Assembly (NCBI GenBank): GCA_026706845.1 | Contig: JAPOXY010000135.1 | Span: 5,266 to 69,265 of the forward strand | Origin: Gemmatimonadota bacterium | GTDB taxonomy: Bacteria; Latescibacterota; UBA2968 | Length of the DNA stretch: 64,000 nucleotides | Direction: 5' to 3' | Part shown: positions 1-64,000 of the stretch, piece after piece | How positions within the stretch are numbered: the first letter of the stretch is position 1 | Layout: each line of letters starts with the position of its first letter | Position numbers and translations under genes: made by a program | The notes under the pieces: model-generated | What the model saw: only the letters and a program-made list of their open reading frames with translations | What the model was told of the DNA's origin: nothing | Databases searched by the model: none

Positions 1-2062
1 ATCGGCCCGCCAGTTCTATGGACTCGGACACGGTTGTGAAGTTCGCAACGGCGATCACGTCGCCGGTGCGGGACCGAAAGCGATAGGCTCTGATCCCGTT
101 CTGGTCTATTTGCAGTCTCTCCATGCCATGGCCTATGCGGCGCGCTCCAGCACGTCCCTGGCGTATGACACATGCGTAGTCTCGGGCGGTTCCACCGCTC
201 ACTTCAGGACGCAGGAATACGCGATCCTGGAGCAAGTTTTTCCACCGCTCGGGCGTATTTCTCTCCGAGGCATCTTCATACAGAAGCTGCTCGCCACACG
301 TCTCGATCCCCAAACATCCCGCGATCTTGATCCAGGTCGAGCCGGTTTCAATCACTCGTGTACGTCCGCCGACGCCTCGTATGGTGCGACGACCGCCTTC
401 GAAGGAGATCGGGACCCGGTTGCCGTTCAGGAAATCGTTCATGATATAGACGCCAAATCCCTCGTTCAGCGAGAGCTCGACATCCGCGACGGTCCAGTCT
501 ATCACGAGCGAAGTTTCCCCGTCTTCGAGCGCGACGACGGCGATTGATTGTCGAATGCGGCCATCCGCGTACTCGATTGCGCCCGTGGTTGTGAAGCCTT
601 TCTCCGATGTGTGATCGCTGTGATAGAGCGGTGTGGGAATCAGACGCTCGCCGTTGATTTCGAAACGTCCTATGAAGGCGTCCTGATCCGATCCCAGCGT
701 GTCCTCTCCGCCGGCTGGTACGACCATCCCCATCACGCTGTGTGATAGGGATCGCCAGGCGAATGAGAACAGGCCCTGCTTGCTGCGGCGAACCTGTAGC
801 CAGACATAGGGATAGGTCTCAGTTCCGACCTGATCGCGTCTGAATTCCTCGACGGGTATCGGCGAGACATCGGGTACGCCGGCAATCACGAGAGTGCCCA
901 GCTGCCCCATGACGCCCGTTTCGAACTGGAAGTAGCGACCACCAGCCGCGTGTGGCATTCGGGCGTTGAATCGGCCGTCTTCTGCGTCCCGCATCGATCC
1001 GTCCAGATACACGAGGTTCTGCCACAGCATATGACCTGCAAATCGGTCGCCGAATTCCTCGAACATGACGGCGTGCTGGTAGTTGATGTCGGGTTCGTGG
1101 TAGGTCCAGTCCTGGCCGGATGGATAGGCCGTAAATCCGTTGTAGAGAAAGAAACGCCTCAGCACCTTCCAGGCGTCGTGGACGCGGTGCAGGTAGTGGG
1201 GGGGAGGTGTCTTGCCCGTCAGTGTGAAGGCGAGGCGCCCCATCATCAGGAGGACGCCACAGGCGAGGTACCCCGGATGGAAGGAGCCGTGGTTCTCCAC
1301 GGTGAGGTCGGGGTGGGCTGTTTGCGTGCAGACCCAGTCTTTCAGCGGACGACCGTCGAAGAGTCGCGTATCGACCCGATCGAGGTCGGTGGTGAAGGTG
1401 TTGATGGCGAATAGCTTGCCCCGGTAGAGCCATTCGTCCGCGTGGGGGTGGTCGGGAAGGAGGCAATGCGCCCAGGCGAGAAGATAGCTGTCCCAAGCGT
1501 TTTCCTCCTCCTTCGTGTCGTGCCAGCGTCCGTCCGGGGGATCGACACCGAGAAATCGGTCCGCTTCAAAGGCGAGCACGCGGTGGACGGCTTCGAGCAC
1601 GTCCGGTTCCAGTTCGTCCGCAACGTGGTTGGCTGCCATTGCGATGTCCGCGATCCAGAGGGACGATTCCCAGTCGTCGCCCCACTGGCCATTCCATTCG
1701 AGCGGCTCCGTTTTTCGCGATCCGCTCAGGTGATGCGCACAGATCCAGCGGAGGCATCGGTTTAATCGATCGAGCAGGACGGGTTTCTCGATTCCGGCGA
1801 GCGACGGATCGAAGAACGCGCTTTGATGGAGGGCCGCGTAGCCTCGAAGCTCATCGCCCAGGGATCGGATGATCATTTCGTTGATCGGTCCGCCCGGGGG
1901 CTGAAATTCGTTCACATCGAGGGAGCCAAAGTAGCCGTGTTTCTCATCCTCATCGACCCAGTACTGCTCGATGTAGGGCACGTGCCGACACATCAGGTGA
2001 ACGAGGTCGGCCTCGGACGGAAAAGTCGGCGCGCTCGTGTCGAGTGGGGGGTAGTCGATCAT
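1..2062 (-). CDS. Partial CDS (C-terminus off-window) for a large hypothetical protein. It may be a heparinase II/III- or alginate-lyase-like glycan-active enzyme. Not in the ORF track because no stop codon falls inside the window.
   Basis: Manual translation of the reverse strand from the ATG at 2062..2060 gives 'MIDYPPLDTSAPTFPSEADLVHLMCRHVPYIEQYWVDEDEKHGYFGSLDVNEFQPPGG...'. The reading frame stays open to position 1 (>680 codons). The same frame is absent from the minus-strand ORF list, consistent with an ORF running off the edge. No strong family match by eye. Confidence 0.55.
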   Translation of the reverse strand, partial: MIDYPPLDTSAPTFPSEADLVHLMCRHVPYIEQYWVDEDEKHGYFGSLDVNEFQPPGGPINEMIIRSLGDELRGYAALHQSAFFDPSLAGIEKPVLLDRLNRCLRWICAHHLSGSRKTEPLEWNGQWGDDWESSLWIADIAMAANHVADELEPDVLEAVHRVLAFEADRFLGVDPPDGRWHDTKEEENAWDSYLLAWAHCLLPDHPHADEWLYRGKLFAINTFTTDLDRVDTRLFDGRPLKDWVCTQTAHPDLTVENHGSFHPGYLACGVLLMMGRLAFTLTGKTPPPHYLHRVHDAWKVLRRFFLYNGFTAYPSGQDWTYHEPDINYQHAVMFEEFGDRFAGHMLWQNLVYLDGSMRDAEDGRFNARMPHAAGGRYFQFETGVMGQLGTLVIAGVPDVSPIPVEEFRRDQVGTETYPYVWLQVRRSKQGLFSFAWRSLSHSVMGMVVPAGGEDTLGSDQDAFIGRFEINGERLIPTPLYHSDHTSEKGFTTTGAIEYADGRIRQSIAVVALEDGETSLVIDWTVADVELSLNEGFGVYIMNDFLNGNRVPISFEGGRRTIRGVGGRTRVIETGSTWIKIAGCLGIETCGEQLLYEDASERNTPERWKNLLQDRVFLRPEVSGGTARDYACVIRQGRAGARRIGHGMERLQIDQNGIRAYRFRSRTGDVIAVANFTTVSESIELAGR

Positions 2063-2298
2063 GCAGACGCTCCTGGCTCTACGGTTTCGTGTGGTTCGTC
2101 GCAGCGAAAAACGACGAGTTTGCCGCCGTCGATGCGGTTTTTCACATCCCGCACGAATTCACGGGCGAGATTGGTGTCGTAGAGTACCAGAGCGCCCGGT
2201 GACTGTGTGTGGGTTTGGAGGCGTTCCGATTTTTCACGCCAGGTCGATTGAAGCGTGTCAGATGCATCTCCTTCTGCGATAAGTATGACGTATGCCAT
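2059..2298 (-). CDS. Small hypothetical protein (79 aa), translationally coupled to the downstream partial gene by an ATGA overlap.
   Basis: ORF 'MAYVILIAEGDASDT...VVFRCDEPHETVEPGASA'. A GGGAGAGG Shine-Dalgarno lies 6 nt upstream of the ATG at 2298. The stop overlaps the start of the 1..2062 gene by 4 nt. Confidence 0.45.
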   Translation of the reverse strand: MAYVILIAEGDASDTLQSTWREKSERLQTHTQSPGALVLYDTNLAREFVRDVKNRIDGGKLVVFRCDEPHETVEPGASA

Positions 2299-2315
2299 GT
2301 GGCCTCTCCCTGTTG

Positions 2316-2344
2316 TAGAGAATCCCCACTGGACAACCTATCCA
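2316..2344 (-). terminator. Perfect 11-bp stem / 7-nt loop hairpin between the RND permease stop and the small ORF. Possible terminator or attenuator of the efflux operon.
   Basis: tccccactgga-caaccta-tccagtgggga is a perfect inverted repeat read directly from the sequence. It is followed on the minus strand by only a short T stretch, so intrinsic-terminator status is uncertain. Confidence 0.3.
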
Positions 2345-2441
2345 GTGGGGATCTGTATTTGGGACCAGTCGCAACCTAACAAGATAATTCCGTTTAGCAA
2401 TCAGACAAATGAATTTTCTAATCGGAAAGGTCTTCTGTTTT

Positions 2442-5400
2442 TTAAAACCCGTCCGCCGAACGGCTCAAACTGTACCGGGCATTTGTGACCAGAGAGACAA
2501 CATCCTCCAGAATCATATACAGACAGGGCACTAACAAAAGAATTATAGACGTCGCGAAAACAATACCAAATCCGAGAGAGATTGCCATAGGAATGAGATA
2601 ATAAGCCTGGCGGGATGTCTCCAAAATAATCGGTGTCAAACCACCGAACGTTGTCAACGTCGTCAAAATAATAGGCTTGAAGCGCCGAAGCCCAGCAGTG
2701 TGAATCGCCTCAAAAGCCGAACTATGGGCACGCCTTTTATTTGCATAATCGATCATAATCAGTGAGTCATTTACCACAACACCCGACAGGGCGATCACCC
2801 CCATCAGACTGATAAGCGACAAATCATAACCGAGCAAAATATGACCGATCACAGCGCCCACAATTCCAAATGGAATCGCCACCATCACAATCAGGGGTTG
2901 GACATAGCTGCCAAATGCAATGGCGAGTAACATATACACAATGGCCATCGCCATGGCAAACCCGCCCCATAGCGCCTGCGTTGACTCGCGCATCTCAGCC
3001 TGCGTCCCCTGAAACGTCCAGGTTAATCCCGGATACTCCGCGCGGATTTGTGGCAACACATCGGTTTTAATCGCTTCCATAACGCGCGTCATCGCTCGCT
3101 TGGGTTCCACATCCATACTCACCGTCACCACGCGCCGACCATCTCGCCGATTAATACTTGTAAACGCTTCGCCACGCTCAATGGCTACCACATCCATCAA
3201 CGGCACTTCTGTGCCATCGGGTGTACGCACAACAAATTCTTCGAGGTGGCGAATATCCTTTCGCTCTGCCATCGGTAATTTCACGCGCATTTCAATTTCA
3301 TTTGTACCGCGCAACTGACGCATCGCCAGTGCGCCGTAAAACGCATCGCGCAACTGACGCCCTACCTCAACTGGCGTCAATCCCAAATTTCGGCCTTCCG
3401 GACGCAACACAAAATCAAACTGCGCTTTACCTTTATTGTAATTGTCACTCACATCGTGCGTCTCTTCAAACCCTTCGGCGCGCTCTAAAAATGCCCGGCT
3501 GGCTTTGGCCAACACGTCAATATCCGAATGGCTCAAATCGACGCTGATATCCTGTTGCCAACCGCCCGGTCCACTCTCGGCCTCAAACGTAAACTGACTG
3601 ACACCATCAATATCCCCGATGTTATCGCGCCATAGAGAGATGATCTCTCCTGTCGTCATATCGTGTTCATCGGGCGGTTTCATCACAATTTCTACATCGA
3701 TAAAACTCCCCCCGCGCACATTGGTTTTAATCCCTTCGGCCACGCGATAAAGGTTGTGCGCTTCAAACATGCGATGGGTCGATTCGGTCACATCATGTGC
3801 AACCCGCGCAGCCTGGTCCCGCGTGGTCCCCACAGGCAATCGGATACCCGCCTCAATCTCATCGGCAGAAACTTCGGGCATCATAATCATACCCATATGA
3901 CCGCTGTATCCATAACCGCCCACCACCATCAGCAAAGCCATAGCAGATGCAATCGTAACGTACCGATGCCGAATGCATACATCCAGAAATCTGCGATAGT
4001 GTTGGTCGATAAACCGATTGAAATGGTTGGCAATAGATTGTTGCCAGCGATGCGTGCCATTTACCGGCGAAACAGCGCGTTTTGAAAGGTGCCCGAGGTG
4101 CGCGGGCAAAATAAATAGCGCCTCCAAAAGAGACACGGCCAGCACAGTGATCACAACCGCAGGCAATGGCCACCAGAATTTTCCCGTGGTGCCGGGCATA
4201 AACAAAAGCGGCAGAAAGGCCACAATCGTAGTCAAAATGCTGAACGTAACCGGCCTGGCAATATCATGTGTACCCGCAATGGCCGCCTGCATCGGGCTCA
4301 TACCTCGTTCCCGATATTCATGTATATTTTCACCCACAACAATCGCATCATCGACTACAATGCCGAGCACCACCAAAAATGCAAACATAGAAACCATATT
4401 GATGCTCACATCAATAGCAGGCAAAAACACCAGACCGCCAATGAAAGAAATGGCCATCCCCATCATCACCCAAAATGCAAGCCGAAACTCGAGGAACATC
4501 GCCAGAATAAGCAAAACAATCACAATAGCCAGCCCCCCGTTTTCTATCAGCAAAAACAACCGATCTTTGTAATCCTCTGCACTGTTGCTGTCGATCCGAT
4601 ACTTCACACCAGGCGGCAGGGTGGTCTCAAAATCTGCCATGATATTTTTAACAGCCTCGGCAATCTCAAGTGGCGATTGATTCCCAATCCGATAGATATC
4701 CACACCAACTGTAAGCTGCCGATTAAACCGTTCGTGAAATCCGCCTTCTTCAAAGCCATCCGTGATCTTTGCCAGGTCCGCCAGTGTAACCCCACCACCT
4801 CCTTCTGAAGGGATAATCACAATACGACCATATTCATCGGCCCACTGCTTGCGCTCTTTCATGCGCAACAAAATTTCACCCGTACCCGTCTCCACAGAAC
4901 CCGCGGGAATGTCTTCACTCGACGAAACAATCACGCGTGCCACATCGCGCAGTGTAAGACCGTATTCACGCAACCTGTGCTGAGGAATTTCAATATGCGT
5001 CCTGTATTCTGGCACATTGCCAAGCTCGACCTGTGTAATGGTCGGATCGCTCAGCAATCGATCCCTTAGCTGTTCGGCCAGACTTCTCAGCGTACCGATA
5101 TCCACATCGCCATACAGCCCAATATCCATTACATTGCGCTGTTGTGCCCTCAGGCTGACTTCGGGTTGTTCTATATCATCGGGAAATGTCCGAATCCGAT
5201 TGACTGCCTGATCAATATCCTGAAAGGCTTTCCCTCGGTTGGTACCTGCCACCAGTTCGATGGTCACACTCCCACGCCCCTCGCGAGCCTGCGACGTCAT
5301 TTCCTTGATCCCCTGCACACCGCGCACAGCTTCTTCTATCGGCTGTAGAATCCCCTGCTCCACCTCCGCAGGTGCCGCACCCGGATAGCCCACACTGACC

Positions 5401-5573
5401 GAGACGATATCCAGTTCATACTGTGGATAGACCTCCTTCTGGATATGAAAAGCTGTCCAGATCCCGCCCACAATGAGGATGATCATAAACAGATTGGCCG
5501 CAATAGCATTGCGCGCCATCCAGGCAATCGGACCTCGTGCTTCTTCAAATGTATCCTGTGTCTCATTCATCAC
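2442..5573 (-). CDS. RND efflux transporter permease subunit (AcrB/CzcA superfamily), 1043 aa.
   Basis: Size and 12-TM-like hydrophobic architecture. The N-terminus '[60 protein letters not shown]' is typical of RND pumps. The ATGA overlap with the upstream membrane-fusion protein gene indicates an operon. Confidence 0.9.
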
Positions 5574-6769
5574 CGGGTATCTCCCAGGGTTTTAGGATCT
5601 TCCTCCCCAATGCTTTTCACACGCAATTCTGCACCATCAGCGACTCGAGACAAATTGGTCGTAACCACCCGATCCTTATCTTGCAACCCATCCGATATAT
5701 AAGCATAGTCGGCATCTTGAAAAACGATCTCAACAGATCGAATCCGCAACAGACCGTCTTTCATCACCCAGACCGTATTGCCAGCCCGGATATAATCGCG
5801 TGCCAGACGCACCACATTGGGAATTTCGTTGGCCTCAATATGCGTCTCGACAAATGCGCCAATCATCAACGGAGATAGATGATCAGATCCATCTCGATGA
5901 GCAAGCGGGTCAGAAACGGAAATCAGTACCTGCGCCATACGCGTCTTTTCTGCCAAAGCACCAATGAGTCTGTGAAGAGAGCCTGTGCGATAAGCACCTT
6001 TCTTTTCGGTCACACGATTGCGAATCTGCACCAACGATCCCTTTTCTGCCTCGCTGTTGGGAAAAGAAAGCCACGGAATTTTGGAAAGCGGAATGGTCGT
6101 CACCACCCAGTATGTATCCAGACCAACCAGACGCCCGAGATTATCGCGTGGAGAAACCAGAGAACCCAGATTGGCATTGCGACTTAAAATGTGCGCGTCA
6201 AAAGGCGCTTTAATGGTTGTTCTCTGCAATTCCAGTTCAGCCTGATTCACGGCCGCCTGCGCCGCTTCTACCCGTGCCCGAGCTGCATTGAGCTGAGGTT
6301 GGCGCAGCACAAGCGCTTCAAGCTCATCCGACAGCGTTTCATCTAAAATCTGATAATCTTTCTGCGCCACATTCTGACGTCCCATCTCAATATTCAAATC
6401 AGCAGTGGCACGACGCAGATCGCTCTTTTTTTGCAAAAGTGCATTCTGATAATCTGCCGGATCAATCTGTAACAGTACCTGACCCTTTTTGACAAACCCA
6501 CCCGGCGTAAAAGTTGATGACAGCGAAAGTACCCGTCCACCGACTTGTGGACTCAAGATGATATCCTGTTCTGCTTCAACCGTCCCCGTCGCCACAATCA
6601 CAGGGCGATACGTACCGCGTTGCACCTCAACCACATCGACGAGCATCGCGGTTTTCTTCGTCGCCGCAACGCGAGTCGCTGTAGGCTCCGTCATAAAAAT
6701 CAGCGCAGTAACACCTGCACCCACAATCAAAATACAAAAACAAATAATCAGCGCTTTTTTGCTATCCAC
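5570..6769 (-). CDS. RND efflux periplasmic adaptor (membrane fusion protein, HlyD family).
   Basis: N-terminal TM anchor '[20 protein letters not shown]', then beta-barrel/lipoyl/coiled-coil pattern ('[22 protein letters not shown]', '[18 protein letters not shown]'). Lies between the outer-membrane factor and the RND permease. Confidence 0.85.
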
Positions 6770-6784
6770 GTTATGCCTGTCCGT

Positions 6785-8161
6785 TTATAATGATTTATTA
6801 CGAGCAATTTCAAAACCACCTGCGAGCGCCCGATAAAGCGCAATGCGGAATTCCAGCAAATCGAGTTTCGCAGAGATCAACGCTCGTCGGAGCCTCTGTT
6901 CGTTTGTCAGCGCAGTAAGCACGTCGAGATAATCGCTGATGCCATTTAAATACTCCAGCCTTAACTGATCATACGTCTGCCTCGCCAGAGCGACCTGCGC
7001 TTCGAGACTCGCGATGCGTTCAACCTGTTTTTGTTCTTGAACCAATGCATTTTCCACTTCGGCAAATGCCGTCAAAACCGTCTGCCCATAAGCCGAAAGT
7101 TGCGCGCTTTTGTTGGCTTGATTGCGCTTGATTTCTGCCCCCCGTTCACCACCATCGATAACAGGCAGCAAAAGATTGCCTATCAGATTGCCCACCCAAT
7201 CTTTAAACAGACCACCGCGGTCATCACCCGATGCCAATGCTGTCAGGCTCAAACGCGGATACCGATTGCTGATAGCAACCGCCACATCGCGATCCGCCGC
7301 CAGCAGCAGGTTATAAGCCCTTTTGACATCTGGACGTCGCTGAATCAACTCAACAGGCAAACCCGTATACGGCAGAGGTGGCAGATCTGGCAAAGCGCGA
7401 TGCGTATAGGCAATTCCATCCTGAGGGGCATAGCCCGACAGAACAGCGAGTTGGTGTTCTAACACCTCGATTCTGGATTCTGTAGCGATTTTTTGTTCGC
7501 GTGTGGATTCGATCAATTGCCTTTGTCGCAAGATATCCACACTGCGAATCTGCCCACTGCCAAAACGCGCTCGAATCAGACTCAGCACTTGCTGATTGGT
7601 CTCAATCTGATGCTCAAAAAGTTCGTGCTGATTTTGTGCTTCCATCAATTGAAAATAAGTACGCACGACCTCTGCAGAAAGCGACAATGCCGCAGTCTGA
7701 TAATCCGCCTCAGTCGCCCGCATTCGATAACGCGCGGCATCCACACCCGAACGAATCTGCCCCCACAGATCTATTTCGTATTCAGACGTGATGCCCAAAC
7801 GGATCTGTGCATTATTTTCAGAATCGGGACGTTGAACCTCACCGCGCCCGGATACTTCCAGTGTTGGAAACCGGCCAGCCCCTTCGCGATCCACAACAGC
7901 CTGTGCACTTCGCAACCGATGCCACGCCGTCTCCAAACTGAAATTGGACTGCAATGCGCGATTGACCAGGCTGTCCATACGCGCATCTCCAAAAGCAGTC
8001 CACCACCGTTCAGAAAGCGCCTGTGAGGCATGACTGGAAAAAGCTTTGGGAGGTTCAAAAGGAAGGGTGAGATTTGCAGACCTGGGCGAACACCCAAAAA
8101 CAAACACGGGCCAGATCAAAAGAAACAGGCGAACATATAGCATGTGTAAGATAATTTTCAA
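6785..8161 (-). CDS. Outer-membrane efflux protein (TolC-like outer-membrane factor).
   Basis: Signal peptide, then 'LVNRALQSNFSLETAWHRLRSAQAVVDREGAGRFPTLEVSG'. Duplicated coiled-coil repeats typical of outer-membrane factors. First gene of the OMF-MFP-RND operon. Confidence 0.85.
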   Translation of the reverse strand: MKIILHMLYVRLFLLIWPVFVFGCSPRSANLTLPFEPPKAFSSHASQALSERWWTAFGDARMDSLVNRALQSNFSLETAWHRLRSAQAVVDREGAGRFPTLEVSGRGEVQRPDSENNAQIRLGITSEYEIDLWGQIRSGVDAARYRMRATEADYQTAALSLSAEVVRTYFQLMEAQNQHELFEHQIETNQQVLSLIRARFGSGQIRSVDILRQRQLIESTREQKIATESRIEVLEHQLAVLSGYAPQDGIAYTHRALPDLPPLPYTGLPVELIQRRPDVKRAYNLLLAADRDVAVAISNRYPRLSLTALASGDDRGGLFKDWVGNLIGNLLLPVIDGGERGAEIKRNQANKSAQLSAYGQTVLTAFAEVENALVQEQKQVERIASLEAQVALARQTYDQLRLEYLNGISDYLDVLTALTNEQRLRRALISAKLDLLEFRIALYRALAGGFEIARNKSL

Positions 8162-8289
8162 ATGACCAAGAACATCCGTTTAAATACAAAATGACAGTCT
8201 GTAATGTAAACTGCCACAATATAATAACCAAATAGAATTACGGGATCAAGTAATCGCTTACTTATCTATGTATTGCTGACAGAGAAGCG

Positions 8290-9132
8290 TCAGGTGAGGT
8301 AGTGCGAGGGTGTCCTGAATTCGTGAGATTTCTCGTATTCGCTCGAGGGCTCCGCATCCCGAACTGCTTCGGGTACGTCACCGTCCCACCAACTTGGGGG
8401 ATTGGGAAAGGAAAAGACGTCGTGCCAGGCAAGGAGTAGAGTTCGGCGTTTAGCCGTTTGGTTGGGCCACGCGCCGTGGAGGATGCGCGCGTCTGCGATG
8501 ACCAGATCTCCTGCGTTTAAGGGGATGTCTATCGCATCGGGGTAGTCTGCGAACGCGGGATGCGATAGGTCGTCGATCGCCTGAATCTCCGATCCGTGAG
8601 CTTTGGGCAGGATGTCGTGCAGTTTGTGGCGTTTCCGATGGCTGCCGGGGATCATGCGCAGGCATCCATTCTCGCGCGTGGTGTCCGTCAGGTAGTAAGA
8701 TAAGAAGATGCGTATCGGCCAGGGCGTCGCGGCTTCGGGGCTCTGCCACTTCATGAAGTCCTGATGCCAGTAGAGGGGCGGGCCATATCCGGGCTTGGAC
8801 AGGATGATCACGGTGTCGTCTGCCACGAGATTCTCGAGCCCAATTTGTCGGCAGGCTTCGAGTTGTGCAGGCTGATCGATGATCTCCGCGGCGATCGGAT
8901 CGGGAAACCGATTCTCGGCTGTCGGCGTTCCCTCACGCCATCGGCGTTCCGTGTTGACGAAGATATCGCTGCCCTGGTACCGGATCTTGTGGGGAACTGT
9001 CACGCGTTCGAAGATGCGGTCGGACCATGTCCTGAGCCTGTGCAGCAGATCCGTATCCATCACACCAGGTACGATGGTGTAGCCCGACTCGACCAACTCT
9101 CGCCGCTTTGTCAGCGCCTGCTCATTCGTCAT
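8290..9132 (-). CDS. PhyH-family Fe(II)/2-oxoglutarate dioxygenase (paralog 1 of 9).
   Basis: 'YWHQDFMKW' (H-x-D facial triad) and the later 'ARILHGAWPN' second His. N-terminal 'LVESGYTIVPGVMD' is the PhyH-family start motif. AAAGGA Shine-Dalgarno upstream. Confidence 0.8.
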   Translation of the reverse strand: MTNEQALTKRRELVESGYTIVPGVMDTDLLHRLRTWSDRIFERVTVPHKIRYQGSDIFVNTERRWREGTPTAENRFPDPIAAEIIDQPAQLEACRQIGLENLVADDTVIILSKPGYGPPLYWHQDFMKWQSPEAATPWPIRIFLSYYLTDTTRENGCLRMIPGSHRKRHKLHDILPKAHGSEIQAIDDLSHPAFADYPDAIDIPLNAGDLVIADARILHGAWPNQTAKRRTLLLAWHDVFSFPNPPSWWDGDVPEAVRDAEPSSEYEKSHEFRTPSHYLT

Positions 9133-9312
9133 GTCTCAATCCTTTCGGTTATCAGGGATATTATACCTAATTATGCGAGCTTTTGTTCAAAAAATATGTC
9201 GGTTGCACGATGGATCAAAAACATGGCAGCAGGCTCGTCAAAAGTCAGTTGGTAGTCAACGCCATCGAGCGTATCTTCAATGAGCCGTCTTCAGCCATTG
9301 AGGAGGTCAACT

Positions 9313-11166
9313 ATGAAAGCGGATACAGAACTCCGCAAACAGCACCAGCGTGATGCGATCCTTCGAGATCGTATGCGGAAGGCATTTGACATGGCGTACG
9401 ACACGGATGCTGCGCTCATCGTCCGCTGGAATCCGTTCTTTCCCCGTTTCAACGGCCATACCATCGCCCAGCAATCCCTGGACTACGCCATCCTCCTGCT
9501 TCTGTCCGACGACCGCACCTACGGGACGGACGATGCCGGTGAGGCCAACCGTATCATTCGCCGAATCCTGGACCACCAGGACCTACGACCGAAGTCCGAG
9601 ACCTTCGGCAATTTCTTCTGGATGACCCATTGGGACCGGGTTAAAGACAAGAACGCCGTTTCCTTCCTCACGATCGGCCTGGTCTTCACGTACGTCAACT
9701 TCCAGGACAAGCTGGAGGATGACACAAAGGCTGCGCTCGAGCGCGCCTTTCCAAACGCGTTGCTCGGCATCCGTGACCACAAAGTCCGATGGCAGTACAC
9801 CAACATCTACTTTCTCAACCTCGGCGGCCTGGTCAGTCTTGCCCGTGTGCTGGACGATCCATCGATCCACGCCGAAGCGGTGGCCGACTTCAACACCTGG
9901 GTCGAAGGCACTTCGGAGGACGGCTTCCACGAATTCAACAGCCCGACGTACACACCCGTCACGCTCTCAGGTATGGAAGCGGCGTGGGCTTACACGTCAG
10001 ATGACGAGTTCAAAGACAGACTGCGGCGCACTATGGATTTGATAACCTATCAGATGGCGCTCAACCTGATGCCCGGTGGATTTCTGGCGGGTGCTGCCGC
10101 AAGGGCTTACCAGGGAGATGTGCTGAACGGTTCAATCGGGGCTGCTTCGTATGCCCACGTTAAATTCGGCACCCCTGCTCCGGCCGAGCTTGCGGTCCTG
10201 ATGCCGAGCCTGTTCGACTACGTACCGCCGGAACCTGTTCGGTCCCTGGCGAACGAGATGGCGGACGGAGCCGAGATACTCGATCGGGGAATCTCGCTGG
10301 GTAGCCGACGAACCCACGTCATTACGCAGGCTTACGGGCTGGCATCTCAGAGTTTACAATCTGTGGGCGGCCACTCGCCTCCGTCGTATATCCTGCTGGT
10401 CCGGAACAGCAAGGCCCCGCGACCCAGTGTCCCGTTCCTTCCGGACGAATCCTTTATGCATCAGCCGTGCGCCACATTCCTGTCGCGTCAGAACGGCAGT
10501 CAGGTGATCGGCAGACTGTACTACGATCTGCAGGAGGAGCAACGAAGCAAATTTCTGGACGATCCTACGTTCATTTGTGAACCTCGCGTCCTGTTCGGAC
10601 TAAGGGACCAGATCGAGTCCGTTCGCATCGGCAATGTAGATTGGGGCGGAAAACCCGTGAGCCTTTTGCCAGGGCAATCCGTGGCTGTTTCCTATGGAGA
10701 CATCTACCTGGGTGTTGTCGTCTTGGTGCTAGACTGCGACGGTCAAGCGATTCGTAGCCGCGCGACGCTGGTCTATGGCGAAGATGGTGAACTGCGCCTG
10801 CGAATCAGGCTCCACGGGGGAGAGGACGTGCAGCAGGAAGATAACCCGCTCGTCGCTCTGCTCTACGTCGAAGTTCAGATTCCCGAGGAGAGACATTCGC
10901 TCGAGACATTTGCCGACCAATTGTCGGGCTGGCAGCTTTCCGATCAGAGCGACGGAGAGACGGTCTCCTTCTTGGCCGAGCACGAAGATGGCGCAACCAT
11001 CGCCTATCCCTACACAGAGGCGGATCCGGATCCGATGGGCGATGCGCTGCACCTATCGCCCGGGCTTGTGCTTCAGCCGGGAGATTTTGTCAAGCTGGTG
11101 AACGGGGAGAAGCCTTTGTTCTTCGACTCTGCACAGCAAAACCGGCTTCTTCGAGAAGGTGTATGA
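9313..11166 (+). CDS. Hypothetical cytoplasmic protein, member of a 3-gene paralog family with 43419..46088 and 46451..48550. Possibly polysaccharide lyase / heparinase II/III-like.
   Basis: The track ORF starts at 9280, but a GAGGAGG Shine-Dalgarno precedes the ATG at 9313 (MKADTEL...). Shared block 'HEFNSPTYTPVTLSG...FKDRLRRTMDLITYQMALNLMPGGFLAG' vs 'LENGSPTYMKYTISY...LKKKIGMFLDLMWADWAQLQIAGLRGG' in the 46451 protein. Confidence 0.6.
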   Translation: MKADTELRKQHQRDAILRDRMRKAFDMAYDTDAALIVRWNPFFPRFNGHTIAQQSLDYAILLLLSDDRTYGTDDAGEANRIIRRILDHQDLRPKSETFGNFFWMTHWDRVKDKNAVSFLTIGLVFTYVNFQDKLEDDTKAALERAFPNALLGIRDHKVRWQYTNIYFLNLGGLVSLARVLDDPSIHAEAVADFNTWVEGTSEDGFHEFNSPTYTPVTLSGMEAAWAYTSDDEFKDRLRRTMDLITYQMALNLMPGGFLAGAAARAYQGDVLNGSIGAASYAHVKFGTPAPAELAVLMPSLFDYVPPEPVRSLANEMADGAEILDRGISLGSRRTHVITQAYGLASQSLQSVGGHSPPSYILLVRNSKAPRPSVPFLPDESFMHQPCATFLSRQNGSQVIGRLYYDLQEEQRSKFLDDPTFICEPRVLFGLRDQIESVRIGNVDWGGKPVSLLPGQSVAVSYGDIYLGVVVLVLDCDGQAIRSRATLVYGEDGELRLRIRLHGGEDVQQEDNPLVALLYVEVQIPEERHSLETFADQLSGWQLSDQSDGETVSFLAEHEDGATIAYPYTEADPDPMGDALHLSPGLVLQPGDFVKLVNGEKPLFFDSAQQNRLLREGV

Positions 11167-11623
11167 TTCGGTTGGTAGCTTTCATGTAGTTCTCCCGGCC
11201 GGAGACGTGGAATTTCTGAGAATGAAGCAAGTGTGGCTCTACGGTGGCGATTGCAATCCAGTCGGTTCCTGCGTCGCCTTTTTTATATCCCATCGTGCGC
11301 AGTTGGGTTGTGCCAACGTAGTCGGCACGTTGAACGGCGCGGGTGATGTGCGATATGTCCTGTGCGCGATTGGCTTCGTCGGGTACTGTGCGGCCCACCT
11401 GACCGAGATAAGTGGTGACGGTAAAACCCCGTTCTTTGACACGGTCTGCGACACGGATGAACGTGTCGTCATTTATCTGATCGACCATTTCACCATAGGC
11501 CGCACGCAGTTCAATAAATTTGATGCCAAGTTCATCGAGCACATCCAAACCTTCATCCAGATCCCACGATGGACTGGGTTCGTCGTTAACACCGGCAATG
11601 CAGACTGTTGGCGTTGTGTTCAT
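11090..11623 (-). CDS. Xylose-isomerase-like TIM-barrel (sugar phosphate isomerase/epimerase) protein, apparently truncated. Its 3' end overlaps the convergent 9313..11166 gene by 77 bp.
   Basis: 'MNTTPTVCIAGVNDEPSPSWDLDEGLDVLDELGIKFIELR...' with an AAGAAGG Shine-Dalgarno before the ATG at 11623. Only ~177 aa, versus ~270 aa for the family, with an odd Arg/Pro-rich tail 'AVQSRRTKASPRSPA'. Confidence 0.4.
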   Translation of the reverse strand: MNTTPTVCIAGVNDEPSPSWDLDEGLDVLDELGIKFIELRAAYGEMVDQINDDTFIRVADRVKERGFTVTTYLGQVGRTVPDEANRAQDISHITRAVQRADYVGTTQLRTMGYKKGDAGTDWIAIATVEPHLLHSQKFHVSGRENYMKATNRIIHLLEEAGFAVQSRRTKASPRSPA

Positions 11624-11757
11624 AAAAACCTTCTTTGAGTGACTACTCCCACGGCTAAAGCCTGTGGGCTTCTTGGCGGTCAATCCGCCTGACGTTGTAG
11701 CCCCAACGTCAATATGTTTATCGCAGCAACGATAAGTCTCTTTTTCGTAAAATTTTT

Positions 11758-13392
11758 TTAGTGAATGCCAAACCAGAACAGATCACGTGGAGAAACAGGA
11801 TAATCCTGGCGGATAATCTGTTCCATCAGGCGATCTTTCATCTCCCGGCGTAAAGCGGCATGCTCCGGATCGTTGACAAGATTCTTCTGCTCGTCCGGAT
11901 CCGCCTCGAGGTCGAATAGCTGCTCGCCGTGTCTATCGGGATAAAACGTGTATCGGTATCTGGATGTGCGTACGGTGCGCGCCCAGGCTCCCAGAGTCCC
12001 TGGACCGAAGCATGGAAAAGATTCAACATACGCCTCATCCCGCCAATCGTCCGGCACCTCTCCACGGCAAAGCTCGACCAATGACCTTCCTGAAACTGCT
12101 GGCGCACTGTCGTCCAGGCGGCCACCAAAATGGCGAAAACGCAGGTGAGGCAGGGGCACGCCGGTCATGTTGAGAATAGTGGGACAGATGTCTTCCAGTT
12201 GCACGATTTCCTGGCATATGGCGTTCTTCTTCAGGCCGGGACCCACAATGATTAGTGGCACCCGAATACCGCCATCGTAGTGGCGCTCCTGTTTTTGCCA
12301 GAAGCCGTGATCACCGAGAAATTCACCGTGATCAGACACAAAAATGATGTACGTGTTGTCAAGACGCCCAGCGTCTTGCAAAGCCTTCCTGACCCGACCC
12401 AGTTGTTCGTCCAGGTGGGTAATGTCGGCGAAGTAGCAATGACGCTCATGGCTGAGATCCGGTATCAGGGGGGGCTGTCCATCCGAACCGGATGTAACAG
12501 CTATATCTTTCATCCAAGATGGTCGGTCGTCGCTCTCTCCGTGCAACACCCGCGCCATTTTCCGAAAATATTCGGGTGCGTCAGTATCGTTAAGCCAATC
12601 CGCGGGGACTGGAGCAGGGATTTTCTCCGGGTTGACGCGGTCCATGAATTCGCCTGGGGGACAAAACGGGCCGTGGGGTGCCACGTAGCTGATATGGGCA
12701 AAGAAAGACTGCTCCGAATGGGTGTCGCGGATGAAATTCAGCGCCCTTGCGGTTATCCACGATGACTGCGATACCTCCTCGGGAAACGGCAGCGTATAGG
12801 CCTTGGGAGAGTTCCTGGGCCACGTCTCGGTGGGGTGTGGATAACGCTCTTTAGCGGCGCGTATGGCCGGTCTCAGATCGACGCCGTCGGGACCGTATTC
12901 GGCGTAACCCGGAACAGCGGGCCAGGCCGTTGAAAGGGCCGCTTCATAATGTTCAGGATGCGCCTCTTTGACCCAGTCGAGCCACTCGCCAGCGCGGTCA
13001 TCCTCAGTGCCGTGTACGACATCGAAACCATAGGGGTGGTAGTTGTGTACGAGGCTTTCGTGATGCGGCCTGAGGTGCAGCTTTCCGAAAGCGCCAGTCC
13101 GCCACCCTTCCTTTTGCAGCGCTTGCATAAAGGTCGGAATGGCGGGATTGAGCGCGTACCCGTTCATGATCAAACCATGCGCTCTCGAACAAAGCCCGGT
13201 GGCAATCGTTGCACGGGTAGGTGAGCATACCGGATTGCTGGAGAATGTCCGGGTAAAGGACGTGCCGTTTTCACGCAGCCAGTCCAGGTTCGGCAAGGCA
13301 CAGATTCCTTTGTCCCGAGCCACTTCGAGCCACCTGGCCGACAACTGGTCAACCATAAAAAGGATAACGTTGGGTTTGTTTTGTGACTGCAT
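11758..13392 (-). CDS. Formylglycine-dependent sulfatase (S1 family), no signal peptide.
   Basis: 'PNVILFMVDQLSARW' metal site and 'CSPTRATIATG' (C-x-P-x-R formylglycine motif). Paralog of 21446..23017. Confidence 0.9.
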   Translation of the reverse strand: MQSQNKPNVILFMVDQLSARWLEVARDKGICALPNLDWLRENGTSFTRTFSSNPVCSPTRATIATGLCSRAHGLIMNGYALNPAIPTFMQALQKEGWRTGAFGKLHLRPHHESLVHNYHPYGFDVVHGTEDDRAGEWLDWVKEAHPEHYEAALSTAWPAVPGYAEYGPDGVDLRPAIRAAKERYPHPTETWPRNSPKAYTLPFPEEVSQSSWITARALNFIRDTHSEQSFFAHISYVAPHGPFCPPGEFMDRVNPEKIPAPVPADWLNDTDAPEYFRKMARVLHGESDDRPSWMKDIAVTSGSDGQPPLIPDLSHERHCYFADITHLDEQLGRVRKALQDAGRLDNTYIIFVSDHGEFLGDHGFWQKQERHYDGGIRVPLIIVGPGLKKNAICQEIVQLEDICPTILNMTGVPLPHLRFRHFGGRLDDSAPAVSGRSLVELCRGEVPDDWRDEAYVESFPCFGPGTLGAWARTVRTSRYRYTFYPDRHGEQLFDLEADPDEQKNLVNDPEHAALRREMKDRLMEQIIRQDYPVSPRDLFWFGIH

Positions 13393-13423
13393 AATGACCG
13401 TCCTGATGCGCTGTTTGAGCTTT

Positions 13424-14578
13424 TTAGTCGATAATCTTTGTTCCTACAGTCATTTTATTTATTGCATCCCAATTCCACTCTACGCCCATCCCGGGTCCAT
13501 CTGGTACATCTACATTACCATCTGCATCCACTGCTTCAAGACCATCCTCATATCCTTCGAGAAAAATGTCAGAAGTCAGTTGCAAACATTCTGTATCGGG
13601 ATGGACCCAAACCATTTCATAATAATTCGAATTGCCTATGGCAGACATCACATGTCTTTGCGCTGGGCCAACGCCGTGAATTTCAATATCTGCGCCTACC
13701 GTTTCAGCCGCTGACGCCAGTTTCTTCGTTCCCGTGATTCCATCTCCATTTACATTGCCCCTGATAAAATCTGTCGATCCGGACAACAGCATATTCATCT
13801 TTCCAGAGATACCCGTAACTTTTTCCCCTTGAAGAAGTGGTGTATCGAGAAACTCTTTTAGTCTCTGGTGTCCGTTCTCAGTCGTGCCGTCCCCAACAAA
13901 ATAAGGATCCTCTATCCAATAAAAACCGGCTTCATCGCAGGCCCTTCCAACCTTTAAAGCATCCGCAAATGTTGAATAATAGTTAAATGCATCCAGCATT
14001 AAATCCATCTTTCCTCCGACTCTATCGGCCACAGCGTGTATCAAGTTTATATGGTCTTGAATATCAGGTCTGGGGAATGGATGGATCTTAAATCCTTTAT
14101 AACCGATTTCTAAGCATTGTTCAGCAAAATCAGCGTACGATTCTGGCGTGGATAAGCCCCCTTTTAATCCTTCTTCTCCTCCGTTCATCGTACTGGCATA
14201 AGCGGGCAATTTTTTTCTATATCCTCCCAATAACTCAGATACGGAGAGGTCCGTCATTTTTCCAAGGATATCCCATAATATGATGTCAACAGATGCGTGC
14301 AACCCACCCAGATGAAACGTATTGAAATCTTGCCATATTTCTTCCCTTGCAAGCGGATTTCGTCCCAATAAGTCGTGAGCAATGCGAGAAATATCATGGC
14401 TAATCGGATAGGTTCCGACGACTCCACAATCAGTATAAATACTGGTCATGTGTTTACCCATTGAAAGATTCACGCCCGGGTTATAGGTCATCCACGAAGA
14501 ATATGTGCCAGGTCCACAATCTTTGATTTGCCACTGAATCCTTTTTATTTCAATCTTCTTTATTTTAGGCGATTTCAT
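13424..14578 (-). CDS. Enolase-superfamily (mandelate racemase/muconate lactonizing enzyme) sugar-acid dehydratase-like protein.
   Basis: 'KIHPFPRPD', 'MLDAFNYY' and 'FYWIEDP' metal-ligand blocks typical of MR/MLE acid-sugar dehydratases. AGGAGA Shine-Dalgarno before the internal ATG at 14578. The track ORF extends further, to 14638. Lower GC than its neighbours. Confidence 0.8.
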   Translation of the reverse strand: MKSPKIKKIEIKRIQWQIKDCGPGTYSSWMTYNPGVNLSMGKHMTSIYTDCGVVGTYPISHDISRIAHDLLGRNPLAREEIWQDFNTFHLGGLHASVDIILWDILGKMTDLSVSELLGGYRKKLPAYASTMNGGEEGLKGGLSTPESYADFAEQCLEIGYKGFKIHPFPRPDIQDHINLIHAVADRVGGKMDLMLDAFNYYSTFADALKVGRACDEAGFYWIEDPYFVGDGTTENGHQRLKEFLDTPLLQGEKVTGISGKMNMLLSGSTDFIRGNVNGDGITGTKKLASAAETVGADIEIHGVGPAQRHVMSAIGNSNYYEMVWVHPDTECLQLTSDIFLEGYEDGLEAVDADGNVDVPDGPGMGVEWNWDAINKMTVGTKIID

Positions 14579-14717
14579 TTCTATCTCCTGGTCTGAAACC
14601 ATCGCAGGAAAGACAGTTAGCTTTAGCAGGTTTTTCAATCAACCTGCATAGGTAACGGTTAAACGTTGACAAATAACCTTATACTGAGTATGGACTTGAC
14701 CCGTTTTGGTGAGTATC

Positions 14718-15656
14718 TTATGCTGATTTTCCGGGCGGGCAGATCGCGTCTATTTTTTTCAGAGTAGCTTGATCGAGTTCGCCGTCGGCAGCGGCAGCGT
14801 TCTGTTTTGCCTGCTCGGGTGTCTTCATTCCGGGAATGGGACAGGTGACGGCAGGATTGGCGAGGGTGAACTTGAGCGCGAGATCAACCATGTTCAGGCC
14901 TTCGGGTACTAACTCGCGCAGTGCCGCAACCTTGTCGAGTTTGGCGAGGAAATCATCGCGTTGACTTCCCCCTGGATTCCAGTGATCTCGAACCATGTCT
15001 TCAAACCTTGTATCTGCCGTGAATTTATCCGCCAAAAGACCCTGAGCGATTGGCCCTCGCAATAACACCCCGATATTGTTGTCCAGGCAGTAGGGGAGGA
15101 TGTCATTCTCAGGTCGCCGGTTAAGGAGCGAGTAGTTGATCTGACACGATGCACATGCGTCTCCTGAGTTGAGCGCTTTGAGCGAATCCAGGTCGTTGGT
15201 AGATATCGCGTAGTGACGGATCTTTCCCTCTTTCTTGAGCAACTCAAAGGCTTCGACAAAGATCTCGGGATGTTCTGGGGTTCCGATGTGACACTGATAC
15301 AGGTCGATATAGTCTGTATTGAGCCGGTAAAGGCTTGCGTGACAACAATTGATTATGCTGTATATCGTCTTGTACCCGAGGGGGTCTCCTTGACGGCGTC
15401 CCCAGTTGCCAACCTTTGTCGCGATATAGACCTCAGATCGCTTGCTTTTCAGCGCTTTGCCTGTATAGATTTCACTCTGACCACAACCGTAGCCATCAGC
15501 GGTATCAAACAAATTAACGCCCGCGTCGAGGGCAGCGTTGATGGTGTCGAGGGCCTGCTTTTCTTCAACCGGACCCCACTGTCCGCCGATGCCCCAGCAT
15601 CCCATGGAGACAGCGCTTACATTCCACCCAGTTTTCCCAAGCGTTCTATACTGCAT
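14718..15656 (-). CDS. Aldo/keto reductase.
   Basis: 'YRTLGKTGWNVSAVSMGCWGIGGQWG...LDTINAALDAGVNLFDTADGYG' is the canonical AKR N-terminus. Confidence 0.85.
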   Translation of the reverse strand: MQYRTLGKTGWNVSAVSMGCWGIGGQWGPVEEKQALDTINAALDAGVNLFDTADGYGCGQSEIYTGKALKSKRSEVYIATKVGNWGRRQGDPLGYKTIYSIINCCHASLYRLNTDYIDLYQCHIGTPEHPEIFVEAFELLKKEGKIRHYAISTNDLDSLKALNSGDACASCQINYSLLNRRPENDILPYCLDNNIGVLLRGPIAQGLLADKFTADTRFEDMVRDHWNPGGSQRDDFLAKLDKVAALRELVPEGLNMVDLALKFTLANPAVTCPIPGMKTPEQAKQNAAAADGELDQATLKKIDAICPPGKSA

Positions 15657-15669
15657 GATATTCCTCCGT

Positions 15670-16518
15670 TTATGATTTTTCCCGACGAGGCGTCACGCGC
15701 CAGTCGGTTCGCAGTTTGGCAACGCGGTCGGCTGGCGGCTGCAGGAAGCGCTTGACTCTTTCACTGGCTTTCGCTTGCAGCTCAGGCCCGGCGAGTTCCC
15801 AGGCATTGTAGAACAGCCGGTCGCTGTTTGGTACGATGCGGATGTTCAGGGTGCGCCGGGGCTTGTGAGTCTGATTTACGCCCGCGCAATGCAGTCCCCC
15901 CGCGTTTACAATCAGTAGATCACCCGGATCGCCGGTTGCCTGGATCTTGTTGCTGTCTGAATCCGGCTCGGGATCCATCATTTCGGGTTCGTCGGCTTTG
16001 AAACAATGTGTGCGCGGAACCAACCGGGTGCCGCCGTTTTCCGCTGAATAGCCGTCGAGCATAAAGAAGAACCATAGGCCGTTGTGCTTGCCTTTGTTCG
16101 TGAGACCGGGCCTGAAGTCGCGATGGAAGCGCCCCTGCCGCGCTTCCGGATGATAGCGTACGGTGTTGGCAACGAGATCTAAAAAATGGTAGGTGCCCAG
16201 AGCGCGTTCGCAGATCCCGTGAACGGTGTCGTGGTCGAGCAAATCCATGGCCGCTTTACCCCACATGAAACAGGCGCGGGCGTTCGGATTGATTGTGAAG
16301 TTGCGTTTTCCATTTCCATCAAGAATGCGCACTTCAGGCAACTTCATCCCTCCTCGCCACTCGGCGATGTAATCATCCGCAGCACGCTGGGCGATATCCC
16401 GAAGAGGGTCAAGATACTCGGGTGCGATTTGTTCCCGCAGGATGACATAACCGTTTTCTTGCAGATCAGCTACGTGTGCGTCCAATTCCCCGTCGCTCAT
16501 TGGATGGACTGGTTGCAT
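15670..16518 (-). CDS. PhyH-family Fe(II)/2OG dioxygenase (paralog 2).
   Basis: 'LQENGYVILREQI', 'RFHRDFRPG' (H-x-D), 'GGLHCAGVN' (distal His). The stop is 13 bp from the AKR start. Confidence 0.8.
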   Translation of the reverse strand: MQPVHPMSDGELDAHVADLQENGYVILREQIAPEYLDPLRDIAQRAADDYIAEWRGGMKLPEVRILDGNGKRNFTINPNARACFMWGKAAMDLLDHDTVHGICERALGTYHFLDLVANTVRYHPEARQGRFHRDFRPGLTNKGKHNGLWFFFMLDGYSAENGGTRLVPRTHCFKADEPEMMDPEPDSDSNKIQATGDPGDLLIVNAGGLHCAGVNQTHKPRRTLNIRIVPNSDRLFYNAWELAGPELQAKASERVKRFLQPPADRVAKLRTDWRVTPRREKS

Positions 16519-16557
16519 AGGTTGATCTCCTTATTGTTCGTCCACAATGTTTGTCCT

Positions 16558-19104
16558 TCAGTCTTTTTTTAACTCGGGAATATTGTTCGGCATAAAAGAT
16601 ATCTCTCGCATACCTTCGTCGCCCAAAAACTGAATTGTAACACCACCTATAGATAGCATGTGCTGCAAATCCTCAATATTTCTCACCTTCTCATTGTCCA
16701 CAGACAAAATCACAGTATCGCCCAATAACCCTACCTGAGCAGCTTCTGACTCTGCTGGAACATCAATTACCAAAACACCATCATTGTGCTCTAATTCCAC
16801 AGCCCCAATCACCGCAGATTCCCTACCATAATTTACCAGACTACGCAAGGTCGCCCCCATCCAGTCATACAGATCAGCATTGACATAGGTGCCCCAAAAC
16901 TCAGCGTTTTTATCAAACGCTTGCCCCAGACCAGACCAGATGCGCACGTCAGATTTGAACCTCGAATCTTGCACACCAAATTGATCCATAGGGAAATTTT
17001 CAAATCCGACCTCAGATCCAAATTTCGCCCGATAATCTCCAGATGATGGATTGTAAAAACCTGGATCACATGTTTTCGAATGCACGTCCAGACCCAACGC
17101 CCTGTGATCTTCCGGAGGCTCATAAACCGCAAACAGATTTTCATCCACCAAATTATCTTCTCCCCGGCAACCCGCCATTCCCATTCCGCGCGGTGAATAA
17201 GCTTCTCGACGAACAAGAATATTTCGCCGAACCACATCGCCGCTATTGGGATACCAAACGTGTGGGCTGAATAAGGTAGAAATATTGTTCTCTACAGTTC
17301 GAAAAAAGCCTTCACGCAACTTGATACCACCTTGCAAGCACAAATTGCCATAAATGTGATAATGCCCAGACCCATCGTCTAAATCAATATCGTATCCATG
17401 CGCACATTGAATCCGATTGTGGCGCAAAACAATTGGATCGACACAATCCAGCTTCGCCATCGTGCGCATGCGGGCGAATTCTTCAGGTGTTGCCTCGCCC
17501 TTTAGCTTCATCCAGTACCGATCCCGTCCCCACGAATTATAAGCTCCGTGTTCTCGCGTGGCCATTGACGTATCAAAAATATCGTTCCATTCAATCACAT
17601 GTCCACCCCAACATCCATCGTTCACATTGATCGCAGCACGCGGCACATCGTAAATACTATTATGACTGACTGTAATCTCTTTGGCCTTAGAAATGAACAC
17701 ACCTGCAATCTGTTTCTCTACACTGCCCAACTGCGTCATCAAATTGTCGTGAATCACACACCGGGCCGGATAATTATTGTTCTGAGGCCCTGCTTCTAAA
17801 TCGACCAACTCATGTCCTTCATCCAGCATTTCAGACGGCAACTTTGCCATACTCTCATTCTCAAATGGCCTGCCATTTACCATCGGTGTTTCACCCCGCA
17901 TACCTTCAGGCCACCCCCACCAATGTGCCCATCGCGACCTCACGGCAGAATTATTTCCCTCAAGTAAAACAGCACTCGCACCCGTCTTTACAAACCGACA
18001 CCCGCTCACAGTGACGTCCCGACTATAATCTTGAATAAAAACCCCATTCCCACCTATGCGCTCAAACGAGCAATTTTGAACGGTGCACAATTCAGCGCCT
18101 TCAAAAACAACAGCGCCTCCCCGATACACCTTCCAATCGCCACCACTTGGTATGACATCCGTTTCCATAAACGTGTAAGACGTATGGGTCAGTGTCAGCC
18201 CATCCAGAGTGATATAACAAACGGGGTTGTCCTCCGACCCTCGAAACTCAAACAAATGCCTCAGCACCACGACTTCCACTGTTGCATCGTCAAGAGTCTG
18301 TCCTTCTTCAGGCTTGAAATACAGTGTATGAGTTTCTCGATCTAAAAACCATTCTTTAGGCGCGTCCAATTCTTCAAACACGTTTTCAATAAACATCCGC
18401 CCTTCAGCCAACACATCATACGGATTGGTTCTTCGCCCACTGTTTTGCCACCCACCTTCTACCTTCCGATCCTTCTCGTACTCAAAGGTGTAAACCCCAT
18501 CTGGATCTTTTTCCAAAATACGAAAGTGCAATGTACCCCACCCCAGCGACATCATCCCGTGTACAAAAGCACCCACCGGATTGGCATATCCTTTTAAGCG
18601 CGCCGAATCAATGGCATCTTGAGAGGTCTCTGGCGAAACCCATCGAATGCTGCCATCAAAAAACCCATCTCGCGGATCAGCATTTGGATGGCGACAGCGA
18701 ACCATCTTTTCACCATTGATAAAAAGCTGATCAAAATCCAAGCCCTCAGGCACCTTAGCCTTCACCAGCCCATCTCCGGCGTCTTCCCAAATCAAGTCCA
18801 CAGACTCTGCTCCACTAACAACAACCTCTTCGTCCTCATAAGCCCGATAAACAATGGGCGCATCTTTCGTCCCAGAATCTTCTGCACCAAAAATGAGCGT
18901 CTCGTTCAAATAGTAAGTTCCCTGTCTCAAACACACTGTTATCGGCCCGTTTTGTTTGCATGCACGAACAACCTCTTGCGCCCGTTTTAGCGTAGCAAGA
19001 GGTTGTTCTTCGGTGCCAGAATTTCTATCGTCACCTTTAGATGAAACAAAAAGCGTCTGCCCCATAAAATCACTCCTTATCATAACCTGTTTTTCGATCT
19101 CCAT
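16558..19104 (-). CDS. Right-handed parallel beta-helix (pectin-lyase-fold) protein with a C-terminal PDZ-like segment. Candidate polysaccharide lyase/hydrolase. No signal peptide.
   Basis: 'TLFVSSKGDDRNSGTEEQPLATLKRAQEVVRA' is the typical beta-helix (DUF1565-like) N-terminus. Repeated 'N..I..N' rungs such as 'ITVSHNSIYDVPRAAINVNDG'. C-terminal 'GLLGDTVILSVDNEKVRNIEDLQ'. AAGGAAG Shine-Dalgarno before the ATG at 19104. Confidence 0.65.
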   Translation of the reverse strand: MEIEKQVMIRSDFMGQTLFVSSKGDDRNSGTEEQPLATLKRAQEVVRACKQNGPITVCLRQGTYYLNETLIFGAEDSGTKDAPIVYRAYEDEEVVVSGAESVDLIWEDAGDGLVKAKVPEGLDFDQLFINGEKMVRCRHPNADPRDGFFDGSIRWVSPETSQDAIDSARLKGYANPVGAFVHGMMSLGWGTLHFRILEKDPDGVYTFEYEKDRKVEGGWQNSGRRTNPYDVLAEGRMFIENVFEELDAPKEWFLDRETHTLYFKPEEGQTLDDATVEVVVLRHLFEFRGSEDNPVCYITLDGLTLTHTSYTFMETDVIPSGGDWKVYRGGAVVFEGAELCTVQNCSFERIGGNGVFIQDYSRDVTVSGCRFVKTGASAVLLEGNNSAVRSRWAHWWGWPEGMRGETPMVNGRPFENESMAKLPSEMLDEGHELVDLEAGPQNNNYPARCVIHDNLMTQLGSVEKQIAGVFISKAKEITVSHNSIYDVPRAAINVNDGCWGGHVIEWNDIFDTSMATREHGAYNSWGRDRYWMKLKGEATPEEFARMRTMAKLDCVDPIVLRHNRIQCAHGYDIDLDDGSGHYHIYGNLCLQGGIKLREGFFRTVENNISTLFSPHVWYPNSGDVVRRNILVRREAYSPRGMGMAGCRGEDNLVDENLFAVYEPPEDHRALGLDVHSKTCDPGFYNPSSGDYRAKFGSEVGFENFPMDQFGVQDSRFKSDVRIWSGLGQAFDKNAEFWGTYVNADLYDWMGATLRSLVNYGRESAVIGAVELEHNDGVLVIDVPAESEAAQVGLLGDTVILSVDNEKVRNIEDLQHMLSIGGVTIQFLGDEGMREISFMPNNIPELKKD

Positions 19105-19235
19105 CGACTTCCTTAGACCAGGTCGCGTACAGTTCCCAGGCATTAATGCTTTTCATCTCTTATCCTGTCTCTGTGGATGTGTAAAAGGGCTGATCACGAT
19201 ATTCGGGTAGGAACCGCTGTTGTTATCACCCATCA

Positions 19236-20543
19236 TCACGATCCTTTCGCCCGTTGAAACCAGTCAATGAGTTGGCTTTTAAGATCGTTATAAATCTCAG
19301 GATATTGACTGGCCAAATCATTGGCTTCGCCAATATCCTGATCGAGCTTGTACAATTCAAATTGCAATTCTTCAATAGCCGGAATAGCCTCGGCAAATTG
19401 CCCGCGATGATTAGGGCCTGTACCAACCAGTTTCCAATCGTCTTTTACCGCTCCCATTTTCCCAAACAAATCCCAAAACACATACCGTCCTGGCAAATCT
19501 TCTTGCCCATGTGATCTCAAATGCGCAAGCAAACTCACTCCATGAACTGGATGCTGTCCATTCATTTTGGGAATCTCAATGCCAGCCGCATCCAGCACAG
19601 TGGCAAACAAATCAAAATGCACAGCACCTGCATCAGATACCATCCCTTTGGGAATAACACCCGGCCACTGCATCACCGCAGGCACGCGGATTCCACCCTC
19701 ATATGTCATTCCTTTTTGCCCGCGTAAAGGGCCATTATTGCCCGGAAATTTATCAATCATTGCACCATTATCGCTCAAGTAGATGACAAGTGTGTTATCT
19801 ACGATAGCCAACTCATGCAATGTCGCCATGATTTTACCCACACCATCATCCATATGATCCAGCACCGCACAATAGTCGCGCTTGGGGAACTCAATACCGC
19901 GATCTTCATACTTTTTTAACCACTCGGCTTTGCCCGATGTTTTGGGTGCCTGTTCTCGCCACAAGGGACCATGCACAGCATTGTAAGGCACATAACAAAA
20001 AAACGGCTTATCACGATGTTTCCGAATAAAGTCAATCGCATAACCAGTAAACACATCCGTCAAATGATCTTCATGCACCATGGGCTGGTCATTGTGCAAA
20101 AGGCGACTACCATCAAAAGGCCAATAGGGGTGTGCACCACCCAAAAATCCGACAAATTCTTCAAAACCGCGTTCATTGGGCACATTGGGTGCATCATATC
20201 CCAAATGCCACTTGCCAAACATGCCAGTTTTATATCCTGCTTCCTTCAAAAACTCGGGCAAAAGTTTTACATCATCATGAATGCGCCTTGGCAACGTATC
20301 TGTTTTCTGCCCCGGCAGTGATGGGCCACGCCACATGCCGCATCCCAAAGAATACTGCCCAGAAAAAAGAGATGCACGCGTTGGCGCACAAAGTGGATTG
20401 ACCCTCAACTGTGTAAAACGCACCCCATTTTTTGCAATCGCATCCATCGTTGGTGTATCGACCTCTGTATCCCAATAACAACCCGCATCTCCATACCCCT
20501 GATCGTCTGTAACAATGATGAGAAAATTTGGTTTTGTGGCCAT
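19236..20543 (-). CDS. Formylglycine-dependent sulfatase, no signal peptide.
   Basis: 'MATKPNFLIIVTDDQGYGD', 'CAPTRASLFSG'. AAGGAA Shine-Dalgarno. The PhyH stop (20549..20551) lies 5 nt upstream of this start. Confidence 0.9.
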   Translation of the reverse strand: MATKPNFLIIVTDDQGYGDAGCYWDTEVDTPTMDAIAKNGVRFTQLRVNPLCAPTRASLFSGQYSLGCGMWRGPSLPGQKTDTLPRRIHDDVKLLPEFLKEAGYKTGMFGKWHLGYDAPNVPNERGFEEFVGFLGGAHPYWPFDGSRLLHNDQPMVHEDHLTDVFTGYAIDFIRKHRDKPFFCYVPYNAVHGPLWREQAPKTSGKAEWLKKYEDRGIEFPKRDYCAVLDHMDDGVGKIMATLHELAIVDNTLVIYLSDNGAMIDKFPGNNGPLRGQKGMTYEGGIRVPAVMQWPGVIPKGMVSDAGAVHFDLFATVLDAAGIEIPKMNGQHPVHGVSLLAHLRSHGQEDLPGRYVFWDLFGKMGAVKDDWKLVGTGPNHRGQFAEAIPAIEELQFELYKLDQDIGEANDLASQYPEIYNDLKSQLIDWFQRAKGS

Positions 20544-20550
20544 AATGATC
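20497..20550. repeat. 54-nt segment spanning the start codon of sulfatase 19236..20543. It is 53/54 identical to 27220..27273, the 5' end of sulfatase 25881..27266.
   Basis: ccctgatcgtctgtaacaatgatgagaaaatttggttttgtg[g/c]ccataatgatc is present at both loci. The proteins diverge immediately after the encoded 'TKPNFLIIVTDDQGYGD'. Confidence 0.7.
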
Positions 20551-21391
20551 ATTCCTTGAGCGCGGCAATATCCTCAGCGATCCACTCTTCCCATCTTTTT
20601 TCGTCGGGTTGCATAAATCCACTGTTGGCTCGCCGAAATACATTTGCATCTTCGCCCAGGAGGCGCAGTAGTCGACGATTGCCAGTCTCTCGTGCTCGCG
20701 CTTTGACTGCTTGAGAAATTGGTCCTGAATAATTGGCTCTGTGTTTAAGCCAGGAGTGATTCATCGTTAAAAAGAAGAGATACCGATAGTCCTTTGAATA
20801 ATTGGCTGTTCCCGAGTGCACTATCGCATTGTGGAATACGGCTATATCTCCAGATTTGGGATAAAGGATGACTTCGTCAGGATGGGGTTGCTTTCTTTCT
20901 TCGGCCGTTAAAGACATGGCTTTCATGTGTGAGCCTGGAATAATACGCAGGGGACCATTTTCATCTGTGAGATCCTGTAAATAGCTCAGGGCATTGAAGA
21001 GTAAGGGCCTTTGGTAAACGCCTTCTTGAGGAAACTCGGCGAACATGTCCCGGTGAAAACCCAGTACCGGGTTTGTGTTTGGGTCCTGTGGTGCCGTGCG
21101 CCGGTATGTGATGGATTCGAGTTGGACATGCGGGCCCACGATCATTTCAGCAAAGTCCAGGAGGCGCTTATTTGACAAGGCAGAGAGAATGAGATCGGGT
21201 TTGTGTTCTAACACATCGACAAAGACCTGGGGTCGGCTGCCATCGGGATTGGGGAGGCGATCACCGATTTCTTCAAATGAATCTCGCATGGCTTTGACCC
21301 AGACATCGTCCAGCATCTTTGGGAAAAGTGTAAATCCAACTGTTTTGAATTCTTCCAGGTGTTCTTCGAGAGATTTGGGATCTTTTTGCAT
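20549..21391 (-). CDS. PhyH-family Fe(II)/2OG dioxygenase (paralog 3), tightly coupled to the downstream sulfatase.
   Basis: 'FKTVGFTLFPKML', 'GFHRDMFAE' (H-x-D), 'AIVHSGTAN'. Confidence 0.8.
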   Translation of the reverse strand: MQKDPKSLEEHLEEFKTVGFTLFPKMLDDVWVKAMRDSFEEIGDRLPNPDGSRPQVFVDVLEHKPDLILSALSNKRLLDFAEMIVGPHVQLESITYRRTAPQDPNTNPVLGFHRDMFAEFPQEGVYQRPLLFNALSYLQDLTDENGPLRIIPGSHMKAMSLTAEERKQPHPDEVILYPKSGDIAVFHNAIVHSGTANYSKDYRYLFFLTMNHSWLKHRANYSGPISQAVKARARETGNRRLLRLLGEDANVFRRANSGFMQPDEKRWEEWIAEDIAALKE

Positions 21392-21445
21392 TTCAGCCTC
21401 CTGGTGTTTCAGTTTTCAATGGGTTTGTTGCGCGAATCTGTACTT

Positions 21446-23017
21446 CTAATGGGCGCCGATCACCACCAGGTCACGCGGTGGTAGCGGGAATTCCTGGAGC
21501 ATGACGCGGTGCATCATTTCCTTCATCAGTTGCTGACGCGCCTGCTGGTACGCCGGATCATGCACGACGTTGACCAGTTCGTCTGGGTCCCTGGTGAGAT
21601 CAAAGAGTTCTTCCCCGTCATCGCGCCCTGGCGTGACCGAGTAGCGGAACTCGCGGTTTCGCAGTGTCTCTTTCCAGGGGAACTTCATGATCCCCTCATG
21701 GAAGGGCGACTCGCACAGGCCGCCAAACGACTCGGAGAATGCCGACTGCCGCCAGTCCGAGACCCGCTCTCCCTTGCACAGAGGCATCAGCGAACGGCCG
21801 GCACATAGCGGATGGCCATCGCCGACCCCACGCCTCGACAGGGGCCTCGGGTGCTGTGCCAGAAGTGTTTCGTGCATATCCAACACGGTCGGGCAGATGT
21901 CCTCGTGCTGCACGAAGAGGTCGCAAGTGCTGCCCTGCTTCAGACCTGGTCCGGCTACAATCAGCGGGATGCGGATGACGGCGTCGTAGTGTCTGGCGGA
22001 TTTTCCACCCAGATTGTGGTCCATGAGCATCTCGCCGTGGTCAGACACAAAGATGAAGTAGCTGTTCTCCATTCTGCCGACCTGTTCCAATCGCTCCAGG
22101 ATGCGGCCGATCTGTTCGTCGAGGTGGATAAAATCGGCAAAGTAGAGCTTGCGGTAGTAGCGCCAGTCCGGTATCCGGTCAGGCCCATTCCAGTGGTCCG
22201 TGCCGTAACCGACAGGGTCGGGGATGAGATCCTCGTTGACCATATCCAGGAATCGCGCAGGTGGATGAAACGGGGGGTGGGGCTGCACATAGCTGATGTG
22301 GGTGTAGAGGGGTTGATCCGCGGGCGTTTCATCGATGAAATTCAGGGCATGTTCCGTAATCCAGTTGGTCTGCGAGATCTCTTCCGGGAAGGGTAGGGGG
22401 TAGTAGCCTTCGGTTCGGGTTTTGTTCCCTCCGTCATCGCCTTTAGCCCATGCCATTTTCTTTTTTGCCCGGCGCATCCTTTCGGTCAGGTTGATCTTCT
22501 GTTCGCCATACGAATCGTAATAAGGCAACTGAGAATTCCAATTCGCCGGGGTTGCCATGATCGCATCATAGTGTTCGGGATGCTCCTTTTCGATCCAGTC
22601 GTGCCACTCGCCAGTCCGGTTGTCTTCGGTGTTGTGTACCACATCCCAGCCGTACTCCCTGTAGTCCGGGTACGGGTAGTATTCTGAGTCAAACGGATAG
22701 AAGTGGATCTTGCCGAACGCGCCGGTTCGCCATCCGGCCATCTGCAGTGTCTTCATGAAAGTGGGGATGTCGGGATTGAGTCGGTAGCCATTGGAGAGCA
22801 GACCGTGGCCCCGGCTGGTCAGGCCCGTGGCAATGCCCGCCCGAGCCGGACAGCAGACCGGGTTGTTGGAAAACGCATTGGTGAAGGTCACGCCCATGCT
22901 CTGGAGGCGTTTCAGGTTGGGCAGGTCACAGATGCCATTCATGGCCGCTTCCAGCCACTTCGCCCCCATCTGATCGACCATGAAGAAGATGATGTTGGGT
23001 TTATTTTGTAACTGCAT
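21446..23017 (-). CDS. Formylglycine-dependent sulfatase, no signal peptide.
   Basis: 'PNIIFFMVDQMGAKW', 'CCPARAGIATG'. Confidence 0.9.
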   Translation of the reverse strand: MQLQNKPNIIFFMVDQMGAKWLEAAMNGICDLPNLKRLQSMGVTFTNAFSNNPVCCPARAGIATGLTSRGHGLLSNGYRLNPDIPTFMKTLQMAGWRTGAFGKIHFYPFDSEYYPYPDYREYGWDVVHNTEDNRTGEWHDWIEKEHPEHYDAIMATPANWNSQLPYYDSYGEQKINLTERMRRAKKKMAWAKGDDGGNKTRTEGYYPLPFPEEISQTNWITEHALNFIDETPADQPLYTHISYVQPHPPFHPPARFLDMVNEDLIPDPVGYGTDHWNGPDRIPDWRYYRKLYFADFIHLDEQIGRILERLEQVGRMENSYFIFVSDHGEMLMDHNLGGKSARHYDAVIRIPLIVAGPGLKQGSTCDLFVQHEDICPTVLDMHETLLAQHPRPLSRRGVGDGHPLCAGRSLMPLCKGERVSDWRQSAFSESFGGLCESPFHEGIMKFPWKETLRNREFRYSVTPGRDDGEELFDLTRDPDELVNVVHDPAYQQARQQLMKEMMHRVMLQEFPLPPRDLVVIGAH

Positions 23018-23044
23018 AAAATGTTCTTACCTCTATAGCAGAAA

Positions 23045-24391
23045 TCAGGATTGGAAAATCGTCCCGGGCCATGGGTAAGCGTTGGATCCAGCATCATCAT
23101 CGATGGGGCCTTCCGGCAGTGTGGCTTGCCAATCCATGACCTGCTCTGACATCTGTTGGACCACGGTCTCTTCAAATTTGGCGTGATTGATGAGTTCCAT
23201 CGGGTCTGCAGGAATGTTGTACAGCTCGACACGGCTTCTGTCCGGGTTGAGAAGCAGCTTCCAGTCACCCTCGCGGATTGAAAGGATCGGGCTTTTGTGA
23301 AGGCAATGGCCGTGAACCCGAAATCGCCACTCCCACATCAACGGCGTCGTGCGATCTACCGAGTTACCTCGAAAGGCGGCTGTCATATCCTCGCCCTGCA
23401 GACCAATGTTGTCGGGAATATCTATGCCAGCGATGGTACAAAAAGTAGGCAACAGGTCTATGGCACATAAGGGCGTCGTGTTGTCAACTTTGCCTTTTGG
23501 TCCGCCGCTGCCTGGCCACCGAAGAATGAAAGGGGTTCGCACACCGCCTTCGTAGAGGCTTCTTTTTCGACCTCGAAAGGGACCAGAAGAACCGACGCCA
23601 CTGTGTGACGCATTTCGAACGTGGATATCCTCAGGGCCGTTGTCAGCTGAGAAGATGACAATCGTGTTGTCGGAAAGGCCCAGTTGATCCAGCCGATCCA
23701 TGAGCCGTCCTATGTGGTAATCCGCGTTGGTAACGACAGAATAGTAGATGCGTAGTGCACCTTTGTGTTTGTCTTCCAGGCCTTGAGCGGTAAGATTCAT
23801 ATAGGGTTCCATCTGCTCCTCTGTAGGATCCAGAGTGGCGTGGGTGTCAAGCAACCACGCTTGAACAAAGAAAGGCTCATCTTGATGTCTTTCGATGAAG
23901 GATATGGTTTCATCTATGATTACCTCTGTAGATTGAGATCTGCCTTCGGGAATCTCAATGGGGGGTCCGACCGCATTGAATGTTTTGGATTCGTCAATTC
24001 CATAAGCCGTGGTATTGGGTGCTTCTTCGCCGCTTCCCAGGTGCCACTTGCCAAAGTGTCCAACAGCATAGCCACTTTGTTGCAGGAGACCCGTGATGGT
24101 CGTTGCATCGGGATCCAACCAGTCTGGCATGCCGCGTAGGGCGTTCTGCTCGTGACGAGCAAAATGGCCATGTATGCCCCAGTGGGCAGGAAATCGACCC
24201 GTCATGACCGCTGCCCGGCTGGGTGAGCACACCCCCGAGCAAACATAGAATTGTGAGAAGAGAATGCCCTGCGAAGCGAGCCGATCCAGATTTGGCGTTT
24301 TTACAAACTGGTGGCCGTAGCAACTCAAGTCACCCCACCCCCAATCGTCGGCGAAGACAAATACGATATTGGGTCTTTTCGATTCAGCCAT
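23045..24391 (-). CDS. Formylglycine-dependent sulfatase, no signal peptide.
   Basis: 'RPNIVFVFADDWGWGDLSCYG', 'CSPSRAAVMTG'. AAAGGAGAA Shine-Dalgarno before the ATG at 24391. The track ORF start at 24427 would overlap the upstream gene. Confidence 0.9.
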   Translation of the reverse strand: MAESKRPNIVFVFADDWGWGDLSCYGHQFVKTPNLDRLASQGILFSQFYVCSGVCSPSRAAVMTGRFPAHWGIHGHFARHEQNALRGMPDWLDPDATTITGLLQQSGYAVGHFGKWHLGSGEEAPNTTAYGIDESKTFNAVGPPIEIPEGRSQSTEVIIDETISFIERHQDEPFFVQAWLLDTHATLDPTEEQMEPYMNLTAQGLEDKHKGALRIYYSVVTNADYHIGRLMDRLDQLGLSDNTIVIFSADNGPEDIHVRNASHSGVGSSGPFRGRKRSLYEGGVRTPFILRWPGSGGPKGKVDNTTPLCAIDLLPTFCTIAGIDIPDNIGLQGEDMTAAFRGNSVDRTTPLMWEWRFRVHGHCLHKSPILSIREGDWKLLLNPDRSRVELYNIPADPMELINHAKFEETVVQQMSEQVMDWQATLPEGPIDDDAGSNAYPWPGTIFQS

Positions 24392-24404
24392 TGCGGTTCT
24401 CCTT

Positions 24405-25877
24405 TCAACGAGGGTCGCCAGCTTCAATTGTTCGTTCCAGCAGCCTGCTGCGCATGGCTTCTTCCCGATCTCGATAATCCGGGTTTCCTGCCAGATTCAC
24501 CAGTTCGCCCGGGTCGTTCTGCAAGTCGTAAAGTTCAGAACGATCATTCACATAATGTGCGTATTTCCACTTCTCGTTTCGAACCATGCGACCCCGAGAA
24601 AGGAAGAACGTTCCCGACTCAACCAGCGGCAATTCAGGTACGGGTTCAGTCCGACTTATGCCGGCTTTCAGCGCGTCCAGTTCTGCTTCTGGTCCTCCCT
24701 CTGGCAATGGCTGACGGCTACCAACTTCCGCATAGGTGCAGTCTCTCTCTGGGACCATACCTGACATCATTTCGGTCACACTTCTACCCTGAACACCCGG
24801 CGGGATCGAGATTCCGCTACTCTGGAGTAATGTGGGCATCAAGTCGATTTGCTCAATTTGCAGTGCGTTCGTTGCACCATCCCGTGCATGTTCCAAACCC
24901 CTTACGATCAATGGGACCTGGACAATGCAGTCGTAGAATGCAGCAGTTTTCCGAATGAGTCCGTGTTCGCCCAGGTACTCACCGTGGTCACCTGTGGCAA
25001 CAATGATGGTGTCGTCCCAACGACCAAGCGCTTTGAGTCCATCAAAGAATTTGCCCAGGCATTCATCCAGGTGCCTGAGCATGCCGTAGTAATACGCCAT
25101 TGTCTGGCGCAGTTGCTCGTCATCCATGAGATGCAGCCACCCGCCGTGATAATAGACTTGCTGAACGAACGGTTTTGAGTCCAATTCACTCTCTGGTCTA
25201 TGTGGGAGAGGCATGTCCTCGGGTCTGTACATCGTGGCAAAAGGTTCGGGAGCCCGATAGGGCGGATGAACATCGGAAAAGCTCAACCACACAAACGAAG
25301 GCTCGTCACCCTTCCGTTCAAGATAATCGAGGGCATGATTCACGTTGGCTCTTGCTGGCGTTTCAGCAGGACCGAAAGGGTAGGTTCCGCCATACCAGAT
25401 TGGATTTGGGTGATCTCCCCAACGGAAACGTCTTGTTTGTGATTCGAACACGGATGGGTTGATGGGTATTGCAGGCCCAGGAAATGGCTTCCCATAGGCT
25501 TCTCGCTGCTTGTGCCGAAGTGGCGACTCTTCAATACACGCTTCAAATCCTGCAGTTTCGGCATCTGGGAAACAGTGGTTTTTCCCAAATAGGCCACAGC
25601 CGACGCCAGCATCTTTCAAGAGCCCTGGAAGATGAAACCCTTCCTTTTCTTGCATCAACAGCGTGTTGTCTCTGGAACCAGTAACGCTGGGATAACGACC
25701 CGTGAAAAATGCGACCCGTGATGCGACGCAGAGCGGAGAAGGTACGGTGCAGTTTTCAAACCTGATGGCTTCGCTGGCAAAGCGATCCAGATGAGGTGTC
25801 GCTCCGACGGGATTGCCATAGCATCCCAATGCGCGAGCGGCAAGATGCTCAATGGTGATCACCACAATGTTTTTCAT
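24405..25877 (-). CDS. Sulfatase with variant motifs: C-x-A-x-R, and E-H in place of the first D-D metal site. No signal peptide.
   Basis: 'NIVVITIEHLAARALGCYG', 'CVASRVAFFTG'. Confidence 0.85.
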   Translation of the reverse strand: MKNIVVITIEHLAARALGCYGNPVGATPHLDRFASEAIRFENCTVPSPLCVASRVAFFTGRYPSVTGSRDNTLLMQEKEGFHLPGLLKDAGVGCGLFGKNHCFPDAETAGFEACIEESPLRHKQREAYGKPFPGPAIPINPSVFESQTRRFRWGDHPNPIWYGGTYPFGPAETPARANVNHALDYLERKGDEPSFVWLSFSDVHPPYRAPEPFATMYRPEDMPLPHRPESELDSKPFVQQVYYHGGWLHLMDDEQLRQTMAYYYGMLRHLDECLGKFFDGLKALGRWDDTIIVATGDHGEYLGEHGLIRKTAAFYDCIVQVPLIVRGLEHARDGATNALQIEQIDLMPTLLQSSGISIPPGVQGRSVTEMMSGMVPERDCTYAEVGSRQPLPEGGPEAELDALKAGISRTEPVPELPLVESGTFFLSRGRMVRNEKWKYAHYVNDRSELYDLQNDPGELVNLAGNPDYRDREEAMRSRLLERTIEAGDPR

Positions 25878-25880
25878 CTC

Positions 25881-27266
25881 TTAGCTCCTATCGACTTCCT
25901 CAGACCAGGCTCTGTACAACTCCTGCAGGTGCTCAACGACCCTGGGATGCTGATCAATCAGATCTTGACTCTCGGAGGGATCTTCCTTCAGGTTAAACAG
26001 GCAGGTATTCTGGAGAAGCTCTGTGCGTTCAACGATCCCATCGCAGGGCTCTCGACCTCTCCTGCCACCTTTATGCAACAGTTTCCAATCACCAGAGCGC
26101 ACGGCATAACTGTCGCCCCAGCGCCAGAAGAGGTCTCGCTCGTCTGCGATTTTTGTGACATCTTTTGGAATGGGGTGACCATCCAAACCTTCTGGCTGAT
26201 TGATGTCTGCCGCCTGTAAACAGGTCGGAAGAATATCGAGCGTTGAGATCGTCCTGTCACAGATCGTTCCAGATGCCGACTCATTTGGACGGGCGAGGAT
26301 AAATGGCACGCGAATCCCGCCCTCCCAGAGCGTAAACTTGCTCCCGGCAAGCGGCAGATTGCAGGCACCGGTGTTCGGTGCGCCTCCGTTGTCTGAAAAC
26401 ATAATCACGATGGTGTTGTCGGCAAGCGATAGCTGATCCAACGTGTCCAGAAGGCGACCGATATTGTCGTCGAGGCAATTCAGGTTCGCCAGATAGTATC
26501 TGCGAAACTCGTCGGCATTGATCTCGCCGAGGATTCTATACCTTTTGAACCAGTCCCCATACCCGCCCATGGTCTCCGGGTCGTAGTTTGGAATCTCCCT
26601 TACGCCGTGCTTGTCGAGGTATCGCCTGGGCACCTGGTGAATCAGGTGATGCACGGAGTTGTAAGAGAGCGTCACAAAGAAAGGTTCTTCCTGGTGGCTC
26701 TCGAGAAAATCGATTGTCGCGTCGGTAAAGATCTCCGTCAGATAACCTTCTCCAAATTCTTTGTAATCCCGGTTGTGCATAAGCGGTCCAACAACCGCGC
26801 TGTGCCCTTTTGGATCGGGCGTGCGATCTTCGATGTCTTTGGTGAGGAGGAAATAGTCGTGGCCGTGTGCTGAGAATCCGAGAAACTCGTCATAGCCATG
26901 GTTCAACGGATATTCGTGAGCCTCGTGATCGTGAAAGCCCAGGCCGTAATCGTTCTTGCCGAAACGCGCTGTGGTATAGCCGTTAGCCTTCATGATTTCG
27001 GCGATGTTCTTTTCTGTTTCAGGATGTCCGCATAAAAAGGAGGATTTCGGATCCCAACGCACCTGGTGTCGCCCTGTATTCCACCCGGCACGCGAAGGGC
27101 TGCATACGGGAGCTGTCACATAGGCCTGTGAAAAGAGAACGCCGCGCTCAGCGAGCCGGTCCATGTTTGGCGTTTGCACGTCTGGCGCATGGTGTTTGAA
27201 TGCGGTCAGATCGCCGTAGCCCTGATCGTCTGTAACAATGATGAGAAAATTTGGTTTTGTGCCCAT
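25881..27266 (-). CDS. Formylglycine-dependent sulfatase, no signal peptide. Its first 54 nt are 53/54 identical to the 5' end of 19236..20543.
   Basis: 'MGTKPNFLIIVTDDQGYGD', 'CSPSRAGWNTG'. Confidence 0.9.
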   Translation of the reverse strand: MGTKPNFLIIVTDDQGYGDLTAFKHHAPDVQTPNMDRLAERGVLFSQAYVTAPVCSPSRAGWNTGRHQVRWDPKSSFLCGHPETEKNIAEIMKANGYTTARFGKNDYGLGFHDHEAHEYPLNHGYDEFLGFSAHGHDYFLLTKDIEDRTPDPKGHSAVVGPLMHNRDYKEFGEGYLTEIFTDATIDFLESHQEEPFFVTLSYNSVHHLIHQVPRRYLDKHGVREIPNYDPETMGGYGDWFKRYRILGEINADEFRRYYLANLNCLDDNIGRLLDTLDQLSLADNTIVIMFSDNGGAPNTGACNLPLAGSKFTLWEGGIRVPFILARPNESASGTICDRTISTLDILPTCLQAADINQPEGLDGHPIPKDVTKIADERDLFWRWGDSYAVRSGDWKLLHKGGRRGREPCDGIVERTELLQNTCLFNLKEDPSESQDLIDQHPRVVEHLQELYRAWSEEVDRS

Positions 27267-27273
27267 AATGATC
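27220..27273. repeat. Second copy of the 54-nt near-identical sulfatase 5' segment (see 20497..20550).
   Basis: Same string with a single mismatch. Confidence 0.7.
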
Positions 27274-27367
27274 TACCCGGTAATCTTGAACCGGTTGTCG
27301 ATTTTCCCAGGTCGCCAGTTTTTATTTCGTTTGAAACGCCTGGATTTTTACCAGAATGTGGAAGAAC

Positions 27368-28846
27368 TCACGCAAACCCGCCGAGAAGCTGCTCTCTGGT
27401 CATTATCTTGACTGGTGGCAGGTTATCGACCATTCCCGCGTCCGTGCGTCGAAGCTCATCAATGGTCCCTTGCCGAAGTTGGGCAAGCAACTCGTGGTAA
27501 TCGGATTCCAAAGCGAGGTTTTCCAGTTCCTCGGGGTCATTCTCGAGATCGTACATCTCTTCGATCTCCCCGGGGACGAGCCAGCGGATATATTTGTACT
27601 TTCCCGTGCACAGAGATACCCACCAGGGGATAGGAGGATTGCCTATTGGCTCGCCACAGCCGACATCGGTGTCTTCGCCAAAATAATGACCCGTACACTC
27701 CATCAGCAGCGGGCGATCCCATTCGGCGTTGGGATCGGAGAGCAATGGTGTCAGGTCCTTCCCGTGCATCTTCCAGGGTTGTTCCATGCCGATCAACGAG
27801 AGAAAGGTAGGCGGGATATCCTGGCCGCCGATTGGCACATCGCATACTGTGCCTGCGGGAATCCGTCCCGGCAGCCGCATGATCATCGGCGCTTTGATAT
27901 TGGCATCATAGGGTGCCACCTTGAGTCGAAAGCCGTGCTGTCCCCAGGCAAATCCCTGGTCCGACGTAAAGACGACCAGGGTATCATCTAATTGCCCCAT
28001 CTCCTCTATGGCGCCGATCACCCTGCCAACCCCTTCATCCAGAGCGCGCACGCCCCGGTTGTATTGTTGTTCCCAATCGGTGAGGGTCCGTCCATCCCGG
28101 ATGCCTACAGGTTGGCCCTGATCTCCCTCGCGCCAAACACCATAGTCCCGCATATGTGTCGCCTTGGTCGGGCGCGGCGGATAGATGTCTTCTGGCGTGG
28201 GGACCTGGGAAACATCTGGATAATCCTGGAGATGGCGGTCAGCCACTTTCCAGGGGCCGTGTACTGCGTCATAGCACAGCCAGAGGTGCCAGGGCTTATC
28301 CGGTTCTTCTGCCCGTCCACGGAGAAATTCAAGTGCATACTCCGTGTAGTTATCGGTAGAATAGCCGCCAACCGGTTCCGGCGGTCCCCCGTTGATACTC
28401 ATGCTCTGATTGACATAATAGGGCCCGTATTTCTCGGGTTGGCTGTGGTCCCAGATGGCAGAAAAATCCCAGTACCGACCGTGACCATGATCGGGACCTG
28501 TGTGCCATTTGCCGACGATGCCTGTGTACCAACCATTCTCACGGAGATTCTCGAGCCAGTACGGACACTGGTCTGGATCGCGGACATAGTTTGGGTAGCT
28601 CGTGGGCAGGTGCATGCTCATCACGCCATGCGGCAATTTTCCGGTCAGGTACGTGGCGCGTGAAGGCGCACACCAGGCACTGGTATAGCAGTTGGAAAAA
28701 CGCATCCCCTCATGGGCGAGACGATCGATGTTTGGCGTACTGATCCACGAATGCGCCTCGGGATAGCAACTCACAGACCGAAAGCTCTGATCGTCGGTGA
28801 AGATGTATAAAATGTTGCTCGGACGGTTCAATTGATCATCGTTCAT
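27368..28846 (-). CDS. Formylglycine-dependent sulfatase, no signal peptide.
   Basis: 'SNILYIFTDDQSFRS', 'CAPSRATYLTG'. Confidence 0.9.
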   Translation of the reverse strand: MNDDQLNRPSNILYIFTDDQSFRSVSCYPEAHSWISTPNIDRLAHEGMRFSNCYTSAWCAPSRATYLTGKLPHGVMSMHLPTSYPNYVRDPDQCPYWLENLRENGWYTGIVGKWHTGPDHGHGRYWDFSAIWDHSQPEKYGPYYVNQSMSINGGPPEPVGGYSTDNYTEYALEFLRGRAEEPDKPWHLWLCYDAVHGPWKVADRHLQDYPDVSQVPTPEDIYPPRPTKATHMRDYGVWREGDQGQPVGIRDGRTLTDWEQQYNRGVRALDEGVGRVIGAIEEMGQLDDTLVVFTSDQGFAWGQHGFRLKVAPYDANIKAPMIMRLPGRIPAGTVCDVPIGGQDIPPTFLSLIGMEQPWKMHGKDLTPLLSDPNAEWDRPLLMECTGHYFGEDTDVGCGEPIGNPPIPWWVSLCTGKYKYIRWLVPGEIEEMYDLENDPEELENLALESDYHELLAQLRQGTIDELRRTDAGMVDNLPPVKIMTREQLLGGFA

Positions 28847-28866
28847 TTTGGTTCTCCGTAATCTAT

Positions 28867-28887
28867 ATGGTCAGGTAACCAGACCAT
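28867..28887 (-). other. Near-palindromic 21-nt intergenic hairpin between two minus-strand operon genes.
   Basis: atggtcaggtaaccagaccat: ATGGTC...GACCAT arms plus an inner GGT/ACC, with one A.A mismatch. Confidence 0.25.
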
Positions 28888-28957
28888 GGTTCGCTTCTAT
28901 TTTCTCTTGATTGCAATATGAAAATCCTATGCCAAATTGGGTCGCAAATCCATTAGC

Positions 28958-30427
28958 TCAGCGTTTTACCTGGGTATAGGGGCTTGAAATATACTGCTTG
29001 TAGCCGTTAACATCTCGTCCATGATTGCTGAAGAAATCGATCCGAGAAAACCCCTCCTTTAACGGTATGGTTGCAGTCCAGGCACCCGTCTTTGCATCGC
29101 GTTCCATATCCATCCATTGGTCTTCGGGGATTTGCTCGTGCAAGAAGGGGGCGGAACCTGCCGGAGCGCGATCATAGATCCACCATATGCGTCCGTTTAT
29201 CGGCTGAGGTCCTTCATTAAAACGCACGCTGACACTTAGTTTGTCCTTGGAGATTTTATAATTTGACTTCGGAGGCTGTAGCAAAGGCTCGCCACCAAAG
29301 AAGTGATGCCAGAGGAAGGCGTCTTTATTCTGTTCGTCCTTTGCAGCAGCGACATGCGGCGTTTGCGAGTGCCCACCGTTAGGTTCGTAATAGACAGGCA
29401 ACTGGGGATGGTTTTGCGCTCCCCAGAGAATATCGTAGGCGACATAGTCATGCGTTCCCGGCTGAAAAAGAATATCAACGCCGCGCGCCATCAGACGATC
29501 CCAATTCTCCGTAACGCTCACCCCGGGCCGTAAGCGATCCGCAAAGCTTTGCATATCGTCCAGGGATTTCCCCATTTTCAGCGCCATCTTACCCATACTG
29601 CGCTCAGATCCCACCATAACGCCTTGATACAATTTGGCGCGTTTTGGATCCAGGTCGATATCGCCGGCCTTTACAGCCTCAAAGAATGCTTTGTTTGCCT
29701 CTTCAGCTTTCGCCGTTGCTTCCCTGTCGGCTCTTCGAGTCGGCGAAAAGTAAGCAAACGCATGGTTGGAGCATGTCGCGGTAAAACGCTCGTCATGTAT
29801 CAAGGCGACCGCAGGCGACATGCCGTTCTTGGAGCTGCCCGAACCGGCCACTTTGCCTTTTTCGAAGTAGTCGGTTTCCGCATACGCCGCGGTGGTTGCC
29901 CGCATTAAGGTCATCGACCAAATCCAGAGAGTCGTGTATCGAGGATTCAGGTCTTTCATGAACCTGCGCATCATTTTTTGCTCCAAACCCTGTTTCCCCG
30001 GAATCTGCCTAAACGCCTTGACGTGCGTCTTAACGAGGCCAACGCCACCTGCCAGCAGTTTTGCCTGAAAGTCGGTTGGGCGCGAGTCTTTCATCAACGT
30101 CTCATAGGGATTGGCTCCCGTAATGCTAAAGCCCTTCGCCTTGCCTTCGAGCGGCACAATCATACGCACCGGGATCCGATAATCTTGTCCCGGCCACCAT
30201 TCGGCGACATTGATTTCGATGAGCTTTTGTCGCGTCGTGCCTGTCACCTCATCTACATGCCAGTCCTTCAACGTCTTTATATCCAGCGTGCTTTCGTCAA
30301 GAATCTCTTCACTATTGAACATGTCGCAATTCATACCAGAATCCTTTTCAGAATCGGCAGCAAACGCTACGGAAATCGCAAAAGTCGCGAGAATAACCAG
30401 CGATGCCATTATTCTAATTCTATCCAT
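28958..30427 (-). CDS. Secreted hypothetical protein (489 aa) with a signal peptide. Function unknown.
   Basis: 'MASLVILATFAISVAFA|ADSEKD' signal. No recognisable catalytic motif by eye. Confidence 0.6.
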   Translation of the reverse strand: MDRIRIMASLVILATFAISVAFAADSEKDSGMNCDMFNSEEILDESTLDIKTLKDWHVDEVTGTTRQKLIEINVAEWWPGQDYRIPVRMIVPLEGKAKGFSITGANPYETLMKDSRPTDFQAKLLAGGVGLVKTHVKAFRQIPGKQGLEQKMMRRFMKDLNPRYTTLWIWSMTLMRATTAAYAETDYFEKGKVAGSGSSKNGMSPAVALIHDERFTATCSNHAFAYFSPTRRADREATAKAEEANKAFFEAVKAGDIDLDPKRAKLYQGVMVGSERSMGKMALKMGKSLDDMQSFADRLRPGVSVTENWDRLMARGVDILFQPGTHDYVAYDILWGAQNHPQLPVYYEPNGGHSQTPHVAAAKDEQNKDAFLWHHFFGGEPLLQPPKSNYKISKDKLSVSVRFNEGPQPINGRIWWIYDRAPAGSAPFLHEQIPEDQWMDMERDAKTGAWTATIPLKEGFSRIDFFSNHGRDVNGYKQYISSPYTQVKR

Positions 30428-30508
30428 TGCCTTCTCCTTTGCAAATTTGGTGTGACTCGCTAAGACCTATTTTGGTTCCAGGCTGTCTCTTAGACAACCG
30501 GCCTGATT

Positions 30509-31603
30509 TCAGACGCTCCGTCTCGCCGATGGCCTCGATGCGAAAGAAGCTGCAACCGTGCGAACAGCCTCGCTCCAATCATCCCAAAGCCCCGGACCTT
30601 CCGGGCGAGGCTCTGGCGGGGGAACTTCTGGCCCAAGTTCAAGTTCGTGGAGTTTTCTCACGTTGGGCGGTGGCGATGGTCGTGGCCCTTTGACATAACG
30701 GCCGTTATATACTCTGTCATATACAGATTTTTTGTAAGCATCATAAAGAATCATCTGTCGAATCTGCGGAGGATTGCTGTAGTTCCGCGTTGCCGAGTGG
30801 AACATTCGCCCGTGCCACAAAACCACATCGCCCTCGTCACCAAAAAACTCAAAGGGTTCAATGTCGGCGAGTGCGTCCTTGAGTCCTGCAGGCTGCGGCA
30901 AAACAAATGCCGCAGCGCCGCTTTCCGGATGGGGCGAATGTAGAATTGAATAGCGGGCAAGATCTACAGAGTCCGGCTCTGCTTCGTAGAGCAAGCGGTG
31001 ACTGCCGGGAAAAAGGGCGATGCCACCTCCACCCTTGGGAACCTGGTCAACGTATGCGCTTGCCACCAGATGCACCGGCTCGGGATCAATGTGTGCACCG
31101 GCACGGACGGCATCCGCCAGAGCAGGTGAGTCGCCAGGACGCTCTCTCGGCAGCACGCAATACATACCGCGCAACTCCTTGCCACCCCAGACTGGCCAAC
31201 CACGCAACCGACTTCCACGCGGATCTGGATCGGCCGCGGAGGAAGTTACCTCTGGTGTCACAACTTCACCTTCGCCGAGAAGTTGCTCAAACCACGGGAA
31301 TACACGGCGTGGAAGCAAGTTGATTAAGTCCTCGTCGCCAGAGAGTTCACGCAATCGCCAGCCGTGGTCACCGGTGCGATCATTCATGCCATCAGGCGTG
31401 CTTTGACGATCTGCCTCCGGAAGACCGTTTAGCCAGGTTTGAGGATCGTCTCGGCGCAAATGACTTGAGGTGTTTCCCGCCCACAGCCTGTCCCGCGCTG
31501 CAGCACAAAGTTTGGGGTCGAGAATATTTCGTTTAACGAGGAATCCGTTCGTAATAAATTGTTGGATCTCTTCTGTACTCAGTGCTGCCAATGCTGTATT
31601 CAT
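30509..31603 (-). CDS. PhyH-like Fe(II)/2OG dioxygenase (paralog 4) with an extended Pro-rich C-terminus. First gene of the long minus-strand sulfatase operon.
   Basis: 'FITNGFLVKRNIL', 'GAHIDPEP' (H-x-D), 'RMFHSATRN'. AAGAGGG Shine-Dalgarno. Confidence 0.7.
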   Translation of the reverse strand: MNTALAALSTEEIQQFITNGFLVKRNILDPKLCAAARDRLWAGNTSSHLRRDDPQTWLNGLPEADRQSTPDGMNDRTGDHGWRLRELSGDEDLINLLPRRVFPWFEQLLGEGEVVTPEVTSSAADPDPRGSRLRGWPVWGGKELRGMYCVLPRERPGDSPALADAVRAGAHIDPEPVHLVASAYVDQVPKGGGGIALFPGSHRLLYEAEPDSVDLARYSILHSPHPESGAAAFVLPQPAGLKDALADIEPFEFFGDEGDVVLWHGRMFHSATRNYSNPPQIRQMILYDAYKKSVYDRVYNGRYVKGPRPSPPPNVRKLHELELGPEVPPPEPRPEGPGLWDDWSEAVRTVAASFASRPSARRSV

Positions 31604-31620
31604 GGAATAAGCCCTCTTTC

Positions 31621-31666
31621 TTCAATATTGAACCATTGTACTAACTTCAATACTGAACCATTGTAC
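31621..31666. promoter_or_regulatory. Tandem 21-bp direct repeat TTCAATA(T/C)TGAACCATTGTAC (two copies, 4-bp spacer) lying 18-63 bp upstream of the PhyH/sulfatase operon start, in a divergent intergenic region. Candidate operator. Copy 1 contains a perfect 12-bp palindrome.
   Basis: Seen directly in the sequence: ttcaatattgaaccattgtac taac ttcaatactgaaccattgtac. Confidence 0.4.
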
Positions 31667-31770
31667 AAAAAAAAGAGTTGGATTTCAACAATTCTTAAAA
31701 GACAGGTACTTACGGAAGGCGATGTATGTTATTTGGAATTTTGCTCGGAAATCACCCTGAACAAATTCGC

Positions 31771-31800
31771 TTGCTTCATGTCCGTCCCTTGTTGTAGTAT
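31771..31800 (+). promoter_or_regulatory. Candidate sigma70-like promoter for 31871..33415 (TTGCTT, 18-nt spacer, TAGTAT).
   Basis: Hexamers read from the sequence, about 70 nt upstream of the start codon. Weak, pattern-based only. Confidence 0.2.
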
Positions 31801-31870
31801 GCATCCGGATCCTGCCCCTGGACACCAGCAGTAGTTTTGGTGATTTCAAATGCATTGAGGAGGAAGAAAG

Positions 31871-33415
31871 ATGAAAGCAAGACCATTCAAAGGTGCGAAG
31901 ATAGGCAGGGGTCTGACCATTGCATTGCTATTGGCTTTGACCTCGGGCAACGTCGCGGCCCAAAGCCCCACCGAGCTGCCAGCCAAAGATTTGAGCACGA
32001 TTGATTTGTCAAAATCGGAAGGTGCTAAATACTTTCTCATAGTAAAGGCTTATGCCGATTATATGATTACCCGCGGGCGCGACCGTTACGGAAAAGAACA
32101 TTCGCCCCTTTTTGCCACAACGCTTAACCGGGAAACCGGAAATGTATATCGCGAAAATCCTCCCGATGCACCCAAAGGTATCCGCAATGGCGATCGCACT
32201 TGGCGTGGTTCAAATACGTCAAAAGATAATGGTTTATACAGCATACTTTATCACTTGACGGAAATCACAGGAGATGACAAGTATGCACGGGAAGCGGATA
32301 AAGCAATCAAATGGTTTTTTGCCAACTGCCAAAGTCCTGAAACGGGATTTATGGCCTGGGGAGAACACATCGGTTGGGATTTTTTTACAGAGGCGCCTAT
32401 TAAAATGGGTACTCGATCTTTGACACACGAGTACAAAATTTTCAATTATTGGGACAAGGTGTGGGAATTTAATCCGGAAGCTGCTGAAAAGTTTGCACTG
32501 GGATTATGGGAACACCAGATTTATGCGCACGAAGGACCAGAAGCGGGCGAGTTTAGCCGACATGCCAGTTATGACACACATAGTCCTGGAAAAGGAAGAG
32601 CTTTTCCCGCACATGGCGGCAATTATATCTATGTTTGGACAAAAGCATATCGGGAAACTGGCAAAGAAGTTTTTTTAACCGCCATTGAAACCGTATTGAA
32701 TTATTATGAGCGAAATACAACCGATAAAGGTGCGATCTTATATGCATCAGATTTTCCTGAGCAATATTCTTTGAAACAAAGTATGAATCTGGCATCCAAT
32801 CTCTATCGCGCAAAGGATTTTATGCCCGCAGACCTTGCAAATAGGATGAAGAAATTGTCAGAAGGAACAGATTCTTTGTATTTAAGTTTTGATCACGATC
32901 CGTCAAAAGGCGGAAAAGGATTTCTTGAATCCGCCAACCTTATGACCCTTGTACCGGGGAATTTTCGGAGGTCAAGTACTGGAACGGATGCCTGGACTGA
33001 AATGTGGTCGGCTGGTTATGGGGTGGGATCGGGAAGTACCGAGCAGGCAAACAAATGTTATGCGCGGTATAAACTAACAGGTATTGAAGGCTATAGAATC
33101 CTTTTTATGAAAGCGGTGAATGCCTATTACAACGAAGATCCTCCGCCGTCAGCAGTACTTTATCCCAGCAATTATTCCAGCATATTTAATATGATGATGA
33201 GTGCGTATGAATTAACAGGGGCAGAACGTTTTTTAAGCAAAGCAAAAACGTATATGGACTTATCGGTAGAAACTTTTTTGAGTGATCAATCCCCTCTGCC
33301 AAAAGCATCAAACCAAAGTGAACATTATGAGGCCATAACAGGTGGCCCAGAATTAATGGAAAATGTGCTGCGTTTATGGATGGTAATGAACCCTCAGGAT
33401 CGTGCTGGAGAATAG
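31871..33415 (+). CDS. Secreted hypothetical protein (514 aa). Possible alpha/alpha-toroid glycan-active enzyme.
   Basis: Signal peptide 'LTIALLLALTSGNVAAQSP'. GAGGAGG Shine-Dalgarno. Low GC (~42%). No confident family assignment. Confidence 0.6.
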   Translation: MKARPFKGAKIGRGLTIALLLALTSGNVAAQSPTELPAKDLSTIDLSKSEGAKYFLIVKAYADYMITRGRDRYGKEHSPLFATTLNRETGNVYRENPPDAPKGIRNGDRTWRGSNTSKDNGLYSILYHLTEITGDDKYAREADKAIKWFFANCQSPETGFMAWGEHIGWDFFTEAPIKMGTRSLTHEYKIFNYWDKVWEFNPEAAEKFALGLWEHQIYAHEGPEAGEFSRHASYDTHSPGKGRAFPAHGGNYIYVWTKAYRETGKEVFLTAIETVLNYYERNTTDKGAILYASDFPEQYSLKQSMNLASNLYRAKDFMPADLANRMKKLSEGTDSLYLSFDHDPSKGGKGFLESANLMTLVPGNFRRSSTGTDAWTEMWSAGYGVGSGSTEQANKCYARYKLTGIEGYRILFMKAVNAYYNEDPPPSAVLYPSNYSSIFNMMMSAYELTGAERFLSKAKTYMDLSVETFLSDQSPLPKASNQSEHYEAITGGPELMENVLRLWMVMNPQDRAGE

Positions 33416-33452
33416 AGCTATAATCAGAAATCCCAAAAATACAGAGGGGATT

Positions 33453-34880
33453 CTAAACACTCGGCAAAGGCACAGTATCTCCTGTTTCATGTTGCCACAA
33501 TCGAATCTTCGCCGCCATATCGCGAATGCGATCGCGATGTTCAGGAACATCAAACAGATTGTTTTCTTCATAAGGATCTGTATTAAGGTCGAACAACTCA
33601 CACTGATCACCAGCACACAAATTCAACTTCCAGCGATCACCCGTCACCACAGATCGCCAGGGCAATGTCGCCATCAAGTTAATGCTTGGATTCCCTAAAT
33701 TGCGATCGCCAATCCCATTCCACTCCATAAATGCAACGTGATCCTTCAAATCGCGCTCACCGGTGAGTGCACCAGCCAAACTCTCCCCTTCACACTGATC
33801 TGAAACTTCAACGCCCGCCAGATCCAAAAGCGTCGGCACCAAATCCGCATGCCCAAACACACCATCGATTCGTTTCTGTTCCTTATTCAACCACGGCACA
33901 CTGAGCAAAAACGGCACTCGCGCAGACTCTTCGTAAAACGTCCGCTTTTCCATCATGGCATGATCGCCCACCATTTCCCCATGATCACTCGTGTAAGCAA
34001 TAATCGTATTCTCCAGTTGCCCTGTCTCTTCCAATGCCTGAATGATCCGCCCCACAGCATCATCCACAATCTTCATATTTCCGAAGTATTGCGATCTCAC
34101 TTTCCGCCATCCCAATTCCGTACTTAAATCTTCACCTGCCTCCTTCTTCGTTGCATAATGCTCTGCTCGCACCCGATTAAATCGCGAATGTCCTTCAGGC
34201 TGTTTCAAAAACGTCGGGCCAACCGGCAATTTCTCAGGATCATACAAACCGTCATACGGCCCTGTATATGGAGGGTGCGGTTCAAACGTACTGCACACCA
34301 GTAACCAGGGCTGATCGACATTTTCTCGAATAAACCGATCCGCTTCCTGCGCGACAAACGCCCCGACCTGTTGTTCCGCTGGCAAACGCGCGCGATCTCC
34401 TGCAGAAAATTGTTTCAAGTCCGGTGCCAAATGCGAGGGTGGTTCAACGCCCTGCGCCACCAACCACTCATAGTGGGAACTCATCGGCGCATCTTGAATC
34501 GTATTCAAATGCCGCAAATTATCCTGAATACTGATCCACTCATCAAACCCATGTTGGCGAACGGTATCGTTGCCCAAATGCCATTTGCCCATATATGCCT
34601 TGCGATATGTATCTGGCATCATTTCCGCAATCGACTTTGTATCTTCTCGTAGATGAATCCCATTCGCCACACATCCGTGCGAATGAGGGTACAACCCAGA
34701 CATCAGCGTACCCCGCGATGGCGTACACACAGCCTGACCAACATACGCATTCTCAAAAACAAAAGACCGCTCCGAAAGCGCATTCAAATGCGGCGATTGA
34801 ATCCAATCATTGCCGTAACACGACATGGTATCTGTGCGTTGCTGATCTGTGAACACAAAAAGAATATTCGGTTGATTCAT
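33453..34880 (-). CDS. Formylglycine-dependent sulfatase, no signal peptide.
   Basis: 'MNQPNILFVFTDQQRTD', 'CTPSRGTLMSG'. Confidence 0.9.
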   Translation of the reverse strand: MNQPNILFVFTDQQRTDTMSCYGNDWIQSPHLNALSERSFVFENAYVGQAVCTPSRGTLMSGLYPHSHGCVANGIHLREDTKSIAEMMPDTYRKAYMGKWHLGNDTVRQHGFDEWISIQDNLRHLNTIQDAPMSSHYEWLVAQGVEPPSHLAPDLKQFSAGDRARLPAEQQVGAFVAQEADRFIRENVDQPWLLVCSTFEPHPPYTGPYDGLYDPEKLPVGPTFLKQPEGHSRFNRVRAEHYATKKEAGEDLSTELGWRKVRSQYFGNMKIVDDAVGRIIQALEETGQLENTIIAYTSDHGEMVGDHAMMEKRTFYEESARVPFLLSVPWLNKEQKRIDGVFGHADLVPTLLDLAGVEVSDQCEGESLAGALTGERDLKDHVAFMEWNGIGDRNLGNPSINLMATLPWRSVVTGDRWKLNLCAGDQCELFDLNTDPYEENNLFDVPEHRDRIRDMAAKIRLWQHETGDTVPLPSV

Positions 34881-34998
34881 ATCTATCCCTCAAATTTGTC
34901 GTTCAAAATGCCGATCTTCTGTCGTTCGCGGTATTCCCTACTTGTTAAACCAAAGAAGCTGCAATCCGTTTTCGCTCACAGTACTTTTTAATTTTCGT

Positions 34999-36348
34999 TT
35001 ACATTTGTTTCCTGCGAAATGCGTGGGGATTTACCATTTCATATCCCCATTGATCCAACAATTCCTGCCCGTTCTCAAACGCGTCGTTCTGTTCCTTCAA
35101 CAGATCTGAAAGCAAACCTTCCAGATGCGTTTGAACAGATTCTACCTCAGGCCGACCACAAAGGTTCTCCAACTGATAAGGATCTGCCTCATTGTCATAT
35201 AGCAACCAGGGCCCCTCCAGGTCACGCACATAAGTATAACGGCTCGTGCGAACGCCTCGATATTCCCTGCCACCATGTTCATAAGAATAATTGGCAAACG
35301 GAACGTAGCATCCAAAAAGTGAAGCCTCCAAAGGCGCATCGGCTTCACCGAGCATGTGTTTGGCAAAACTCACCCCTTCGACGCCTTCCGGTACAGGCGC
35401 GCCTACCAGATCCAACAACGTCGGCATCATATCTGGTATGCCAAAAGGGGTGTCGATTTGACGACCAATCCCATCTGGCAAACGCAACAGAAAGGGCACA
35501 AGAATAGATTCATCCCAGGGCCGTATTTTCCGATCATGGCCTTGCGACCCATTCATTTCACCGTGATCAGAGGTAAACACAAGAATTGTATCCTCTGTCA
35601 CCCCGAGGCGTTTAAGTGCTTCTTCAACACGCCCAACACAGTGATCAAGTGCCGTAATATGCGCATAATAACCCCACATATCATTCCGGGCAGTCGCTAC
35701 ACTCTCAGCAGGCACATTGTCTCTCAATACGATTTCATCTTCATTGTAGAGCGCTCTGTATTCTTCCGGCACTTTGTGGAAAGGGTTATGAGGCGGGCCG
35801 TAGGATACAAACAGGAAAAAGGGATCGTCTTCATCCTGCCTGCCCTCCAGATACTCAATCGCACAATCGGTCTGTGCAAACGCATCGTATCCTTCCCACT
35901 TTTTCATAATGCCCGAGTCATCATAATAGGGCGAATCGTAATAATTGTGCGAGCATTCGTGCGCGCGCCAAAAGTCAAAGCCCAACCGTCGCTCAGGTGG
36001 GATGAAATTTTGCTCGTGGGTATCTCCGTCCAAATGCCACTTGCCAATGTATGCGGTGTCATAACCGTGTGACTTTAGAACCTCAGCGAATGTGGTTGTA
36101 TTGGGCTCAAGCCGAATTTGGTTTAAAAAGATCCCATGCGTCAGTGGATATTGCCCGGTCAAAAGACAGGCACGAGCTGGACAACAAACCGGGCACGTTG
36201 ACACAGTCGTATCCAACCGAATACTCTTTTGAGCCAGGGCATCGAGATTGGGTGTCTTAACATTTGGATCTCCCGCATACCCCGTCGCCTGTGCGCGCCA
36301 CTGATCGGTCAAAATGAATACAATATTGGGCTTCTCTTTGTTGGCCAC
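34999..36348 (-). CDS. Formylglycine-dependent sulfatase, GTG start, no signal peptide.
   Basis: 'VANKEKPNIVFILTDQWRAQ', 'CCPARACLLTG'. GGGAGG Shine-Dalgarno 5 nt before the GTG at 36348. The track ORF extends to 36456 without a credible start. Confidence 0.85.
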   Translation of the reverse strand: MANKEKPNIVFILTDQWRAQATGYAGDPNVKTPNLDALAQKSIRLDTTVSTCPVCCPARACLLTGQYPLTHGIFLNQIRLEPNTTTFAEVLKSHGYDTAYIGKWHLDGDTHEQNFIPPERRLGFDFWRAHECSHNYYDSPYYDDSGIMKKWEGYDAFAQTDCAIEYLEGRQDEDDPFFLFVSYGPPHNPFHKVPEEYRALYNEDEIVLRDNVPAESVATARNDMWGYYAHITALDHCVGRVEEALKRLGVTEDTILVFTSDHGEMNGSQGHDRKIRPWDESILVPFLLRLPDGIGRQIDTPFGIPDMMPTLLDLVGAPVPEGVEGVSFAKHMLGEADAPLEASLFGCYVPFANYSYEHGGREYRGVRTSRYTYVRDLEGPWLLYDNEADPYQLENLCGRPEVESVQTHLEGLLSDLLKEQNDAFENGQELLDQWGYEMVNPHAFRRKQM

Positions 36349-36432
36349 AAAAACCTCCCTACTTAATTGCACAACAATCAGAATGCAATCACGATACGAA
36401 AAAGTTGTCCATACCTCATGATAATCAAACAA

Positions 36433-36449
36433 ATATTGATAATCAATAT
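36433..36449. promoter_or_regulatory. 17-bp palindrome ATATTGAT-a-ATCAATAT in the divergent sulfatase/PhyH intergenic region. Shares CAATAT/ATATTG cores with the 31621 repeat.
   Basis: Seen directly in the sequence. Flanked by the direct repeat TGATAATCAA (36417..36426, 36438..36447). Confidence 0.3.
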
Positions 36450-36554
36450 AGCCCACAAAAACAAAAAATGAAGAGTATTTGCCGTAGTTCAGAAATTAAC
36501 TTATTATGGGACATGGCAGAAAAGGCTTGTAAACCATCGAATGAGGAATACTCT

Positions 36555-37322
36555 ATGGCTCTAAACGAAGATCAGCTCACCTTTTACCGACAAAACGGCT
36601 ACTTGCTGGCCTCCGGCCTGATTTCTGATCAGATCGCGGCTCAAGCCGAAGCGGCGATGTGGAAGCTGATGGACATGGACGCGGGGGATGCGTCCACCTG
36701 GTCGACGGTGCCGGAGACCGCCGATACGTATAACAAAGGCAGCGGTGCGGTGATCTTTAACGGGGTGCAGGATCCCGATTTGATGGCCTGCGCCACAGAC
36801 GACTACCTCAACGCTGTAGCGCAGCTGCTGGGCGAACCGATTGATTCGTTGCACTCACCCGAAGCGATCTTTGCACTAAATTTGTTGGGGCGTCCGGGGC
36901 AATGGACCATGCCACGGCACCCGCACATCGACGGCCTCAACCCGAAGCATGTGCCCAAGACCTTTCCCGGGCCCTATCGCATCACCAGCCTCCTCTATCT
37001 AAGCGATATCGAACCGCAGGGCGGCGGGACCTGTGTTTGGCCTGGTTCGCCCAGCAAGATACGCGCCCTGGCTGAATCCGATCCGGTCAAGTACGAGCAC
37101 CTGAAAGATCTGAACAAGGATATCCCCTCGTTAGATCTGGAACCCGGTATCGAACTGACACCGAAGCGCGGTGATATCCTTTTTTTTTCACACTTGTTCG
37201 GCCACAATGGGTCGGTCAATACTGCGGCTAAACCACGTTTTATGATGCGCTTTTTTTGTTCGTGCGAAAAATGCTACACGACCTGGCCCAAGGCGGATCA
37301 TTGGGGTTTTTGGACGCCATAG
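36555..37322 (+). CDS. PhyH-like Fe(II)/2OG dioxygenase (paralog 5).
   Basis: 'LTFYRQNGYLLASGLIS', 'PRHPHIDGL' (H-x-D), 'HLFGHNGSVN'. GAGGAA Shine-Dalgarno before the ATG at 36555. The track ORF starts earlier, at 36405. Confidence 0.7.
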   Translation: MALNEDQLTFYRQNGYLLASGLISDQIAAQAEAAMWKLMDMDAGDASTWSTVPETADTYNKGSGAVIFNGVQDPDLMACATDDYLNAVAQLLGEPIDSLHSPEAIFALNLLGRPGQWTMPRHPHIDGLNPKHVPKTFPGPYRITSLLYLSDIEPQGGGTCVWPGSPSKIRALAESDPVKYEHLKDLNKDIPSLDLEPGIELTPKRGDILFFSHLFGHNGSVNTAAKPRFMMRFFCSCEKCYTTWPKADHWGFWTP

Positions 37323-37398
37323 GCCTCATCCCATAATACCGCGTTACACAAAAGCGCGTCAACGAATCACAGAAATATCAAAAATATTTGATTCCTTC

Positions 37399-38253
37399 TT
37401 AAACAACCGGTCTGATCTCTGGCGCGCCATTCTCTTCGCACCACGGCGTAAGTGGGCTATCTCCGCCACCAGCTTTGTAACCCTCTATCTTTGGATATCT
37501 TTCACCAACCAGATATCGGCCCAATTCATCCAGTTTATCCATAAAGGCAGGCTCCTGGCTTCGATAATCCAGCGGCATCACCCAACGATAGCCATAACCA
37601 ATCATGATCGCCTTTCGCATGTTACCCGATGTGTTTATCCCTGCTGCATGCCCGGTTCGATTTTCAAAGAATAGGCAATCACCCGCCTTTAAAGAAGCTT
37701 CAACATAACCTTTTGGTCCAGGCTCTCCTTCAGGGACTTCAATGGGGTTGCTATGGCGATTGGAGCCAGGCGCAACCAGCGTCATACCCGAGTTTGGTTC
37801 GGTCAGATCATTGAGATAAAACGCGCACTTTAACAACACACGGGGCACATGATTTCCCAATACTTTTGTCGCTGCACCATAATCGCGATGCCATCCGACC
37901 CGCCGAACTTTCTTCGAGGGATCGGAAGAGCCTCTATAAGCAAGTTGTGATACCATCAGTTGGATATGTGCACCCAAAAGCTGTACCGCAACCGACAGCG
38001 ATTTGGCGTGGGTTAGCAGTGGAATAAAAGCATCATCTTTCACAATACAATTCTTAAAGCCCAGTCGTCCCGTGCGCATGTGTTGGTCGTCACTCGCAAT
38101 CAACCGATCAGCAGCCTCAACGACCCGGTCAATCATGTCCTGATCGAGCACGTCGCGCACGATGAGATAGCCTTGCTCATCAAATTGCCTGATTTCTTGT
38201 TCTGAAAGCGCATGCCAGTCCAAATCAATCGACGATTCTGTCATCTGAGCCAT
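37399..38253 (-). CDS. PhyH-family Fe(II)/2OG dioxygenase (paralog 6).
   Basis: 'FDEQGYLIVRDVLD', 'GWHRDYGAA' (H-x-D), 'NRTGHAAGIN'. AAAGGAGAG Shine-Dalgarno before the ATG at 38253. Confidence 0.8.
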   Translation of the reverse strand: MAQMTESSIDLDWHALSEQEIRQFDEQGYLIVRDVLDQDMIDRVVEAADRLIASDDQHMRTGRLGFKNCIVKDDAFIPLLTHAKSLSVAVQLLGAHIQLMVSQLAYRGSSDPSKKVRRVGWHRDYGAATKVLGNHVPRVLLKCAFYLNDLTEPNSGMTLVAPGSNRHSNPIEVPEGEPGPKGYVEASLKAGDCLFFENRTGHAAGINTSGNMRKAIMIGYGYRWVMPLDYRSQEPAFMDKLDELGRYLVGERYPKIEGYKAGGGDSPLTPWCEENGAPEIRPVV

Positions 38254-38284
38254 TGTTTGCTCTCCTTTCATTTTGGCGCGGTGG

Positions 38285-39895
38285 TCATTCTCCCGTAACA
38301 TTCGGAATGAGTGCCGACAAGCCCAGGTTTGTTAGCCGCTCGATTTCCTCCTGGAGTTCGTCGCCCTCCAGCGGACCCGCGTAGGGGGCCTGCTCGAAGC
38401 GACATGGAGACTCCACCAGGCGTGGGTCGTCGTTCTCCCATAGGAGACCCATGAGTTCGTTCGCCAGGTCTTTGCGGATCTGATCGTAGTCCGGGTTCGT
38501 GGCGACATTGTTCATGTAGTGGGGATCGACCCGAAGGTCGTAGAGTTCCTCTCGAGGACGTTTACCGAAGCCGATCTCAAAGAGGGGCTGTACATCTTTG
38601 TCGGCGCGGTGGTGAATCATCCAGGCCTTGGTTGGACCCCCATCCATGTCGGAATACGCCGGGCGCGAGCTGGCCAGGAGACTGTCCCAGGACGGCGCCT
38701 CCGCATTGGGGTCGTCGAGCCCTCGGGGATCCCCCACAGGCCAACGGTCGGGCTCAAAGTTGTGGATGTAGAGAAAGTCCCGGGTGCGGATCGCACGCAT
38801 CGGATAGGGCATGCCATCTCTCGCCATGACATTGTGGCGCTCCCGGCCCGTAACGACGGCCGTGCGCTCTGCTTCTACCTGTCCACTCCTGTTGCTTTCG
38901 AGCACAGGTAGAAGGCTGCGAGCCGTCATGCTGTCTGGGATGTCAACGCCCGCGGCGTCGAGGAAAGTGGGCGCCAGATCCATCAGGTTGACGAAGTCAT
39001 CGACGACGCGGGCAGAAGGGATGCGTTCTGGCCACCGGGCGGCCAGCGCTACCTCGCAACCGATGTTGTAAAGGTTGCACTTGGCGCGCGGGAAGCCCGG
39101 AATGCCGTGGTCGCCGCTGACGACGATGAGTGTATTGTCCAGTTCGCCGATGGCCTCGAGGCGATCGATCAGGACACCCAGACCCGCATCTACCGCCAGA
39201 CACTCTCCCAGGTAGTCGTTTACGTCTTCACGGATGTCGTGGACGTCGGGGAGGAAGGCCGGAAGGCGACCTTCCAGGTCGTCGGGCTCCAGCCCCCATA
39301 GCGCCTTGCCGGAGCCGCGCTCCCAGGTACGGTGGGTGTTGGTCGGACCCCACCAGTAGCAGAAGGGCTTTTCCGCTGGCCTCGCCTCCAGGAAGGCGTC
39401 GAAGTTCTGCCGCGTCTCTTCGAGGAGCATCTCTTTGGCCCCGTCGATTCCGAGCTCAGATGCCCGTTCGGTCGCGACGTGAGAGAAGCGGTTGTACAGC
39501 CTGCCAGCCGGCTCGTACCGCGTGCGCTCTGCGCCGTAGGGGGCGTTCATGGTTCTTCCCGGAGACCAGACCTTGTACGTGTACCCGATGTGGTAGCCAT
39601 TTTCCTCGAGAATGAGGGGATAGGTCGGAATGGTCTCGTCCCACACAGCGCCCTGCAGGATGGCGCCGAGGCCCGTCTGCCAGAAGTACTGTCCCGAGAG
39701 GATGGAACTCCGGCAGGGCGTGCAACTGGGCGCCGGAACAAAGGCGTTTCGGAAGAGCACACCTTCCTCGGCAATCCGGTCGAAGTTTGGGGTGTCGAGG
39801 AGTGCGTTAATCGCGTTTTCGCCCTCGACGGGACGGTATGCGCTGGCATAACGTCCCCAGTCGTCCGCAAAGGCAAAGAGTATGTTGGGGGGCAT
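38285..39895 (-). CDS. Formylglycine-dependent sulfatase, no signal peptide.
   Basis: 'MPPNILFAFADDWGRY', 'CTPCRSSILSG'. GGAGAA Shine-Dalgarno before the ATG at 39895. Confidence 0.9.
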   Translation of the reverse strand: MPPNILFAFADDWGRYASAYRPVEGENAINALLDTPNFDRIAEEGVLFRNAFVPAPSCTPCRSSILSGQYFWQTGLGAILQGAVWDETIPTYPLILEENGYHIGYTYKVWSPGRTMNAPYGAERTRYEPAGRLYNRFSHVATERASELGIDGAKEMLLEETRQNFDAFLEARPAEKPFCYWWGPTNTHRTWERGSGKALWGLEPDDLEGRLPAFLPDVHDIREDVNDYLGECLAVDAGLGVLIDRLEAIGELDNTLIVVSGDHGIPGFPRAKCNLYNIGCEVALAARWPERIPSARVVDDFVNLMDLAPTFLDAAGVDIPDSMTARSLLPVLESNRSGQVEAERTAVVTGRERHNVMARDGMPYPMRAIRTRDFLYIHNFEPDRWPVGDPRGLDDPNAEAPSWDSLLASSRPAYSDMDGGPTKAWMIHHRADKDVQPLFEIGFGKRPREELYDLRVDPHYMNNVATNPDYDQIRKDLANELMGLLWENDDPRLVESPCRFEQAPYAGPLEGDELQEEIERLTNLGLSALIPNVTGE

Positions 39896-39916
39896 CAATT
39901 CTCCATTCAACAATTT

Positions 39917-41908
39917 TTAAAAGTTAGCGGACAGTTCGATTCTCTTCATCACCCGCTCCAATACCCACACCCTGACGATGCCATCCCGCTGCCCACCAAG
40001 CCCGCTTGTGTAATTGTTCTTTTCGAGTTGCGCATTGTGTTCCGGTCCGAACATCTCCTGTTTATTTATGGCCTGCTCCAGGGCGGGAATAAGCGGTTTC
40101 ATGGGCTGGAGTTCTTCGCGACTGCGGTATGACAGATAGGCACCGGCTCGTAGCCTCGCCCAGAGGATATCGCTCGACAGCGCGCGCTCAAAAGCAGGCA
40201 GGGCCAGGGCGCCTTCGCCTGCCCGCACCAGATAGTCCCCAGCGGCCAGGCTGACGCTGATTGAGGGATCGTCAAGAAGGGGGGACAGGCGCTCGATCAT
40301 CTCGCGTTCCACACCGAGCGAGCAAAGGCCGGTAACAGCCCAGAAACGCACGGCGCAGTCGGGATCACCAAGTCGTTTTGCGAGTTCTTCCTTTGCTTCG
40401 TCACCCAGGCGCGCCAGGTCTGCTGTTTCCAGAATACGCTCGTAATTATCACAGTGCGCCCCGACTGCATGGCTAATGCCGTTGTACTGCTCTGCTCGCG
40501 CAGCAATTTCTGGTTCATCGATCAAGCCTAGATCGCGGGTCTCGATCATCCAGCCGAACAGGTTCTGTCGCAACCCATCCTTCACATTGCTGTAAGCAGG
40601 ATCATCTGCCAGGTTATTTATCTCTTCGGGATCGTTCTCGATGTCATACAACTCTTCGGCGGGTTTGTGATCCTGCCAGATTTGGAACTGCTGGTAGTGC
40701 TCAGGCAACCCGTCCTGTTTGATCATGACCGGCGGGCCGAGCATCAGAAATACGCCGTCGGGGTCGTGGACCTTCTGTTTGCCCGGTAGGCAAGAGGTCT
40801 CCCAGAAGGCGCGTTCCGGAGTTCCTTCCTCTGGCACTGTGGCAAAGAATCCGCCGTCTGGATAGAACGAAGCGTATGGCTGGTGGGGGAGGAAGTTGCG
40901 GAAGTAACGGTATTTTTTTGTGCGGATTGTGCGGATTACTTCTGGGTTGTTGTCCAGCCGATCCCTGGCACTGCAGACGAATTCTCTCGGTTCATCTCTG
41001 TTGGGACCGCACAGGTTGCGGCTCTGGATGTGTTCGGCAATAGGGATGCCTGATAGCTGCAGGGTCGTCGCGCAGAGGTCCATGTGCAGGACGAGTTCAT
41101 CAACCGCACTGCCGGGTTCTGCCGGGGATAGGTGCTGATACTTCTCCGGGAATCGCATGATCAGCGGGATATTCAGTCCGTCGTCGTAGGCGTGGATTTT
41201 GCCTCGGGGATAACCCGTGCCATGGTCTCCCCAATAGACCACAATAGTGTCTTCACTGTGCCCCTGCGCTTCAAGCTCGTCCAGGATCTCTCCTACTTGC
41301 TTATCGACGTTGGTAAGGGCGTCGTAGAAGAGCGCCATTCGTTCGCGGAACAGGGGGGTGTCGGGAACGAAGCTCGGAACCGGCACATCATTCGGGTCGT
41401 GCAACTCGTCGTCGCTCAAGAGCGAGGAACGCGCTTTCCGCGCATCCTCGGGCGTCAGTTTGAATACACTGGCGTGGGAACTGCCCAGTCTGTAATACAT
41501 GAAGAACGGCTTGTCTTCAGGGCGATTCTCCCAGAAATCTTCAGCGTTGTAATACTGTTCACGCTCCTCTTTGGAGACGTATAGATTGATGTCATTATCC
41601 GGCTGCGTGCAGGCGTAACCGGCGTCCGTCAGCATTGTGTTTAACAACTCAACCCCTTCAGGGCGGATGATCGCGCTGCGGTGATGATGCGTGCCCAGTG
41701 TCGTCGGATGCATGCCGGTATAGATGCCCGTGCGCGACGGTGAGCAGATTGGGCCAGCGGTGAACGCGTTGGTGTAGCGCACACCTTCTGCCGATAGGCG
41801 GTCAATATTCGGGGTATGCGCGTATTGATCTCCGTAGCAACATTATTTCCAGGCTCTGGAGTCGTGATTACTGATCAAGTGGAAATTGGGTCTGTCTTGT
41901 TTTGTCAT
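39917..41908 (-). pseudogene. Sulfatase interrupted by an in-frame TAA (41843..41845) after residue 21, carrying a C-terminal HEAT/PBS-lyase-repeat extension. Downstream of the stop, the ORF runs 621 codons from a GTG.
   Basis: The ATG at 41908 with a GGAGAA Shine-Dalgarno gives 'MTKQDRPNFHLISNHDSRAWK*CCYGDQYAHTPNIDRLSAEGVRYTNAFTAGPICSPSRTG...' in one frame. C-terminal 'LGDPDCAVRFWAVTGLCSLG...LLDDPSISVSLAAGDYLVRAG' is HEAT-like. Confidence 0.55.
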
Positions 41909-41971
41909 ATATCTGGTTCTCCAAATGTATCAGACGATAAAAATGCGAACTGCCAATCGCGTTGTAACCTC

Positions 41972-43399
41972 TCACCATTTTTGATCTATAATCAGAAATC
42001 CTTTCGCTTTACACAGTTCACTGTCTTTCCACCCGTAAAAGAGGAGCATGCCATCTCTTACATTTCCTTTTGGATCTTTGATCGGTTGAATATTGTTAAA
42101 TTTCCAACCGGCATACTCCGGGGCACGTGGCGTCAAATCTCTCACTCTTTGCCAGGTGAATCCACTATCTGTGGAGATCCACTCTTCAATATCTCCTCCA
42201 CCTTTGGAGTCCATGTTGCCACGTTTTCCTTTTATAAATTTGTGATCACCTACTATCAGATAAGCATGCAGCGTGCCACTTTCATCCTGCCTGAGATAGC
42301 AACTGTTCCAATCATCAGTGGCAGGGGTGATAACCGTCTGTATCCATTCATGGTTAATATACCTCACATAATAGTAATTGCACCTGTCGGGCACGTCTTC
42401 TGATAGCACATGCAAAAAGGCCGGATTGTCATTTTCATCTATGACAATATCAGGTGGAACGCCTGCGCCTCTCCAATCGGTATTCCAAATCTTGCATTTG
42501 TCATTTGCAGTGCCAATGTCAATGGGCGTTCTGACTGTCTCGCCATCAAAATTCGCAACCTCATGCGTTTGAAGGTTGATTTTTACATAATAGAGATTGT
42601 ATTTGAGCCCGAGATTCTTTTTGGTTCCATAACGGGGATTGTAAAACTTTTCTGGGATATCCTTCTTATTGTCATCATAAGAACAAAATACGGCGTGCAA
42701 AAACTTTCCATCTTTACTCGGAAAGCAAGTGTGATAAGAAGACCACTCATTCAAGTCCATCGGATTATCTACTGTTGCCGTTTCTTCCCCCATGTTTAAA
42801 TCTGTGACATCATTTTCAGGCCCTGACCAGGTTTTACCTTCATTGTCTGAAATTAAATATGACCACGAACTTCTGTGCTCTCCTGTTCGGAAATAAACCA
42901 CTTGTCTATTATTGTATATGTGATAAACCGTAGGGTAAGAAAGCGAGTTTCTTATTTCAGGGGCTGGAGACCAGTCTTCTACACTGTTTCCAATATCCGC
43001 TACCTTTTTGGATATTAAATGTGTTCCTGGCGTTTTGTGACAACCTGACAAAATATGTAAAAAGTCATCATTATCAGCCCAGATTATGGGGCAATAATGC
43101 TGGTCGTTTGAGCCTTTGGTTCCCAGCTGTATGGGGGATGAGGAGGACTTTGTCTCGGGGTTAAAAGAGATAACAAAAGGATATGTCTTTTCCCTGACCT
43201 CAGCATCCATTGGTGCCCCGCCATTATAGACGATATATACTCGATTGTTGATAAAGATGGCTTGAGGGCGCTGCCTTCTGTCATAGATCATTTTTAATTG
43301 TCCCCCACTTCCAAAGGGAACAACAGAAAAATCCGTTTGTTTCTCAGTGTCCACAGCCTGACCTCCAAATGCAATCGGTGAAATAAGAAGGACTCTCAA
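41972..43399 (-). CDS. BNR/Asp-box repeat (sialidase-fold beta-propeller) glycoside-hydrolase-like protein.
   Basis: Asp-box repeats 'SDNEGKTWSG' and 'STDSGFTWQ' (S-x-D-x-G-x-T-W). Low GC. Confidence 0.65.
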   Translation of the reverse strand: MRVLLISPIAFGGQAVDTEKQTDFSVVPFGSGGQLKMIYDRRQRPQAIFINNRVYIVYNGGAPMDAEVREKTYPFVISFNPETKSSSSPIQLGTKGSNDQHYCPIIWADNDDFLHILSGCHKTPGTHLISKKVADIGNSVEDWSPAPEIRNSLSYPTVYHIYNNRQVVYFRTGEHRSSWSYLISDNEGKTWSGPENDVTDLNMGEETATVDNPMDLNEWSSYHTCFPSKDGKFLHAVFCSYDDNKKDIPEKFYNPRYGTKKNLGLKYNLYYVKINLQTHEVANFDGETVRTPIDIGTANDKCKIWNTDWRGAGVPPDIVIDENDNPAFLHVLSEDVPDRCNYYYVRYINHEWIQTVITPATDDWNSCYLRQDESGTLHAYLIVGDHKFIKGKRGNMDSKGGGDIEEWISTDSGFTWQRVRDLTPRAPEYAGWKFNNIQPIKDPKGNVRDGMLLFYGWKDSELCKAKGFLIIDQKW

Positions 43400-43418
43400 T
43401 TTTCAGGAGTGCCACCAT

Positions 43419-46088
43419 TTACTTCCTGGTGGGGGTTCCTTCAGGATCTACTGTAGCGCCTGTTACAAATAATAAGGCATCTTTGGAAAGCTTCTTGCCG
43501 CCCACGTACATACCCCATCGAAAGGTACTGCGACCACTGGGTCTTTCCCAGTCGTGGCGTCCTATAAATTCTCCATTGATGTAGCATTCAGATGTATGGC
43601 CGTTGTCGCGAATGCGGACATCAAAAGACTTGCCTTCCATGTTCTTTAATACTGTCTTAGAAGTCGCTCTGCGCGGCTGGAATACGACGTCACCATCAGC
43701 GGTCATAACCAACATTATAGACCAGTCTTCACCGCTGTTTTTCACCTGAAAGATGCCACACCCCTGCGCTTTCACAATCGTGTAGGTGCCAATCCATTCA
43801 TGCCAGGTACCGCGGTTCCACCTCTTTTTGCTAAATGCCTCAATCCGGGCCGCATTGGCACGTGCATTGCGCACATTGTGCTCGCCATCAAAAAGGCGAA
43901 ATACCTGTGTGTTTCCGTCCTCTTGATACCATCGCGACCATTTGTGAAACTCACGTCGAGGAATCAAACTGTTGCCCGGTGTGTGAATATTGATTTCACT
44001 TTCTATAGGGCGAAAGGCATGAGGACCTTTTTCTACCACCTTGTTATTGACGTCAATTATCGAACCTGTTATTCCCGCAGAGGAGTTCGTACCGATCGGA
44101 ATCTGTTTCTCTTCGAGAATGGACGACCAGGAAGGATCACTGCCCTGCCTGGTGTAAAGGACCTGATCGGGGTCGTCTGTTGTAAAATCCAGGATCTTCT
44201 TTCGCGTTCCCTTGGTGATGGTGACAACCCCGCTGTTCCACTCAGCATTGAGAAAGGGGCTTTCAAAGACTTTCTTTGGCGCATAGTCGATTGGCTTGCC
44301 ATTGATTGAGGGTACGGCTTTGGCGCTGGTATCAAAGGTCAACTGATCGCCATAGATGGTTTTGTAGCGCAGCACCGTCCCATCTATATGAACTTCACAG
44401 GCTTTTACCTTTTTTTTGAAAGCGTCGAAACTCGTGACATCGCTCCTGGCCATGACTTCAATGATCACTGGTGCGTATTCATCATTGGGGATCATGGTCG
44501 CGTTTTCGGGAACAAAGCGATCCGTTTCAAACTCGCCATCCATCCACTTGAAACCGCCTGTGGACACGCGGATCGCCGCATAAGCGCCTTTGGCCTCCAC
44601 ATAGACCACGCCATCCTCTTCTACTGGCGCGCTCAACCCGCTCTTCGACATCCAGATGATCATCTCGGCACCGTCCTTATGGTGCTTGAGCTTCTGGGTA
44701 ATCAAGCTGCCTTTGCTCTGCACGGACCACTGTGCATTCAGGGCCACCCGGTTGTCTTTGGGGCGAACGATGGGAACAATACGCGCATCGTGTTCGCCGG
44801 CAAAGATCACGCCTTGCCAGCGGTTTTGCACACTGATCGCAGCCCAATCCTCCAGGGGCCTCGCTTCCGTCATTGGCGTTCCCATGATGAAGGCGGGATC
44901 ACAGTAGCTGTAGCGCAGAATACCCCCTCCATCGGTTCGCATCCTGGTCGGCACTTGTGTATCAGCAGTCTTCAAAGGGCGACCCGTTTTTCCCAGACCC
45001 TGGGGACGCTGCCGCACCTCGTAGCGTCCTCGTCCTGCCACGTCGATTGCGATATCGGCCACCACGGCTGGTGGTCGGTAGTCGCTGAGAGCCGCGTTCA
45101 CGTCATGACCATAAACAGCAGGCTGCTTGCCGATGCCAAAGTAGAACCAGGCCAGCGGCGCATTGCCATGATCCCGATTTTGCTTAAGCCCTTTCCAGAA
45201 ATAGATCCGCGACCGCCCACCACCTTGAACGCCGTCAATCTGTTCCTGCGCCCAATAGGCAAAATAAAGATCGAGCAACAGCCCGGCTGACCGTCTCACC
45301 TGCGGGTCACCAAAGTCGTAGAAATTGTAGAACCCCTTGATCAATGTGCTGTTATAATCGTCGCACATCATCTCGATGCACAGGCTTTTGCGCGCACGTT
45401 CACGGCAGTAAACCACAAAATACGCATTCCAGGCCCGATAATGTTCCGCCGCCGTAGCGCCGTCATCATACTTGAGATTCTTGTATTCGGGCCGATCTTT
45501 CGCGATTTTGGCAAATTGCCAGCAGACCGTAAAACTCATGGCATGATGATTCTCTGACAGGTAGATGTGCCAGGTCTTAGATTTCTCGTATTCCGCCTTA
45601 TCAAGCCGGGAAACCTTCCTGACGTATTCCCAAATTGGCTTGAGAGCGAGGGCTTCGGTCTTTTTGGTGATGCGATTACTACCGTTGGCGCCGTACATCT
45701 CAATCAGCCGCATGACGATCTCCGCATGCCAGTGAAAACTGTCGCGATCATTGATGTCCATGGGGTTGTCGAGATAATGCTGGGCATTTTCGACAAGTGC
45801 GGCATTGGCTTCTTCCAGCATCTCGTTCAGGTAGAGGCAACGTGCAGCAAACCCCACCATGGAATAGGAATAGGCCCGCACATAATTTCCTCGCCCGGGA
45901 TCGAGTGGCTTCTGTTTTTTTGCTCGCACCAACGGCTTGCCGGATTCAGCGCGAAACATCGCATCCACTCGCTGGTCAAAGCCAGCTACGACCGCTTCGG
46001 GGGTAAAATTCTTCTTCACTGGTTCCGCTCCTTGTGTCTGCCCAGTTATAAGTATAACGATCAGCATTATGCGGTTTATAATTCGCAT
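43419..46088 (-). CDS. Secreted large protein (~889 aa), paralog of 46451..48550 and 9313..11166. Candidate polysaccharide lyase (heparinase II/III-like) with beta-sandwich C-terminal domains.
   Basis: Signal peptide 'MRIINRIMLIVILITGQTQGA' from the ATG at 46088 (weak Shine-Dalgarno). Block 'LSENHHAMS...CDDYNSTLIKGFYNFYDF...GLLLDLYFAYWAQEQIDGVQGGGRSR' aligns with the 46451 protein. Confidence 0.6.
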   Translation of the reverse strand: MRIINRIMLIVILITGQTQGAEPVKKNFTPEAVVAGFDQRVDAMFRAESGKPLVRAKKQKPLDPGRGNYVRAYSYSMVGFAARCLYLNEMLEEANAALVENAQHYLDNPMDINDRDSFHWHAEIVMRLIEMYGANGSNRITKKTEALALKPIWEYVRKVSRLDKAEYEKSKTWHIYLSENHHAMSFTVCWQFAKIAKDRPEYKNLKYDDGATAAEHYRAWNAYFVVYCRERARKSLCIEMMCDDYNSTLIKGFYNFYDFGDPQVRRSAGLLLDLYFAYWAQEQIDGVQGGGRSRIYFWKGLKQNRDHGNAPLAWFYFGIGKQPAVYGHDVNAALSDYRPPAVVADIAIDVAGRGRYEVRQRPQGLGKTGRPLKTADTQVPTRMRTDGGGILRYSYCDPAFIMGTPMTEARPLEDWAAISVQNRWQGVIFAGEHDARIVPIVRPKDNRVALNAQWSVQSKGSLITQKLKHHKDGAEMIIWMSKSGLSAPVEEDGVVYVEAKGAYAAIRVSTGGFKWMDGEFETDRFVPENATMIPNDEYAPVIIEVMARSDVTSFDAFKKKVKACEVHIDGTVLRYKTIYGDQLTFDTSAKAVPSINGKPIDYAPKKVFESPFLNAEWNSGVVTITKGTRKKILDFTTDDPDQVLYTRQGSDPSWSSILEEKQIPIGTNSSAGITGSIIDVNNKVVEKGPHAFRPIESEINIHTPGNSLIPRREFHKWSRWYQEDGNTQVFRLFDGEHNVRNARANAARIEAFSKKRWNRGTWHEWIGTYTIVKAQGCGIFQVKNSGEDWSIMLVMTADGDVVFQPRRATSKTVLKNMEGKSFDVRIRDNGHTSECYINGEFIGRHDWERPSGRSTFRWGMYVGGKKLSKDALLFVTGATVDPEGTPTRK

Positions 46089-46101
46089 TATAAACACTCT
46101 G

Positions 46102-46416
46102 TTAATCCTGGTGAAAAACTTCCTGTAGCGGTATGCAGACCGGCGAGTTGTCGGGGTTGGTGTCCATGATATCGGCCATGTAGGCCCACCATTTCTTGAC
46201 GATTGCGGTCTCCGGCAACTCATCTGCAGTATTGTCGTCGGCCAGCTTCTGCACGGCAAAGAGTGTCAGTGTCTCTTCATCGAGAAAAATTGAATAGTCC
46301 GAGACGCCAGCTTTGCCCAATTCTTCAGCCAGTTCGGGCCAAATTTCATCGTGGCGCTTTTTGTACTCGGCTTCGTAGCCGGGCTTTAGCTGCATCTTGA
46401 AAGCATTGCGTTGCAT
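46102..46416 (-). CDS. rhaM: L-rhamnose mutarotase.
   Basis: 104 aa 'MQRNAFKMQLKPGYEAEYKKRHDEIWPEL...KKWWAYMADIMDTNPDNSPVCIPLQEVF', near-collinear with E. coli RhaM/YiiL ('KAFVMQVNP..EEYQRRHNPIWPEL...[26 protein letters not shown]'). AGGAG Shine-Dalgarno. The longer track ORF (to 46680) is an out-of-frame overlap with the upstream gene. Confidence 0.85.
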   Translation of the reverse strand: MQRNAFKMQLKPGYEAEYKKRHDEIWPELAEELGKAGVSDYSIFLDEETLTLFAVQKLADDNTADELPETAIVKKWWAYMADIMDTNPDNSPVCIPLQEVFHQD

Positions 46417-46450
46417 GATATTTTGCTCCTGACTTTGAGGTTGAAGGGTG

Positions 46451-48550
46451 TTAGTATTCGTCCCTTGAATTGTTGTTAAAGTCGAGGTTGAGTTTGTAAT
46501 CGCCTTTGCAAATTTCAATCTGGCCGCTATCATAATTGGATTGGATATAAGGGCTGTCGAAAACTTTTGGGTGCTCATAATCGACATACTTTCCACCAAC
46601 TGTAGGCACATCGCTTGTATTGGCCGCATTAAATACCATTTCTGCCATTTCAGGCGCGGCACTCTTGTAAACGACAACAATGCCTGTTTCTCTTGTTACC
46701 ACGGTTCTATAGAGTGTGAGTTCGCCCTGCAAAATCATACGCTTAAAACTTTCCAATGTTGGGTGATCTGCCTTGCGACCTGCTTCTATCAGAACGGGAC
46801 TGTATCTGTTGGTCAGTTGCACAATCGTCTGATCGTTATTGAATCTATAGCTGTCGTTTCTAAGAACCACATTGCCCCGGTACCTGTCGGTCCCTTTTGC
46901 CCAGGCTTTGGCATCGGCCTCTGCTTCCAAAAGAATAACCCGTATTGCCACATAGACATTTCTCTTCTCTGCAAATATCCATCCATCTGCTTCATCAATA
47001 CGATCCCATCCGTTGCCTAAAAATAACCCGAATTCCCGATCATACCGATTGTCATTGGCTGGATACCAGTCTGGATTGGATTGTGCCCAACGTCTTCTTT
47101 GTTGGGTGATCAGCACTTGCTTATGCTGGACGCTGTGATACACCAATTCCATATCGTAGATATTTTCACCTTCGCGTTCTCCTTCTGGCGTATCCAGTGC
47201 AATGGTTGCCAGACGGGTATTGGGATCTTTGGTCACCAGACCTTGCCAGCGCCCGGCAGTTGATAGGTGGTTGTAAAGCGCATAAGGGTGATCCATTTGA
47301 GTACCCAGCACATAATCTGGCGTTACCCAGGTGTATTTGACAAACCGCGATGGCGTATCTCCCATCACGGTGCGCTCCGTGCCCAATGGACGGGGGCTGG
47401 TAGGTTCTTCTTCTCCAATGCCCCGAGAGAGATATGCAAATGACCCGAGCCCTTTTCGATCCAGAGCCAATTCCCATACGATTCTTGGCCAGGCATAGTC
47501 GCTTAAGAGTTGTTGCGGATAGTTGAACGAGGTTTTGCCCTCACCACCCAGATAGAAAATGGCGAGATCCGACATAGAATCGTATCCACCAGCAGTCTTG
47601 TGGTGGCGCGTTTTGGGACCACCTCGTAAACCTGCAATTTGTAGCTGTGCCCAATCGGCCCACATCAGATCTAAAAACATGCCAATTTTCTTTTTTAGCC
47701 CCTCATCACCACAGAAATTGTAGAGCATAAGAATATAACTGATGGTGTACTTCATATAGGTAGGCGAACCATTTTCAAGAAAGAATCCCCGCTTTGCACG
47801 CTCAGTGAAATAGTCATTGAGATAGGGCAACCAGGCATCGTAATGATCGGCTGCGTTATAAGATTTTCCATCCGCCCAATTTGCACGCCCACCACCGTGT
47901 CGATCATTGCTGCCCTGCCCACAATAGCCCGATTCGCCGTATCCGATGCCATCTCCATAACCGAGGTCGGGATAAATGCGGTCAACATACTCGGGTTCAT
48001 TGGCAAAAATACGCGCACTTAAAAGATTACAGGCTTTTGTATTCAGGTCGTGATTCTCACTACCCGCGATCCACCAGGTGCTCTTTTTTGCGACAGAAAT
48101 ATCATTTTTGTACCTGGTTCGCGCCCATAGTAAAGCCAGCAAAGTTCGCTCTGTTTCAGGCGTGAGTCGATTTGGCATCTGTGTACTTTTAGACCCAAAC
48201 CAATTGTAGAATGTAATCAGCCTTGGATTGCGCCACAGGCTGTAGAGACTCTGCCCGGGTTGTATGCCTTTCTCCTCACATTCTGCGAGATTTGCCAGTT
48301 CGATTTGAAAATCTATCGTCAATTCTTTGTTGACTTCGTTTAGATTTTGGTTGAGCCACATCTGATCAAACATCTGACGGTCTTTGCCCGAGAAGTCTGA
48401 TTTTGCACCTGCTTCAAAGGCTTGTTGAATGCGTTGTGGACGCGTTTCCAATTCTTCTGCCATTAATTCGGTGATACGCTTGTCGATGGGTGAATCACCA
48501 AATTCCAGAAGGGATCGAAACCAACTGTTTTTAGCATCTGCTTCAGGCAT
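46451..48550 (-). CDS. Cytoplasmic paralog (699 aa) of the 43419 and 9313 proteins. Candidate polysaccharide lyase-like.
   Basis: 'GSENHDLNT...FLENGSPTYMKYTISYILMLYNF...GMFLDLMWADWAQLQIAGLRGGPKTR'. No signal peptide. Confidence 0.65.
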   Translation of the reverse strand: MPEADAKNSWFRSLLEFGDSPIDKRITELMAEELETRPQRIQQAFEAGAKSDFSGKDRQMFDQMWLNQNLNEVNKELTIDFQIELANLAECEEKGIQPGQSLYSLWRNPRLITFYNWFGSKSTQMPNRLTPETERTLLALLWARTRYKNDISVAKKSTWWIAGSENHDLNTKACNLLSARIFANEPEYVDRIYPDLGYGDGIGYGESGYCGQGSNDRHGGGRANWADGKSYNAADHYDAWLPYLNDYFTERAKRGFFLENGSPTYMKYTISYILMLYNFCGDEGLKKKIGMFLDLMWADWAQLQIAGLRGGPKTRHHKTAGGYDSMSDLAIFYLGGEGKTSFNYPQQLLSDYAWPRIVWELALDRKGLGSFAYLSRGIGEEEPTSPRPLGTERTVMGDTPSRFVKYTWVTPDYVLGTQMDHPYALYNHLSTAGRWQGLVTKDPNTRLATIALDTPEGEREGENIYDMELVYHSVQHKQVLITQQRRRWAQSNPDWYPANDNRYDREFGLFLGNGWDRIDEADGWIFAEKRNVYVAIRVILLEAEADAKAWAKGTDRYRGNVVLRNDSYRFNNDQTIVQLTNRYSPVLIEAGRKADHPTLESFKRMILQGELTLYRTVVTRETGIVVVYKSAAPEMAEMVFNAANTSDVPTVGGKYVDYEHPKVFDSPYIQSNYDSGQIEICKGDYKLNLDFNNNSRDEY

Positions 48551-48568
48551 ATTATTGCTCCACCTCGC

Positions 48569-50803
48569 TCACACTGAGCAGTCCCCGGCGTCTGTTGTAC
48601 CGGTATCAAATGTCCATCCGTCCCACATGTTGTCAACGGTCGCTGGCACATCCTCTCGAAAGTTTCGGGTATCGACCCACCACTGACGGTTTGGTGCTGG
48701 TCCATGCGACAGGTTAAAATATGGCGTCATACCATCTCGTTGATACTCACAGGGAACAACGAGACGCACGACAGGTCGATCGCGGTCAGCAGAGCGATTG
48801 ACACCTCCCCCGTGAATAAGGCGAGGATGCCAGAAAACAACGTCCCCTGCTTTGCCGGAAAACTCCACTGGCGCAATCTCTCTCAGCACATTGTCACGGG
48901 CTTTGCTATATGGCTCTGCGAGGTCGGGGTCAAGGGGACCGTAAACAGTAGTGTGATACAAGTGACTCATGTAATGTGACCCCGGCCAGATTGTAAAGCC
49001 ACCAGAGTGCGGAGGCACCGTATCTACAAAAACCATTGCAGACAATTGAGCCGCTGTATGGTCTCCATGGGGGGCCAAACGACTTTCCGAATTTGGTGGT
49101 TTTGGAAATATACAATAGACCCCTCGCACCCGGTTTGAACGTTTAACCGGCTCGCCGATGAACAATGAAACCAACTGCCGCATACGTGGGTGGTTGGCGA
49201 TCTTATCGACAAAAAAAGGCTCTGTACCAATTTTACGCGAGCGCATCTTCCAGGTGCCGCGCGCAAATTGTCCTGCCTTTTCGGCATCCGCCGCTGTCCA
49301 CTGCCCGTGTGGCGCATCGAACCACGTTTGCACATCGTCGCGTTTGACAATCTCACGCGGCACATTTTCCCACACATAATCCACGATCCGGTCAAACGTC
49401 TCCTTCTCTTGCAGAAACCCGCGTTTCACAAGAAAACCATTCTCTTTGAAAAACGCGACTTCGGCTTCACTGAGGGTTGGGTCTCCATTCACAAATTCTG
49501 GATCGGGCAAGAGGGCGGGGTCTCCGTTCGCTAATTCTGGATCGACCAATACCTGGGGATCACGGATGACGACGTCTTCGGAAATTCTGAGCGCGTGTAA
49601 ACCGCTCCCTTCAAATGGCGGCACTAAAAGATTGTAGATTTGTTGCGCTTTCTCTTTCTGATTCATGCATGCCAATTCGGCTTTCACAGGCTCAAAATCC
49701 ATATTTAAATAAAGGTAAGCAGCGAGCCTCAGACATCTAAATGCGGGCTCTCCAGAAAAGGGTTGAATCTGTGGAAGTGTCCACTCGCGATCGCCCACCC
49801 AGTAGGGATAAAGCCAATCAAAGGCGCGTCGCATGGATCGCCCATCGGTAGATTCATAATTGGCGAGATCAATACCCCACTGTCGGCCAATTTCAGCGAG
49901 TTCTAAAAGAAGCTCCAAATTCATACTCGCGTATCCAAGTGCCTTTGTGCGTGCGAGTTCCAGAGGCTGTTGACCATCTGGCTCAATCTGATCGGCAATC
50001 CTTCTTTCTCCCACCCCTTTTAATATCATTCGCGCAAGATCTGATTGCCCCACAAAAAGCGCGAATGTCACAACCTGAATATCATAAGAACTCGAATGGT
50101 TATTGCCATGACGCGCTTCGTCAACCCCATAAGGATGCTTCAACATCCATTCGAGAAACGCGTGAAACCAGGCCTGCAAATCTTCCATATCTTTTTGGGA
50201 CCAGTTCTTAGAGTCGCGCAAAAAACTGACCGCAGGGAGCATCTCGCGTGCAAATGCCGCTGTCTCAATAAGCCCGATACCTCGCCCTTCGCATATCCCG
50301 GGTATGGCCTGTCCAAACAACAGGTTTGGGTTCATCTTGGTTTCGGGATTCATAAACCATGTTCGCAACAACAATGCAGCATGCGCCGCGTAGTCTTCTC
50401 GCTGTGTAAAACCATACGCTAACCCCAGCGTTTTCACCGTTGAAATGAATTTTGCCAACAAAGGGCGGTCCGTTTTCTCGACCTCGGGATTGACCTCGCC
50501 ATCTCGTCGGATATAAGGCAAACCGTCAGGCTTATCGGGGTCTGGCCACCAGTAAGGTCCAACACTCATGTAATCGTGTTTGTCACTACTGGCAGGCAAG
50601 ATCGGTTTGTTCACAATGGTCAGCGGTTCCTGCTTCAAAGCGGCATCCGCTTTCACAAGCAGGGCTTTAAGGGCTTGCCCACACGGGTTATCTTCCCGTT
50701 TGCTCAACGAGCGCGCCCGCTTGATATAATCGGGATCTACTGTAAATATGGGTTCAGCAGGTGAAAACGCCTTGAGCAGATCAGCTTCTTTGTCTGGATA
50801 CAT
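48569..50803 (-). CDS. Two-domain fusion: N-terminal alginate-lyase/heparinase-N-like alpha/alpha-toroid domain (~430 aa) plus a C-terminal PhyH-family Fe(II)/2OG dioxygenase domain (paralog 7).
   Basis: N-terminal 'DKHDYMSVGPYWWPDPDKPDGLPYIRRDGEVNP' is alginate-lyase-like (uncertain). C-terminal 'EAEVAFFKENGFLVKRGFL', 'APHGDHTAAQ' (H-x-D), 'HPRLIHGGGVN'. Single uninterrupted 744-aa ORF. Confidence 0.7.
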   Translation of the reverse strand: MYPDKEADLLKAFSPAEPIFTVDPDYIKRARSLSKREDNPCGQALKALLVKADAALKQEPLTIVNKPILPASSDKHDYMSVGPYWWPDPDKPDGLPYIRRDGEVNPEVEKTDRPLLAKFISTVKTLGLAYGFTQREDYAAHAALLLRTWFMNPETKMNPNLLFGQAIPGICEGRGIGLIETAAFAREMLPAVSFLRDSKNWSQKDMEDLQAWFHAFLEWMLKHPYGVDEARHGNNHSSSYDIQVVTFALFVGQSDLARMILKGVGERRIADQIEPDGQQPLELARTKALGYASMNLELLLELAEIGRQWGIDLANYESTDGRSMRRAFDWLYPYWVGDREWTLPQIQPFSGEPAFRCLRLAAYLYLNMDFEPVKAELACMNQKEKAQQIYNLLVPPFEGSGLHALRISEDVVIRDPQVLVDPELANGDPALLPDPEFVNGDPTLSEAEVAFFKENGFLVKRGFLQEKETFDRIVDYVWENVPREIVKRDDVQTWFDAPHGQWTAADAEKAGQFARGTWKMRSRKIGTEPFFVDKIANHPRMRQLVSLFIGEPVKRSNRVRGVYCIFPKPPNSESRLAPHGDHTAAQLSAMVFVDTVPPHSGGFTIWPGSHYMSHLYHTTVYGPLDPDLAEPYSKARDNVLREIAPVEFSGKAGDVVFWHPRLIHGGGVNRSADRDRPVVRLVVPCEYQRDGMTPYFNLSHGPAPNRQWWVDTRNFREDVPATVDNMWDGWTFDTGTTDAGDCSV

Positions 50804-50827
50804 GTGAATGCTCCTGTTTTAAGTTGG

Positions 50828-52762
50828 TTATTGTAAATCGATTTCCAGTTGCAAATAATCGTACATAACGCCAAAGTGAGGATAGTTCTGTCGTTGTCCG
50901 CGGTGTTTTTTTAGTGGGAGGAGGTCGAGTGTCAACACATTCTCTCCTGCACGCAACAGCGACGCATCAAACGCAATAAAGTGCTCACTGAAGCGCCCGT
51001 AGATGCCACTGCGAGGAAGCGCACTGTCGTTCTCCAAACCGGTAATCTCGTCCAGAGGTTTGCCATTGAGGCCGATAGCGATACCCCCATCGCGATTCAC
51101 CGCCGCCAGGGCGATTGTGAGGGTCGCACGTCCGGACACTGGCTTATCATCGTATTGAAATCGGATCTTCCAGGCAGGCAGTCGCCAGTTGCCTTCTCCA
51201 GTCCGGTCAGCAGGCTGTATGCGGGGTTGCCATCCGCCTTTCTCTTCCCAAATTGCCATCTGTGCATAATTCCAGTCGCTTCGCTCTTTGCTCTTTCCGA
51301 CCGCGAAATCGACATCCTCGGGAAAATCCTTCTGGTAATTGAACCATAGCCCCCAGTGGCGATGGTCATCTCCGCGTCGAAATTCAGCAGCAGTTCGGTC
51401 TGGTTTTCCGACACGCCAGAGCAACTTGCCGAAAGAACGGGGTGACCACTGCAGACTGCCGAGTTTGACTTCGCCGGTTGCGTCGATCGTGACGTCATCT
51501 TTTCTAAACTCGCCAATCATGTCAGGGGCAAATGCATAAAGCGTATATCTTCCTTTTCGGACAGCCGGTATTGCAAAGGAACCATCAGCCGCCATCCTGG
51601 CGCGGTAGATGTAGTTCTCTGCGCCTTGCTGCTGCCAGTCCAGTCCTCGATATTCCTGGGGCCGCGCCAGAACGACCCATCCATTGCTGTGGTGTGTCAG
51701 ACCCGTATCTTTGAATTGTCCCGTAACCACAGCCCTGTCGATCGGGTACTCCGGATGTTGTAGCCAGCTGTAGGGCCAGTGCTTTCGGTGTTTTTCACCC
51801 TCGCGCTTTGCATCATACCACAAATGCCGGGCATCTTCACCTTTGTTCATATAAACAAATACCGGCCCGAAGATCTTCTCCCATTTACCGCTGACGTAAT
51901 CCCCTCTGCTGCCGTAGTGGTGAGAATAGAGCAGCTTCAGGATGATCGGACCCCGATCAGTCGCGTGGCTGGTATTGTGTTGTTTTGTCGGACCGCCGCA
52001 GAGGTATTCATTGCTCGGCGTGACCATCCACACGCCCTGCTTTCCATTGTGCAAACCGTGTACAAGAGCCTCCTGAGTTGGAGATGACCAGTTATACTTT
52101 GTATCCACTTCTCCCGATTGGAGCGCATGTGTGGCATCCATCACCATGCCCTTTGCGCTGGATATTGCCTTGCTATCCGGAATCACACCAGAGAGTTTGT
52201 CATTGACCCTGATATTCACCATCGAATCGTTTAGGCGCATCCCAAAACGAAGCTGTGTCAGTACGGCGTCGCCCGTATCCCCGGGTTTGCTGGCCACAAC
52301 ATAATAATAGAACCCCGAATCACCCGCTCTCAAGACATAATGGAGTTCCATCTTGAACGGGAAACCTGCGGGTTGTTTGGGGGTGAATGAAACATCGATC
52401 ATTTCCGGGTTGTTGACGTGGATGTTGAACTCGGGGTTTTGGTCGCGCAAAAATTTTGCCCTCGCACTCGACTCTTTACCCGCCATATAGTTTGTATCCG
52501 AATCATCGACATAACTGGCCAGGATGGTGAAATATCCAAACTGCCTGGGAGATAGGAGAGAGTCCCCCTGATGTTCCAACGAGATAATCCGCCCCGTAGA
52601 TTTTTGGATCGTCATCGAAACGGAATTGTTCTCGAGGATGATTCTATTGCCAGATTCAACAAGCATCGAAGCCTCTGCGAAAACCGGCGTGCTGATCATA
52701 CACTGGATGGATATAAGCAGAATGCACGCCGCGAATCTGCCAAATCCAATCTTTTTGAACAT
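50828..52762 (-). CDS. Secreted polysaccharide-lyase-like protein. The weak resemblance to PL4 rhamnogalacturonan lyase architecture is an unverified impression.
   Basis: Signal peptide 'MFKKIGFGRFAACILLISIQCMISTPVFAEA'. ~640 aa of beta-sandwich-like sequence. Family assignment tentative. Confidence 0.55.
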   Translation of the reverse strand: MFKKIGFGRFAACILLISIQCMISTPVFAEASMLVESGNRIILENNSVSMTIQKSTGRIISLEHQGDSLLSPRQFGYFTILASYVDDSDTNYMAGKESSARAKFLRDQNPEFNIHVNNPEMIDVSFTPKQPAGFPFKMELHYVLRAGDSGFYYYVVASKPGDTGDAVLTQLRFGMRLNDSMVNIRVNDKLSGVIPDSKAISSAKGMVMDATHALQSGEVDTKYNWSSPTQEALVHGLHNGKQGVWMVTPSNEYLCGGPTKQHNTSHATDRGPIILKLLYSHHYGSRGDYVSGKWEKIFGPVFVYMNKGEDARHLWYDAKREGEKHRKHWPYSWLQHPEYPIDRAVVTGQFKDTGLTHHSNGWVVLARPQEYRGLDWQQQGAENYIYRARMAADGSFAIPAVRKGRYTLYAFAPDMIGEFRKDDVTIDATGEVKLGSLQWSPRSFGKLLWRVGKPDRTAAEFRRGDDHRHWGLWFNYQKDFPEDVDFAVGKSKERSDWNYAQMAIWEEKGGWQPRIQPADRTGEGNWRLPAWKIRFQYDDKPVSGRATLTIALAAVNRDGGIAIGLNGKPLDEITGLENDSALPRSGIYGRFSEHFIAFDASLLRAGENVLTLDLLPLKKHRGQRQNYPHFGVMYDYLQLEIDLQ

Positions 52763-52916
52763 TTTGTGTTTTTCTATGAAGTGTTGCACAACGAAATATC
52801 TTGATTGAGGTTCATTTTTGTATGTACTATTATACCAGTAGTTCTACACTCACGTTGTCTTGCGCTACACCGATCCGGTAGCGCGGACTGAACTCGAAAC
52901 AATGGGAAGAATACAT

Positions 52917-54326
52917 ATGACACAAGAACGACCACACATACTCATTCTTACGGCGGACCAGCTACGGGCGGATTCTATGGGTTGCGCCGGTCATCCACGG
53001 GTCAAAACGCCGGTCATTGACTCGCTTGCCAACGACGGCATGCGGTTCAGCAATTGCCACACCGTGTCGCCGGTCTGCCAGCCGTCGCGCGTGTCGTTCA
53101 TCACTGGCACCTACCCTCACAACCACGGCATCTGGTACAACCGCGGCGAACTGCCGATCAACTACCCGACGCTATTCTCCCAATTGCGGGACGCTGGCTA
53201 CCACACGGCAACCGTGGGCAAGTCTCACCTCTGGAGCCACAAGAAGGTGTCTCATTTGCGCGAAGGCGAGCCGTATCTGCAAGCGCTCGGCTTTGACGAC
53301 ATTGACGAACTCGGTGGACCGCGGGGGAGTCTCAACTCGGACTCGTACTTCACCGACTACCTGCGCGAGAAAGATCTGTTCGAGCTCTTCGTCAGCGACA
53401 CGCGCGAACGGGTTCGCGACCCAAAGCTCGTCAAACCGGCGGTGTTTGAGGAGGACGACCACATGGACGGGTACGTGGGCAGGCGCTCGGTCGAGTTCGT
53501 CGATTCTGCGCCCGGGGACCGTCCGACCTGTCTGTTCGTCAATTTCCCCGGACCACATGACCCGTGGGACGCGCCGGGGAAGTACGCCACCATGTACGAT
53601 CCGTCCGATTCGCCACCCGCCATCGGCGTGCCACCACGCCCCGCCACGCTCCCCGACGAGGTCGCCCAAAAGGAGGACTTCAAGACGGAGCCGGGCCTGA
53701 CCGCCGAAATCGCCGCTGCGATCCGGGCAAATTACGATGGCAAGATCACATTCGTCGATCACTGGTGCGGTGAGATCCTTGCGGCGTATGAACGACGTGG
53801 CTGGCTCGATGATCTCTGCGTCGTGTTCTGGTCCGATCACGGCGAAATGACCGGCGATCACGGCAGGGTGTTCAAACGCACCTTTCACGAATCTGCATTG
53901 CGGGTCCCCCTGATCCTGCGCTGGCCCGGACGGATACCGGCCGGTACTGTCTGCGACGCACTGGTGGAAACCATTGACGTCGGCCCTGCCTTGCTGGAAG
54001 CCTTGGGGCTCGACCAGTTGCAGATGTCCCTTGGGCAGTCGCTGGGGCATCTGTTCGCGGATCCGACCGCGCACCACCGCACCGAGGTGTTGTCAGAGAT
54101 TTTCTACGGCGGTTCGCGCAATACGATGGTGAAAACCGAACGCCACAAGTACGTCATGGATCAGCACGGCAGGGGGTACATGCTGTACGACATGCAGCAG
54201 GACCCGGATGAGCAGCACAATCTGATCGGCGATCCCGAGCATCGGGATACGGAAAACGAGATGCGGGACACGCTGCTTCGTCGCCTCGCTGCCAGCGCGT
54301 TTGTCATGGACAGCGTGAACCTTTGA
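52917..54326 (+). CDS. Formylglycine-dependent sulfatase, no signal peptide.
   Basis: 'MTQERPHILILTADQLRADSMGCAG', 'CQPSRVSFITG'. The track ORF begins at the TTG at 52860; the ATG at 52917 is preferred. Confidence 0.9.
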   Translation: MTQERPHILILTADQLRADSMGCAGHPRVKTPVIDSLANDGMRFSNCHTVSPVCQPSRVSFITGTYPHNHGIWYNRGELPINYPTLFSQLRDAGYHTATVGKSHLWSHKKVSHLREGEPYLQALGFDDIDELGGPRGSLNSDSYFTDYLREKDLFELFVSDTRERVRDPKLVKPAVFEEDDHMDGYVGRRSVEFVDSAPGDRPTCLFVNFPGPHDPWDAPGKYATMYDPSDSPPAIGVPPRPATLPDEVAQKEDFKTEPGLTAEIAAAIRANYDGKITFVDHWCGEILAAYERRGWLDDLCVVFWSDHGEMTGDHGRVFKRTFHESALRVPLILRWPGRIPAGTVCDALVETIDVGPALLEALGLDQLQMSLGQSLGHLFADPTAHHRTEVLSEIFYGGSRNTMVKTERHKYVMDQHGRGYMLYDMQQDPDEQHNLIGDPEHRDTENEMRDTLLRRLAASAFVMDSVNL

Positions 54327-54350
54327 AAACAGCCTCCGAGACCTGCACGT

Positions 54351-55277
54351 CTAATTAGCAACGATTCTCTGATCAGAAGCACGCGTTTCGCTATTTTCAT
54401 CCCCAAAAGCCGCGTTGTCTTCGTCATAATACCTGTTGTATCGTATGTTATTCCCACCGCTTACCCACACGGCGCGAAACAGCGTTTGCCGTTTTGGCGG
54501 CATTGTAGCAATCACTTCTTTGGGTACGCTACGACCTCCCCACCTGCTATTTACGGCATTGTAGAGGTGAAATAAGCTCAACCGCTGGCGATTTTTGTTT
54601 GTCCACCGAGTACCGGTATGGCATAGTGCTTCTGTGAAGATCAGCGCAGAACCTGCAGGACATGTATATGTATCCCAAATTTCGCTCTCGCGGTTGCTCA
54701 ATGACTCAGGTCGGCTAAATGCTGCCTTGTGGCTACCAGAAGCCAGCATGGTGCCCCCGTCACCCGGCCCGATCTCATTCAATTCCCAAACCACGCGTGT
54801 CAAACCTGAATGCACCTTGCCTGGAAGCATCTGGTAGATGTGTGAATTTCCGATGAGATTGAAATAGCCGCTGCCCCCGTGAGGCTTGAATTGATCGTAT
54901 CCCACCTCGCGATAGTCAGTGCGTGTGCGCTCAAATGTAAACCCATAACAGTCCTCGGTTGCCAACTGCTGACTTGCAACAATCTCATTCAAAATCCCGA
55001 CAATCACGGGATGATCCAGCAGTGCTTGAGAAGGTCCTCCCACCGGATTCCGTTCTTCTGGCGGGAGTGACTCAGGCTCCTTAACGAGCTTCATCTGGTG
55101 TTCGTGAATCTCTGCCAACTGATCGCCCTCAACCAATCCCGGCAGGCAAATCCAGCCTTTCATATCAAACAGGTACTTGTGCTCTTCGGTCATAGGAATG
55201 ACCGGGAGCCCATCGGCATTGGTTGTCGGTAACATTTTGCCCGCATCAGGCTCCAGGTTTGGACGTCCTCGATTCAT
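54351..55277 (-). CDS. PhyH-like Fe(II)/2OG dioxygenase (paralog 8).
   Basis: 'YLFDMKGWICLPGLVEG', 'KPHGGSGY', 'EALCHTGTRW'. AAAGGAG Shine-Dalgarno before the ATG at 55277. Divergent family member, lower confidence on exact fold. Confidence 0.65.
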   Translation of the reverse strand: MNRGRPNLEPDAGKMLPTTNADGLPVIPMTEEHKYLFDMKGWICLPGLVEGDQLAEIHEHQMKLVKEPESLPPEERNPVGGPSQALLDHPVIVGILNEIVASQQLATEDCYGFTFERTRTDYREVGYDQFKPHGGSGYFNLIGNSHIYQMLPGKVHSGLTRVVWELNEIGPGDGGTMLASGSHKAAFSRPESLSNRESEIWDTYTCPAGSALIFTEALCHTGTRWTNKNRQRLSLFHLYNAVNSRWGGRSVPKEVIATMPPKRQTLFRAVWVSGGNNIRYNRYYDEDNAAFGDENSETRASDQRIVAN

Positions 55278-55461
55278 AGCACCTAACTCCTTTCTGTCAT
55301 TGCGGTTTTCCTTCAGGTTGTTGGGATAAGGCATGTTAATACGTTAATCGCTTGCTGGCAATTCAATTTGCTGAGTGTTCTGAGCCTGATGTCAAAAAAA
55401 GCAGGGAGTTGACATTTCCTTTGCAGGGTTTGCGTGAATGCTCAAAATGTAGTCACAAAAA

Positions 55462-55491
55462 AATGCCAATCAGCGATTGGCATTTTTTTGT
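55462..55491. terminator. Bidirectional rho-independent terminator: A-run, 10-bp stem aatgccaatc / gattggcatt with a 4-nt loop, then T-run.
   Basis: aaaaaaatgccaatcagcgattggcatttttttg read directly. Sits 3' of the sigma-fusion gene and 5' of the PhyH gene. Confidence 0.6.
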
Positions 55492-55525
55492 TATGTATTA
55501 CGCCATAAAAAACCGACCGGAGGCA

Positions 55526-57754
55526 TCAATCCGAATTGCGCTGCACCTGATTGATGCTACCGATAAATCCAAATGAGCCTAAGGGCACGTCGTCGTGGCA
55601 GCCATCCAGAATTTGCCTGCACCCTTCAAGCGTATCTTGCAGAGCCACGGTTTCGCCCGGCTTGCCTATCCAAGATTCTGTACCGTGATAGGGTTGTGTG
55701 AGAAAGAGGGCCAAACGCCGGGCGCGTAATGCAAGATCTCTTATATTTTCATCAATCAGGCTTTCAACCAGACGCCCTTCTTTGAATGCCGCCTGTAGAT
55801 TCTGGTTATCGTATTGCACAAGCGTTTGTCTCACCTGCGCCACCGTTTCTTTGTGAGCCATCTCAAGCCGGTTGTCACTCAGAAGGATTGAGCGCGACCG
55901 CTGAGGATCAATTGCTGGATACAGAGCCTCCTTGGCTCGGTGACCGCTCATGGCAATAACAGCATCTAAAAAACCGAAAGTATTACCATTGAGATCTGAG
56001 GGTTGACATCCCCAATAAAAGGTGGTAATGGCTGCTTCTGGTGTGACGAGCGCGCGCGATCTGAGAAATGGGATGATGCCTTTTTTTTGCGCCAATCCAG
56101 CTTCTACGATCAGCAGGACATTATGGCCCTGGTTGTGAAAGCCATCGGCTATGGTCAGGCCTGTTTCAACAACATGGTGGTGCCTGGTTTCAGCGTCTTT
56201 TTCACGAGCCAGTACAAAGACGGTGTTCTCTTCTAACAGCTTGCCATCGCAAACGAACTCCCGCCATTCTTTAAACTTCACCGCTGGATCTTCTCCGGCA
56301 AATCCCACAAAAACGATTCGGCCATTATGTTGCGCAATAAAGTTGCGGGCAATCTGCTCACCCAGCATCAGTACGCCCACACCAATGCACTTCTCCACAC
56401 CAACGTGGCCACCCCGCTTAAATGGCGCAAAAAGATCTACGGCCTTAATGCCGGTTTCAAGAATCGGCAAAACAGCGTCTTTAACCCCACCGCATACAAG
56501 CTGTTGCTCCGAATCGCTTATTGGATCTTCGCTGTCTATGGGTGCGCAGTCTGCATCTATCATGCGTCCGAGAACCGAAGCACCGGCAATGACTGAGCGA
56601 GATTGAGATACAGGTTTTGTTTTTTCCAATGGTTTGCGTACGGGAACACTTGGCTTTTTTGCCCCGCGCTTCACCAAAAGATTCACCAAATTCTGGCGGC
56701 CCTTTAGCGCTGCCCAGTCAGTGGCGGTATAGCCTTTTGCATCTACGGCCTCGATTTCGGCATTTGCATTGAGAAGCAGTTCTACCAGGACCTCGTCGCC
56801 GCGCATCACTGCGCGATGCAATGGCGTGTGTTTACACCAGCCTCTCGCTTCGACGTTGGCCTTTCTGTCCAGCAGCATTTGAGCCATCTGGTGCTGTCCC
56901 TGCATAACTGCATTCAATAGTGGGGTGTTTCCGCCCTTGTCTGCGGTGTTTATGTCTACCCCATGTTTGAGCAATAGATCCACCATGGGCTCATCACCGA
57001 CCGATGTCGCCCATGTCATGGGTGTCGTTCCCGGGTTGACATTCTGGTCGGCGCCTGTCCACCAATCGGCTTCAGCCTGGGCGAGTGAAGCATCGGCGTC
57101 TAACAATGTTGAAGCTGTTTCTATATCTCTCTGTTTCAAAGCGATAAAGAATCGCACTCTCGTAGCAAACGATTCGTCTGGTTGGTTTTGTTGCAGTGTT
57201 TCTTTGACCATGTTCTCCATCCTTTTTTTCAGCCCTTTTCGGGCATCGTAAAGTCGTTTCCCAACGGTTCCGACCGACACACCCAAGAACTTCGCGATTT
57301 CCTTTTGTGAATACCCCTCCAGGTAGAAGAGGGCAATGGCTTCGCGTTGTGCGCTCGGCAAAGCATTAATGGCGTCTCGCACTTCATGGCGGGTTTGCTG
57401 TTGGGTGAAAAGCACCTCTGGATTGGGCAGATCTGAAGGCAGGGTTTGAATCTCTGCTGGATCCATCATTAGAGGCCGCGACTTGCGCAGTTGGCGGTCG
57501 CTGTGTTTAACCACAAAGCGGCGAAACCAGGCCGGAAACGCAGCGGGTTCTCGCAAAGTATCCAGGCAGAGAAAAGCCTCAATAAAAGCTTCCTGTGCGG
57601 CATCCTGAGCCAGGTGAAAATCGCCGGTCTGAGCATAAGCGCTGGCATATGCCATGCTCTGGTAACGAGAAACAATATGCCCGAAAGCTTCGCTTTTGCC
57701 CAACTGAGCTGCTCGAACCAGGGTGTCTAACTTTTTTGTCTTTGGTGTTTCCAT
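55526..57754 (-). CDS. Fusion protein of an ECF sigma-70 factor (regions 2 and 4), ankyrin repeats, and a degenerate F1/T3SS-ATPase beta-subunit-like domain (pseudo-ATPase).
   Basis: Sigma region 2 'GHIVSRYQSMAYASAYAQTGDFHLAQDAAQEAFIEAF' and region 4 'SAQREAIALFYLEGYSQKEIAKFLGVSVGTVGKRLYDARKGL'. Ankyrin repeats 'GNTPLLNAVMQG..', 'HTPLHRAVMRGDEVLVELLL', 'GYTATDWAALKG'. ATPase-beta-like blocks 'LETGIKAVDLFAPFKRGGHVGV', 'GHNVLLIVEAG', 'ALYPAIDP', 'RRLALFLTQPY', 'QILDGCHDDVPLGSFGFIGSI'. The Walker A position reads 'EKCIGVGVL' (no GKT). Start codon uncertain: the track ORF starts at the TTG at 57799; the ATG at 57754 lies 15 nt after an AGGAGG. Confidence 0.75.
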   Translation of the reverse strand: METPKTKKLDTLVRAAQLGKSEAFGHIVSRYQSMAYASAYAQTGDFHLAQDAAQEAFIEAFLCLDTLREPAAFPAWFRRFVVKHSDRQLRKSRPLMMDPAEIQTLPSDLPNPEVLFTQQQTRHEVRDAINALPSAQREAIALFYLEGYSQKEIAKFLGVSVGTVGKRLYDARKGLKKRMENMVKETLQQNQPDESFATRVRFFIALKQRDIETASTLLDADASLAQAEADWWTGADQNVNPGTTPMTWATSVGDEPMVDLLLKHGVDINTADKGGNTPLLNAVMQGQHQMAQMLLDRKANVEARGWCKHTPLHRAVMRGDEVLVELLLNANAEIEAVDAKGYTATDWAALKGRQNLVNLLVKRGAKKPSVPVRKPLEKTKPVSQSRSVIAGASVLGRMIDADCAPIDSEDPISDSEQQLVCGGVKDAVLPILETGIKAVDLFAPFKRGGHVGVEKCIGVGVLMLGEQIARNFIAQHNGRIVFVGFAGEDPAVKFKEWREFVCDGKLLEENTVFVLAREKDAETRHHHVVETGLTIADGFHNQGHNVLLIVEAGLAQKKGIIPFLRSRALVTPEAAITTFYWGCQPSDLNGNTFGFLDAVIAMSGHRAKEALYPAIDPQRSRSILLSDNRLEMAHKETVAQVRQTLVQYDNQNLQAAFKEGRLVESLIDENIRDLALRARRLALFLTQPYHGTESWIGKPGETVALQDTLEGCRQILDGCHDDVPLGSFGFIGSINQVQRNSD

Positions 57755-57928
57755 AAATACTGTAGAAGGCCTCCTATATTTAAGTCCCATTTGGGTCAAA
57801 AAATATTACATGGTCAAAGAAATTATTTTTGAACACGGTTTGTTTTCAAACAGAGAGAATTTGCCCACGAGATTGATTAAATGCATGTGTGAAGAAGATG
57901 AGGCAGGTTTGGTGAGAAAATCAAGTGA

Positions 57929-58735
57929 TTACTGGCTGAGGCACACCCGTTGTCGAGTGGCGATTTCCTTTTTGTCGGTGTAGTGCGCCGTTTCGAGCAA
58001 TTCGAGTGTTTCGGGCGCCAGCCGCTCTTTGACCGCCTCAGGAATGGGACGGCCGGGCTGGCGGTGGTGTGGGCGGTAGCGCAACGTTAACACCCGGCGT
58101 TGGCGATCGACGGGTTTCCAGGGCAGGACCCCGTGGGTAAGGCATTCGGGTATAATGACCACATCCCCAGCTGAGGGCGTGATATTGATGACTCCCAACG
58201 GTACTTCTCCTTCGATGCGACCCTGGGAAAATAGCTGCGGTGGCCGGTCAAACTGGCTTTTGTGCGAACCCGGGAGCACGAGGAGCCCGCCATCACCTGG
58301 ATGTACATCGTCCAGGTAGGGAAACACCACAAAGTCGTCGCAATAGATACGGCCCTGATGTATCTCGTAACGGGCGCTCTCAAAGCCGTAGTCGTCGCGG
58401 GCGCAGTGCAGCGGACTCGCCTCGGTGTGTCCGTCGGGATCGTCGACCATGAGGGTACCGCTGGCGAGCATAGGTTTGCCGTTTGTCAGCTCCAGCACGA
58501 TGGGCCAGACTGCGGGCAGAAAGACCAGATTTTCCAGCGCCCGGTCAAAGGCGAAGCCGTGAGCAAAGCCCTTGAGATTTTCTGATTGTCCGAAATGCGG
58601 CGGCAGGTCTTCCGGTGCGCTGTCGATGTAGCGCCTGGCAGCCTCCGAAGCCGCATCCAGTTCCTCCGGAGTCAGGACGTTCTTCAGGTGCAGAAAACCG
58701 CATAGATCAAAAAGATAGCGTTGTTCTTCGGTCAT
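57929..58735 (-). CDS. PhyH-family Fe(II)/2OG dioxygenase (paralog 9).
   Basis: 'LFDLCGFLHLKNVLTPEEL', 'PLHCARDDY', 'ECLTHGVLPW'. Confidence 0.75.
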   Translation of the reverse strand: MTEEQRYLFDLCGFLHLKNVLTPEELDAASEAARRYIDSAPEDLPPHFGQSENLKGFAHGFAFDRALENLVFLPAVWPIVLELTNGKPMLASGTLMVDDPDGHTEASPLHCARDDYGFESARYEIHQGRIYCDDFVVFPYLDDVHPGDGGLLVLPGSHKSQFDRPPQLFSQGRIEGEVPLGVINITPSAGDVVIIPECLTHGVLPWKPVDRQRRVLTLRYRPHHRQPGRPIPEAVKERLAPETLELLETAHYTDKKEIATRQRVCLSQ

Positions 58736-59015
58736 TATCGTCAGCCTTGCCTTTCGTCAAAACAGTGAATTTGGACCCCTTAGAATCAAAGAAGCTATTT
58801 TCCGTTGTTGTCATAGTCCCACCGCGAACACTCACGCACCATCGGCAGTGGGCGAGATGTAAAATCATCTTTGAACAGTTTCTAAACTTTGTTAAGTTTT
58901 TGTTATGATCTTGCCCAGTTCCCAACCCTATTGAGGCTTAAGTCTATGAAACCCATGGCGCGTTTGTCGTTTTGCATACCTGCAGATCAGCGAGTAGATT
59001 TCCAGGAGGCCTTCC

Positions 59016-60062
59016 ATGGCTGATCCCAAAATCCTGGTGCTGGGCGGTCCCGAGCGCGATCTCTATCTGGCCCCGGCCGATCTGGAGCGCCTGGATAGCT
59101 TTGCGAATTGGACATGGCTCCCCTGTGAAGCGGGTCAGGTCCAGTCCGGTCACCAGACCGAATTGTCGCGACGGCTGGCGTCCGTCCAGGCCCTGGTCGT
59201 CTATTCGGGGGCGCCCCATATCGGCCCCGAACTCATGGAACAGGCCCCCGAGCTACGCCTCATCGGCGAATTGAACGGCGATCGTTTCGCCGAGCGCATC
59301 GACGTGGAGGCGGCCTGGCAACGGGATATCCGCGTTGTTGACACCACCAATGGCTCGTCCTACCCTGTCTCTGAGTGGGCCCTGGGCCTTATTCTCGTAT
59401 CGTTGCGCAACGCCGGTTATTATCTGCGCCGCTACATGGAGGGAAATTGCCGCAAAACCCGCGACAACCCCAGCTTCCTGCGCGGCGAATTAACCGGCAA
59501 GACCGTGGGACTGATCGGCTGCGGCCATGCCGGCCGTCGCCTAATAGAATTGCTGCGCCCTTTCCGGGTCGCCATTCAGGTTTACGACCCCTACCTGCCT
59601 GGAACCATGGCCGAAGCTCTGGGCTTTCTCCTGACCTCACTCGAACAGGTCCTGTCGAGCTCCGATGCGATTGTCTGTCTGGCCCCGCAGACCCCCGGGA
59701 CCCAGGGCATGATCGGTCGGGCAGAACTGGATCTGATCCCCTCGGGGGCTGTACTGGTCAACGTCTCCCGCGGTCCCATCATTGATTCGGTCGCCCTGGT
59801 CGAACGCCTCAAGCGCGGCGATATTATCGCTGGCCTCGATGTTTTCGACCCCGACCCTATCCCCGACGGCCACGAAATAACCGGGCTGGACAATGTATTC
59901 CTTACGCCCCATATCGCCGGCGTCACCCGGGCCGCCTACTGGCGCTTTTTCGAGCTGATGGTGGACGAACTGGACCGCTTTTTCCACGGCTTTGAGCCCT
60001 ATTTCGAATTGACCCAGCGCACCCTGGACGACCGCAGTGGCCGTCGCCCCGCCACTTATTAA
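59016..60062 (+). CDS. D-isomer-specific 2-hydroxyacid dehydrogenase (NAD-binding) family protein.
   Basis: Rossmann 'GKTVGLIGCGHAGRRL', 'LVNVSRGPIID', 'LDVFDPDP', 'FLTPHIAG'. AGGAGG Shine-Dalgarno. Confidence 0.85.
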   Translation: MADPKILVLGGPERDLYLAPADLERLDSFANWTWLPCEAGQVQSGHQTELSRRLASVQALVVYSGAPHIGPELMEQAPELRLIGELNGDRFAERIDVEAAWQRDIRVVDTTNGSSYPVSEWALGLILVSLRNAGYYLRRYMEGNCRKTRDNPSFLRGELTGKTVGLIGCGHAGRRLIELLRPFRVAIQVYDPYLPGTMAEALGFLLTSLEQVLSSSDAIVCLAPQTPGTQGMIGRAELDLIPSGAVLVNVSRGPIIDSVALVERLKRGDIIAGLDVFDPDPIPDGHEITGLDNVFLTPHIAGVTRAAYWRFFELMVDELDRFFHGFEPYFELTQRTLDDRSGRRPATY

Positions 60063-60123
60063 AAAGAGGTCGGTTTAGTGATTACTCCCACCCTAAAGGA
60101 CAAATATTTATGGTCTTCATTTT

Positions 60124-61107
60124 TTAAGTCTCTTTGGGTGAAAGCAGAAAATGGTCAAACCACGCGACCATCTGATCGAAGTACTCAACGAGAAAGCGAT
60201 GATTGCCGTCGGGTTGATAGACTTTGAAATGATCATCGTACCCTGTTGCTACATAGGCTTTTTTTACAACGGGTATAAGGGCATTGACGCCTTGACGCGG
60301 CATGTCTTCGTCCCGGGTGGGCGAGATCATCATAAAGGGTCGCGGGGGCATGCAGGTGGCTACGACGCGCGGATGATCAAAGTGACACAGGAAGTTGGGG
60401 ATGTAGTAATAAGCACTGTGTCGTTCGTTGTCACTATGGTGAATGACGCTGGCCAGGCTGCCAAGGCCACCACAGACAGTTACGCCTGCCGCGATCCAGG
60501 GTGCGCACGCCATCGAATACCAGGTTGCGTTGCCGCCAAGCGACATGCCTGTCAGGCCAATGCGGCTTTTGTCAACGCCATTTGTCGCGCAAAGAATTCG
60601 AGCGGCTCTGAGTGTTTCTTCGACGAGAATGCCCATCTGGCTTCGTCCATACGGAGCCAGGAGCTTGTTCTCGGTTGCCCATTCTTCAATGCTGCGGCGC
60701 CTTCCTTCTGTGCCTTTGATCGAGAGGGCCAGTGTCGTGAACCCTCTTCGCGCGAGTTCACGTCCCCAGCCAATCAATGGACCATCGGGAGATTGATGGA
60801 ATTGTGGATGCGCGACCCGTTCTGCAGAGCCGGATGTGCCAGAAATGCATACGATTCCCGGTTGCAATTTTCCCGTATGTCCAGGCGGTTCCATGAGGAT
60901 GGCGGGAACGGTTTCGCGCAGTGAGTTCTGATAGCTCAGGTGGGTGACGCGAACGTCTCCGGTTTCGCGCGTTTCTGAGGTTGTGAAATCTACGCTGTCG
61001 GGGATTGTAGCCAGTCCCAGAAGCTCTATGAGCTTTGCACGGATATCTGAGTCGGCAAGGTCAGATGTGGATGCTGGCTGGATGTCAGGTGGTATGATAG
61101 GTGACAT
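60124..61107 (-). CDS. Alpha/beta-hydrolase (dienelactone-hydrolase / esterase-like).
   Basis: Nucleophile elbow 'GLTGMSLGG' (G-x-S-x-G). Size ~327 aa. Confidence 0.75.
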   Translation of the reverse strand: MSPIIPPDIQPASTSDLADSDIRAKLIELLGLATIPDSVDFTTSETRETGDVRVTHLSYQNSLRETVPAILMEPPGHTGKLQPGIVCISGTSGSAERVAHPQFHQSPDGPLIGWGRELARRGFTTLALSIKGTEGRRRSIEEWATENKLLAPYGRSQMGILVEETLRAARILCATNGVDKSRIGLTGMSLGGNATWYSMACAPWIAAGVTVCGGLGSLASVIHHSDNERHSAYYYIPNFLCHFDHPRVVATCMPPRPFMMISPTRDEDMPRQGVNALIPVVKKAYVATGYDDHFKVYQPDGNHRFLVEYFDQMVAWFDHFLLSPKET

Positions 61108-61127
61108 ATCGAGAAACCTTTATCATC

Positions 61128-62588
61128 TCACGGTTTTTGCACGACAAATTCCGGCCGTGGAATCATGCGTTCTGGATTCCGTTCGTAACCTCGTTTCCAC
61201 AACTCCTCCACAAGCCTTCCACTTTTAGCCAGTTCTTCGCGAAGCGCCTGCTGGTCCGCCTTTGCCCTCTGATCAATCGCTTCCGGGCAGCACACCTGGT
61301 ATAGAATTCGCCGAAGCCGAGCCAGTTTCTGAGACGCCTCGGGACGCTCCGCAAGATCTTGCATCTCCAAAGGATCCTCTGCAAGGTCAAACAACATCGG
61401 TCTTTCCCCAACGCACGCCACATATTTATCTGAACCCGATCGAAGAGCAAATGCGCTTCCCGGAAGGCCCGGCCCATGGAATTCACTGATCGCGAATTCG
61501 GGAAGCGCTGCACCCGGTTCGCCCCTCAAGGATCCCAGCAAGGATGTCCCCCGCATGTGTGTTGGTGAAGGCAATTCCAGGGCTTCCGAGAATGTCTGGA
61601 AAAGATCGAGATGTGAAACGGGTGCAGGCTCGGACCCTCCTGACTCTATGCCGGGTCCAGCCACGATCATGGGTACGCGAATTGAATCCTCATACATCGA
61701 TCCCATTCCGGAATTGCGATGTGCCCCCATGCTGCCACCGTGATCCGAAGCATAGGCGACCAGCGTCGAATCCCAGAGATTCTCGGTGTCTATGGCTCTG
61801 AGCACGCGTCCCACGTTGCGATCTGCCATCTCACAGATGCCGTGGTAGCCTACCAGACCACGGCGCAACTCTTCGGGTGTGCAAAGATCGCTGCACGTGT
61901 AACGAACAAAATCCCGGTGAAAGGGGTGTAGTCGAGAAATGGGTTCCGAGTAGCGCTCGTCCAGGTCTTCGGTTCGCACCAGCGGATCGTAGTAATCCCA
62001 TAGCTCCTGTGGCGGATTCCATCCGGGATGGGGCTGTTTGATATTCACGATCAGGACCCAGGGGCGATCTTGCGGGCGTTCATTCATCAGCCACTGTACC
62101 GCTTCTTGCGCGACCTGCGCGTCGTGCTGGTGTTCCCCACGCCCACTTGCAGGACCCGCTTCCCGCAATCGATGCAGGTGGTGGTATCGGGGTTGCACAC
62201 GGCCCTCTTCGAACAGCGTGTGTACGTCCAGACTCTCCCGTGTCTTGGCCAGACGACTGTCTTCCACTCCAGCATCACTGCCCGGTTTGTAATCGAGCTT
62301 GCCAATGGTCGTAAGCACGACACCATTTTCTGCAAAGTAATGCCCCCAGCCTCTGGGCACTCCTGAATAGGGAAACGCATTGTCCCAGGTGGAGATCTCG
62401 TGGACATACCGTCCCGCCATCATCGCTCCCCGCGAAGGCGCGCACAGAGGACTTGGACAATAGGCACTGTCGAATCTCTTTCCTCGCCTGGCGAGCGCAT
62501 CGATGTGAGGCGTACGGGTAATGGGACTACCGTAACAACCAGAAAACTCAGGGTTGTGCCGATCGGTCATGATATAAACGACATTCAT
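61128..62588 (-). CDS. Formylglycine-dependent sulfatase, no signal peptide.
   Basis: 'MNVVYIMTDRHNPEFSGCYG', 'CAPSRGAMMAG'. GAGGTGA Shine-Dalgarno before the ATG at 62588. The track ORF extends to 62792. Confidence 0.9.
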   Translation of the reverse strand: MNVVYIMTDRHNPEFSGCYGSPITRTPHIDALARRGKRFDSAYCPSPLCAPSRGAMMAGRYVHEISTWDNAFPYSGVPRGWGHYFAENGVVLTTIGKLDYKPGSDAGVEDSRLAKTRESLDVHTLFEEGRVQPRYHHLHRLREAGPASGRGEHQHDAQVAQEAVQWLMNERPQDRPWVLIVNIKQPHPGWNPPQELWDYYDPLVRTEDLDERYSEPISRLHPFHRDFVRYTCSDLCTPEELRRGLVGYHGICEMADRNVGRVLRAIDTENLWDSTLVAYASDHGGSMGAHRNSGMGSMYEDSIRVPMIVAGPGIESGGSEPAPVSHLDLFQTFSEALELPSPTHMRGTSLLGSLRGEPGAALPEFAISEFHGPGLPGSAFALRSGSDKYVACVGERPMLFDLAEDPLEMQDLAERPEASQKLARLRRILYQVCCPEAIDQRAKADQQALREELAKSGRLVEELWKRGYERNPERMIPRPEFVVQKP

Positions 62589-62625
62589 CGAAGTCACCTC
62601 GTTGCGAGTTGTCAATGGCGGCATC

Positions 62626-63504
62626 TTAAGCCGTTGGAACATATCCCAGTTGATCGTTATATGCCACAGCTTCGGGAAAGGTCTCGTGAAGGTGGTCGAG
62701 AACCCTATCAATCTTACACCTGCACAAAGAGCTGGGATAGGGCATCTCGCCGGTACGCCGGAAAAATGCCCCGTTCTTTTCGTGAAAATCACCCCGCCGG
62801 TCCATGAACTGCCCCCAGTGTCCCATCGTGTATCGCATCTCTGTCCTTCTCTCAGCGCTCTGAATCCAGGCGTCGGGAAACAGCATTTGAAACCGCGGTG
62901 CCGAATTCAACCAACTGCCGCATCGAACCACTTTTACTTCCGGCCGACGTACTTGCGAATCTCTGAGCAGCCTGATTAGCGATGCCGCAAACTGTATGTG
63001 CATATCACTGAGGGGAGATTTTGGCTGGTAAACATTGGCAATATGAAGACTCAACGAGTCCTCGTGCTTGTAGTCATAATTCCAACATTCGTGTGAACGA
63101 TCGCCAGGTCCGGGCTGTTCATTGCCCAACTTGCGAATGCGCGCTTCCATAAGTGGCCAGAGGATCGCAAGTCCCCTGATCTCCACGGATTCACTATCAT
63201 TACCATACTTGTCGAAGATTTCTCCCAACTGCCCTACAATGACGTTCCATTCGAGATCTTCGTCTCCCGCTGCCGGATGGTGGTTGCCGTTGTAGAGTGA
63301 GGTATTCCGGTACAGATTGACTCGCACGTTAACGGTATCTTCCAGGTCTCCAGGGTTTTCCCGCAGCCGTTTGTTCGCGTACCAAAGGCTCAACCGGGTG
63401 AATTCCCGAACATAATGCACGCGAATCGGATCCAGATTGGACATTGATTCTACCCCCGTTGTTCGTATTGGGTTAATCTTTTCCTCTGCCGGATTTTGCG
63501 CCAT
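62626..63504 (-). CDS. Hypothetical protein (292 aa).
   Basis: Long ORF with moderate-GC codon usage. No recognisable motif. Confidence 0.45.
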   Translation of the reverse strand: MAQNPAEEKINPIRTTGVESMSNLDPIRVHYVREFTRLSLWYANKRLRENPGDLEDTVNVRVNLYRNTSLYNGNHHPAAGDEDLEWNVIVGQLGEIFDKYGNDSESVEIRGLAILWPLMEARIRKLGNEQPGPGDRSHECWNYDYKHEDSLSLHIANVYQPKSPLSDMHIQFAASLIRLLRDSQVRRPEVKVVRCGSWLNSAPRFQMLFPDAWIQSAERRTEMRYTMGHWGQFMDRRGDFHEKNGAFFRRTGEMPYPSSLCRCKIDRVLDHLHETFPEAVAYNDQLGYVPTA

Positions 63505-64000
63505 AATCTTGCCAGCCCCAATCCAGATGGATTCGGGGTATGGAAAACTCGTAATACCAGCGAATACTCACGGGTTCGTGTTGAGGTTCCAGGTATGCAT
63601 AAAAAAGAGCAGATCGGCCGGTCACTTCATCCAGCATCCCTGCAGGGGTGAGTTCCGACAACAGGTTCGGATCTTCTTCCACTTCCAGGTAACGCAGCAA
63701 ATCATTTGTGTGGTTTTCGGCGCCGCTGGAACTCACCTGAACGGGTGTCTCATGTTCATTCCACCACGGCAAGTCCGATGCTGGCTGAGATTCTCCGTCT
63801 GCCGCCTTTGCCCAGATCGGTGTACTCCAGGCAAACTCTCCATCGTTCTGGCGAAGCCGTATGTAGTAGGCATTCTCTTTGAGCGGATGCTCATCCACGT
63901 AAGTCAGATCTACGTCCAGCGTGTTCGGACGCCAGGTCTTCAAGCGTCGATCATTCCGGATGAGATCTACGCGCTGCACGGTTGAGCATGCGTGAGCTAC
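63473..64000 (-). CDS. Partial hypothetical CDS (N-terminus off-window). Overlaps the previous gene by 32 bp.
   Basis: The frame stays open beyond the ORF-track start at 63979 (upstream in-frame codons have no stop up to 64000). Confidence 0.4.
   Translation of the reverse strand, partial: VAHACSTVQRVDLIRNDRRLKTWRPNTLDVDLTYVDEHPLKENAYYIRLRQNDGEFAWSTPIWAKAADGESQPASDLPWWNEHETPVQVSSSGAENHTNDLLRYLEVEEDPNLLSELTPAGMLDEVTGRSALFYAYLEPQHEPVSIRWYYEFSIPRIHLDWGWQDYGAKSGRGKD

What the first reader, a model, noticed from the sequence alone, without database searches (positions are those of the whole stretch)
8290..62792. Nine PhyH-family Fe/2OG dioxygenase paralogs systematically interleaved and co-transcribed with 13 cytoplasmic sulfatases
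Within 64 kb there are 13 S1 sulfatases and 9 PhyH-like dioxygenases. Each dioxygenase has an identifiable H-x-D...H triad and the shared N-terminal 'G(Y/F)(L/V)(V/I)...' block. Several pairs are translationally tight. PhyH 20549..21391 stops 5 nt before sulfatase 19236..20543. PhyH 30509..31603 heads a seven-gene sulfatase operon. PhyH 37399..38253 follows sulfatase 38285..39895 by 31 bp. No other oxygenase family is present. Known Fe/2OG enzymes act on sulfate esters (the alkylsulfatase AtsK releases sulfate by alpha-hydroxylation) or hydroxylate sugars (KdoO). The repeated pairing suggests a dioxygenase step is integral to desulfation or processing of a sulfated substrate. Possible roles are oxygenolytic cleavage of sulfate esters inaccessible to hydrolytic sulfatases, or hydroxylation of the desulfated sugar. 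This sulfatase-PhyH partnership appears uncharacterised biochemically.
Basis: partly seen in the sequence, partly recalled or inferred. Interest (0 to 1): 0.8.

Follow-up and report, generated by a model that had tools for sequence, protein, structure and literature searches.

The report
PhyH oxygenases inside a sulfatase island
A sponge-symbiont genome segment packs 13 cytoplasmic sulfatases together with nine very different iron/2-oxoglutarate oxygenases of unknown function.

Summary
The gene content is real. There are 13 Cys-type S1 sulfatases without signal peptides, one carrying a nonsense codon. There are nine PhyH-fold Fe/2OG oxygenases: eight pass Pfam's cut-off and one is sub-threshold. 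Seven have H-x-D…H. Two have the HygX-type H-x-G/A…E-x3-H triad. One is fused to a PL38-like uronate lyase.

The window comes from a sponge-associated Latescibacterota genome. Within the island the interleaving is not above chance: 4 of 9 PhyH touch a sulfatase against 5.4 expected. The real signal is co-enrichment of both families.

Across genomes, tight PhyH–sulfatase operons recur. Examples are a Poribacteria PhyH–GFO/IDH/MocA–PhyH–PhyH–sulfatase operon, a Chloroflexota ABC-transporter operon and a Tara Oceans array. However, orthologues in Spirochaetia, Gemmatimonadota and most plankton contigs lack sulfatases. After de-replication only PhyH–PhyH clustering stays significant.

The closest characterised relatives (HygX, EvdO2) oxidise oligosaccharides. 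AtsK and KdoO belong to other families.

Best reading: these are accessory, carbohydrate-directed oxygenases in a cytoplasmic pathway for sulfated glycans. The exact reaction is unresolved. The PhyH expansion in sponge symbionts was already published in 2014; I found no paper describing the link to sulfatases and oxidoreductases.

The parts
8290..9132 (-). PhyH paralog 1 (280 aa), H-Q-D...H triad. Best PDB relative is EvdO2.
   Evidence: Pfam PF05721 E 1e-27. Triad in alignment A1. EvdO2 4xab E 6.6e-13.
15670..16518 (-). PhyH paralog 2 (282 aa), H-R-D...H. Lies 13 nt upstream of an aldo/keto reductase gene.
   Evidence: Pfam E 7.9e-11. Alignment. Gaps. PDB best hit SptF/EasH, 1e-8.
20549..21391 (-). 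PhyH paralog 3 (280 aa), H-R-D...H. Its stop codon lies 5 nt before the sulfatase 19236-20543 start.
   Evidence: Pfam E 5.6e-16. H113/D115/H192 are invariant in the family alignment A2. Adjacency to a sulfatase is kept in 10 of 14 Latescibacterota loci.
30509..31603 (-). PhyH paralog 4 (364 aa, with insertions), H-I-D...H. First gene of the long minus-strand run.
   Evidence: Pfam E 1.6e-7. Alignment. Promoter-like site 31688-31660. No PDB sequence match.
36555..37322 (+). PhyH paralog 5 (255 aa from the ATG at 36555; the ORF extends to 36405), H-I-D...H. The only PhyH on the + strand.
   Evidence: Pfam E 4.9e-6. Alignment.
37399..38253 (-). PhyH paralog 6 (284 aa), H-R-D...H. Lies 31 nt downstream of sulfatase 38285-39895.
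   Evidence: Pfam E 5.9e-16. Alignment. PDB best hit TlxI, 1.9e-7.
48569..50803 (-). Fusion protein (744 aa): an N-terminal PL38-like alginate/glucuronan-lyase domain (aa 32-390) and a C-terminal PhyH domain (aa 452-675, H-G-D...H). No signal peptide.
   Evidence: Pfam PF05426 4e-86 plus PF05721 1.4e-17. PDB 3nfv 8e-89 and 8bdq 3e-63. Both domains are present in 36 listed clusters, down to 67% identity.
54351..55334 (-). PhyH paralog 8 (327 aa), HygX-type triad H-G-G...E-A-L-C-H. Below the Pfam threshold.
   Evidence: Pfam 16.3 bits against a cut-off of 22. HygX 4xcb E 1.1e-4, with 'PHGGS' aligned to HygX 'LHGGN'. 26% identical to 57929-58735.
57929..58735 (-). PhyH paralog 9 (268 aa), HygX-type variant triad H-C-A...E-C-L-T-H.
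   Evidence: Pfam E 2.2e-9. H110/A112/R113 are nearly invariant and E197/H201 invariant in 28 homologues. AlphaFold2 model pLDDT 92. Foldseek top hit HygX, E 1.3e-14.
11758..13392 (-). S1 sulfatase (CSPTR), no signal peptide.
   Evidence: Pfam PF00884 6e-41. Motif. 50% identical to the sulfatase of the Chloroflexota operon L093.
19236..20543 (-). S1 sulfatase (CAPTR), tightly coupled to PhyH 20549-21391.
   Evidence: Pfam 8.6e-57. Motif. 5-nt gap.
21446..28846 (-). Five consecutive S1 sulfatase genes: 21446-23017, 23045-24391, 24405-25877 (C-V-A-S-R variant), 25881-27266 and 27368-28846.
   Evidence: Pfam PF00884 1e-42 to 5e-54. Motifs. Gaps 3-101 nt.
33453..36345 (-). Two S1 sulfatases: 33453-34880 and 34999-36345.
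   Evidence: Pfam 5e-55 and 1e-57. Motifs CTPSR and CCPAR.
38285..39895 (-). S1 sulfatase (CTPCR), upstream of PhyH 37399-38253.
   Evidence: Pfam 1e-28..
39917..41907 (-). Sulfatase with a C-terminal HEAT-repeat domain. The gene is interrupted by a TAA codon at 41843-41845, so it is a pseudogene or a sequence error.
   Evidence: Pfam Sulfatase plus HEAT_2. In-frame stop, and an intact orthologue 65% identical in L093.
52860..54326 (+). S1 sulfatase (CQPSR), convergent with PhyH 54351-55334.
   Evidence: Pfam 8.6e-50..
61128..62588 (-). S1 sulfatase (CAPSR).
   Evidence: Pfam 7.6e-39..
13424..15656 (-). Sugar-acid dehydratase-like enolase (13424-14638) and aldo/keto reductase (14718-15656), immediately downstream of PhyH 15670-16518.
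   Evidence: Pfam MR_MLE_C and Aldo_ket_red. NCBIfam weak matches to talarate, galactarate and gluconate dehydratases.
16558..19143 (-). 861-aa right-handed beta-helix protein, possibly a lyase or hydrolase. No signal peptide.
   Evidence: Pfam Beta_helix..
28958..30427 (-). 489-aa protein of unknown family with a signal-peptide-like N-terminus.
   Evidence: No Pfam or NCBIfam match. Hydrophobic N-terminus.
31871..33415 (+). Secreted (alpha/alpha)-toroid protein, PL2 pectate-lyase-like / C5-epimerase-like.
   Evidence: Pfam Pectate_lyase_2 1e-19 and C5-epim_C. Signal-peptide-like N-terminus.
41972..43399 (-). BNR_4 beta-propeller protein.
   Evidence: Pfam PF15892 2.7e-13.
50828..52789 (-). 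Secreted PL4-like (rhamnogalacturonan-lyase-like) protein, directly upstream of the lyase-PhyH fusion.
   Evidence: Pfam CBM-like, fn3_3 and RhgB_N. Signal-peptide-like N-terminus.
59016..60062 (+). D-2-hydroxyacid dehydrogenase, divergent from PhyH 57929-58735.
   Evidence: Pfam 2-Hacid_dh_C 1.2e-44. The same family also lies near the PhyH array of L175.

Best explanation
The window is part of a catabolic island of a sponge-associated Candidatus Latescibacterota bacterium.

Proposed pathway:
1. A few secreted lyase-like proteins attack an acidic, sulfated glycan outside the cytoplasm.
2. The fragments are imported.
3. In the cytoplasm they are processed by 12-13 different Cys-type sulfatases, by a PL38-like uronate lyase, and by nine anciently diverged PhyH-fold Fe(II)/2-oxoglutarate oxygenases (at most 26% identical to each other).

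Proposed role of the oxygenases: they are accessory, carbohydrate-directed enzymes, each with its own substrate. Using O2 and 2-oxoglutarate, each abstracts a hydrogen from a sugar C-H next to a heteroatom substituent that hydrolases cannot remove or reach. That substituent could be an O-methyl ether, a secondary sulfate ester, an amino group or a glycosidic oxygen. The hydroxylated carbon collapses, releasing the substituent and leaving a carbonyl. Neighbouring NAD(P)-dependent oxidoreductases (aldo/keto reductase, 2-hydroxyacid dehydrogenase; GFO/IDH/MocA in other genomes) would then reduce that carbonyl.

Sulfatases and PhyH enzymes are therefore members of the same pathway, not obligate one-to-one partners.

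Shown here: the gene families, the metal-binding motifs, the cytoplasmic location, the lyase fusion, the recurring operons and the nearest structural relatives.

Inferred: a carbohydrate substrate, the hydroxylation-elimination chemistry and the follow-up reduction.
For: Family membership and probable activity:
- Pfam PhyH in 8 of 9.
- H-x-D...H in 7 and the HygX-type H-x-G/A...E-x3-H in 2. The latter motif is conserved across 28 homologues and matches the published HygX motif (PMC13374393).
- High-confidence model of 57929-58735 (pLDDT 92), with HygX as the top structural match.

Link to carbohydrates:
- 8290-9132 is closest to EvdO2, and 57929-58735 and 54351-55334 are closest to HygX. Both are oxygenases that act on oligosaccharides next to a glycosidic linkage.
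- One paralog is fused to a PL38-like uronate lyase (8e-89 to 3nfv). The fusion is conserved down to 67% identity.
- Homologues elsewhere sit beside GFO/IDH/MocA, ThuA, AKR, SDR, GH43, rhaM, sugar-acid dehydratases, lactonases, and Opp-type and MFS sugar transporters.
- PF05721 enzymes, including one from Poribacteria, demethylate 2'-O-methyl ribose (PMC12709175).

Shared pathway with sulfatases:
- 14 of 14 related Latescibacterota loci keep sulfatases and further PhyH genes within 10 kb of the 20549-21391 orthologue. Three of them (L016, L018, L042) have no sulfatase directly next to it (nearest about 1.08 kb away on the opposite strand) and still hold 2-4 sulfatases and 3 further PhyH.
- A compact Poribacteria operon PhyH-GFO/IDH/MocA-PhyH-PhyH-sulfatase lies between housekeeping genes.
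- The Chloroflexota locus L093 combines orthologues of four window genes with an ABC importer.
- Tara Oceans locus L177 has seven PhyH, a sulfatase, ThuA, GFO/IDH/MocA and rhaM on one strand.

Location:
- No signal peptides on any PhyH or sulfatase. Three lyase-like or unknown proteins do have them.
Against: - No substrate or activity is known for any of the nine. None reaches an NCBIfam equivalog cut-off, and PDB relatives are distant (15-23% identity).
- The nearest relatives are biosynthetic enzymes, not catabolic ones.
- No Pfam glycoside hydrolase and no importer lies in the window. The substrate could be something other than a glycan: by NCBIfam the sulfatases score best, all below cut-off, against arylsulfatase and choline-sulfatase models.
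- The PhyH-sulfatase association is not significant after de-replication.
- The island-level co-occurrence could reflect two independently expanded families.
- The 20549-21391 model is of mediocre quality around its H-x-D loop.
Confidence: 0.5

Rival explanations
1. One reading: the PhyH enzymes are dedicated partners of the sulfatases and cleave sulfate esters oxygenolytically. They would hydroxylate the ester carbon, as AtsK does, releasing sulfate and a keto-sugar at positions the hydrolytic sulfatases cannot reach.
For: - Tight junctions between PhyH and sulfatase genes in the window (5 nt and 31 nt), in Poribacteria (3-9 nt) and in Chloroflexota (overlapping genes).
- The neighbouring oxidoreductases could reduce the resulting keto-sugar.
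- The chemistry is feasible for Fe/2OG enzymes (AtsK precedent, from my own knowledge).
Against: - AtsK is a TauD-family enzyme, not PhyH. No TauD-family Pfam hit occurs in the window.
- Most homologues in other lineages have no sulfatase nearby.
- Adjacency within the island is at chance.
- Sulfatase-rich phyla surveyed in 2013 had less than 0.05% PhyH genes (PMC3909097).
- If PhyH removed sulfate themselves, 13 hydrolytic sulfatases would be partly redundant.
Confidence: 0.12
2. The PhyH enzymes are O-demethylases of methylated sugars. They would play the role that cytochrome P450 plays for 6-O-methyl-galactose in marine Bacteroidota, clearing methyl ethers that block the sulfatases, lyases and downstream enzymes.
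For: - PF05721 members, including a Poribacteria enzyme, were shown experimentally to demethylate 2'-O-methyl ribose nucleosides (PMC12709175).
- The enzymes are cytoplasmic, like the P450 system (the P450 comparison is from my own knowledge).
- Their genomic contexts are rich in carbohydrate genes.
Against: - No window paralog is more than 25% identical to the tested demethylases.
- Nine subfamilies here and about 2% of Poribacteria genes are far more than the known variety of sugar methyl ethers would need.
- The frequent oxidoreductase neighbours are not required for demethylation.
Confidence: 0.15
3. There is no shared pathway. PhyH genes and sulfatase genes are two independently expanded families in sponge symbionts, and they end up side by side because catabolic genes accumulate in the same flexible genomic islands.
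For: - PhyH is the most abundant Pfam family in Poribacteria and its members are highly diverse.
- Interleaving is at chance within the island.
- The cross-lineage sulfatase enrichment is not significant after de-replication (p = 0.38), while PhyH-PhyH clustering is.
Against: - The isolated five-gene Poribacteria operon has gaps of 3-27 nt and lies between housekeeping genes.
- The Chloroflexota operon places both families inside one ABC transporter gene cluster and shares four orthologous genes with the window.
- The 5-nt junction is conserved in 10 of 14 Latescibacterota loci.
Confidence: 0.18
4. The substrates are not glycans. They would be small sulfated sponge or plankton metabolites such as sterol sulfates, aryl or alkyl sulfates, or choline-O-sulfate-like compounds. 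The sulfatases would remove the sulfate and the PhyH enzymes would hydroxylate the aglycone.
For: - The sulfatases score best against arylsulfatase, choline-sulfatase and PehA models, all below cut-off.
- All are cytoplasmic.
- Many solved PhyH-fold relatives act on terpenoids, alkaloids or amino acids.
- Opp-type importers lie nearby in other genomes.
Against: - The PL38-like lyase fusion.
- The secreted PL2-like and PL4-like proteins, the sugar-acid dehydratase and the AKR in the window.
- GH43, rhaM and ThuA beside homologues.
- HygX and EvdO2 as the nearest relatives of three paralogs.
Confidence: 0.1
5. The PhyH enzymes mature the sulfatases. They would hydroxylate the beta-carbon of the active-site cysteine to generate formylglycine, replacing FGE or anSME, neither of which is encoded in the window.
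For: - No FGE or radical-SAM maturase was found among the window ORFs.
- The chemistry (hydroxylation next to a heteroatom, then elimination) is formally possible. This is inference only.
Against: - One maturase would serve all C-x-P-x-R sulfatases; nine paralogs at most 26% identical are not needed.
- Most PhyH arrays elsewhere have no sulfatase within 10 kb.
- The nearest relatives act on small molecules, not proteins.
- A maturase may simply be encoded elsewhere in the genome.
Confidence: 0.02

Closest known systems
Orthosomycin oxygenases HygX, EvdO1/EvdO2 and AviO1 (PhyH-fold Fe/2OG enzymes; PDB 4xc9, 4xca, 4xcb, 4zpi, 4xab, 4xbz, 4xaa)
   Same: - They are the best PDB sequence hits for three paralogs: 8290-9132 to EvdO2 at 6.6e-13, 57929-58735 to HygX at 1.7e-8, and 54351-55334 to HygX at 1.1e-4.
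- HygX is the best structural hit of the 57929-58735 model.
- The two HygX-like paralogs share HygX's unusual relocated carboxylate, H-x-G/A...E-x3-H.
- These enzymes bind oligosaccharides and abstract hydrogen next to a glycosidic linkage.
   Different: - Identity is only about 20%.
- The known enzymes are biosynthetic: they form orthoesters in actinomycete antibiotic gene clusters. The window genes lie in a catabolic island with sulfatases and lyases.
- 57929-58735 has Ala where HygX has Gly.
- No orthoester chemistry is implied here.
The phyH-domain expansion in Poribacteria (Kamke et al. 2014, PMC3909097)
   Same: Same Pfam family and same ecological guild of sponge symbionts. The paper reports very many, highly diverged paralogs of unknown function. 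Homologues of the window genes occur in Poribacteria MAGs.
   Different: The paper does not connect phyH genes to sulfatases, oxidoreductases or lyases; it proposes phosphonate use (PhnY-like) for a few of them. The window is from Latescibacterota, not Poribacteria.
PHYHD1/FJS 2'-O-methyl nucleoside demethylases (PF05721; PMC12709175)
   Same: Same family, and a demonstrated oxidative removal of an O-methyl group from a sugar hydroxyl. One active enzyme came from Poribacteria.
   Different: At most 25% identity to any window paralog. The substrate there is a nucleoside, and the genes lie in no sulfatase or lyase context.
KanJ/KanK (kanamycin B dioxygenase plus NADPH reductase) and SnoK/SnoN
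   Same: These are PhyH-fold enzymes acting on sugar rings. In KanJ/KanK the oxygenase makes a keto-sugar that a partner reductase reduces (from my own knowledge). This resembles the recurrent pairs of PhyH with AKR or GFO/IDH/MocA seen here. Sequence hits are weak.
   Different: The matches are very weak (E 0.01-5e-4). The known enzymes are biosynthetic. Amino-sugar deamination here is speculative.
AtsK alkylsulfatase, and KdoO
   Same: Both are Fe/2OG enzymes. AtsK shows that hydroxylation can release sulfate from an ester.
   Different: AtsK belongs to the TauD family and KdoO to its own family (from my own knowledge). The window proteins match only PF05721. They are analogies of mechanism, not relatives.
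Ectoine hydroxylase EctD (PF05721; TIGR02408)
   Same: Same Pfam family and canonical triad. It is the weak best NCBIfam hit for two paralogs.
   Different: Scores of 38 and 25 bits against a cut-off of 336.5. There are no ectoine genes nearby.

Membership tests
PhyH family (Pfam PF05721) | Whole-protein score above Pfam's gathering cut-off (22 bits) | tested here: met
   Eight of nine score 27-98 bits. 54351-55334 scores 16.3 bits and fails, but is tied to the family through 57929-58735 (26% identity, E 5e-18) and HygX.
Fe(II)/2OG oxygenases, canonical | H-x-D/E...H facial triad | tested here: met
   Met by seven paralogs in alignment A1. H113/D115/H192 are invariant in 16 homologues of 20549-21391. 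Not met by 57929-58735 and 54351-55334.
Fe(II)/2OG oxygenases, HygX-type variant | H-x-G with the relocated carboxylate E-x3-H | tested here: met
   54351-55334 has H-G-G and E-A-L-C-H. 57929-58735 has H-C-A (Ala, not Gly) and E-C-L-T-H; H110/A112 are nearly invariant and E197/H201 invariant in 28 sequences. Metal binding itself was not tested.
Fe(II)/2OG oxygenases | Basic residue after the distal His that binds the 2-oxoglutarate C5 carboxylate | tested here: inconclusive
   All nine have an Arg 9-13 residues after the distal His in alignment A1. Its position in three dimensions was not examined.
Fe(II)/2OG oxygenases | 2-oxoglutarate-dependent turnover of a substrate | not testable with these tools
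   Needs enzyme assays.
AtsK / TauD family (Pfam PF02668) | Match to the TauD family model | tested here: not met
   No TauD hit for any of about 40 window proteins.
Ectoine hydroxylase (TIGR02408 equivalog) | Score above the curated cut-off of 336.5 bits | tested here: not met
   Best scores are 38.1 and 25.1 bits.
PHYHD1/FJS-type sugar O-demethylases | Close sequence relationship to enzymes with demonstrated activity | tested here: not met
   At most 25% identity; best E 1.9e-13 (37399-38253 against the Poribacteria enzyme).
S1 formylglycine-dependent sulfatases | PF00884 domain plus the C/S-x-P-x-R maturation motif | tested here: met
   All 13 hit PF00884. Twelve have C-x-P-x-R and one has C-V-A-S-R. 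One gene carries a nonsense codon. Formylglycine formation was not testable.
PL38-like polysaccharide lyases | Sequence similarity across the whole (alpha/alpha) barrel to solved members | tested here: met
   Residues 32-390 against 3nfv at 8e-89, and against 8bdq/9fh* at about 1e-63. That 8bdq is a PL38 enzyme is from my own knowledge. Catalytic residues were not checked.
Operon (co-transcription) claim | Same strand, short gaps, no internal terminator, and a transcript | tested here: inconclusive
   Gaps of 3-111 nt over 14 large ORFs (31603 down to 11758). There is one promoter-like site upstream of 31603. Terminator-like sites are all inside genes and occur at chance frequency. No RNA data.

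The most novel reading that the evidence does not exclude
PhyH-fold Fe/2OG oxygenases form a widespread, uncharacterised oxidative branch of marine glycan catabolism, found in sponge symbionts and also in planktonic bacteria. Working in the cytoplasm with formylglycine sulfatases and GFO/IDH/MocA-type reductases, they would remove groups that hydrolases cannot. The candidate reactions are oxygenolytic desulfation, O-demethylation, deamination, or (for the HygX-type members that attack the anomeric C-H) oxidative cleavage of glycosidic bonds. The last option would also explain why the island has no recognisable glycoside hydrolase.
Probability: 0.3. Interest if true: 0.85.

Novelty: new variant of a known kind. 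Interest (0 to 1): 0.6.

Why it matters
PF05721 is the most abundant protein family in Poribacteria genomes, and its role has been open since 2014.

This analysis places its members in recurrent operons with cytoplasmic sulfatases, NAD(P) oxidoreductases, a uronate lyase (as a fusion) and sugar importers. It also finds that the nearest characterised enzymes work on oligosaccharides. Together these give a concrete, testable hypothesis for that role.

If the enzymes do remove sulfate, methyl or amino groups, or cleave glycosides oxidatively, they would add an O2-dependent step to the turnover of sulfated glycans in sponges and the ocean, and a new enzyme class for glycan tailoring.

If they do not, the window is simply a large sulfatase island from a genome rich in PhyH genes.

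Tried and rejected
- Strict pairing inside the island: rejected by permutation.
- Conserved PhyH 20549-21391 / sulfatase synteny across phyla: found only in Latescibacterota. It is absent in 15 Spirochaetia loci and in the 59-77% identical homologues examined.
- Fusion context: two divergent fusion orthologues have no sulfatase within 10 kb.
- Structure of 20549-21391: pLDDT 73.5, with the H-x-D loop disordered. The fold search returned only generic PhyH-fold hits.
- Halogenase reading of the H-x-G/A paralogs: set aside, because both keep the relocated Glu of HygX (E-x3-H), conserved family-wide. Not excluded biochemically.
- Relationship to the tested 2'-O-methyl demethylases: at most 25% identity.
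- NCBIfam naming of the PhyH and sulfatase genes: nothing reaches a cut-off.
- PDB and family searches for the large unknown ORFs 43419-46259 and 46451-48550: no matches.
- Promoter and terminator scans: chance level.
- Rfam and tRNA scans: nothing found.
- Literature on a PhyH-sulfatase link: none found.
- A genome-wide background for Latescibacterota could not be computed, because only 20-kb loci are retrievable.
- No PhyH-sulfatase fusion protein appeared among the listed homologues.

Full report
**What is in the window**

Thirteen ORFs carry the S1 sulfatase domain PF00884. They lie at 11758-13392, 19236-20543, 21446-23017, 23045-24391, 24405-25877, 25881-27266, 27368-28846, 33453-34880, 34999-36345, 38285-39895, 39917-41782, 52860-54326 and 61128-62588.
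- All are Cys-type. Twelve have C-x-P-x-R and 24405-25877 has C-V-A-S-R.
- In 12 of the 13 the catalytic domain starts within about 10 residues of a plausible start codon. The exception is 39917-41782, whose N-terminus is lost to a nonsense codon. None of the 13 has a hydrophobic signal-like N-terminus.

Eight ORFs pass Pfam's cut-off for PhyH (PF05721): 8290-9132, 15670-16518, 20549-21391, 30509-31603, 36405/36555-37322, 37399-38253, 57929-58735 and the C-terminal half of 48569-50803.
- The ninth, 54351-55334, reaches only 16.3 bits against a cut-off of 22.
- It is nevertheless 26% identical to 57929-58735 and hits the same solved structure.

No other oxygenase family, no tRNA and no Rfam family is present.

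**Metal-binding motifs**

In the alignment of the nine, the N-terminal G-[YFW] block and the distal His are invariant.
- Seven paralogs have H-x-D.
- Two do not. 57929-58735 reads P-L-H-C-A-R-D-D, and 54351-55334 reads K-P-H-G-G-S-G.
- Both keep a Glu four residues before the distal His (E-C-L-T-H and E-A-L-C-H).
- Their best and almost only PDB hit is HygX (4xc9/4xcb; E 1.7e-8 and 1.1e-4). HygX is the hygromycin B orthoester-forming oxygenase.
- A 2026 review describes the HygX triad as H-X-G...E-X3-H, with a relocated acidic ligand (PMC13374393).
- Among 28 homologues of 57929-58735, H110, A112 and R113 are nearly invariant and E197 and H201 invariant.
- An AlphaFold2 model (pLDDT 92) finds HygX as the top Foldseek hit (E 1.3e-14, TM 0.66-0.68).

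These two paralogs are therefore HygX-type variants rather than dead enzymes. The claim that 'each has H-x-D...H' is wrong in detail, but the broader claim that all nine look catalytically competent stands.

**Diversity of the paralogs**

The nine are at most 26% identical to one another, so they are ancient subfamilies and not recent tandem copies. The sulfatases are likewise 24-46% identical.

None of the nine reaches a curated NCBIfam cut-off; the EctD model scores 38 bits against 336.

By sequence, 8290-9132 is closest to EvdO2 (6.6e-13), another oligosaccharide oxygenase of orthosomycin biosynthesis. The others hit assorted natural-product oxygenases weakly or nothing.

**The fusion protein**

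48569-50803 is a 744-aa fusion.
- Residues 32-390 match the solved 'alginate lyase family' proteins 3nfv (8e-89) and 8bdq/9fh* (about 1e-63). I recognise the latter as PL38 glucuronan/alginate lyases; that assignment is from my own knowledge.
- Residues 452-675 are a PhyH domain with H-G-D...H.
- The two-domain architecture is present in 36 listed clusters down to 67% identity, named by their sources as Latescibacteria and Gemmatimonadetes.

This is Rosetta-stone-type evidence that at least this PhyH domain works on a uronate-containing glycan or its product.

**Origin of the window**

The exact PhyH 20549-21391 protein lies on a scaffold whose assembly label (ROBB21-1) I read as a sponge metagenome; that reading is an inference from the label, not a sample record. 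A scan of GTDB species genomes returns 88-96% identical loci in Candidatus Latescibacterota MAG chromosomes.

Homologues at 67-72% identity occur in Spirochaetia MAGs and at 41-80% in Poribacteria. A few occur in Gemmatimonadota, Planctomycetota, Anaerolineae and a Paenibacillus.

Kamke et al. 2014 already reported that PF05721 is the most abundant Pfam family in Poribacteria. It accounts for more than 1.9% of genes, against less than 0.05% in every other genome then available, with 305 sequences in 193 clusters. Function was unknown apart from a PhnY-like case. The paper does not mention sulfatases in this connection.

**Is the arrangement more than chance?**

Nine PhyH among about 41 genes is far above even the Poribacteria frequency (binomial P = 6.5e-8). 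The co-enrichment of both families in one island is therefore real.

The 'systematic interleaving' is not. Among the 36 genes of the island, four PhyH touch a sulfatase (five junctions). Shuffled gene orders give 5.4 and 6.5 on average (P(>=observed) = 0.91 and 0.86).

The tight junctions quoted are correct (5 nt and 31 nt). The minus-strand run from 31603 down to 11758 comprises 14 large ORFs with gaps of at most 111 nt. There is a promoter-like site at 31688-31660 and no intergenic terminator-like site. Both scans are at chance frequency, so co-transcription is plausible but unproven.

**Does the link hold elsewhere?**

I built HMMs from the window's sulfatases and PhyH genes and scanned all fetched loci.

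Where the link holds:
- Latescibacterota: 14 of 14 loci have sulfatases within 10 kb (2.4 per 10 kb). Ten of 14 keep a sulfatase directly next to the 20549-21391 orthologue. In three others (L016, L018, L042) the nearest sulfatase lies about 1.08 kb away on the opposite strand; those loci still hold 2-4 sulfatases and 3 further PhyH genes.
- Poribacteria: 15-17 loci share a compact operon. In L062 it reads PhyH (8017-9006), GFO/IDH/MocA (9017-9967), PhyH (9995-10819), PhyH (10823-11569), sulfatase (11579-13072). The gaps are 10, 27, 3 and 9 nt, and the operon lies between trpD/trpC and MacB/LpxI housekeeping genes.
- Chloroflexota MAG locus L093: PhyH, sulfatase, PhyH, two permeases, PhyH, ATPase, PhyH, methyltransferase, ATPase, sulfatase+HEAT, SBP_bac_5. 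Four of these genes are 35%, 50%, 59% and 65% identical to window genes 8290-9132, 11758-13392, 57929-58735 and 39917-41782 respectively.
- Tara Oceans contig L177: seven PhyH, one sulfatase, ThuA, GFO/IDH/MocA and rhaM on one strand.
- Tara Oceans contig L175: a sulfatase, three PhyH, GH43, MFS transporters and a 2-hydroxyacid dehydrogenase.

Where it does not hold:
- None of 15 Spirochaetia loci has an adjacent sulfatase. One example has GFO/IDH/MocA and ThuA immediately upstream instead.
- Two divergent fusion orthologues have no sulfatase within 10 kb. One of them sits among GFO/IDH/MocA, lactonase-like, sugar-acid dehydratase and SBP_bac_5 genes.
- Of 33 marine metagenome loci of at least 8 kb around homologues of 57929-58735, only five hold any sulfatase and none is adjacent.

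Pooled over 146 non-Latescibacterota loci, sulfatase density is 0.69 per 10 kb within 1.5 kb of the central PhyH and 0.12 beyond (p = 2e-8). That signal comes from the repeated Poribacteria operon. With one locus per 70%-identity cluster (34 loci) it is 0.23 against 0.13 (p = 0.38).

PhyH-PhyH clustering survives de-replication: 3.5 against 0.29 per 10 kb (p = 1e-7).

The robust cross-lineage pattern is therefore arrays of different PhyH genes in carbohydrate-type neighbourhoods. Sulfatases are a recurrent but not obligatory member of those neighbourhoods.

**The rest of the island**

Only three proteins look secreted:
- an unknown 489-aa protein (28958-30427);
- a PL2/C5-epimerase-like toroid protein (31871-33415);
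- a PL4-like protein (50828-52789).

Other genes:
- a sugar-acid dehydratase-like enolase and an aldo/keto reductase directly downstream of PhyH 15670-16518 (13424-15656);
- a beta-helix protein;
- a BNR_4 propeller;
- a 2-hydroxyacid dehydrogenase divergent from PhyH 57929-58735;
- an alpha/beta hydrolase;
- an ECF sigma-ankyrin-ATPase-like fusion.

There is no Pfam glycoside hydrolase and no importer in the window. Four large ORFs match nothing.

**Most likely function**

I read the island as a cytoplasmic pathway for imported fragments of a sulfated, uronate-containing glycan. The PhyH enzymes would be accessory oxygenases, each specific for a different decoration or position.

The common chemistry I commit to is hydrogen abstraction and hydroxylation at a sugar carbon that bears a heteroatom substituent. 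The hemiacetal-like product then collapses, releasing the substituent and leaving a carbonyl. Neighbouring NAD(P) oxidoreductases would reduce that carbonyl.

This fits several observations:
- the oligosaccharide-oxidising nearest relatives (HygX, EvdO2);
- the lyase fusion;
- the repeated oxidoreductase neighbours;
- the published sugar O-demethylation by PF05721 enzymes, including one from Poribacteria.

Which substituent is removed is not resolved. No window paralog is close to the tested demethylases (at most 25% identity).

My confidence in the general model is about 0.5. The strict oxygenolytic-desulfation partnership gets about 0.12, pure co-location about 0.18, non-glycan sulfated metabolites about 0.1, and sulfatase maturation about 0.02.

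**Comparison with known systems, and novelty**

They are mechanistic analogies only.

The proteins are members of PF05721. Two belong to the HygX-type metal-site variant. None is a member of any functionally defined subfamily tested here.

The expansion of PhyH in sponge symbionts is published. The following did not turn up in eight full-text searches:
- the embedding of PhyH genes in sulfatase islands;
- the recurrent modules of PhyH, oxidoreductase and sulfatase;
- the PL38-PhyH fusion;
- the presence of HygX-type enzymes in catabolic contexts.

I rate this as a new variant of a known kind, with interest 0.6. It is a concrete lead on a long-standing 'most abundant family of unknown function', but the specific partnership claimed is only partly borne out and no reaction is established.

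Noticed in passing
window 57929-58735 (-) and 54351-55334 (-): Two PhyH paralogs lack H-x-D. They carry the rare HygX-type metal site instead (H-C-A / H-G-G plus E-x3-H). In the 57929-58735 subfamily this motif is conserved across 28 homologues. That subfamily has 870 database hits, including Tara Oceans, Chloroflexota, Gemmatimonadota and Planctomycetota sequences.
   Followed up: yes
window 48569-50803 (-): A 744-aa fusion of a PL38-like alginate/glucuronan lyase domain with a PhyH oxygenase domain, without a signal peptide. The architecture is present in 36 listed clusters down to 67% identity. In other lineages it stands outside sulfatase islands.
   Followed up: yes
window 41843-41845 (within the sulfatase+HEAT gene 39917-41907, -): An in-frame TAA replaces a Leu codon near the N-terminus ('SRAWK*CCYG' against 'LSAWHLGCYG' in the intact orthologue, 65% identical, of L093). 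This is a pseudogene or a sequence error. Both orthologues also have N-x-H-D where S1 sulfatases usually have the metal-binding D-D.
   Followed up: partly
window 24405-25877 (-): This sulfatase has C-V-A-S-R instead of the canonical C-x-P-x-R formylglycine motif.
   Followed up: no
window 55526-57799 (-): An unusual 757-aa protein combines ECF sigma-70 regions 2 and 4, ankyrin repeats and an ATP-synthase alpha/beta-like nucleotide-binding domain. It sits between two PhyH genes and may be a regulator of the island.
   Followed up: no
window 9280-11166 (+), 28958-30427 (-), 43419-46259 (-), 46451-48550 (-), 62626-63504 (-): Five sizeable ORFs (292-946 aa) have no Pfam or NCBIfam match; the two that were searched against the PDB (43419-46259 and 46451-48550) also found nothing. 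The island has no recognisable glycoside hydrolase, so these are candidates for unknown glycan-active enzymes. 28958-30427 has a signal-peptide-like N-terminus.
   Followed up: partly
L062 8017-13072 (Poribacteria MAG; similar architecture in 15-17 loci, e.g. L063-L066, L071, L072, L074-L077, L080, L081, L085, L086): A compact operon PhyH-GFO/IDH/MocA-PhyH-PhyH-sulfatase with gaps of 3-27 nt, flanked by tryptophan-biosynthesis genes and MacB/LpxI genes. It is the cleanest minimal PhyH-oxidoreductase-sulfatase module seen.
   Followed up: partly
L093 2094-16792 (Chloroflexota MAG GCA_039028975.1): Four PhyH, two sulfatases (one with a HEAT domain), a methyltransferase and a complete Opp/Dpp-type ABC importer lie on one strand. 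An aminoglycoside-N-acetyltransferase-like gene and a GFO/IDH/MocA gene lie upstream.
   Followed up: partly
L177 1-12657 and L175 467-13566 (Tara Oceans contigs): These are PhyH arrays in planktonic bacteria. L177 has seven PhyH with a sulfatase, ThuA, GFO/IDH/MocA and L-rhamnose mutarotase. L175 has three PhyH with GH43, MFS transporters, a 2-hydroxyacid dehydrogenase and a sulfatase.
   Followed up: partly
window 36555-37322 (+) and 37399-38253 (-): The otherwise conserved P-G-S-H motif reads P-G-S-P in 36555-37322 and P-G-S-N in 37399-38253. The triad residues themselves are intact.
   Followed up: no
window 11090-11683 (-): A short ORF with a sub-threshold match to the xylose-isomerase-like TIM barrel (AP_endonuc_2, 27.8 bits against a cut-off of 31.1). 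It overlaps the 3' end of 9280-11166 and may be a gene fragment.
   Followed up: no
window 2442-8161 (-): An RND efflux system (AcrB-like pump, HlyD-like adaptor, outer-membrane factor) forms the left border of the island.
   Followed up: no

What the first reader, a model, noticed from the sequence alone, without database searches (positions are those of the whole stretch)
41972..52789. Rhamnose mutarotase embedded among lyase-like, BNR and paralogous glycan-active genes points to a rhamnose-containing sulfated polysaccharide as substrate
A confidently identified L-rhamnose mutarotase (46102..46416) is co-oriented on the minus strand with five genes. These are a BNR/sialidase-fold protein, two paralogous large lyase-like proteins (one with a signal peptide, one without), the lyase-PhyH fusion, and a secreted lyase-like protein (50828..52762) that I only tentatively liken to PL4 rhamnogalacturonan lyases. 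Combined with the flanking sulfatases, the most parsimonious target is a sulfated rhamnose-rich glycan such as ulvan or rhamnan sulfate from green algae, or a sulfated rhamnogalacturonan. The complement differs from characterised ulvan PULs of Bacteroidetes: there are no PL24/25/28 beta-propellers and no SusCD. This may therefore be a distinct pathway.
Basis: inference. Interest (0 to 1): 0.55.

Follow-up and report, generated by a model that had tools for sequence, protein, structure and literature searches.

The report
Rhamnose–uronic acid glycan lyase operon
It most likely breaks down a sulfated rhamnose- and uronic-acid-containing polysaccharide such as ulvan, using some enzyme types that nobody has characterised.

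Summary
Six co-directional genes (52789→41972, gaps of 13-34 nt) encode these products:
- a PL4-like lyase with a signal peptide;
- a PL38-like lyase fused to a PhyH dioxygenase;
- an uncharacterised toroid+sandwich protein, paralog B;
- L-rhamnose mutarotase, which scores above the cutoff of NCBI's equivalog model TIGR02625;
- paralog A, which has a signal peptide;
- a BNR_4 β-propeller.

The "BNR/sialidase-fold protein" is itself a PL25-like propeller:
- PL25 ulvan lyase 5UAM is its best solved relative by sequence (profile E 4e-11) and by fold (Foldseek E 2e-21, TM about 0.7).
- Residues equivalent to His123, Tyr188 and Arg204 are invariant in its subfamily.
- The top 22 fold hits are, with one uncharacterised exception, enzymes that cleave Rha-(1→4)-GlcA/IdoA bonds (PL25, PL42, GH145, PL24).

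Paralogs A and B belong to a large unannotated family (about 1,800 cluster representatives) with the fold of PL15, PL33 and dermatan-sulfate epimerase.

The window (98% identical to Latescibacterota MAGs, probably sponge-associated) holds 13 Cys-type sulfatases without signal peptides, nine PhyH-like dioxygenases and no recognisable glycoside hydrolase.

A sulfated Rha–uronate glycan is well supported as substrate. Ulvan specifically is plausible but unproven. I rate this a new variant of a known kind, of moderate interest.

The parts
50828..52762 (-). PL4-like (rhamnogalacturonan-lyase family) protein with an N-terminal signal-like peptide (MFKKIGFGRFAACILLISIQCMISTPVFA). The ORF extends to a GTG at 52789.
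   Evidence: Pfam PF14683 E 1e-29, PF14686 E 4e-15, PF06045 24.2 bits (cutoff 22.8), PF09284 26.7 bits (cutoff 27.2). tblastn: 24-25% identity over 70-78% of its length, E down to 6e-37, to Ca. Stammera capleta plasmids; 28% over 90% to an Enterobacter 'polysaccharide lyase family protein'. Stammera encodes a PL4 RG lyase (bioRxiv 10.1101/2023.12.12.571295). No solved relative by sequence.
48569..50803 (-). Fusion of a PL38-like (alpha/alpha) barrel lyase (aa ~30-390) with a PhyH-family Fe(II)/2-oxoglutarate dioxygenase domain (aa ~450-675). No signal peptide.
   Evidence: Pfam PF05426 E 4e-86 and PF05721 E 1e-17. PDB 3nfv E 2e-89 and BoPL38 8bdq/9fht E 7e-64; equivalents of BoPL38 H243 (NNH), Y298 (GY) and Y91 (PYWWPD) are conserved (roles from bioRxiv 10.1101/2024.12.11.627697). 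HGD...H motif in the PhyH part. Fusion conserved at 67-97% identity in Latescibacteria and Gemmatimonadetes.
46451..48550 (-). Paralog B of an unannotated toroid+beta-sandwich (lyase/epimerase-fold) family. 699 aa, no signal peptide.
   Evidence: 27% identical to paralog A, E 9e-48. No Pfam or NCBIfam hit even at E 5. No PDB sequence hit. Shares the family's invariant SENH...Y residues (A1).
46102..46416 (-). L-rhamnose mutarotase (RhaM/YiiL), 104 aa.
   Evidence: TIGR02625 equivalog 126.8 bits, cutoff 99.6. PF05336 E 4e-30. Present in 10 of the 12 related Latescibacterota loci examined and directly after paralog B in nine of them, despite rearrangements.
43419..46088 (-). Paralog A: signal-like peptide, alpha-toroid (aa ~30-350), beta-sandwich (aa ~350-640), and an unplaced 245-aa C-terminal domain.
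   Evidence: AF2 model confident for aa 30-640. Foldseek: dermatan-sulfate epimerase 6hzn E 5e-7, PL33 8r6z E 4e-5, PL15 3a0o E 1e-4, PL8. Family is 60-80% conserved across phyla and named 'hypothetical', with 1,818 cluster representatives. C-terminal domain: no Pfam hit, not DUF1961.
41972..43399 (-). PL25-like seven-bladed beta-propeller (Pfam BNR_4), a putative lyase for Rha-(1->4)-uronate bonds. Its GC content is 42%, against 52% for the window.
   Evidence: PF15892 E 3e-13. phmmer to 5UAM E 1.6e-4; subfamily profile to 5UAM E 4.4e-11, next hit a sialidase at 0.03. H101/H121/Y155/R171/H175 align with PL25 H123/H143/Y188/R204/H208 and are invariant in 43 homologues. AF2 pLDDT 86. Foldseek top hits PL25 E 1.6e-21, TM 0.68/0.73, then PL42, GH145, PL24. 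GC.
39917..41908 (-). Cys-type sulfatase plus HEAT repeats, 63 nt downstream of the propeller gene. Its reading frame is interrupted by TAA at 41843-41845.
   Evidence: Pfam sulfatase plus HEAT_2. The N-terminus continues upstream in frame. Relatives have TAC (Tyr) where the window has TAA, and L001 has a run of N there.
38285..39913 (-). Cys-type sulfatase without signal peptide, 3 nt after the previous gene.
37399..38301 (-). Stand-alone PhyH-family dioxygenase that overlaps the preceding sulfatase gene by 17 nt.
   Evidence: PF05721 E 6e-16. Spacing.
52860..54326 (+). Divergently transcribed Cys-type sulfatase, 70 nt from the PL4-like ORF.
   Evidence: PF00884 E 9e-50. Best PDB relatives are 4upi and choline-sulfatases. 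The ulvan sulfatases 6hhm (E 3e-33) and 6hr5 (E 5e-25) are not the closest.

Best explanation
This is an operon of a Latescibacterota bacterium for lyase-based depolymerisation of a sulfated polysaccharide built from L-rhamnose linked to uronic acids. The bonds are of the ulvan type, Rha(3S)-(1->4)-GlcA/IdoA, possibly together with glucuronan.

Proposed course (inferred except where marked):
1. The two proteins with signal-like peptides, the PL4-like lyase and paralog A, and perhaps the PL25-like propeller, cut Rha-(1->4)-uronate bonds outside the cytoplasm by beta-elimination.
2. Oligosaccharides are imported by a transporter that is not in the window.
3. In the cytoplasm, paralog B and the PL38-like lyase trim uronate-containing oligomers. 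The signal-peptide-less Cys-type sulfatases remove sulfate esters. The PhyH dioxygenases, one of them physically fused to the PL38 domain, carry out an as yet unknown oxidative step on the sugars.
4. RhaM interconverts the anomers of the released L-rhamnose for catabolism.

Shown here: the domain identities, folds, conserved catalytic residues, operon-like packing and synteny. Inferred: substrate, cellular location, order of steps, and any activity of paralogs A and B and of the PhyH proteins.
For: - RhaM passes NCBI's equivalog cutoff. It sits mid-operon, with gaps of 13 and 34 nt.
- RhaM is present in 10 of the 12 related loci examined, always within the cluster, even where gene order is rearranged.
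- PL25 ulvan lyase is the propeller's best solved relative by sequence and by fold, and the catalytic His/Tyr/Arg are invariant (roles from PMC13193363).
- The top 22 Foldseek hits for the propeller are PL25, PL42 (L-Rha-alpha-1,4-GlcA lyase), GH145 and PL24, plus one uncharacterised 'putative neuraminidase' (4irt), ahead of lectins and sialidases.
- The PL4 family cleaves Rha-(1->4)-GalA (established knowledge). Homology here extends over the catalytic N-terminal part.
- The PL38 catalytic residues are conserved. Known PL38 activities are alginate and beta-1,4-glucuronan lyase, and glucuronan is a green-algal wall polymer (PMC11890756).
- Paralogs A and B have the two-domain fold of uronate lyases and epimerases. 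PL40 ulvan lyase has the same architecture (PMC12915356).
- In other phyla, homologues of paralog A lie next to sulfatases (14 loci), GH78 rhamnosidases (3 loci), DUF1961 and esterases. They lie near BNR_4 genes in Haloferula and a Pirellulaceae MAG.
- BNR_4 homologues elsewhere are flanked by sulfatases.
- The window holds 13 sulfatases.
Against: - No GH105/GH88 (unsaturated uronyl hydrolase), GH78/GH106 rhamnosidase, xylosidase, rhamnose kinase/isomerase or sugar transporter was recognised in the 64 kb.
- The propeller is only about 17% identical to PL25. Its Zn site is only partly recognisable.
- The one sulfatase compared with solved structures is closer to 4upi and choline-sulfatases than to the ulvan sulfatases.
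- Outside the close Latescibacterota relatives the six-gene combination is not conserved.
- The likely habitat is sponge tissue, inferred from the contig label and from accessions of a type I recall being used for host-associated metagenome bins (own knowledge). That habitat offers other sulfated glycans.
- No activity was measured.
Confidence: 0.6

Rival explanations
1. The operon targets non-ulvan Rha-uronate structures. Candidates are pectic rhamnogalacturonan-I, the Rha-alpha-1,4-GlcA caps of (sulfated) arabinogalactan proteins, or bacterial or microalgal exopolysaccharides that contain Rha and GlcA.
For: - PL4 is a rhamnogalacturonan-lyase family.
- PL42 and GH145, which act on AGP Rha-GlcA caps, are the next-best fold matches after PL25.
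- Relatives of paralog A are fused or adjacent to DUF1961, esterases and GH78. DUF1961 is the family of B. subtilis YesU in the RG-I operon; that link is my recollection and was not tested.
- Sulfated AGPs as bacterial nutrients are documented (PMC8406133, seen).
Against: - PL25 is the top hit by both sequence and fold.
- The density of sulfatases (13 in 64 kb) is unusual for pectin loci.
- No GH28, GH105, CE8 or CE12 pectin enzymes were found.
Confidence: 0.2
2. The locus is a host-glycan island. The sulfatases and lyase-fold enzymes degrade sulfated GAG-like polysaccharides of a sponge host, and RhaM and the PL4/PL25-like genes are recruited for minor rhamnosylated decorations or are only loosely related in function.
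For: - The window matches Latescibacterota MAGs and a contig labelled ROBB21. Sponge-associated Latescibacterota are enriched in carbohydrate-active enzymes and eukaryote-like repeats (PMC8163846).
- An ankyrin-containing sigma-factor fusion and a HEAT-repeat sulfatase lie in the window.
- The best fold hits for paralog A include dermatan-sulfate epimerase and the hyaluronan-active PL33.
Against: - Three independent rhamnose-linked components sit inside one tight operon.
- No PL8, PL12, PL13 or PL21 signatures and no hexosaminidases were found.
- The sponge origin is itself an inference.
Confidence: 0.12
3. Paralogs A and B are not lyases. They are uronyl C5-epimerases or glycoside hydrolases with an (alpha/alpha) toroid, for example replacing the missing GH105/GH88 or rhamnosidase functions.
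For: - The top fold hit is an epimerase (6hzn). Weaker hits include GH146, GH154 and GH88.
- No GH was recognised in the window.
- Ulvan contains both GlcA and IdoA (PMC12915356).
Against: - Several PL families (PL33, PL15, PL8) match with probability 0.97-1.0.
- An invariant N-H ... Y arrangement sits at the start of alternate helices, as in PL15/17/40. The correspondence is inferred, not superposed.
Confidence: 0.25

Closest known systems
PL25 ulvan lyase PLSV_3936 (PDB 5UAM/5UAS)
   Same: - Same seven-bladed propeller and same Pfam domain (BNR_4).
- Same size (473-residue PDB chain vs 475 aa).
- It is the best hit by sequence profile (E 4e-11) and by fold (E 2e-21, TM about 0.7).
- Equivalents of His123, His143, Tyr188, Arg204 and His208 are conserved.
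   Different: - Only about 17% identity.
- The spacing between the catalytic His and Tyr is 54 residues, against 65 in PL25.
- Zn ligands His264, Cys266 and His278 are not clearly matched.
- It belongs to a separate clade found in Latescibacteria, Planctomycetota, Verrucomicrobiota and Bacteroidia.
- No clear signal peptide.
- Activity untested.
Ulvan utilisation loci of Bacteroidota (e.g. Formosa agariphila PUL H; recalled from Reisky et al. 2019, not re-read here)
   Same: Both combine ulvan-type lyases, many sulfatases and an L-rhamnose mutarotase in one locus.
   Different: - No SusC/SusD.
- No recognisable GH105, GH88, GH78, GH3, GH39 or GH43.
- The sulfatases lack signal peptides.
- The locus adds PL4-like and PL38-like lyases, an unannotated toroid family and nine PhyH-like dioxygenases.
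PL4 rhamnogalacturonan lyases (Aspergillus RhgB; Ca. Stammera capleta plasmid enzyme)
   Same: Three-domain architecture. Domains II and III match strongly, and homology extends into the catalytic N-terminal domain.
   Different: About 24-28% identity. The N-terminal domain sits at or near the Pfam thresholds. The catalytic Lys/His were not checked. The context is a marine sulfatase-rich locus, not a pectin locus.
PL38 lyases (BoPL38, PDB 8BDQ; BACOVA protein 3NFV)
   Same: E 7e-64 to 2e-89 over the whole catalytic barrel. Equivalents of catalytic His243, Tyr298 and Tyr91 are conserved.
   Different: It is fused C-terminally to a PhyH dioxygenase domain. That architecture was seen only in Latescibacteria and Gemmatimonadetes. 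There is no signal peptide.
Two-domain toroid + beta-sandwich uronate enzymes (PL15 Atu3025, PL33 BtPL33HA, PL40 ulvan lyase Uly1040, dermatan-sulfate epimerase 1)
   Same: Same overall architecture. Foldseek probability is 0.97-1.0 for PL15, PL33 and DS-epimerase. PL40 is matched by architecture only, as described in PMC12915356. An invariant Asn-His and a downstream Tyr sit at the starts of alternate helices.
   Different: About 10% identity and TM only 0.3-0.4. No Pfam, NCBIfam or PDB sequence match. There is no conserved His pair in the beta-domain of the kind described for PL40.

Membership tests
L-rhamnose mutarotase (RhaM/YiiL, TIGR02625) | Score above the curated equivalog cutoff over the full length | tested here: met
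   126.8 bits against a cutoff of 99.6; profile positions 1-101 of 102 matched.
PL25 ulvan lyase | Seven-bladed beta-propeller most similar to PL25 structures | tested here: met
   AF2 pLDDT 86. Foldseek ranks 5UAS/5UAM first, E 1.6e-21, TM 0.68/0.73.
PL25 ulvan lyase | Significant sequence similarity to family members | tested here: inconclusive
   phmmer E 1.6e-4 and subfamily profile E 4.4e-11 to 5UAM, but about 17% identity and only residues 61-297 of the chain aligned. dbCAN/CAZy assignment could not be run.
PL25 ulvan lyase | Catalytic His123, Tyr188 and Arg204 (PMC13193363) | tested here: met
   They align with H101, Y155 and R171, which are invariant in 43 subfamily members.
PL25 ulvan lyase | Zn site His208/His264/Cys266/His278 | tested here: inconclusive
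   H175 aligns with His208. An H235...C239 pair exists but with different spacing, and no partner for His278 is seen.
PL25 ulvan lyase | Beta-eliminative cleavage of Rha3S-(1->4)-GlcA/IdoA | not testable with these tools
   Needs an enzyme assay.
PL4 rhamnogalacturonan lyase | Three-domain architecture with PL4 domains II and III | tested here: met
   PF14686 E 4e-15; PF14683 E 1e-29.
PL4 rhamnogalacturonan lyase | PL4 catalytic N-terminal domain | tested here: inconclusive
   PF06045 24.2 bits (cutoff 22.8) and PF09284 26.7 bits (cutoff 27.2). tblastn alignments to Stammera and Enterobacter homologues start at residues 34-137. The catalytic Lys/His were not examined.
PL38 lyase | Full-length similarity to characterised PL38 and conserved catalytic His/Tyr | tested here: met
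   E 7e-64 to BoPL38 and 2e-89 to 3nfv. Equivalents of H243, Y298 and Y91 are conserved.
PhyH Fe(II)/2OG dioxygenase | Pfam PF05721 above threshold and an HxD/E...H iron triad | tested here: met
   65 bits against a cutoff of 22 for the fused domain. An HGD motif was found and a downstream His was read in the sequence. The nearest solved relatives are very distant: PAHX E 0.004, SnoK E 0.08.
Bacteroidota-type ulvan PUL | SusC/SusD pair; GH105/GH88; GH78; S1_7/S1_8/S1_25 sulfatases | tested here: not met
   No such Pfam domains in the 64 kb. Sulfatase 52860 is not closest to 6hhm or 6hr5. The other 12 sulfatases were not subtyped.
Any described PL/GH family for paralogs A and B | Match to a curated sequence model | tested here: not met
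   No Pfam hit at E <= 5, no NCBIfam hit, no PDB sequence hit. Similarity is at fold level only. The CAZy HMMs were not available.

The most novel reading that the evidence does not exclude
The nine mutually divergent PhyH-family Fe(II)/2-oxoglutarate dioxygenases that interleave with the 13 cytoplasmic sulfatases, one of them fused to a PL38 lyase, form a previously unrecognised class of carbohydrate-processing enzymes. They would act oxidatively on sulfated or otherwise modified sugars. Possible reactions are oxygenolytic removal of sulfate or methyl-ether groups, or processing of the unsaturated uronates for which this locus has no GH105/GH88.

In parallel, the paralog A/B family (about 1,800 cluster representatives) would be a new polysaccharide-lyase family acting on Rha-uronate glycans.
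Probability: 0.2. Interest if true: 0.8.

Novelty: new variant of a known kind. Interest (0 to 1): 0.5.

Why it matters
According to PMC12915356, characterised ulvan lyases come from only two phyla, Bacteroidota and Pseudomonadota.

- A Latescibacterota operon with a PL25-like propeller, RhaM and a PL4-like lyase would extend Rha-uronate (ulvan-type) degradation to an uncultured phylum. It would do so with a different logic: no SusC/D, no recognisable glycoside hydrolases, and cytoplasmic sulfatases.
- The operon supplies concrete expression targets. These are a divergent PL25-like clade, a large unannotated lyase-fold family that is widespread in marine Planctomycetota, Verrucomicrobiota, Kiritimatiellia and Latescibacterota, and a conserved lyase-dioxygenase fusion.
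- If the PhyH enzymes act on sugars, that would add an oxidative step to sulfated-glycan catabolism.

Tried and rejected
- **Fucose reading of RhaM.** I considered that the mutarotase might be a fucose-type member of the family. I rejected this because it passes the rhamnose equivalog cutoff.
- **C-terminal domain of paralog A.** I tested whether it is the DUF1961 domain found in homologues. There is no similarity and no Pfam hit, and AF2 could not fold it.
- **Conservation of the six-gene cluster around paralog-A homologues in 78 genomes.** It is conserved only in close Latescibacterota relatives. Two query fragments in that script (the paralog A C-terminal domain and the fused PhyH domain) were out of frame, so those two columns are invalid for distant loci. 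The PhyH question was redone.
- **Sulfatase subtyping.** It was only possible for one sulfatase, by PDB comparison, and gave no ulvan-specific signal.
- **Literature searches.** PhyH + sulfatase + polysaccharide gave 0 papers. A search for a described family matching paralogs A and B found nothing relevant.
- **Promoter scan.** Uninformative: 23 sites against about 15 expected.
- **RNA genes.** Rfam and tRNA scans of the window found nothing.
- **Rhamnan sulfate as main substrate.** Judged less likely, because a backbone without uronic acid would not need five lyase-type enzymes (inference).

Full report
**Observation**

The region 41972-52789 contains six minus-strand ORFs at the coordinates given.
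- RhaM, 46102-46416: PF05336 E 4e-30. It scores 126.8 bits against the equivalog model TIGR02625, cutoff 99.6.
- BNR_4 protein, 41972-43399: PF15892 E 3e-13.
- Fusion protein, 48569-50803: Alginate_lyase (E 4e-86) plus PhyH (E 1e-17).
- Three-domain PL4-like protein, 50828-52789: domain III E 1e-29, domain II E 4e-15, and weak N-terminal hits.
- The two large proteins without any Pfam hit (43419-46088 and 46451-48550) are true paralogs, 27% identical, E 9e-48.

Only paralog A and the PL4-like protein begin with hydrophobic signal-like peptides (read by eye, no predictor was available). Gaps between consecutive genes are 24, 18, 34, 13 and 19 nt, and no terminator-like hairpin lies between genes. 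The six genes are therefore packed like one operon, with RhaM in the middle. A sulfatase, a second sulfatase and a PhyH gene follow at +63, +3 and -17 nt.

**Origin**

The paralog A gene region is 93-98% identical at protein level to complete chromosomes of Candidatus Latescibacterota MAGs (L002-L007). The same protein occurs on an ENA metagenome contig labelled ROBB21-1_SAMN13943208. The label and the type of accession suggest a sponge metagenome (compare Robbins et al. 2021, PMC8163846). That is an inference, not a result.

**The BNR protein is a PL25-like propeller**
- phmmer finds only PL25 ulvan lyase 5UAM/5UAS in the PDB (E 1.6e-4).
- A profile of 43 homologues raises this to E 4.4e-11. 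The next hit is a sialidase at 0.03.
- The chain index in the PDB file is offset by 24 from the native numbering. In the alignments, the window residues H101, H121, Y155, R171 and H175 fall on PLSV_3936 His123, His143, Tyr188, Arg204 and His208. All five are invariant in the subfamily.
- PMC13193363 states that His123, Tyr188 and Arg204 are the catalytic residues and that PL25 lyases carry the BNR_4 domain.
- The AF2 model is confident (pLDDT 86, pTM 0.86).
- Foldseek against the PDB ranks PL25 first (E 1.6e-21, TM 0.68/0.73). Next come PL42 L-Rha-alpha-1,4-GlcA lyase, GH145 and PL24 ulvan lyases. The one other entry among the top 22 is 4irt, an uncharacterised Bacteroides ovatus 'putative neuraminidase'. 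Lectins (1e-9) and sialidases (1e-8) follow.

So apart from 4irt, the 22 best structural relatives are enzymes that break an L-Rha-(1→4)-GlcA/IdoA bond. The GH145 activity is my recollection; the entry titles say only 'Glycoside Hydrolase'.

There are caveats. Identity to PL25 is only about 17%. The Zn ligands other than His208 are not clearly matched. Family membership in the CAZy sense could not be tested.

**The other lyases**
- *PL38-like domain.* The N-terminal domain of the fusion protein matches BACOVA protein 3nfv (E 2e-89) and BoPL38 (E 7e-64). Equivalents of the catalytic H243, Y298 and Y91 are conserved. [quoted passage not shown]
- *PL4-like protein.* It has no solved relative by sequence. 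It aligns over 70-90% of its length with an Enterobacter 'polysaccharide lyase family protein' (28%) and with small plasmids of Ca. Stammera capleta (24-25%, E down to 6e-37). Those plasmid records are unannotated, but Stammera encodes a PL4 rhamnogalacturonan lyase.

**Paralogs A and B**

Homologues are numerous, 60-80% identical across Verrucomicrobiota, Kiritimatiellia, Planctomycetota, Lentisphaerota, Gemmatimonadota and Latescibacterota, and almost all are named 'hypothetical'. An exhaustive profile search finds 1,818 cluster representatives at E ≤ 1e-3 and 561 at E ≤ 1e-30.

AF2 predicts an alpha-helical toroid (aa ~30-350) and a beta-sandwich (aa ~350-640) with high confidence. The extra 245-residue C-terminal domain of paralog A is not predicted. 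Foldseek hits are dermatan-sulfate epimerase 1 (E 5e-7), PL33 (E 4e-5), PL15 (E 1e-4) and PL8 (about 1e-3), with probabilities of 0.97-1.0 apart from one of the two PL8 entries (1f1s, 0.66). TM-scores are low, 0.3-0.4.

Asn180-His181 and Tyr245 are invariant across the family, paralog B included. They lie at the starts of helices 179-196 and 245-259. This recalls the Asn-His/Trp...Tyr arrangement of PL15, PL17 and PL40 (PL40: PMC12915356). That correspondence is inferred, not superposed.

So 'lyase-like' is justified at fold level, but the family has no curated model. An epimerase or hydrolase activity is not excluded.

**Context elsewhere**

The full six-gene combination is conserved only in close Latescibacterota relatives. 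There RhaM stays in the cluster through rearrangements: it is present in 10 of the 12 related loci examined and follows paralog B directly in nine of them.

In other phyla, the recurrent neighbours of paralog-A homologues are:
- sulfatases (14 loci);
- tandem paralogs;
- DUF1961 genes (8 loci), also seen as fusions;
- esterases;
- GH78 rhamnosidases (3 loci).

Some family members carry CBM96 or Ig-like modules. A BNR_4 gene lies next to the homologue in a Pirellulaceae MAG, and one lies 7 kb away in Haloferula helveola.

BNR_4 homologues in Bacteroidia and other bacteria sit among sulfatases, PhoD-like proteins, esterases and Amidohydro_2 genes. These associations fit a sulfated, possibly acetylated, rhamnose-containing substrate. 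They do not identify it.

**The wider window**
- All thirteen sulfatases have the Cys-type CxPxR-like motif and none has room for a signal peptide.
- Nine PhyH-like proteins are present, only 20-30% identical to each other. In the loci sampled they are enriched only in this Latescibacterota lineage, plus the fusion in Gemmatimonadota.
- No glycoside hydrolase, SusC/D or sugar transporter was recognised.
- The only sulfatase I could compare with solved structures (52860-54326) is closest to 4upi and choline-sulfatases, not to the ulvan sulfatases 6hhm and 6hr5.

**Interpretation**

The best-supported reading (confidence about 0.6) is an operon for beta-eliminative depolymerisation of a sulfated Rha-uronic acid glycan. 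Secreted enzymes (the PL4-like lyase and paralog A, and perhaps the propeller) act first. Cytoplasmic enzymes (paralog B, PL38-PhyH, the sulfatases, the PhyH proteins and RhaM) finish the job.

Ulvan, possibly with co-occurring glucuronan, is the single best candidate because PL25 is the nearest relative of the propeller. I put ulvan in the strict sense at only about 0.3. Rivals are RG-I, AGP-cap or EPS-type Rha-uronates (0.2), and sponge-host sulfated glycans (0.12). Independently of the substrate question, paralogs A and B may not be lyases at all (0.25).

Latescibacteria were already proposed in silico to degrade ulvan, via heparinase-like lyases (PMC4454575). The general idea is therefore not new; the specific enzyme set is.

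**Verdict**

This is a new variant of a known kind, a polysaccharide-degradation locus. The real unknowns are the paralog A/B family, the PL38-PhyH fusion and the PhyH expansion. Interest 0.5.

Noticed in passing
window 8290-9132, 15670-16518, 20549-21391, 30509-31603, 36405-37322(+), 37399-38301, 48569-49501, 54351-55334, 57929-58735: Nine PhyH-like Fe(II)/2OG dioxygenase domains lie in 64 kb, interleaved with 13 sulfatases. They are only 20-30% identical to each other. One is fused to the PL38-like lyase. Full-text searches for PhyH together with sulfatase and polysaccharide found no papers. In the loci sampled, the enrichment is specific to this Latescibacterota lineage, plus the fusion in Gemmatimonadota.
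   Followed up: partly
window: 13 sulfatase ORFs (11758, 19236, 21446, 23045, 24405, 25881, 27368, 33453, 34999, 38285, 39917, 52860, 61128): All are Cys-type (CxPxR-like motif). For most, the longest possible ORF starts only a few residues before the conserved first beta-strand, so they have no signal peptide. This suggests cytoplasmic desulfation of imported oligosaccharides.
   Followed up: partly
window 41843-41845 (minus strand), within sulfatase 39917-41908: An in-frame TAA interrupts the N-terminus of the sulfatase that follows the propeller gene. Close relatives have TAC (Tyr) there, and the matching metagenome contig L001 has a run of N at the same spot. This is either a nonsense mutation or an assembly error.
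   Followed up: yes
window 41972-43399 and 31871-33415: The PL25-like gene (42% GC) and a PL2-like/C5-epimerase-like gene (44% GC) are compositional outliers in a 52% GC window. The closest non-Latescibacterial homologues of the propeller include Bacteroidia (65-68% identity), which hints at horizontal acquisition.
   Followed up: partly
window 55526-57799 (-): A single 757-aa ORF combines ECF sigma-70 regions 2 and 4, ankyrin repeats and an ATP-synthase alpha/beta-type nucleotide-binding domain. It is called as one gene on the independent contig L001 as well. It may be a regulator of the locus.
   Followed up: no
window 43419-44156 (-), C-terminal 245 aa of paralog A: This appended domain has no Pfam hit and no similarity to the DUF1961 domain found at this position in homologues, and AF2 could not fold it. 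Its sequence (RIEAF..., GIFQVKN..., FRWGMYVG) looks to me like a PL7/concanavalin-type jelly roll. That is an impression only.
   Followed up: partly
whole window 1-64000: No glycoside hydrolase, SusC/D, TonB-dependent receptor or sugar transporter was recognised by Pfam. Three sizeable ORFs (9280-11166+, 28958-30427-, 62626-63504-) have no family hit at all. A beta-helix protein with a PDZ-like tail lies at 16558-19143.
   Followed up: partly
loci L008, L010, L011 vs window: Gene order within the cluster differs among Latescibacterota MAGs that are 93-98% identical. For example, paralog A is separated from RhaM by PL38-PhyH and paralog B in L010 and L011, and paralog B is missing in L008. RhaM stays in the cluster in all three.
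   Followed up: partly
loci L080, L082-L085: PhoD-like phosphodiesterase genes recur immediately beside, or a few genes from, BNR_4 homologues in Bacteroidia and Haloferula. No PhoD gene is present in the window.
   Followed up: no
window 13424-15656 (-): An enolase-superfamily acid-sugar dehydratase lies next to an aldo/keto reductase and a PhyH gene. The dehydratase is below every NCBIfam cutoff; its best hit is talarate/galactarate dehydratase, and rhamnonate dehydratase scores only 55 bits. This may be part of a sugar-acid pathway. It is not identifiable as rhamnose catabolism.
   Followed up: no

What the first reader, a model, noticed from the sequence alone, without database searches (positions are those of the whole stretch)
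48569..50803. Alginate-lyase/heparinase-N-like domain covalently fused to a PhyH dioxygenase domain
A 744-aa ORF has a ~430-aa N-terminal alpha/alpha-toroid-type region ('DKHDYMSVGPYWWPDPDKPDGLPYIRRDGEVNP...') resembling alginate-lyase/heparinase N-domains. A C-terminal PhyH domain carries an intact triad ('APHGDHT...RLIHGGGVN'). A glycan-binding or glycan-cleaving fold physically linked to an Fe/2OG oxygenase implies the dioxygenase family in this locus acts on poly- or oligosaccharides. I am not aware of a described polysaccharide-lyase-dioxygenase fusion. It could catalyse coupled cleavage and oxidation (for example of 4,5-unsaturated uronates or sulfated residues). It links the PhyH expansion mechanistically to the glycan-degrading genes.
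Basis: partly seen in the sequence, partly recalled or inferred. Interest (0 to 1): 0.75.

Follow-up and report, generated by a model that had tools for sequence, protein, structure and literature searches.

The report
Uronate lyase fused to iron oxygenase
A marine Latescibacterota bacterium encodes one cytoplasmic protein that rigidly joins an intact PL38-type uronate lyase to an intact Fe(II)/2-oxoglutarate oxygenase, an undescribed pairing that gives a testable handle on why sulfatase-rich marine bacteria carry so many PhyH oxygenases.

Summary
ORF 48569-50803 (minus strand, 744 aa) carries a full-length Alginate_lyase domain (PF05426, E 4e-86) and a PhyH domain (PF05721, E 1.4e-17).

- **Lyase half.** It is PL38-type, not heparinase-like. 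Eight of nine BoPL38 active-site residues are conserved.
- **Oxygenase half.** It has a PhyH-type Fe/2OG oxygenase fold with an invariant H579-x-D581...H664 triad and invariant R680.
- **The fusion is real.** It is uninterrupted in 22 species-level Latescibacterota genomes and 37 protein clusters. Both halves evolve at similar rates, the junction motif PPFEG is invariant, and the full-length model is confident (pTM 0.88).
- **It is rare.** Among 1.84 billion representative proteins, one 50 %-identity cluster has this architecture. Other PL38 fusions pair it with glycan-active enzymes (GH88, heparinase, sulfatase, esterases).
- **It is cytoplasmic.** There is no signal peptide, so it should act on imported oligosaccharides.

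Most likely it is a bifunctional enzyme that cleaves a uronate linkage and oxidises the same acidic oligosaccharide. The oxygenase's substrate is not shown. Its stand-alone relatives sometimes sit next to acyl-CoA thioesterases, and divergent fusion genes lie outside glycan loci. I rate it a new variant of known kinds, of moderate to high interest.

The parts
48569..50803 (-). Complete 744-aa PL38-PhyH fusion ORF (stop codon at 48569-48571)
   Evidence: full-length AF2 model with pLDDT 92.9 and pTM 0.88
50811..50815 (-). AGGAG ribosome-binding site, 7 nt upstream of the ATG
49619..50710 (-). PL38-type (alpha/alpha)-barrel uronate lyase domain, aa 32-395
   Evidence: PF05426 E 4e-86. phmmer E 8e-89 to 3NFV and about 1e-63 to BoPL38 8BDQ. 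Foldseek target-normalised TM 0.92 and 0.84-0.87
49931..50554 (-). Span holding the lyase active-site residues: Y84 (50552-50554), D101 (50501-50503), Q165 (50309-50311), E229 (50117-50119), N235 and H236 (50096-50101), R285 (49949-49951), G290 (49934-49936, in place of BoPL38 H297) and Y291 (49931-49933)
   Evidence: Residue roles come from the BoPL38 preprint. Mapping uses the alignment. The residues are invariant or at least 90 % conserved in 24 fusion homologues. Codons were checked
49469..49618 (-). Inter-domain junction, aa 396-445. The PPFEG motif is invariant. The segment corresponds to the native N-terminal extension of stand-alone PhyH relatives, so no separate flexible linker was added
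   Evidence: pLDDT 80-96 across this stretch
49472..49549 (-). 39-nt tandem duplication (82 % identity between copies) encoding DPELANGDPALLP / DPEFVNGDPTLS; present only in the window's clade and in P0003 and P0009
   Evidence: (family D4)
48599..49468 (-). PhyH-type Fe(II)/2-oxoglutarate oxygenase domain, aa 446-735
48764..49069 (-). Span holding the metal triad H579 (49067-49069), D581 (49061-49063) and H664 (48812-48814), plus the candidate 2OG-binding R680 (48764-48766)
   Evidence: Invariant in 24 fusions and in 58 sequences of the PhyH subfamily. Codons were checked
50828..52789 (-). Upstream neighbour (24-nt gap): PL4-like rhamnogalacturonan-lyase-type protein with a signal peptide. 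The adjacency is not conserved in close relatives
46451..48550 (-). Downstream neighbour (18-nt gap): 699-aa protein with no Pfam, NCBIfam or PDB match. In several relatives it directly follows the PL4-like gene instead

Best explanation
This is a genuine, selectively maintained, cytoplasmic bifunctional enzyme of marine Candidatus Latescibacterota.

The N-terminal PL38 domain keeps the full beta-elimination machinery. Y291 and H236 would act as base/acid. R285 and D101 would close the substrate tunnel. N235, Q165, E229 and Y84 are also in place. It should cleave a 4-linked uronate (glucuronate-, mannuronate- or guluronate-type) in an imported acidic oligosaccharide.

The C-terminal PhyH-type domain keeps the Fe(II) triad and a conserved arginine. 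It is packed against the lyase through a conserved junction with no flexible linker. It most likely uses O2 and 2-oxoglutarate to hydroxylate a C-H on the same oligosaccharide or on the lyase product. The reaction could remove a blocking decoration (an O-methyl ether or a sulfate ester, by hydroxylation at the substituted carbon) or oxidise a ring carbon.

Shown: the architecture, the conservation of catalytic residues in both halves, the single-body structure prediction, the absence of a signal peptide and the restricted distribution. Inferred: lyase activity, oxygenase activity, a carbohydrate substrate for the oxygenase, and any coupling between the two reactions.
For: - Domain calls and catalytic residues.
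- Both halves diverge in parallel across homologues (N-half 68-97 %, C-half 66-98 % identity), and the junction keeps an invariant PPFEG motif.
- The full-length AF2 model has pLDDT 92.9 and pTM 0.88, with the junction at pLDDT 80-96.
- The fusion is uninterrupted in 22 species-level genomes, 37 clusters and 6 metagenome contigs, always in frame.
- Some MAGs carry two divergent fusion copies (L014 with L022; L021 with L023).
- There is no signal peptide and no room for one, and the N-terminus is conserved from residue 2. A cytoplasmic location fits a 2OG- and Fe(II)-dependent enzyme.
- In the window it lies in an island with 13 sulfatases, 3 lyase-like genes, an enolase-superfamily gene and an aldo-keto reductase.
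- Among 32 other multi-domain PL38 proteins, the partners are GH88 (6), heparinase II/III (4), sulfatase (2), carbohydrate esterases and other lyases. These are enzymes that act on the same glycan.
- The closest solved relatives of the PhyH half by profile are SnoK and SnoN. The top structural matches include HygX, EvdO1/O2, AviO1 and KanJ. By my own knowledge, not checked here, all of these oxidise sugar carbons.
- Stand-alone relatives of the PhyH half recur next to sulfatases and enolase-superfamily genes.
Against: - No activity data exist for either half.
- In carriers at 68-71 % identity the gene sits among housekeeping or unrelated genes (parAB, a SulP permease, UDG) and not among CAZymes.
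- Even among relatives at 93-98 % identity its immediate neighbours change.
- Stand-alone orthologues at 47-55 % identity overlap or adjoin a TesB-like acyl-CoA thioesterase gene in 3-5 loci, which hints at a CoA-thioester substrate in that clade.
- The model coordinates and PAE could not be inspected, so I do not know whether the two active sites face each other.
- BoPL38 H297, needed there to form the Michaelis complex, is Gly here, as it also is in the uncharacterised 3NFV.
Confidence: 0.55

Rival explanations
1. The fusion is real, but the two halves work on unrelated substrates. The PhyH half hydroxylates a small anionic non-sugar metabolite such as an acyl-CoA. The fusion only secures co-expression or stability.
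For: Stand-alone orthologues of the PhyH half overlap a TesB-like acyl-CoA thioesterase gene in L038, L039 and L070, and lie near one in L071 and L080. Divergent fusion genes lie outside glycan loci. The subfamily has many invariant Arg and Lys residues, which would suit any anionic substrate.
Against: Every other PL38 fusion partner surveyed is glycan-active. The junction is conserved and the two domains are predicted as one rigid body. The thioesterase link appears only in the 47-55 % identity tier, whereas closer stand-alone relatives sit with sulfatases and enolase-superfamily genes.
Confidence: 0.2
2. The PL38 domain has become a non-catalytic binding module that only delivers a uronate-containing ligand to the oxygenase.
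For: BoPL38 H297, required there for substrate binding, is replaced by Gly. A cytoplasmic location is unusual for PL38.
Against: Y291, H236, R285, D101, N235, Q165, E229 and Y84 are all invariant or nearly so across homologues at 68-97 % identity. The same Gly occurs in 3NFV. The N-half is as constrained as the C-half.
Confidence: 0.1
3. The enzyme modifies or trims the cell's own acidic exopolysaccharide or a precursor, in a biosynthetic or remodelling role, and does not serve catabolism.
For: It is cytoplasmic. In some genomes it is a solitary gene near core genes such as parAB. From my own knowledge, alginate-lyase-fold proteins such as AlgL take part in polymer biosynthesis.
Against: No glycosyltransferase or export genes lie next to it in any locus examined. 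In the window and its close relatives it sits in a sulfatase and lyase island.
Confidence: 0.08
4. The fusion is an artefact: two adjacent genes merged by a sequencing or assembly error.
For: One MAG (L037) calls two genes.
Against: L037 aligns to the window without gaps and differs by an in-frame stop inside a scrambled patch that destroys the invariant GFxVKRG motif. Twenty-two other genomes, several of them closed long-read chromosomes, have the uninterrupted frame. No unfused adjacent PL38 and PhyH pair was found anywhere.
Confidence: 0.02

Closest known systems
BoPL38 (Bacteroides ovatus CP926, PDB 8BDQ and 9FHT-9FI6) and BACOVA_01668 (PDB 3NFV/3NNB); CAZy family PL38
   Same: Same fold: target-normalised TM 0.84-0.92. 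Strong sequence similarity: E 1e-63 and 8e-89. The same catalytic Tyr and His, the Arg-Asp tunnel clasp, and the Asn, Gln, Glu and Tyr network.
   Different: The known enzymes are single-domain and secreted; BoPL38 was cloned 'without signal peptide' and acts outside the cytoplasm. This protein has no signal peptide and carries a 340-aa oxygenase at its C-terminus. BoPL38 H297 is Gly here. The substrate is unknown; the family covers alginate and beta-1,4-glucuronan.
Multi-domain PL38 proteins: tandem PL38-PL38, and PL38 fused to GH88, heparinase II/III, sulfatase or carbohydrate esterases
   Same: A PL38 module covalently joined to a second catalytic module.
   Different: None of 150 top-scoring representatives drawn from 1.84 billion proteins pairs PL38 with a PhyH-type domain, apart from this one cluster. 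The Pfam scan of 32 of the long multi-domain ones (top 25 of 36 families shown) found no Fe/2OG oxygenase partner either. The other partners are hydrolases, lyases or esterases, not O2-dependent oxidases.
PhyH-type Fe(II)/2OG oxygenases that act on sugar moieties: SnoK and SnoN (nogalamycin), KanJ (kanamycin B), HygX, EvdO1/O2 and AviO1 (orthoester formation)
   Different: Identity is only 16-21 %, on a plateau shared with human PhyH, EctD, proline hydroxylases and meroterpenoid oxygenases. Those enzymes are biosynthetic tailoring enzymes, not catabolic ones. About 140 of the 343 residues here fall outside the shared core.
The PhyH expansion in sponge-associated Poribacteria (Kamke et al. 2014, PMC3909097)
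   Same: Large numbers of highly diverse PhyH genes of unknown function in marine, sulfatase-rich, glycan-degrading bacteria. The window carries 8 PhyH domains and 13 sulfatases in 64 kb.
   Different: It is a different phylum. The Poribacteria study proposed a phosphonate (PhnY-like) function for a few members and none for the rest, and it reported no CAZyme fusion.
AtsK-type oxidative sulfate-ester cleavage (TauD family), and P450-dependent O-demethylation of 6-O-methyl-galactose in porphyran catabolism (both recalled from memory, not checked here)
   Same: They are a chemical precedent: hydroxylation at the substituted carbon removes a sulfate ester or a methyl ether that blocks sugar catabolism.
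   Different: They belong to different protein families. No TauD or P450 match occurs in this ORF. This is an analogy of mechanism only.

Membership tests
CAZy PL38 / Pfam PF05426 Alginate_lyase | Sequence similarity to PL38 members that clearly exceeds similarity to other alginate-lyase-fold families | tested here: met
   phmmer gives E 8e-89 to 3NFV and about 1e-63 to BoPL38, against 5e-4 to a poly-mannuronate lyase, 7WXJ. PF05426 matches its full profile length at E 4e-86. I could not run dbCAN subfamily assignment.
CAZy PL38 / Pfam PF05426 Alginate_lyase | (alpha/alpha)7-barrel fold with a tunnel-shaped active site | tested here: met
   The AF2 model has pLDDT 92.9. Foldseek gives target-normalised TM 0.92 to 3NNB and 0.84-0.87 to 8BDQ. 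The tunnel clasp R292-D108 is conserved as R285-D101.
CAZy PL38 / Pfam PF05426 Alginate_lyase | Catalytic Tyr298 and His243 with Asn242, Gln173, Glu236, Tyr91 and His297 | tested here: met
   Eight of nine residues are conserved (Y291, H236, N235, Q165, E229, Y84, R285, D101) and are invariant or nearly so in 24 homologues. H297 is Gly290, as in 3NFV.
CAZy PL38 / Pfam PF05426 Alginate_lyase | Beta-eliminative cleavage of alginate or beta-1,4-glucuronan | not testable with these tools
   This needs an enzyme assay.
CAZy PL38 / Pfam PF05426 Alginate_lyase | Secreted or periplasmic location (typical of the family, not defining) | tested here: not met
   There is no N-terminal hydrophobic segment, and the ORF cannot extend upstream. 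The N-terminus is conserved from residue 2. SignalP was not available.
PhyH-type Fe(II)/2-oxoglutarate oxygenases (PF05721) | Pfam match above the gathering threshold, and a double-stranded beta-helix fold | tested here: met
PhyH-type Fe(II)/2-oxoglutarate oxygenases (PF05721) | 2-His-1-carboxylate facial triad (HxD...H) | tested here: met
   H579, D581 and H664 are invariant in 24 fusions and in 58 subfamily members.
PhyH-type Fe(II)/2-oxoglutarate oxygenases (PF05721) | A basic residue binding the C5 carboxylate of 2OG | tested here: inconclusive
   R680 lies 16 residues after H664 and is invariant. Its structural equivalence to the 2OG-binding Arg of human PhyH is inferred, not checked on coordinates.
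PhyH-type Fe(II)/2-oxoglutarate oxygenases (PF05721) | 2OG-dependent substrate oxidation | not testable with these tools
   This needs an enzyme assay.
True phytanoyl-CoA 2-hydroxylase orthologues | Specific, closest similarity to PHYH | tested here: not met
TauD/AtsK sulfate-ester dioxygenases | TauD-family domain (PF02668) | tested here: not met
   There is no TauD hit in the ORF at E<=0.1. Only the idea of the mechanism is borrowed.

The most novel reading that the evidence does not exclude
The PhyH half is a glycan-active Fe(II)/2OG oxygenase, which would be a first for this family in polysaccharide catabolism. Held against the PL38 tunnel, it oxidatively strips a sulfate ester or O-methyl group from the uronate-containing oligosaccharide that the lyase half cleaves, or it hydroxylates C1 or C4 to break a glycosidic bond. 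The fusion would then be a Rosetta stone showing that the large, unexplained PhyH expansions of sulfatase-rich marine bacteria (Latescibacterota, Poribacteria) are an oxidative arm of sulfated-glycan degradation working inside the cytoplasm.
Probability: 0.3. Interest if true: 0.85.

Novelty: new variant of a known kind. Interest (0 to 1): 0.6.

Why it matters
Marine glycan degradation is understood in terms of hydrolases, lyases, sulfatases, esterases and a few P450 or LPMO oxidases. Fe(II)/2OG oxygenases are not part of that picture. Yet PhyH is the most abundant Pfam family in Poribacteria genomes and its function there is largely unknown, and this 64-kb window alone carries 8 PhyH domains beside 13 sulfatases.

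A covalent, conserved link between one PhyH subfamily and a catalytically intact uronate lyase narrows the search for a substrate to uronate-containing oligosaccharides. It also supplies a single recombinant protein in which both activities, and any coupling between them, can be assayed. If the oxygenase is glycan-active, this adds a new enzyme class to carbohydrate catabolism. It would also make that part of the degradation of sulfated glycans dependent on oxygen. If it is not glycan-active, the fusion is an unusual case of a CAZyme module joined to unrelated metabolism.

Tried and rejected
- **Heparinase-like reading.** Rejected: no Hepar_II_III hit for this protein, and PL38 is the clear best match.
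- **Frameshift or split gene.** Rejected.
- **'PhyH expansion by duplication'.** Rejected: the window's paralogues share only 20-26 % identity.
- **Conserved operon with the PL4-like and 699-aa neighbours.** Rejected: gene order is shuffled even at 93-98 % identity, and in several genomes the PL4-like gene is directly followed by the 699-aa gene, with the fusion elsewhere.
- **Search for an unfused adjacent PL38 and PhyH pair (split homologues).** None found. Whenever both are present they are in frame.
- **Second independent PL38+PhyH fusion elsewhere.** None among the top 150 representatives. The subfamily HMM might miss a very divergent PhyH. The Pfam scan of 32 long PL38 proteins listed no 2OG oxygenase among the 25 most frequent of the 36 families found.
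- **P0040-P0059 as another kind of fusion.** They are tandem PL38-PL38 proteins.
- **Repeats that could explain the island shuffling.** None found.
- **PDB search with the 699-aa neighbour.** No hit.
- **Literature searches for a lyase-dioxygenase fusion, or for PhyH in PULs.** All came back empty.
- **Technical dead ends.** The AFDB fold library was not available. Model coordinates and PAE are not exposed, so the interdomain interface could not be inspected. The first tree script timed out.
- **Oddity.** The search with the C-half alone did not list the fusion proteins themselves, so that list is not exhaustive.
Full report
**1. Observation**

The ORF at 48569..50803 on the minus strand is 744 aa. 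It is the longest frame possible from the preceding stop, and an AGGAG site lies 7 nt before the ATG. Pfam finds two domains:
- PF05426 Alginate_lyase at aa 63-341, covering the whole profile, E 4e-86.
- PF05721 PhyH at aa 452-675, E 1.4e-17.

No heparinase II/III family scores.

**2. The lyase half**

Against all PDB sequences, the best matches are BACOVA_01668 (3NFV, E 8e-89, aa 32-390) and the Bacteroides ovatus PL38 alginate lyase BoPL38 (8BDQ and 9FH*/9FI*, E about 1e-63). A poly-mannuronate lyase (7WXJ) reaches only 5e-4. The full-length AF2 model superposes on 3NNB/3NFV with target-normalised TM 0.92, and on BoPL38 with 0.84-0.87.

The BoPL38 study assigns these roles:
- Y298 and H243 act as the syn and anti base/acid.
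- R292 distorts the +1 sugar and, with D108, clasps the tunnel.
- N242, Q173, E236, Y91 and H297 are needed for binding or protonation.

Through the alignment these map to Y291, H236, R285, D101, N235, Q165, E229, Y84 and G290. Eight of the nine are kept, and they are invariant or at least 90 % conserved in 24 fusion homologues at 68-97 % identity. The exception, H297 to Gly, is shared with 3NFV.

PL38 is reported to act on alginate and on beta-1,4-glucuronan, endo or exo. So the N-half is a PL38-type module that looks catalytically competent, with unknown specificity.

**3. The oxygenase half**

H579-x-D581...H664 and R680 are invariant in the fusions and in 58 stand-alone relatives. The fold and the metal site are therefore intact. 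It is not a phytanoyl-CoA hydroxylase orthologue, and no substrate can be read from the fold. From my own knowledge, several of the nearest structures oxidise carbons of sugar moieties, which shows the chemistry is feasible.

**4. Is the fusion real and selected?**

- The full-length search returns 37 clusters (67-97 % identity, 681-744 aa), all annotated PF05426+PF05721.
- A scan of one genome per GTDB species finds the complete frame in 22 genomes. All are labelled Latescibacterota or Latescibacteria except one labelled Gemmatimonadetes. Several are closed chromosomes.
- Some MAGs hold two divergent copies: L014 with L022, and L021 with L023.
- Six more metagenome contigs carry it, always in frame.
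- One MAG splits it through an in-frame stop inside a scrambled patch, with no indel.
- The two halves diverge in parallel (N-half 68-97 %, C-half 66-98 %), and the junction carries an invariant PPFEG motif.
- The junction segment is also present at the N-terminus of stand-alone PhyH relatives, so no linker was added.
- The window's clade has a 39-nt tandem duplication in the junction.
- The full-length model has pLDDT 92.9 and pTM 0.88, with the junction at 80-96. This points to one rigid body. I could not inspect coordinates or PAE.

**5. How unusual is it?**

An exhaustive HMMER pass over 1.84 billion 50 %-identity representatives yields a single cluster (P0008) that spans both halves. All other top hits are PL38 alone, tandem PL38 or PhyH alone. 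Local HMMs of each half confirm this: of the 150 listed proteins, 127 have one PL38 module, 20 have two, one is PhyH alone, and only P0008 and a 176-aa junction fragment have both.

In 32 long single-PL38 proteins the partner domains are all glycan-active or related:
- GH88 (6 proteins)
- heparinase II/III (4)
- sulfatase (2)
- ThuA
- carbohydrate esterases
- pectate- and chondroitinase-B-type lyases
- CBM11

No 2OG oxygenase is among them. PL38 modules are thus normally fused to enzymes that act on the same glycan or on its lyase product, which raises the prior that the PhyH half does so too. Literature searches found no description of such a fusion.

**6. Location and context**

The protein has no signal peptide, and its N-terminus is conserved from residue 2. 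Characterised PL38 enzymes are secreted.

The window is a glycan-type island containing:
- 13 sulfatases
- 8 PhyH domains
- PL4-like, PL2-like and beta-helix proteins
- a BNR_4 protein
- an enolase-superfamily gene
- an aldo-keto reductase
- an esterase

Nearly all the sulfatases and all the PhyH proteins lack signal peptides. Only the PL4-like protein, the PL2-like protein and one unknown protein have them. This suggests outer depolymerisation followed by cytoplasmic desulfation and oxidation.

The five PhyH paralogues that were compared share only 20-26 % identity with each other and with the fusion's PhyH half, so the fusion speaks for one subfamily only.

Gene order in the island is shuffled among relatives at 93-98 % identity. 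In carriers at 68-83 % identity the fusion sits in unrelated surroundings. Two of these loci share a conserved block, parA-parB-SulP permease-fusion-(stand-alone PhyH)-UDG. The covalent link, not the neighbourhood, is the conserved feature.

**7. Stand-alone relatives of the PhyH half**

Many proteins of about 330 aa share 47-72 % identity over the whole half. Genomes with the fusion also carry such paralogues, and in L047 and L050 one directly follows the fusion gene.

In a neighbour-joining tree, the main fusion clade with the window is monophyletic (100/100 bootstraps). A second, divergent fusion group interleaves with stand-alone copies, and its own monophyly has only 16/100 support. The N-halves are at least 68 % identical to each other but at most about 50 % identical to any stand-alone PL38. 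I therefore infer one fusion event followed by partial duplications, without having tested this.

The neighbours of stand-alone copies are sulfatases and enolase-superfamily genes. In the 47-55 % identity tier, a TesB-like acyl-CoA thioesterase lies directly upstream in three loci and nearby in two more. This last association is the main evidence against a carbohydrate substrate.

**8. Explanation and verdict**

Most likely (0.55) this is a cytoplasmic bifunctional enzyme. It would cleave a 4-linked uronate by beta-elimination and oxidise the same imported acidic oligosaccharide or its product with Fe(II), 2OG and O2. The oxidation may remove a methyl ether or a sulfate ester, or hydroxylate a ring carbon.

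The rivals are:
- unrelated substrates for the two halves (0.2)
- a non-catalytic PL38 module (0.1)
- a biosynthetic role (0.08)
- an artefact (0.02)

The architecture is a new variant built from two known families. It matters because it offers a direct experimental route into the unexplained PhyH expansions of sulfatase-rich marine bacteria. I score its interest at 0.6.

Noticed in passing
window 11758-62792 (island as a whole): Nearly all 13 sulfatases and all PhyH proteins lack signal peptides. Only the PL4-like (50828-52789), PL2-like (31871-33415) and one unknown protein (28958-30427) have one. This is a largely cytoplasmic sulfatase and oxygenase island, and no FGE or anSME maturase and no importer were recognised in the window.
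   Followed up: partly
window 55526-57799 (-): A 757-aa ORF combines ECF sigma-70 regions 2 and 4, ankyrin repeats and an ATP-synthase-alpha/beta-like NTPase domain. It is missing between the flanking genes in the closest relatives L002 and L003, so it looks like a strain-specific insertion.
   Followed up: no
window 40000-63500 compared with L002-L019: Gene order in the island is extensively shuffled among long-read Latescibacterota MAGs whose proteins are 93-98 % identical. No long repeats that could mediate this were found in the window.
   Followed up: partly
L030 9986-10477 (Opitutales MAG OZ252288.1): A 163-aa ORF is about 85 % identical to the last 165 residues of the fusion's PhyH half and is cut just before the HxD motif. 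It is either a remnant of horizontal transfer or contamination in the MAG.
   Followed up: partly
window 46451-48550 (-) and 43419-46259 (-): Two large proteins (699 and 946 aa) are distant paralogues of each other (about 25 % identity). They have no Pfam, NCBIfam or PDB sequence match and are conserved in the island, so they are candidate new glycan-active families.
   Followed up: partly
L033 7566-12169; L047 1886-6982: In the divergent fusion group the gene lies in a conserved block near parAB, directly after a SulP-family sulfate permease (with STAS domain). In L047 it is followed by a stand-alone copy of its own PhyH half.
   Followed up: partly
L038 7177-8984; L039 7180-8999; L070 4132-5918: Stand-alone orthologues of the PhyH half (about 50-55 % identity) overlap or directly follow a TesB-like acyl-CoA thioesterase II gene in unrelated genomes. 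This is a recurrent gene pair of unknown function.
   Followed up: partly
window 20487-20550 and 27210-27273: A 64-nt direct repeat, 94 % identical, lies at the 5' ends of two sulfatase genes (19236-20552 and 25881-27266). It indicates recent duplication or gene conversion between their N-termini (family D2).
   Followed up: no
window 36405-37322 (+) and 57929-58735 (-): Two further PhyH-family ORFs (E 4.9e-6 and 2.2e-9) bring the window's total to eight PhyH domains.
   Followed up: no
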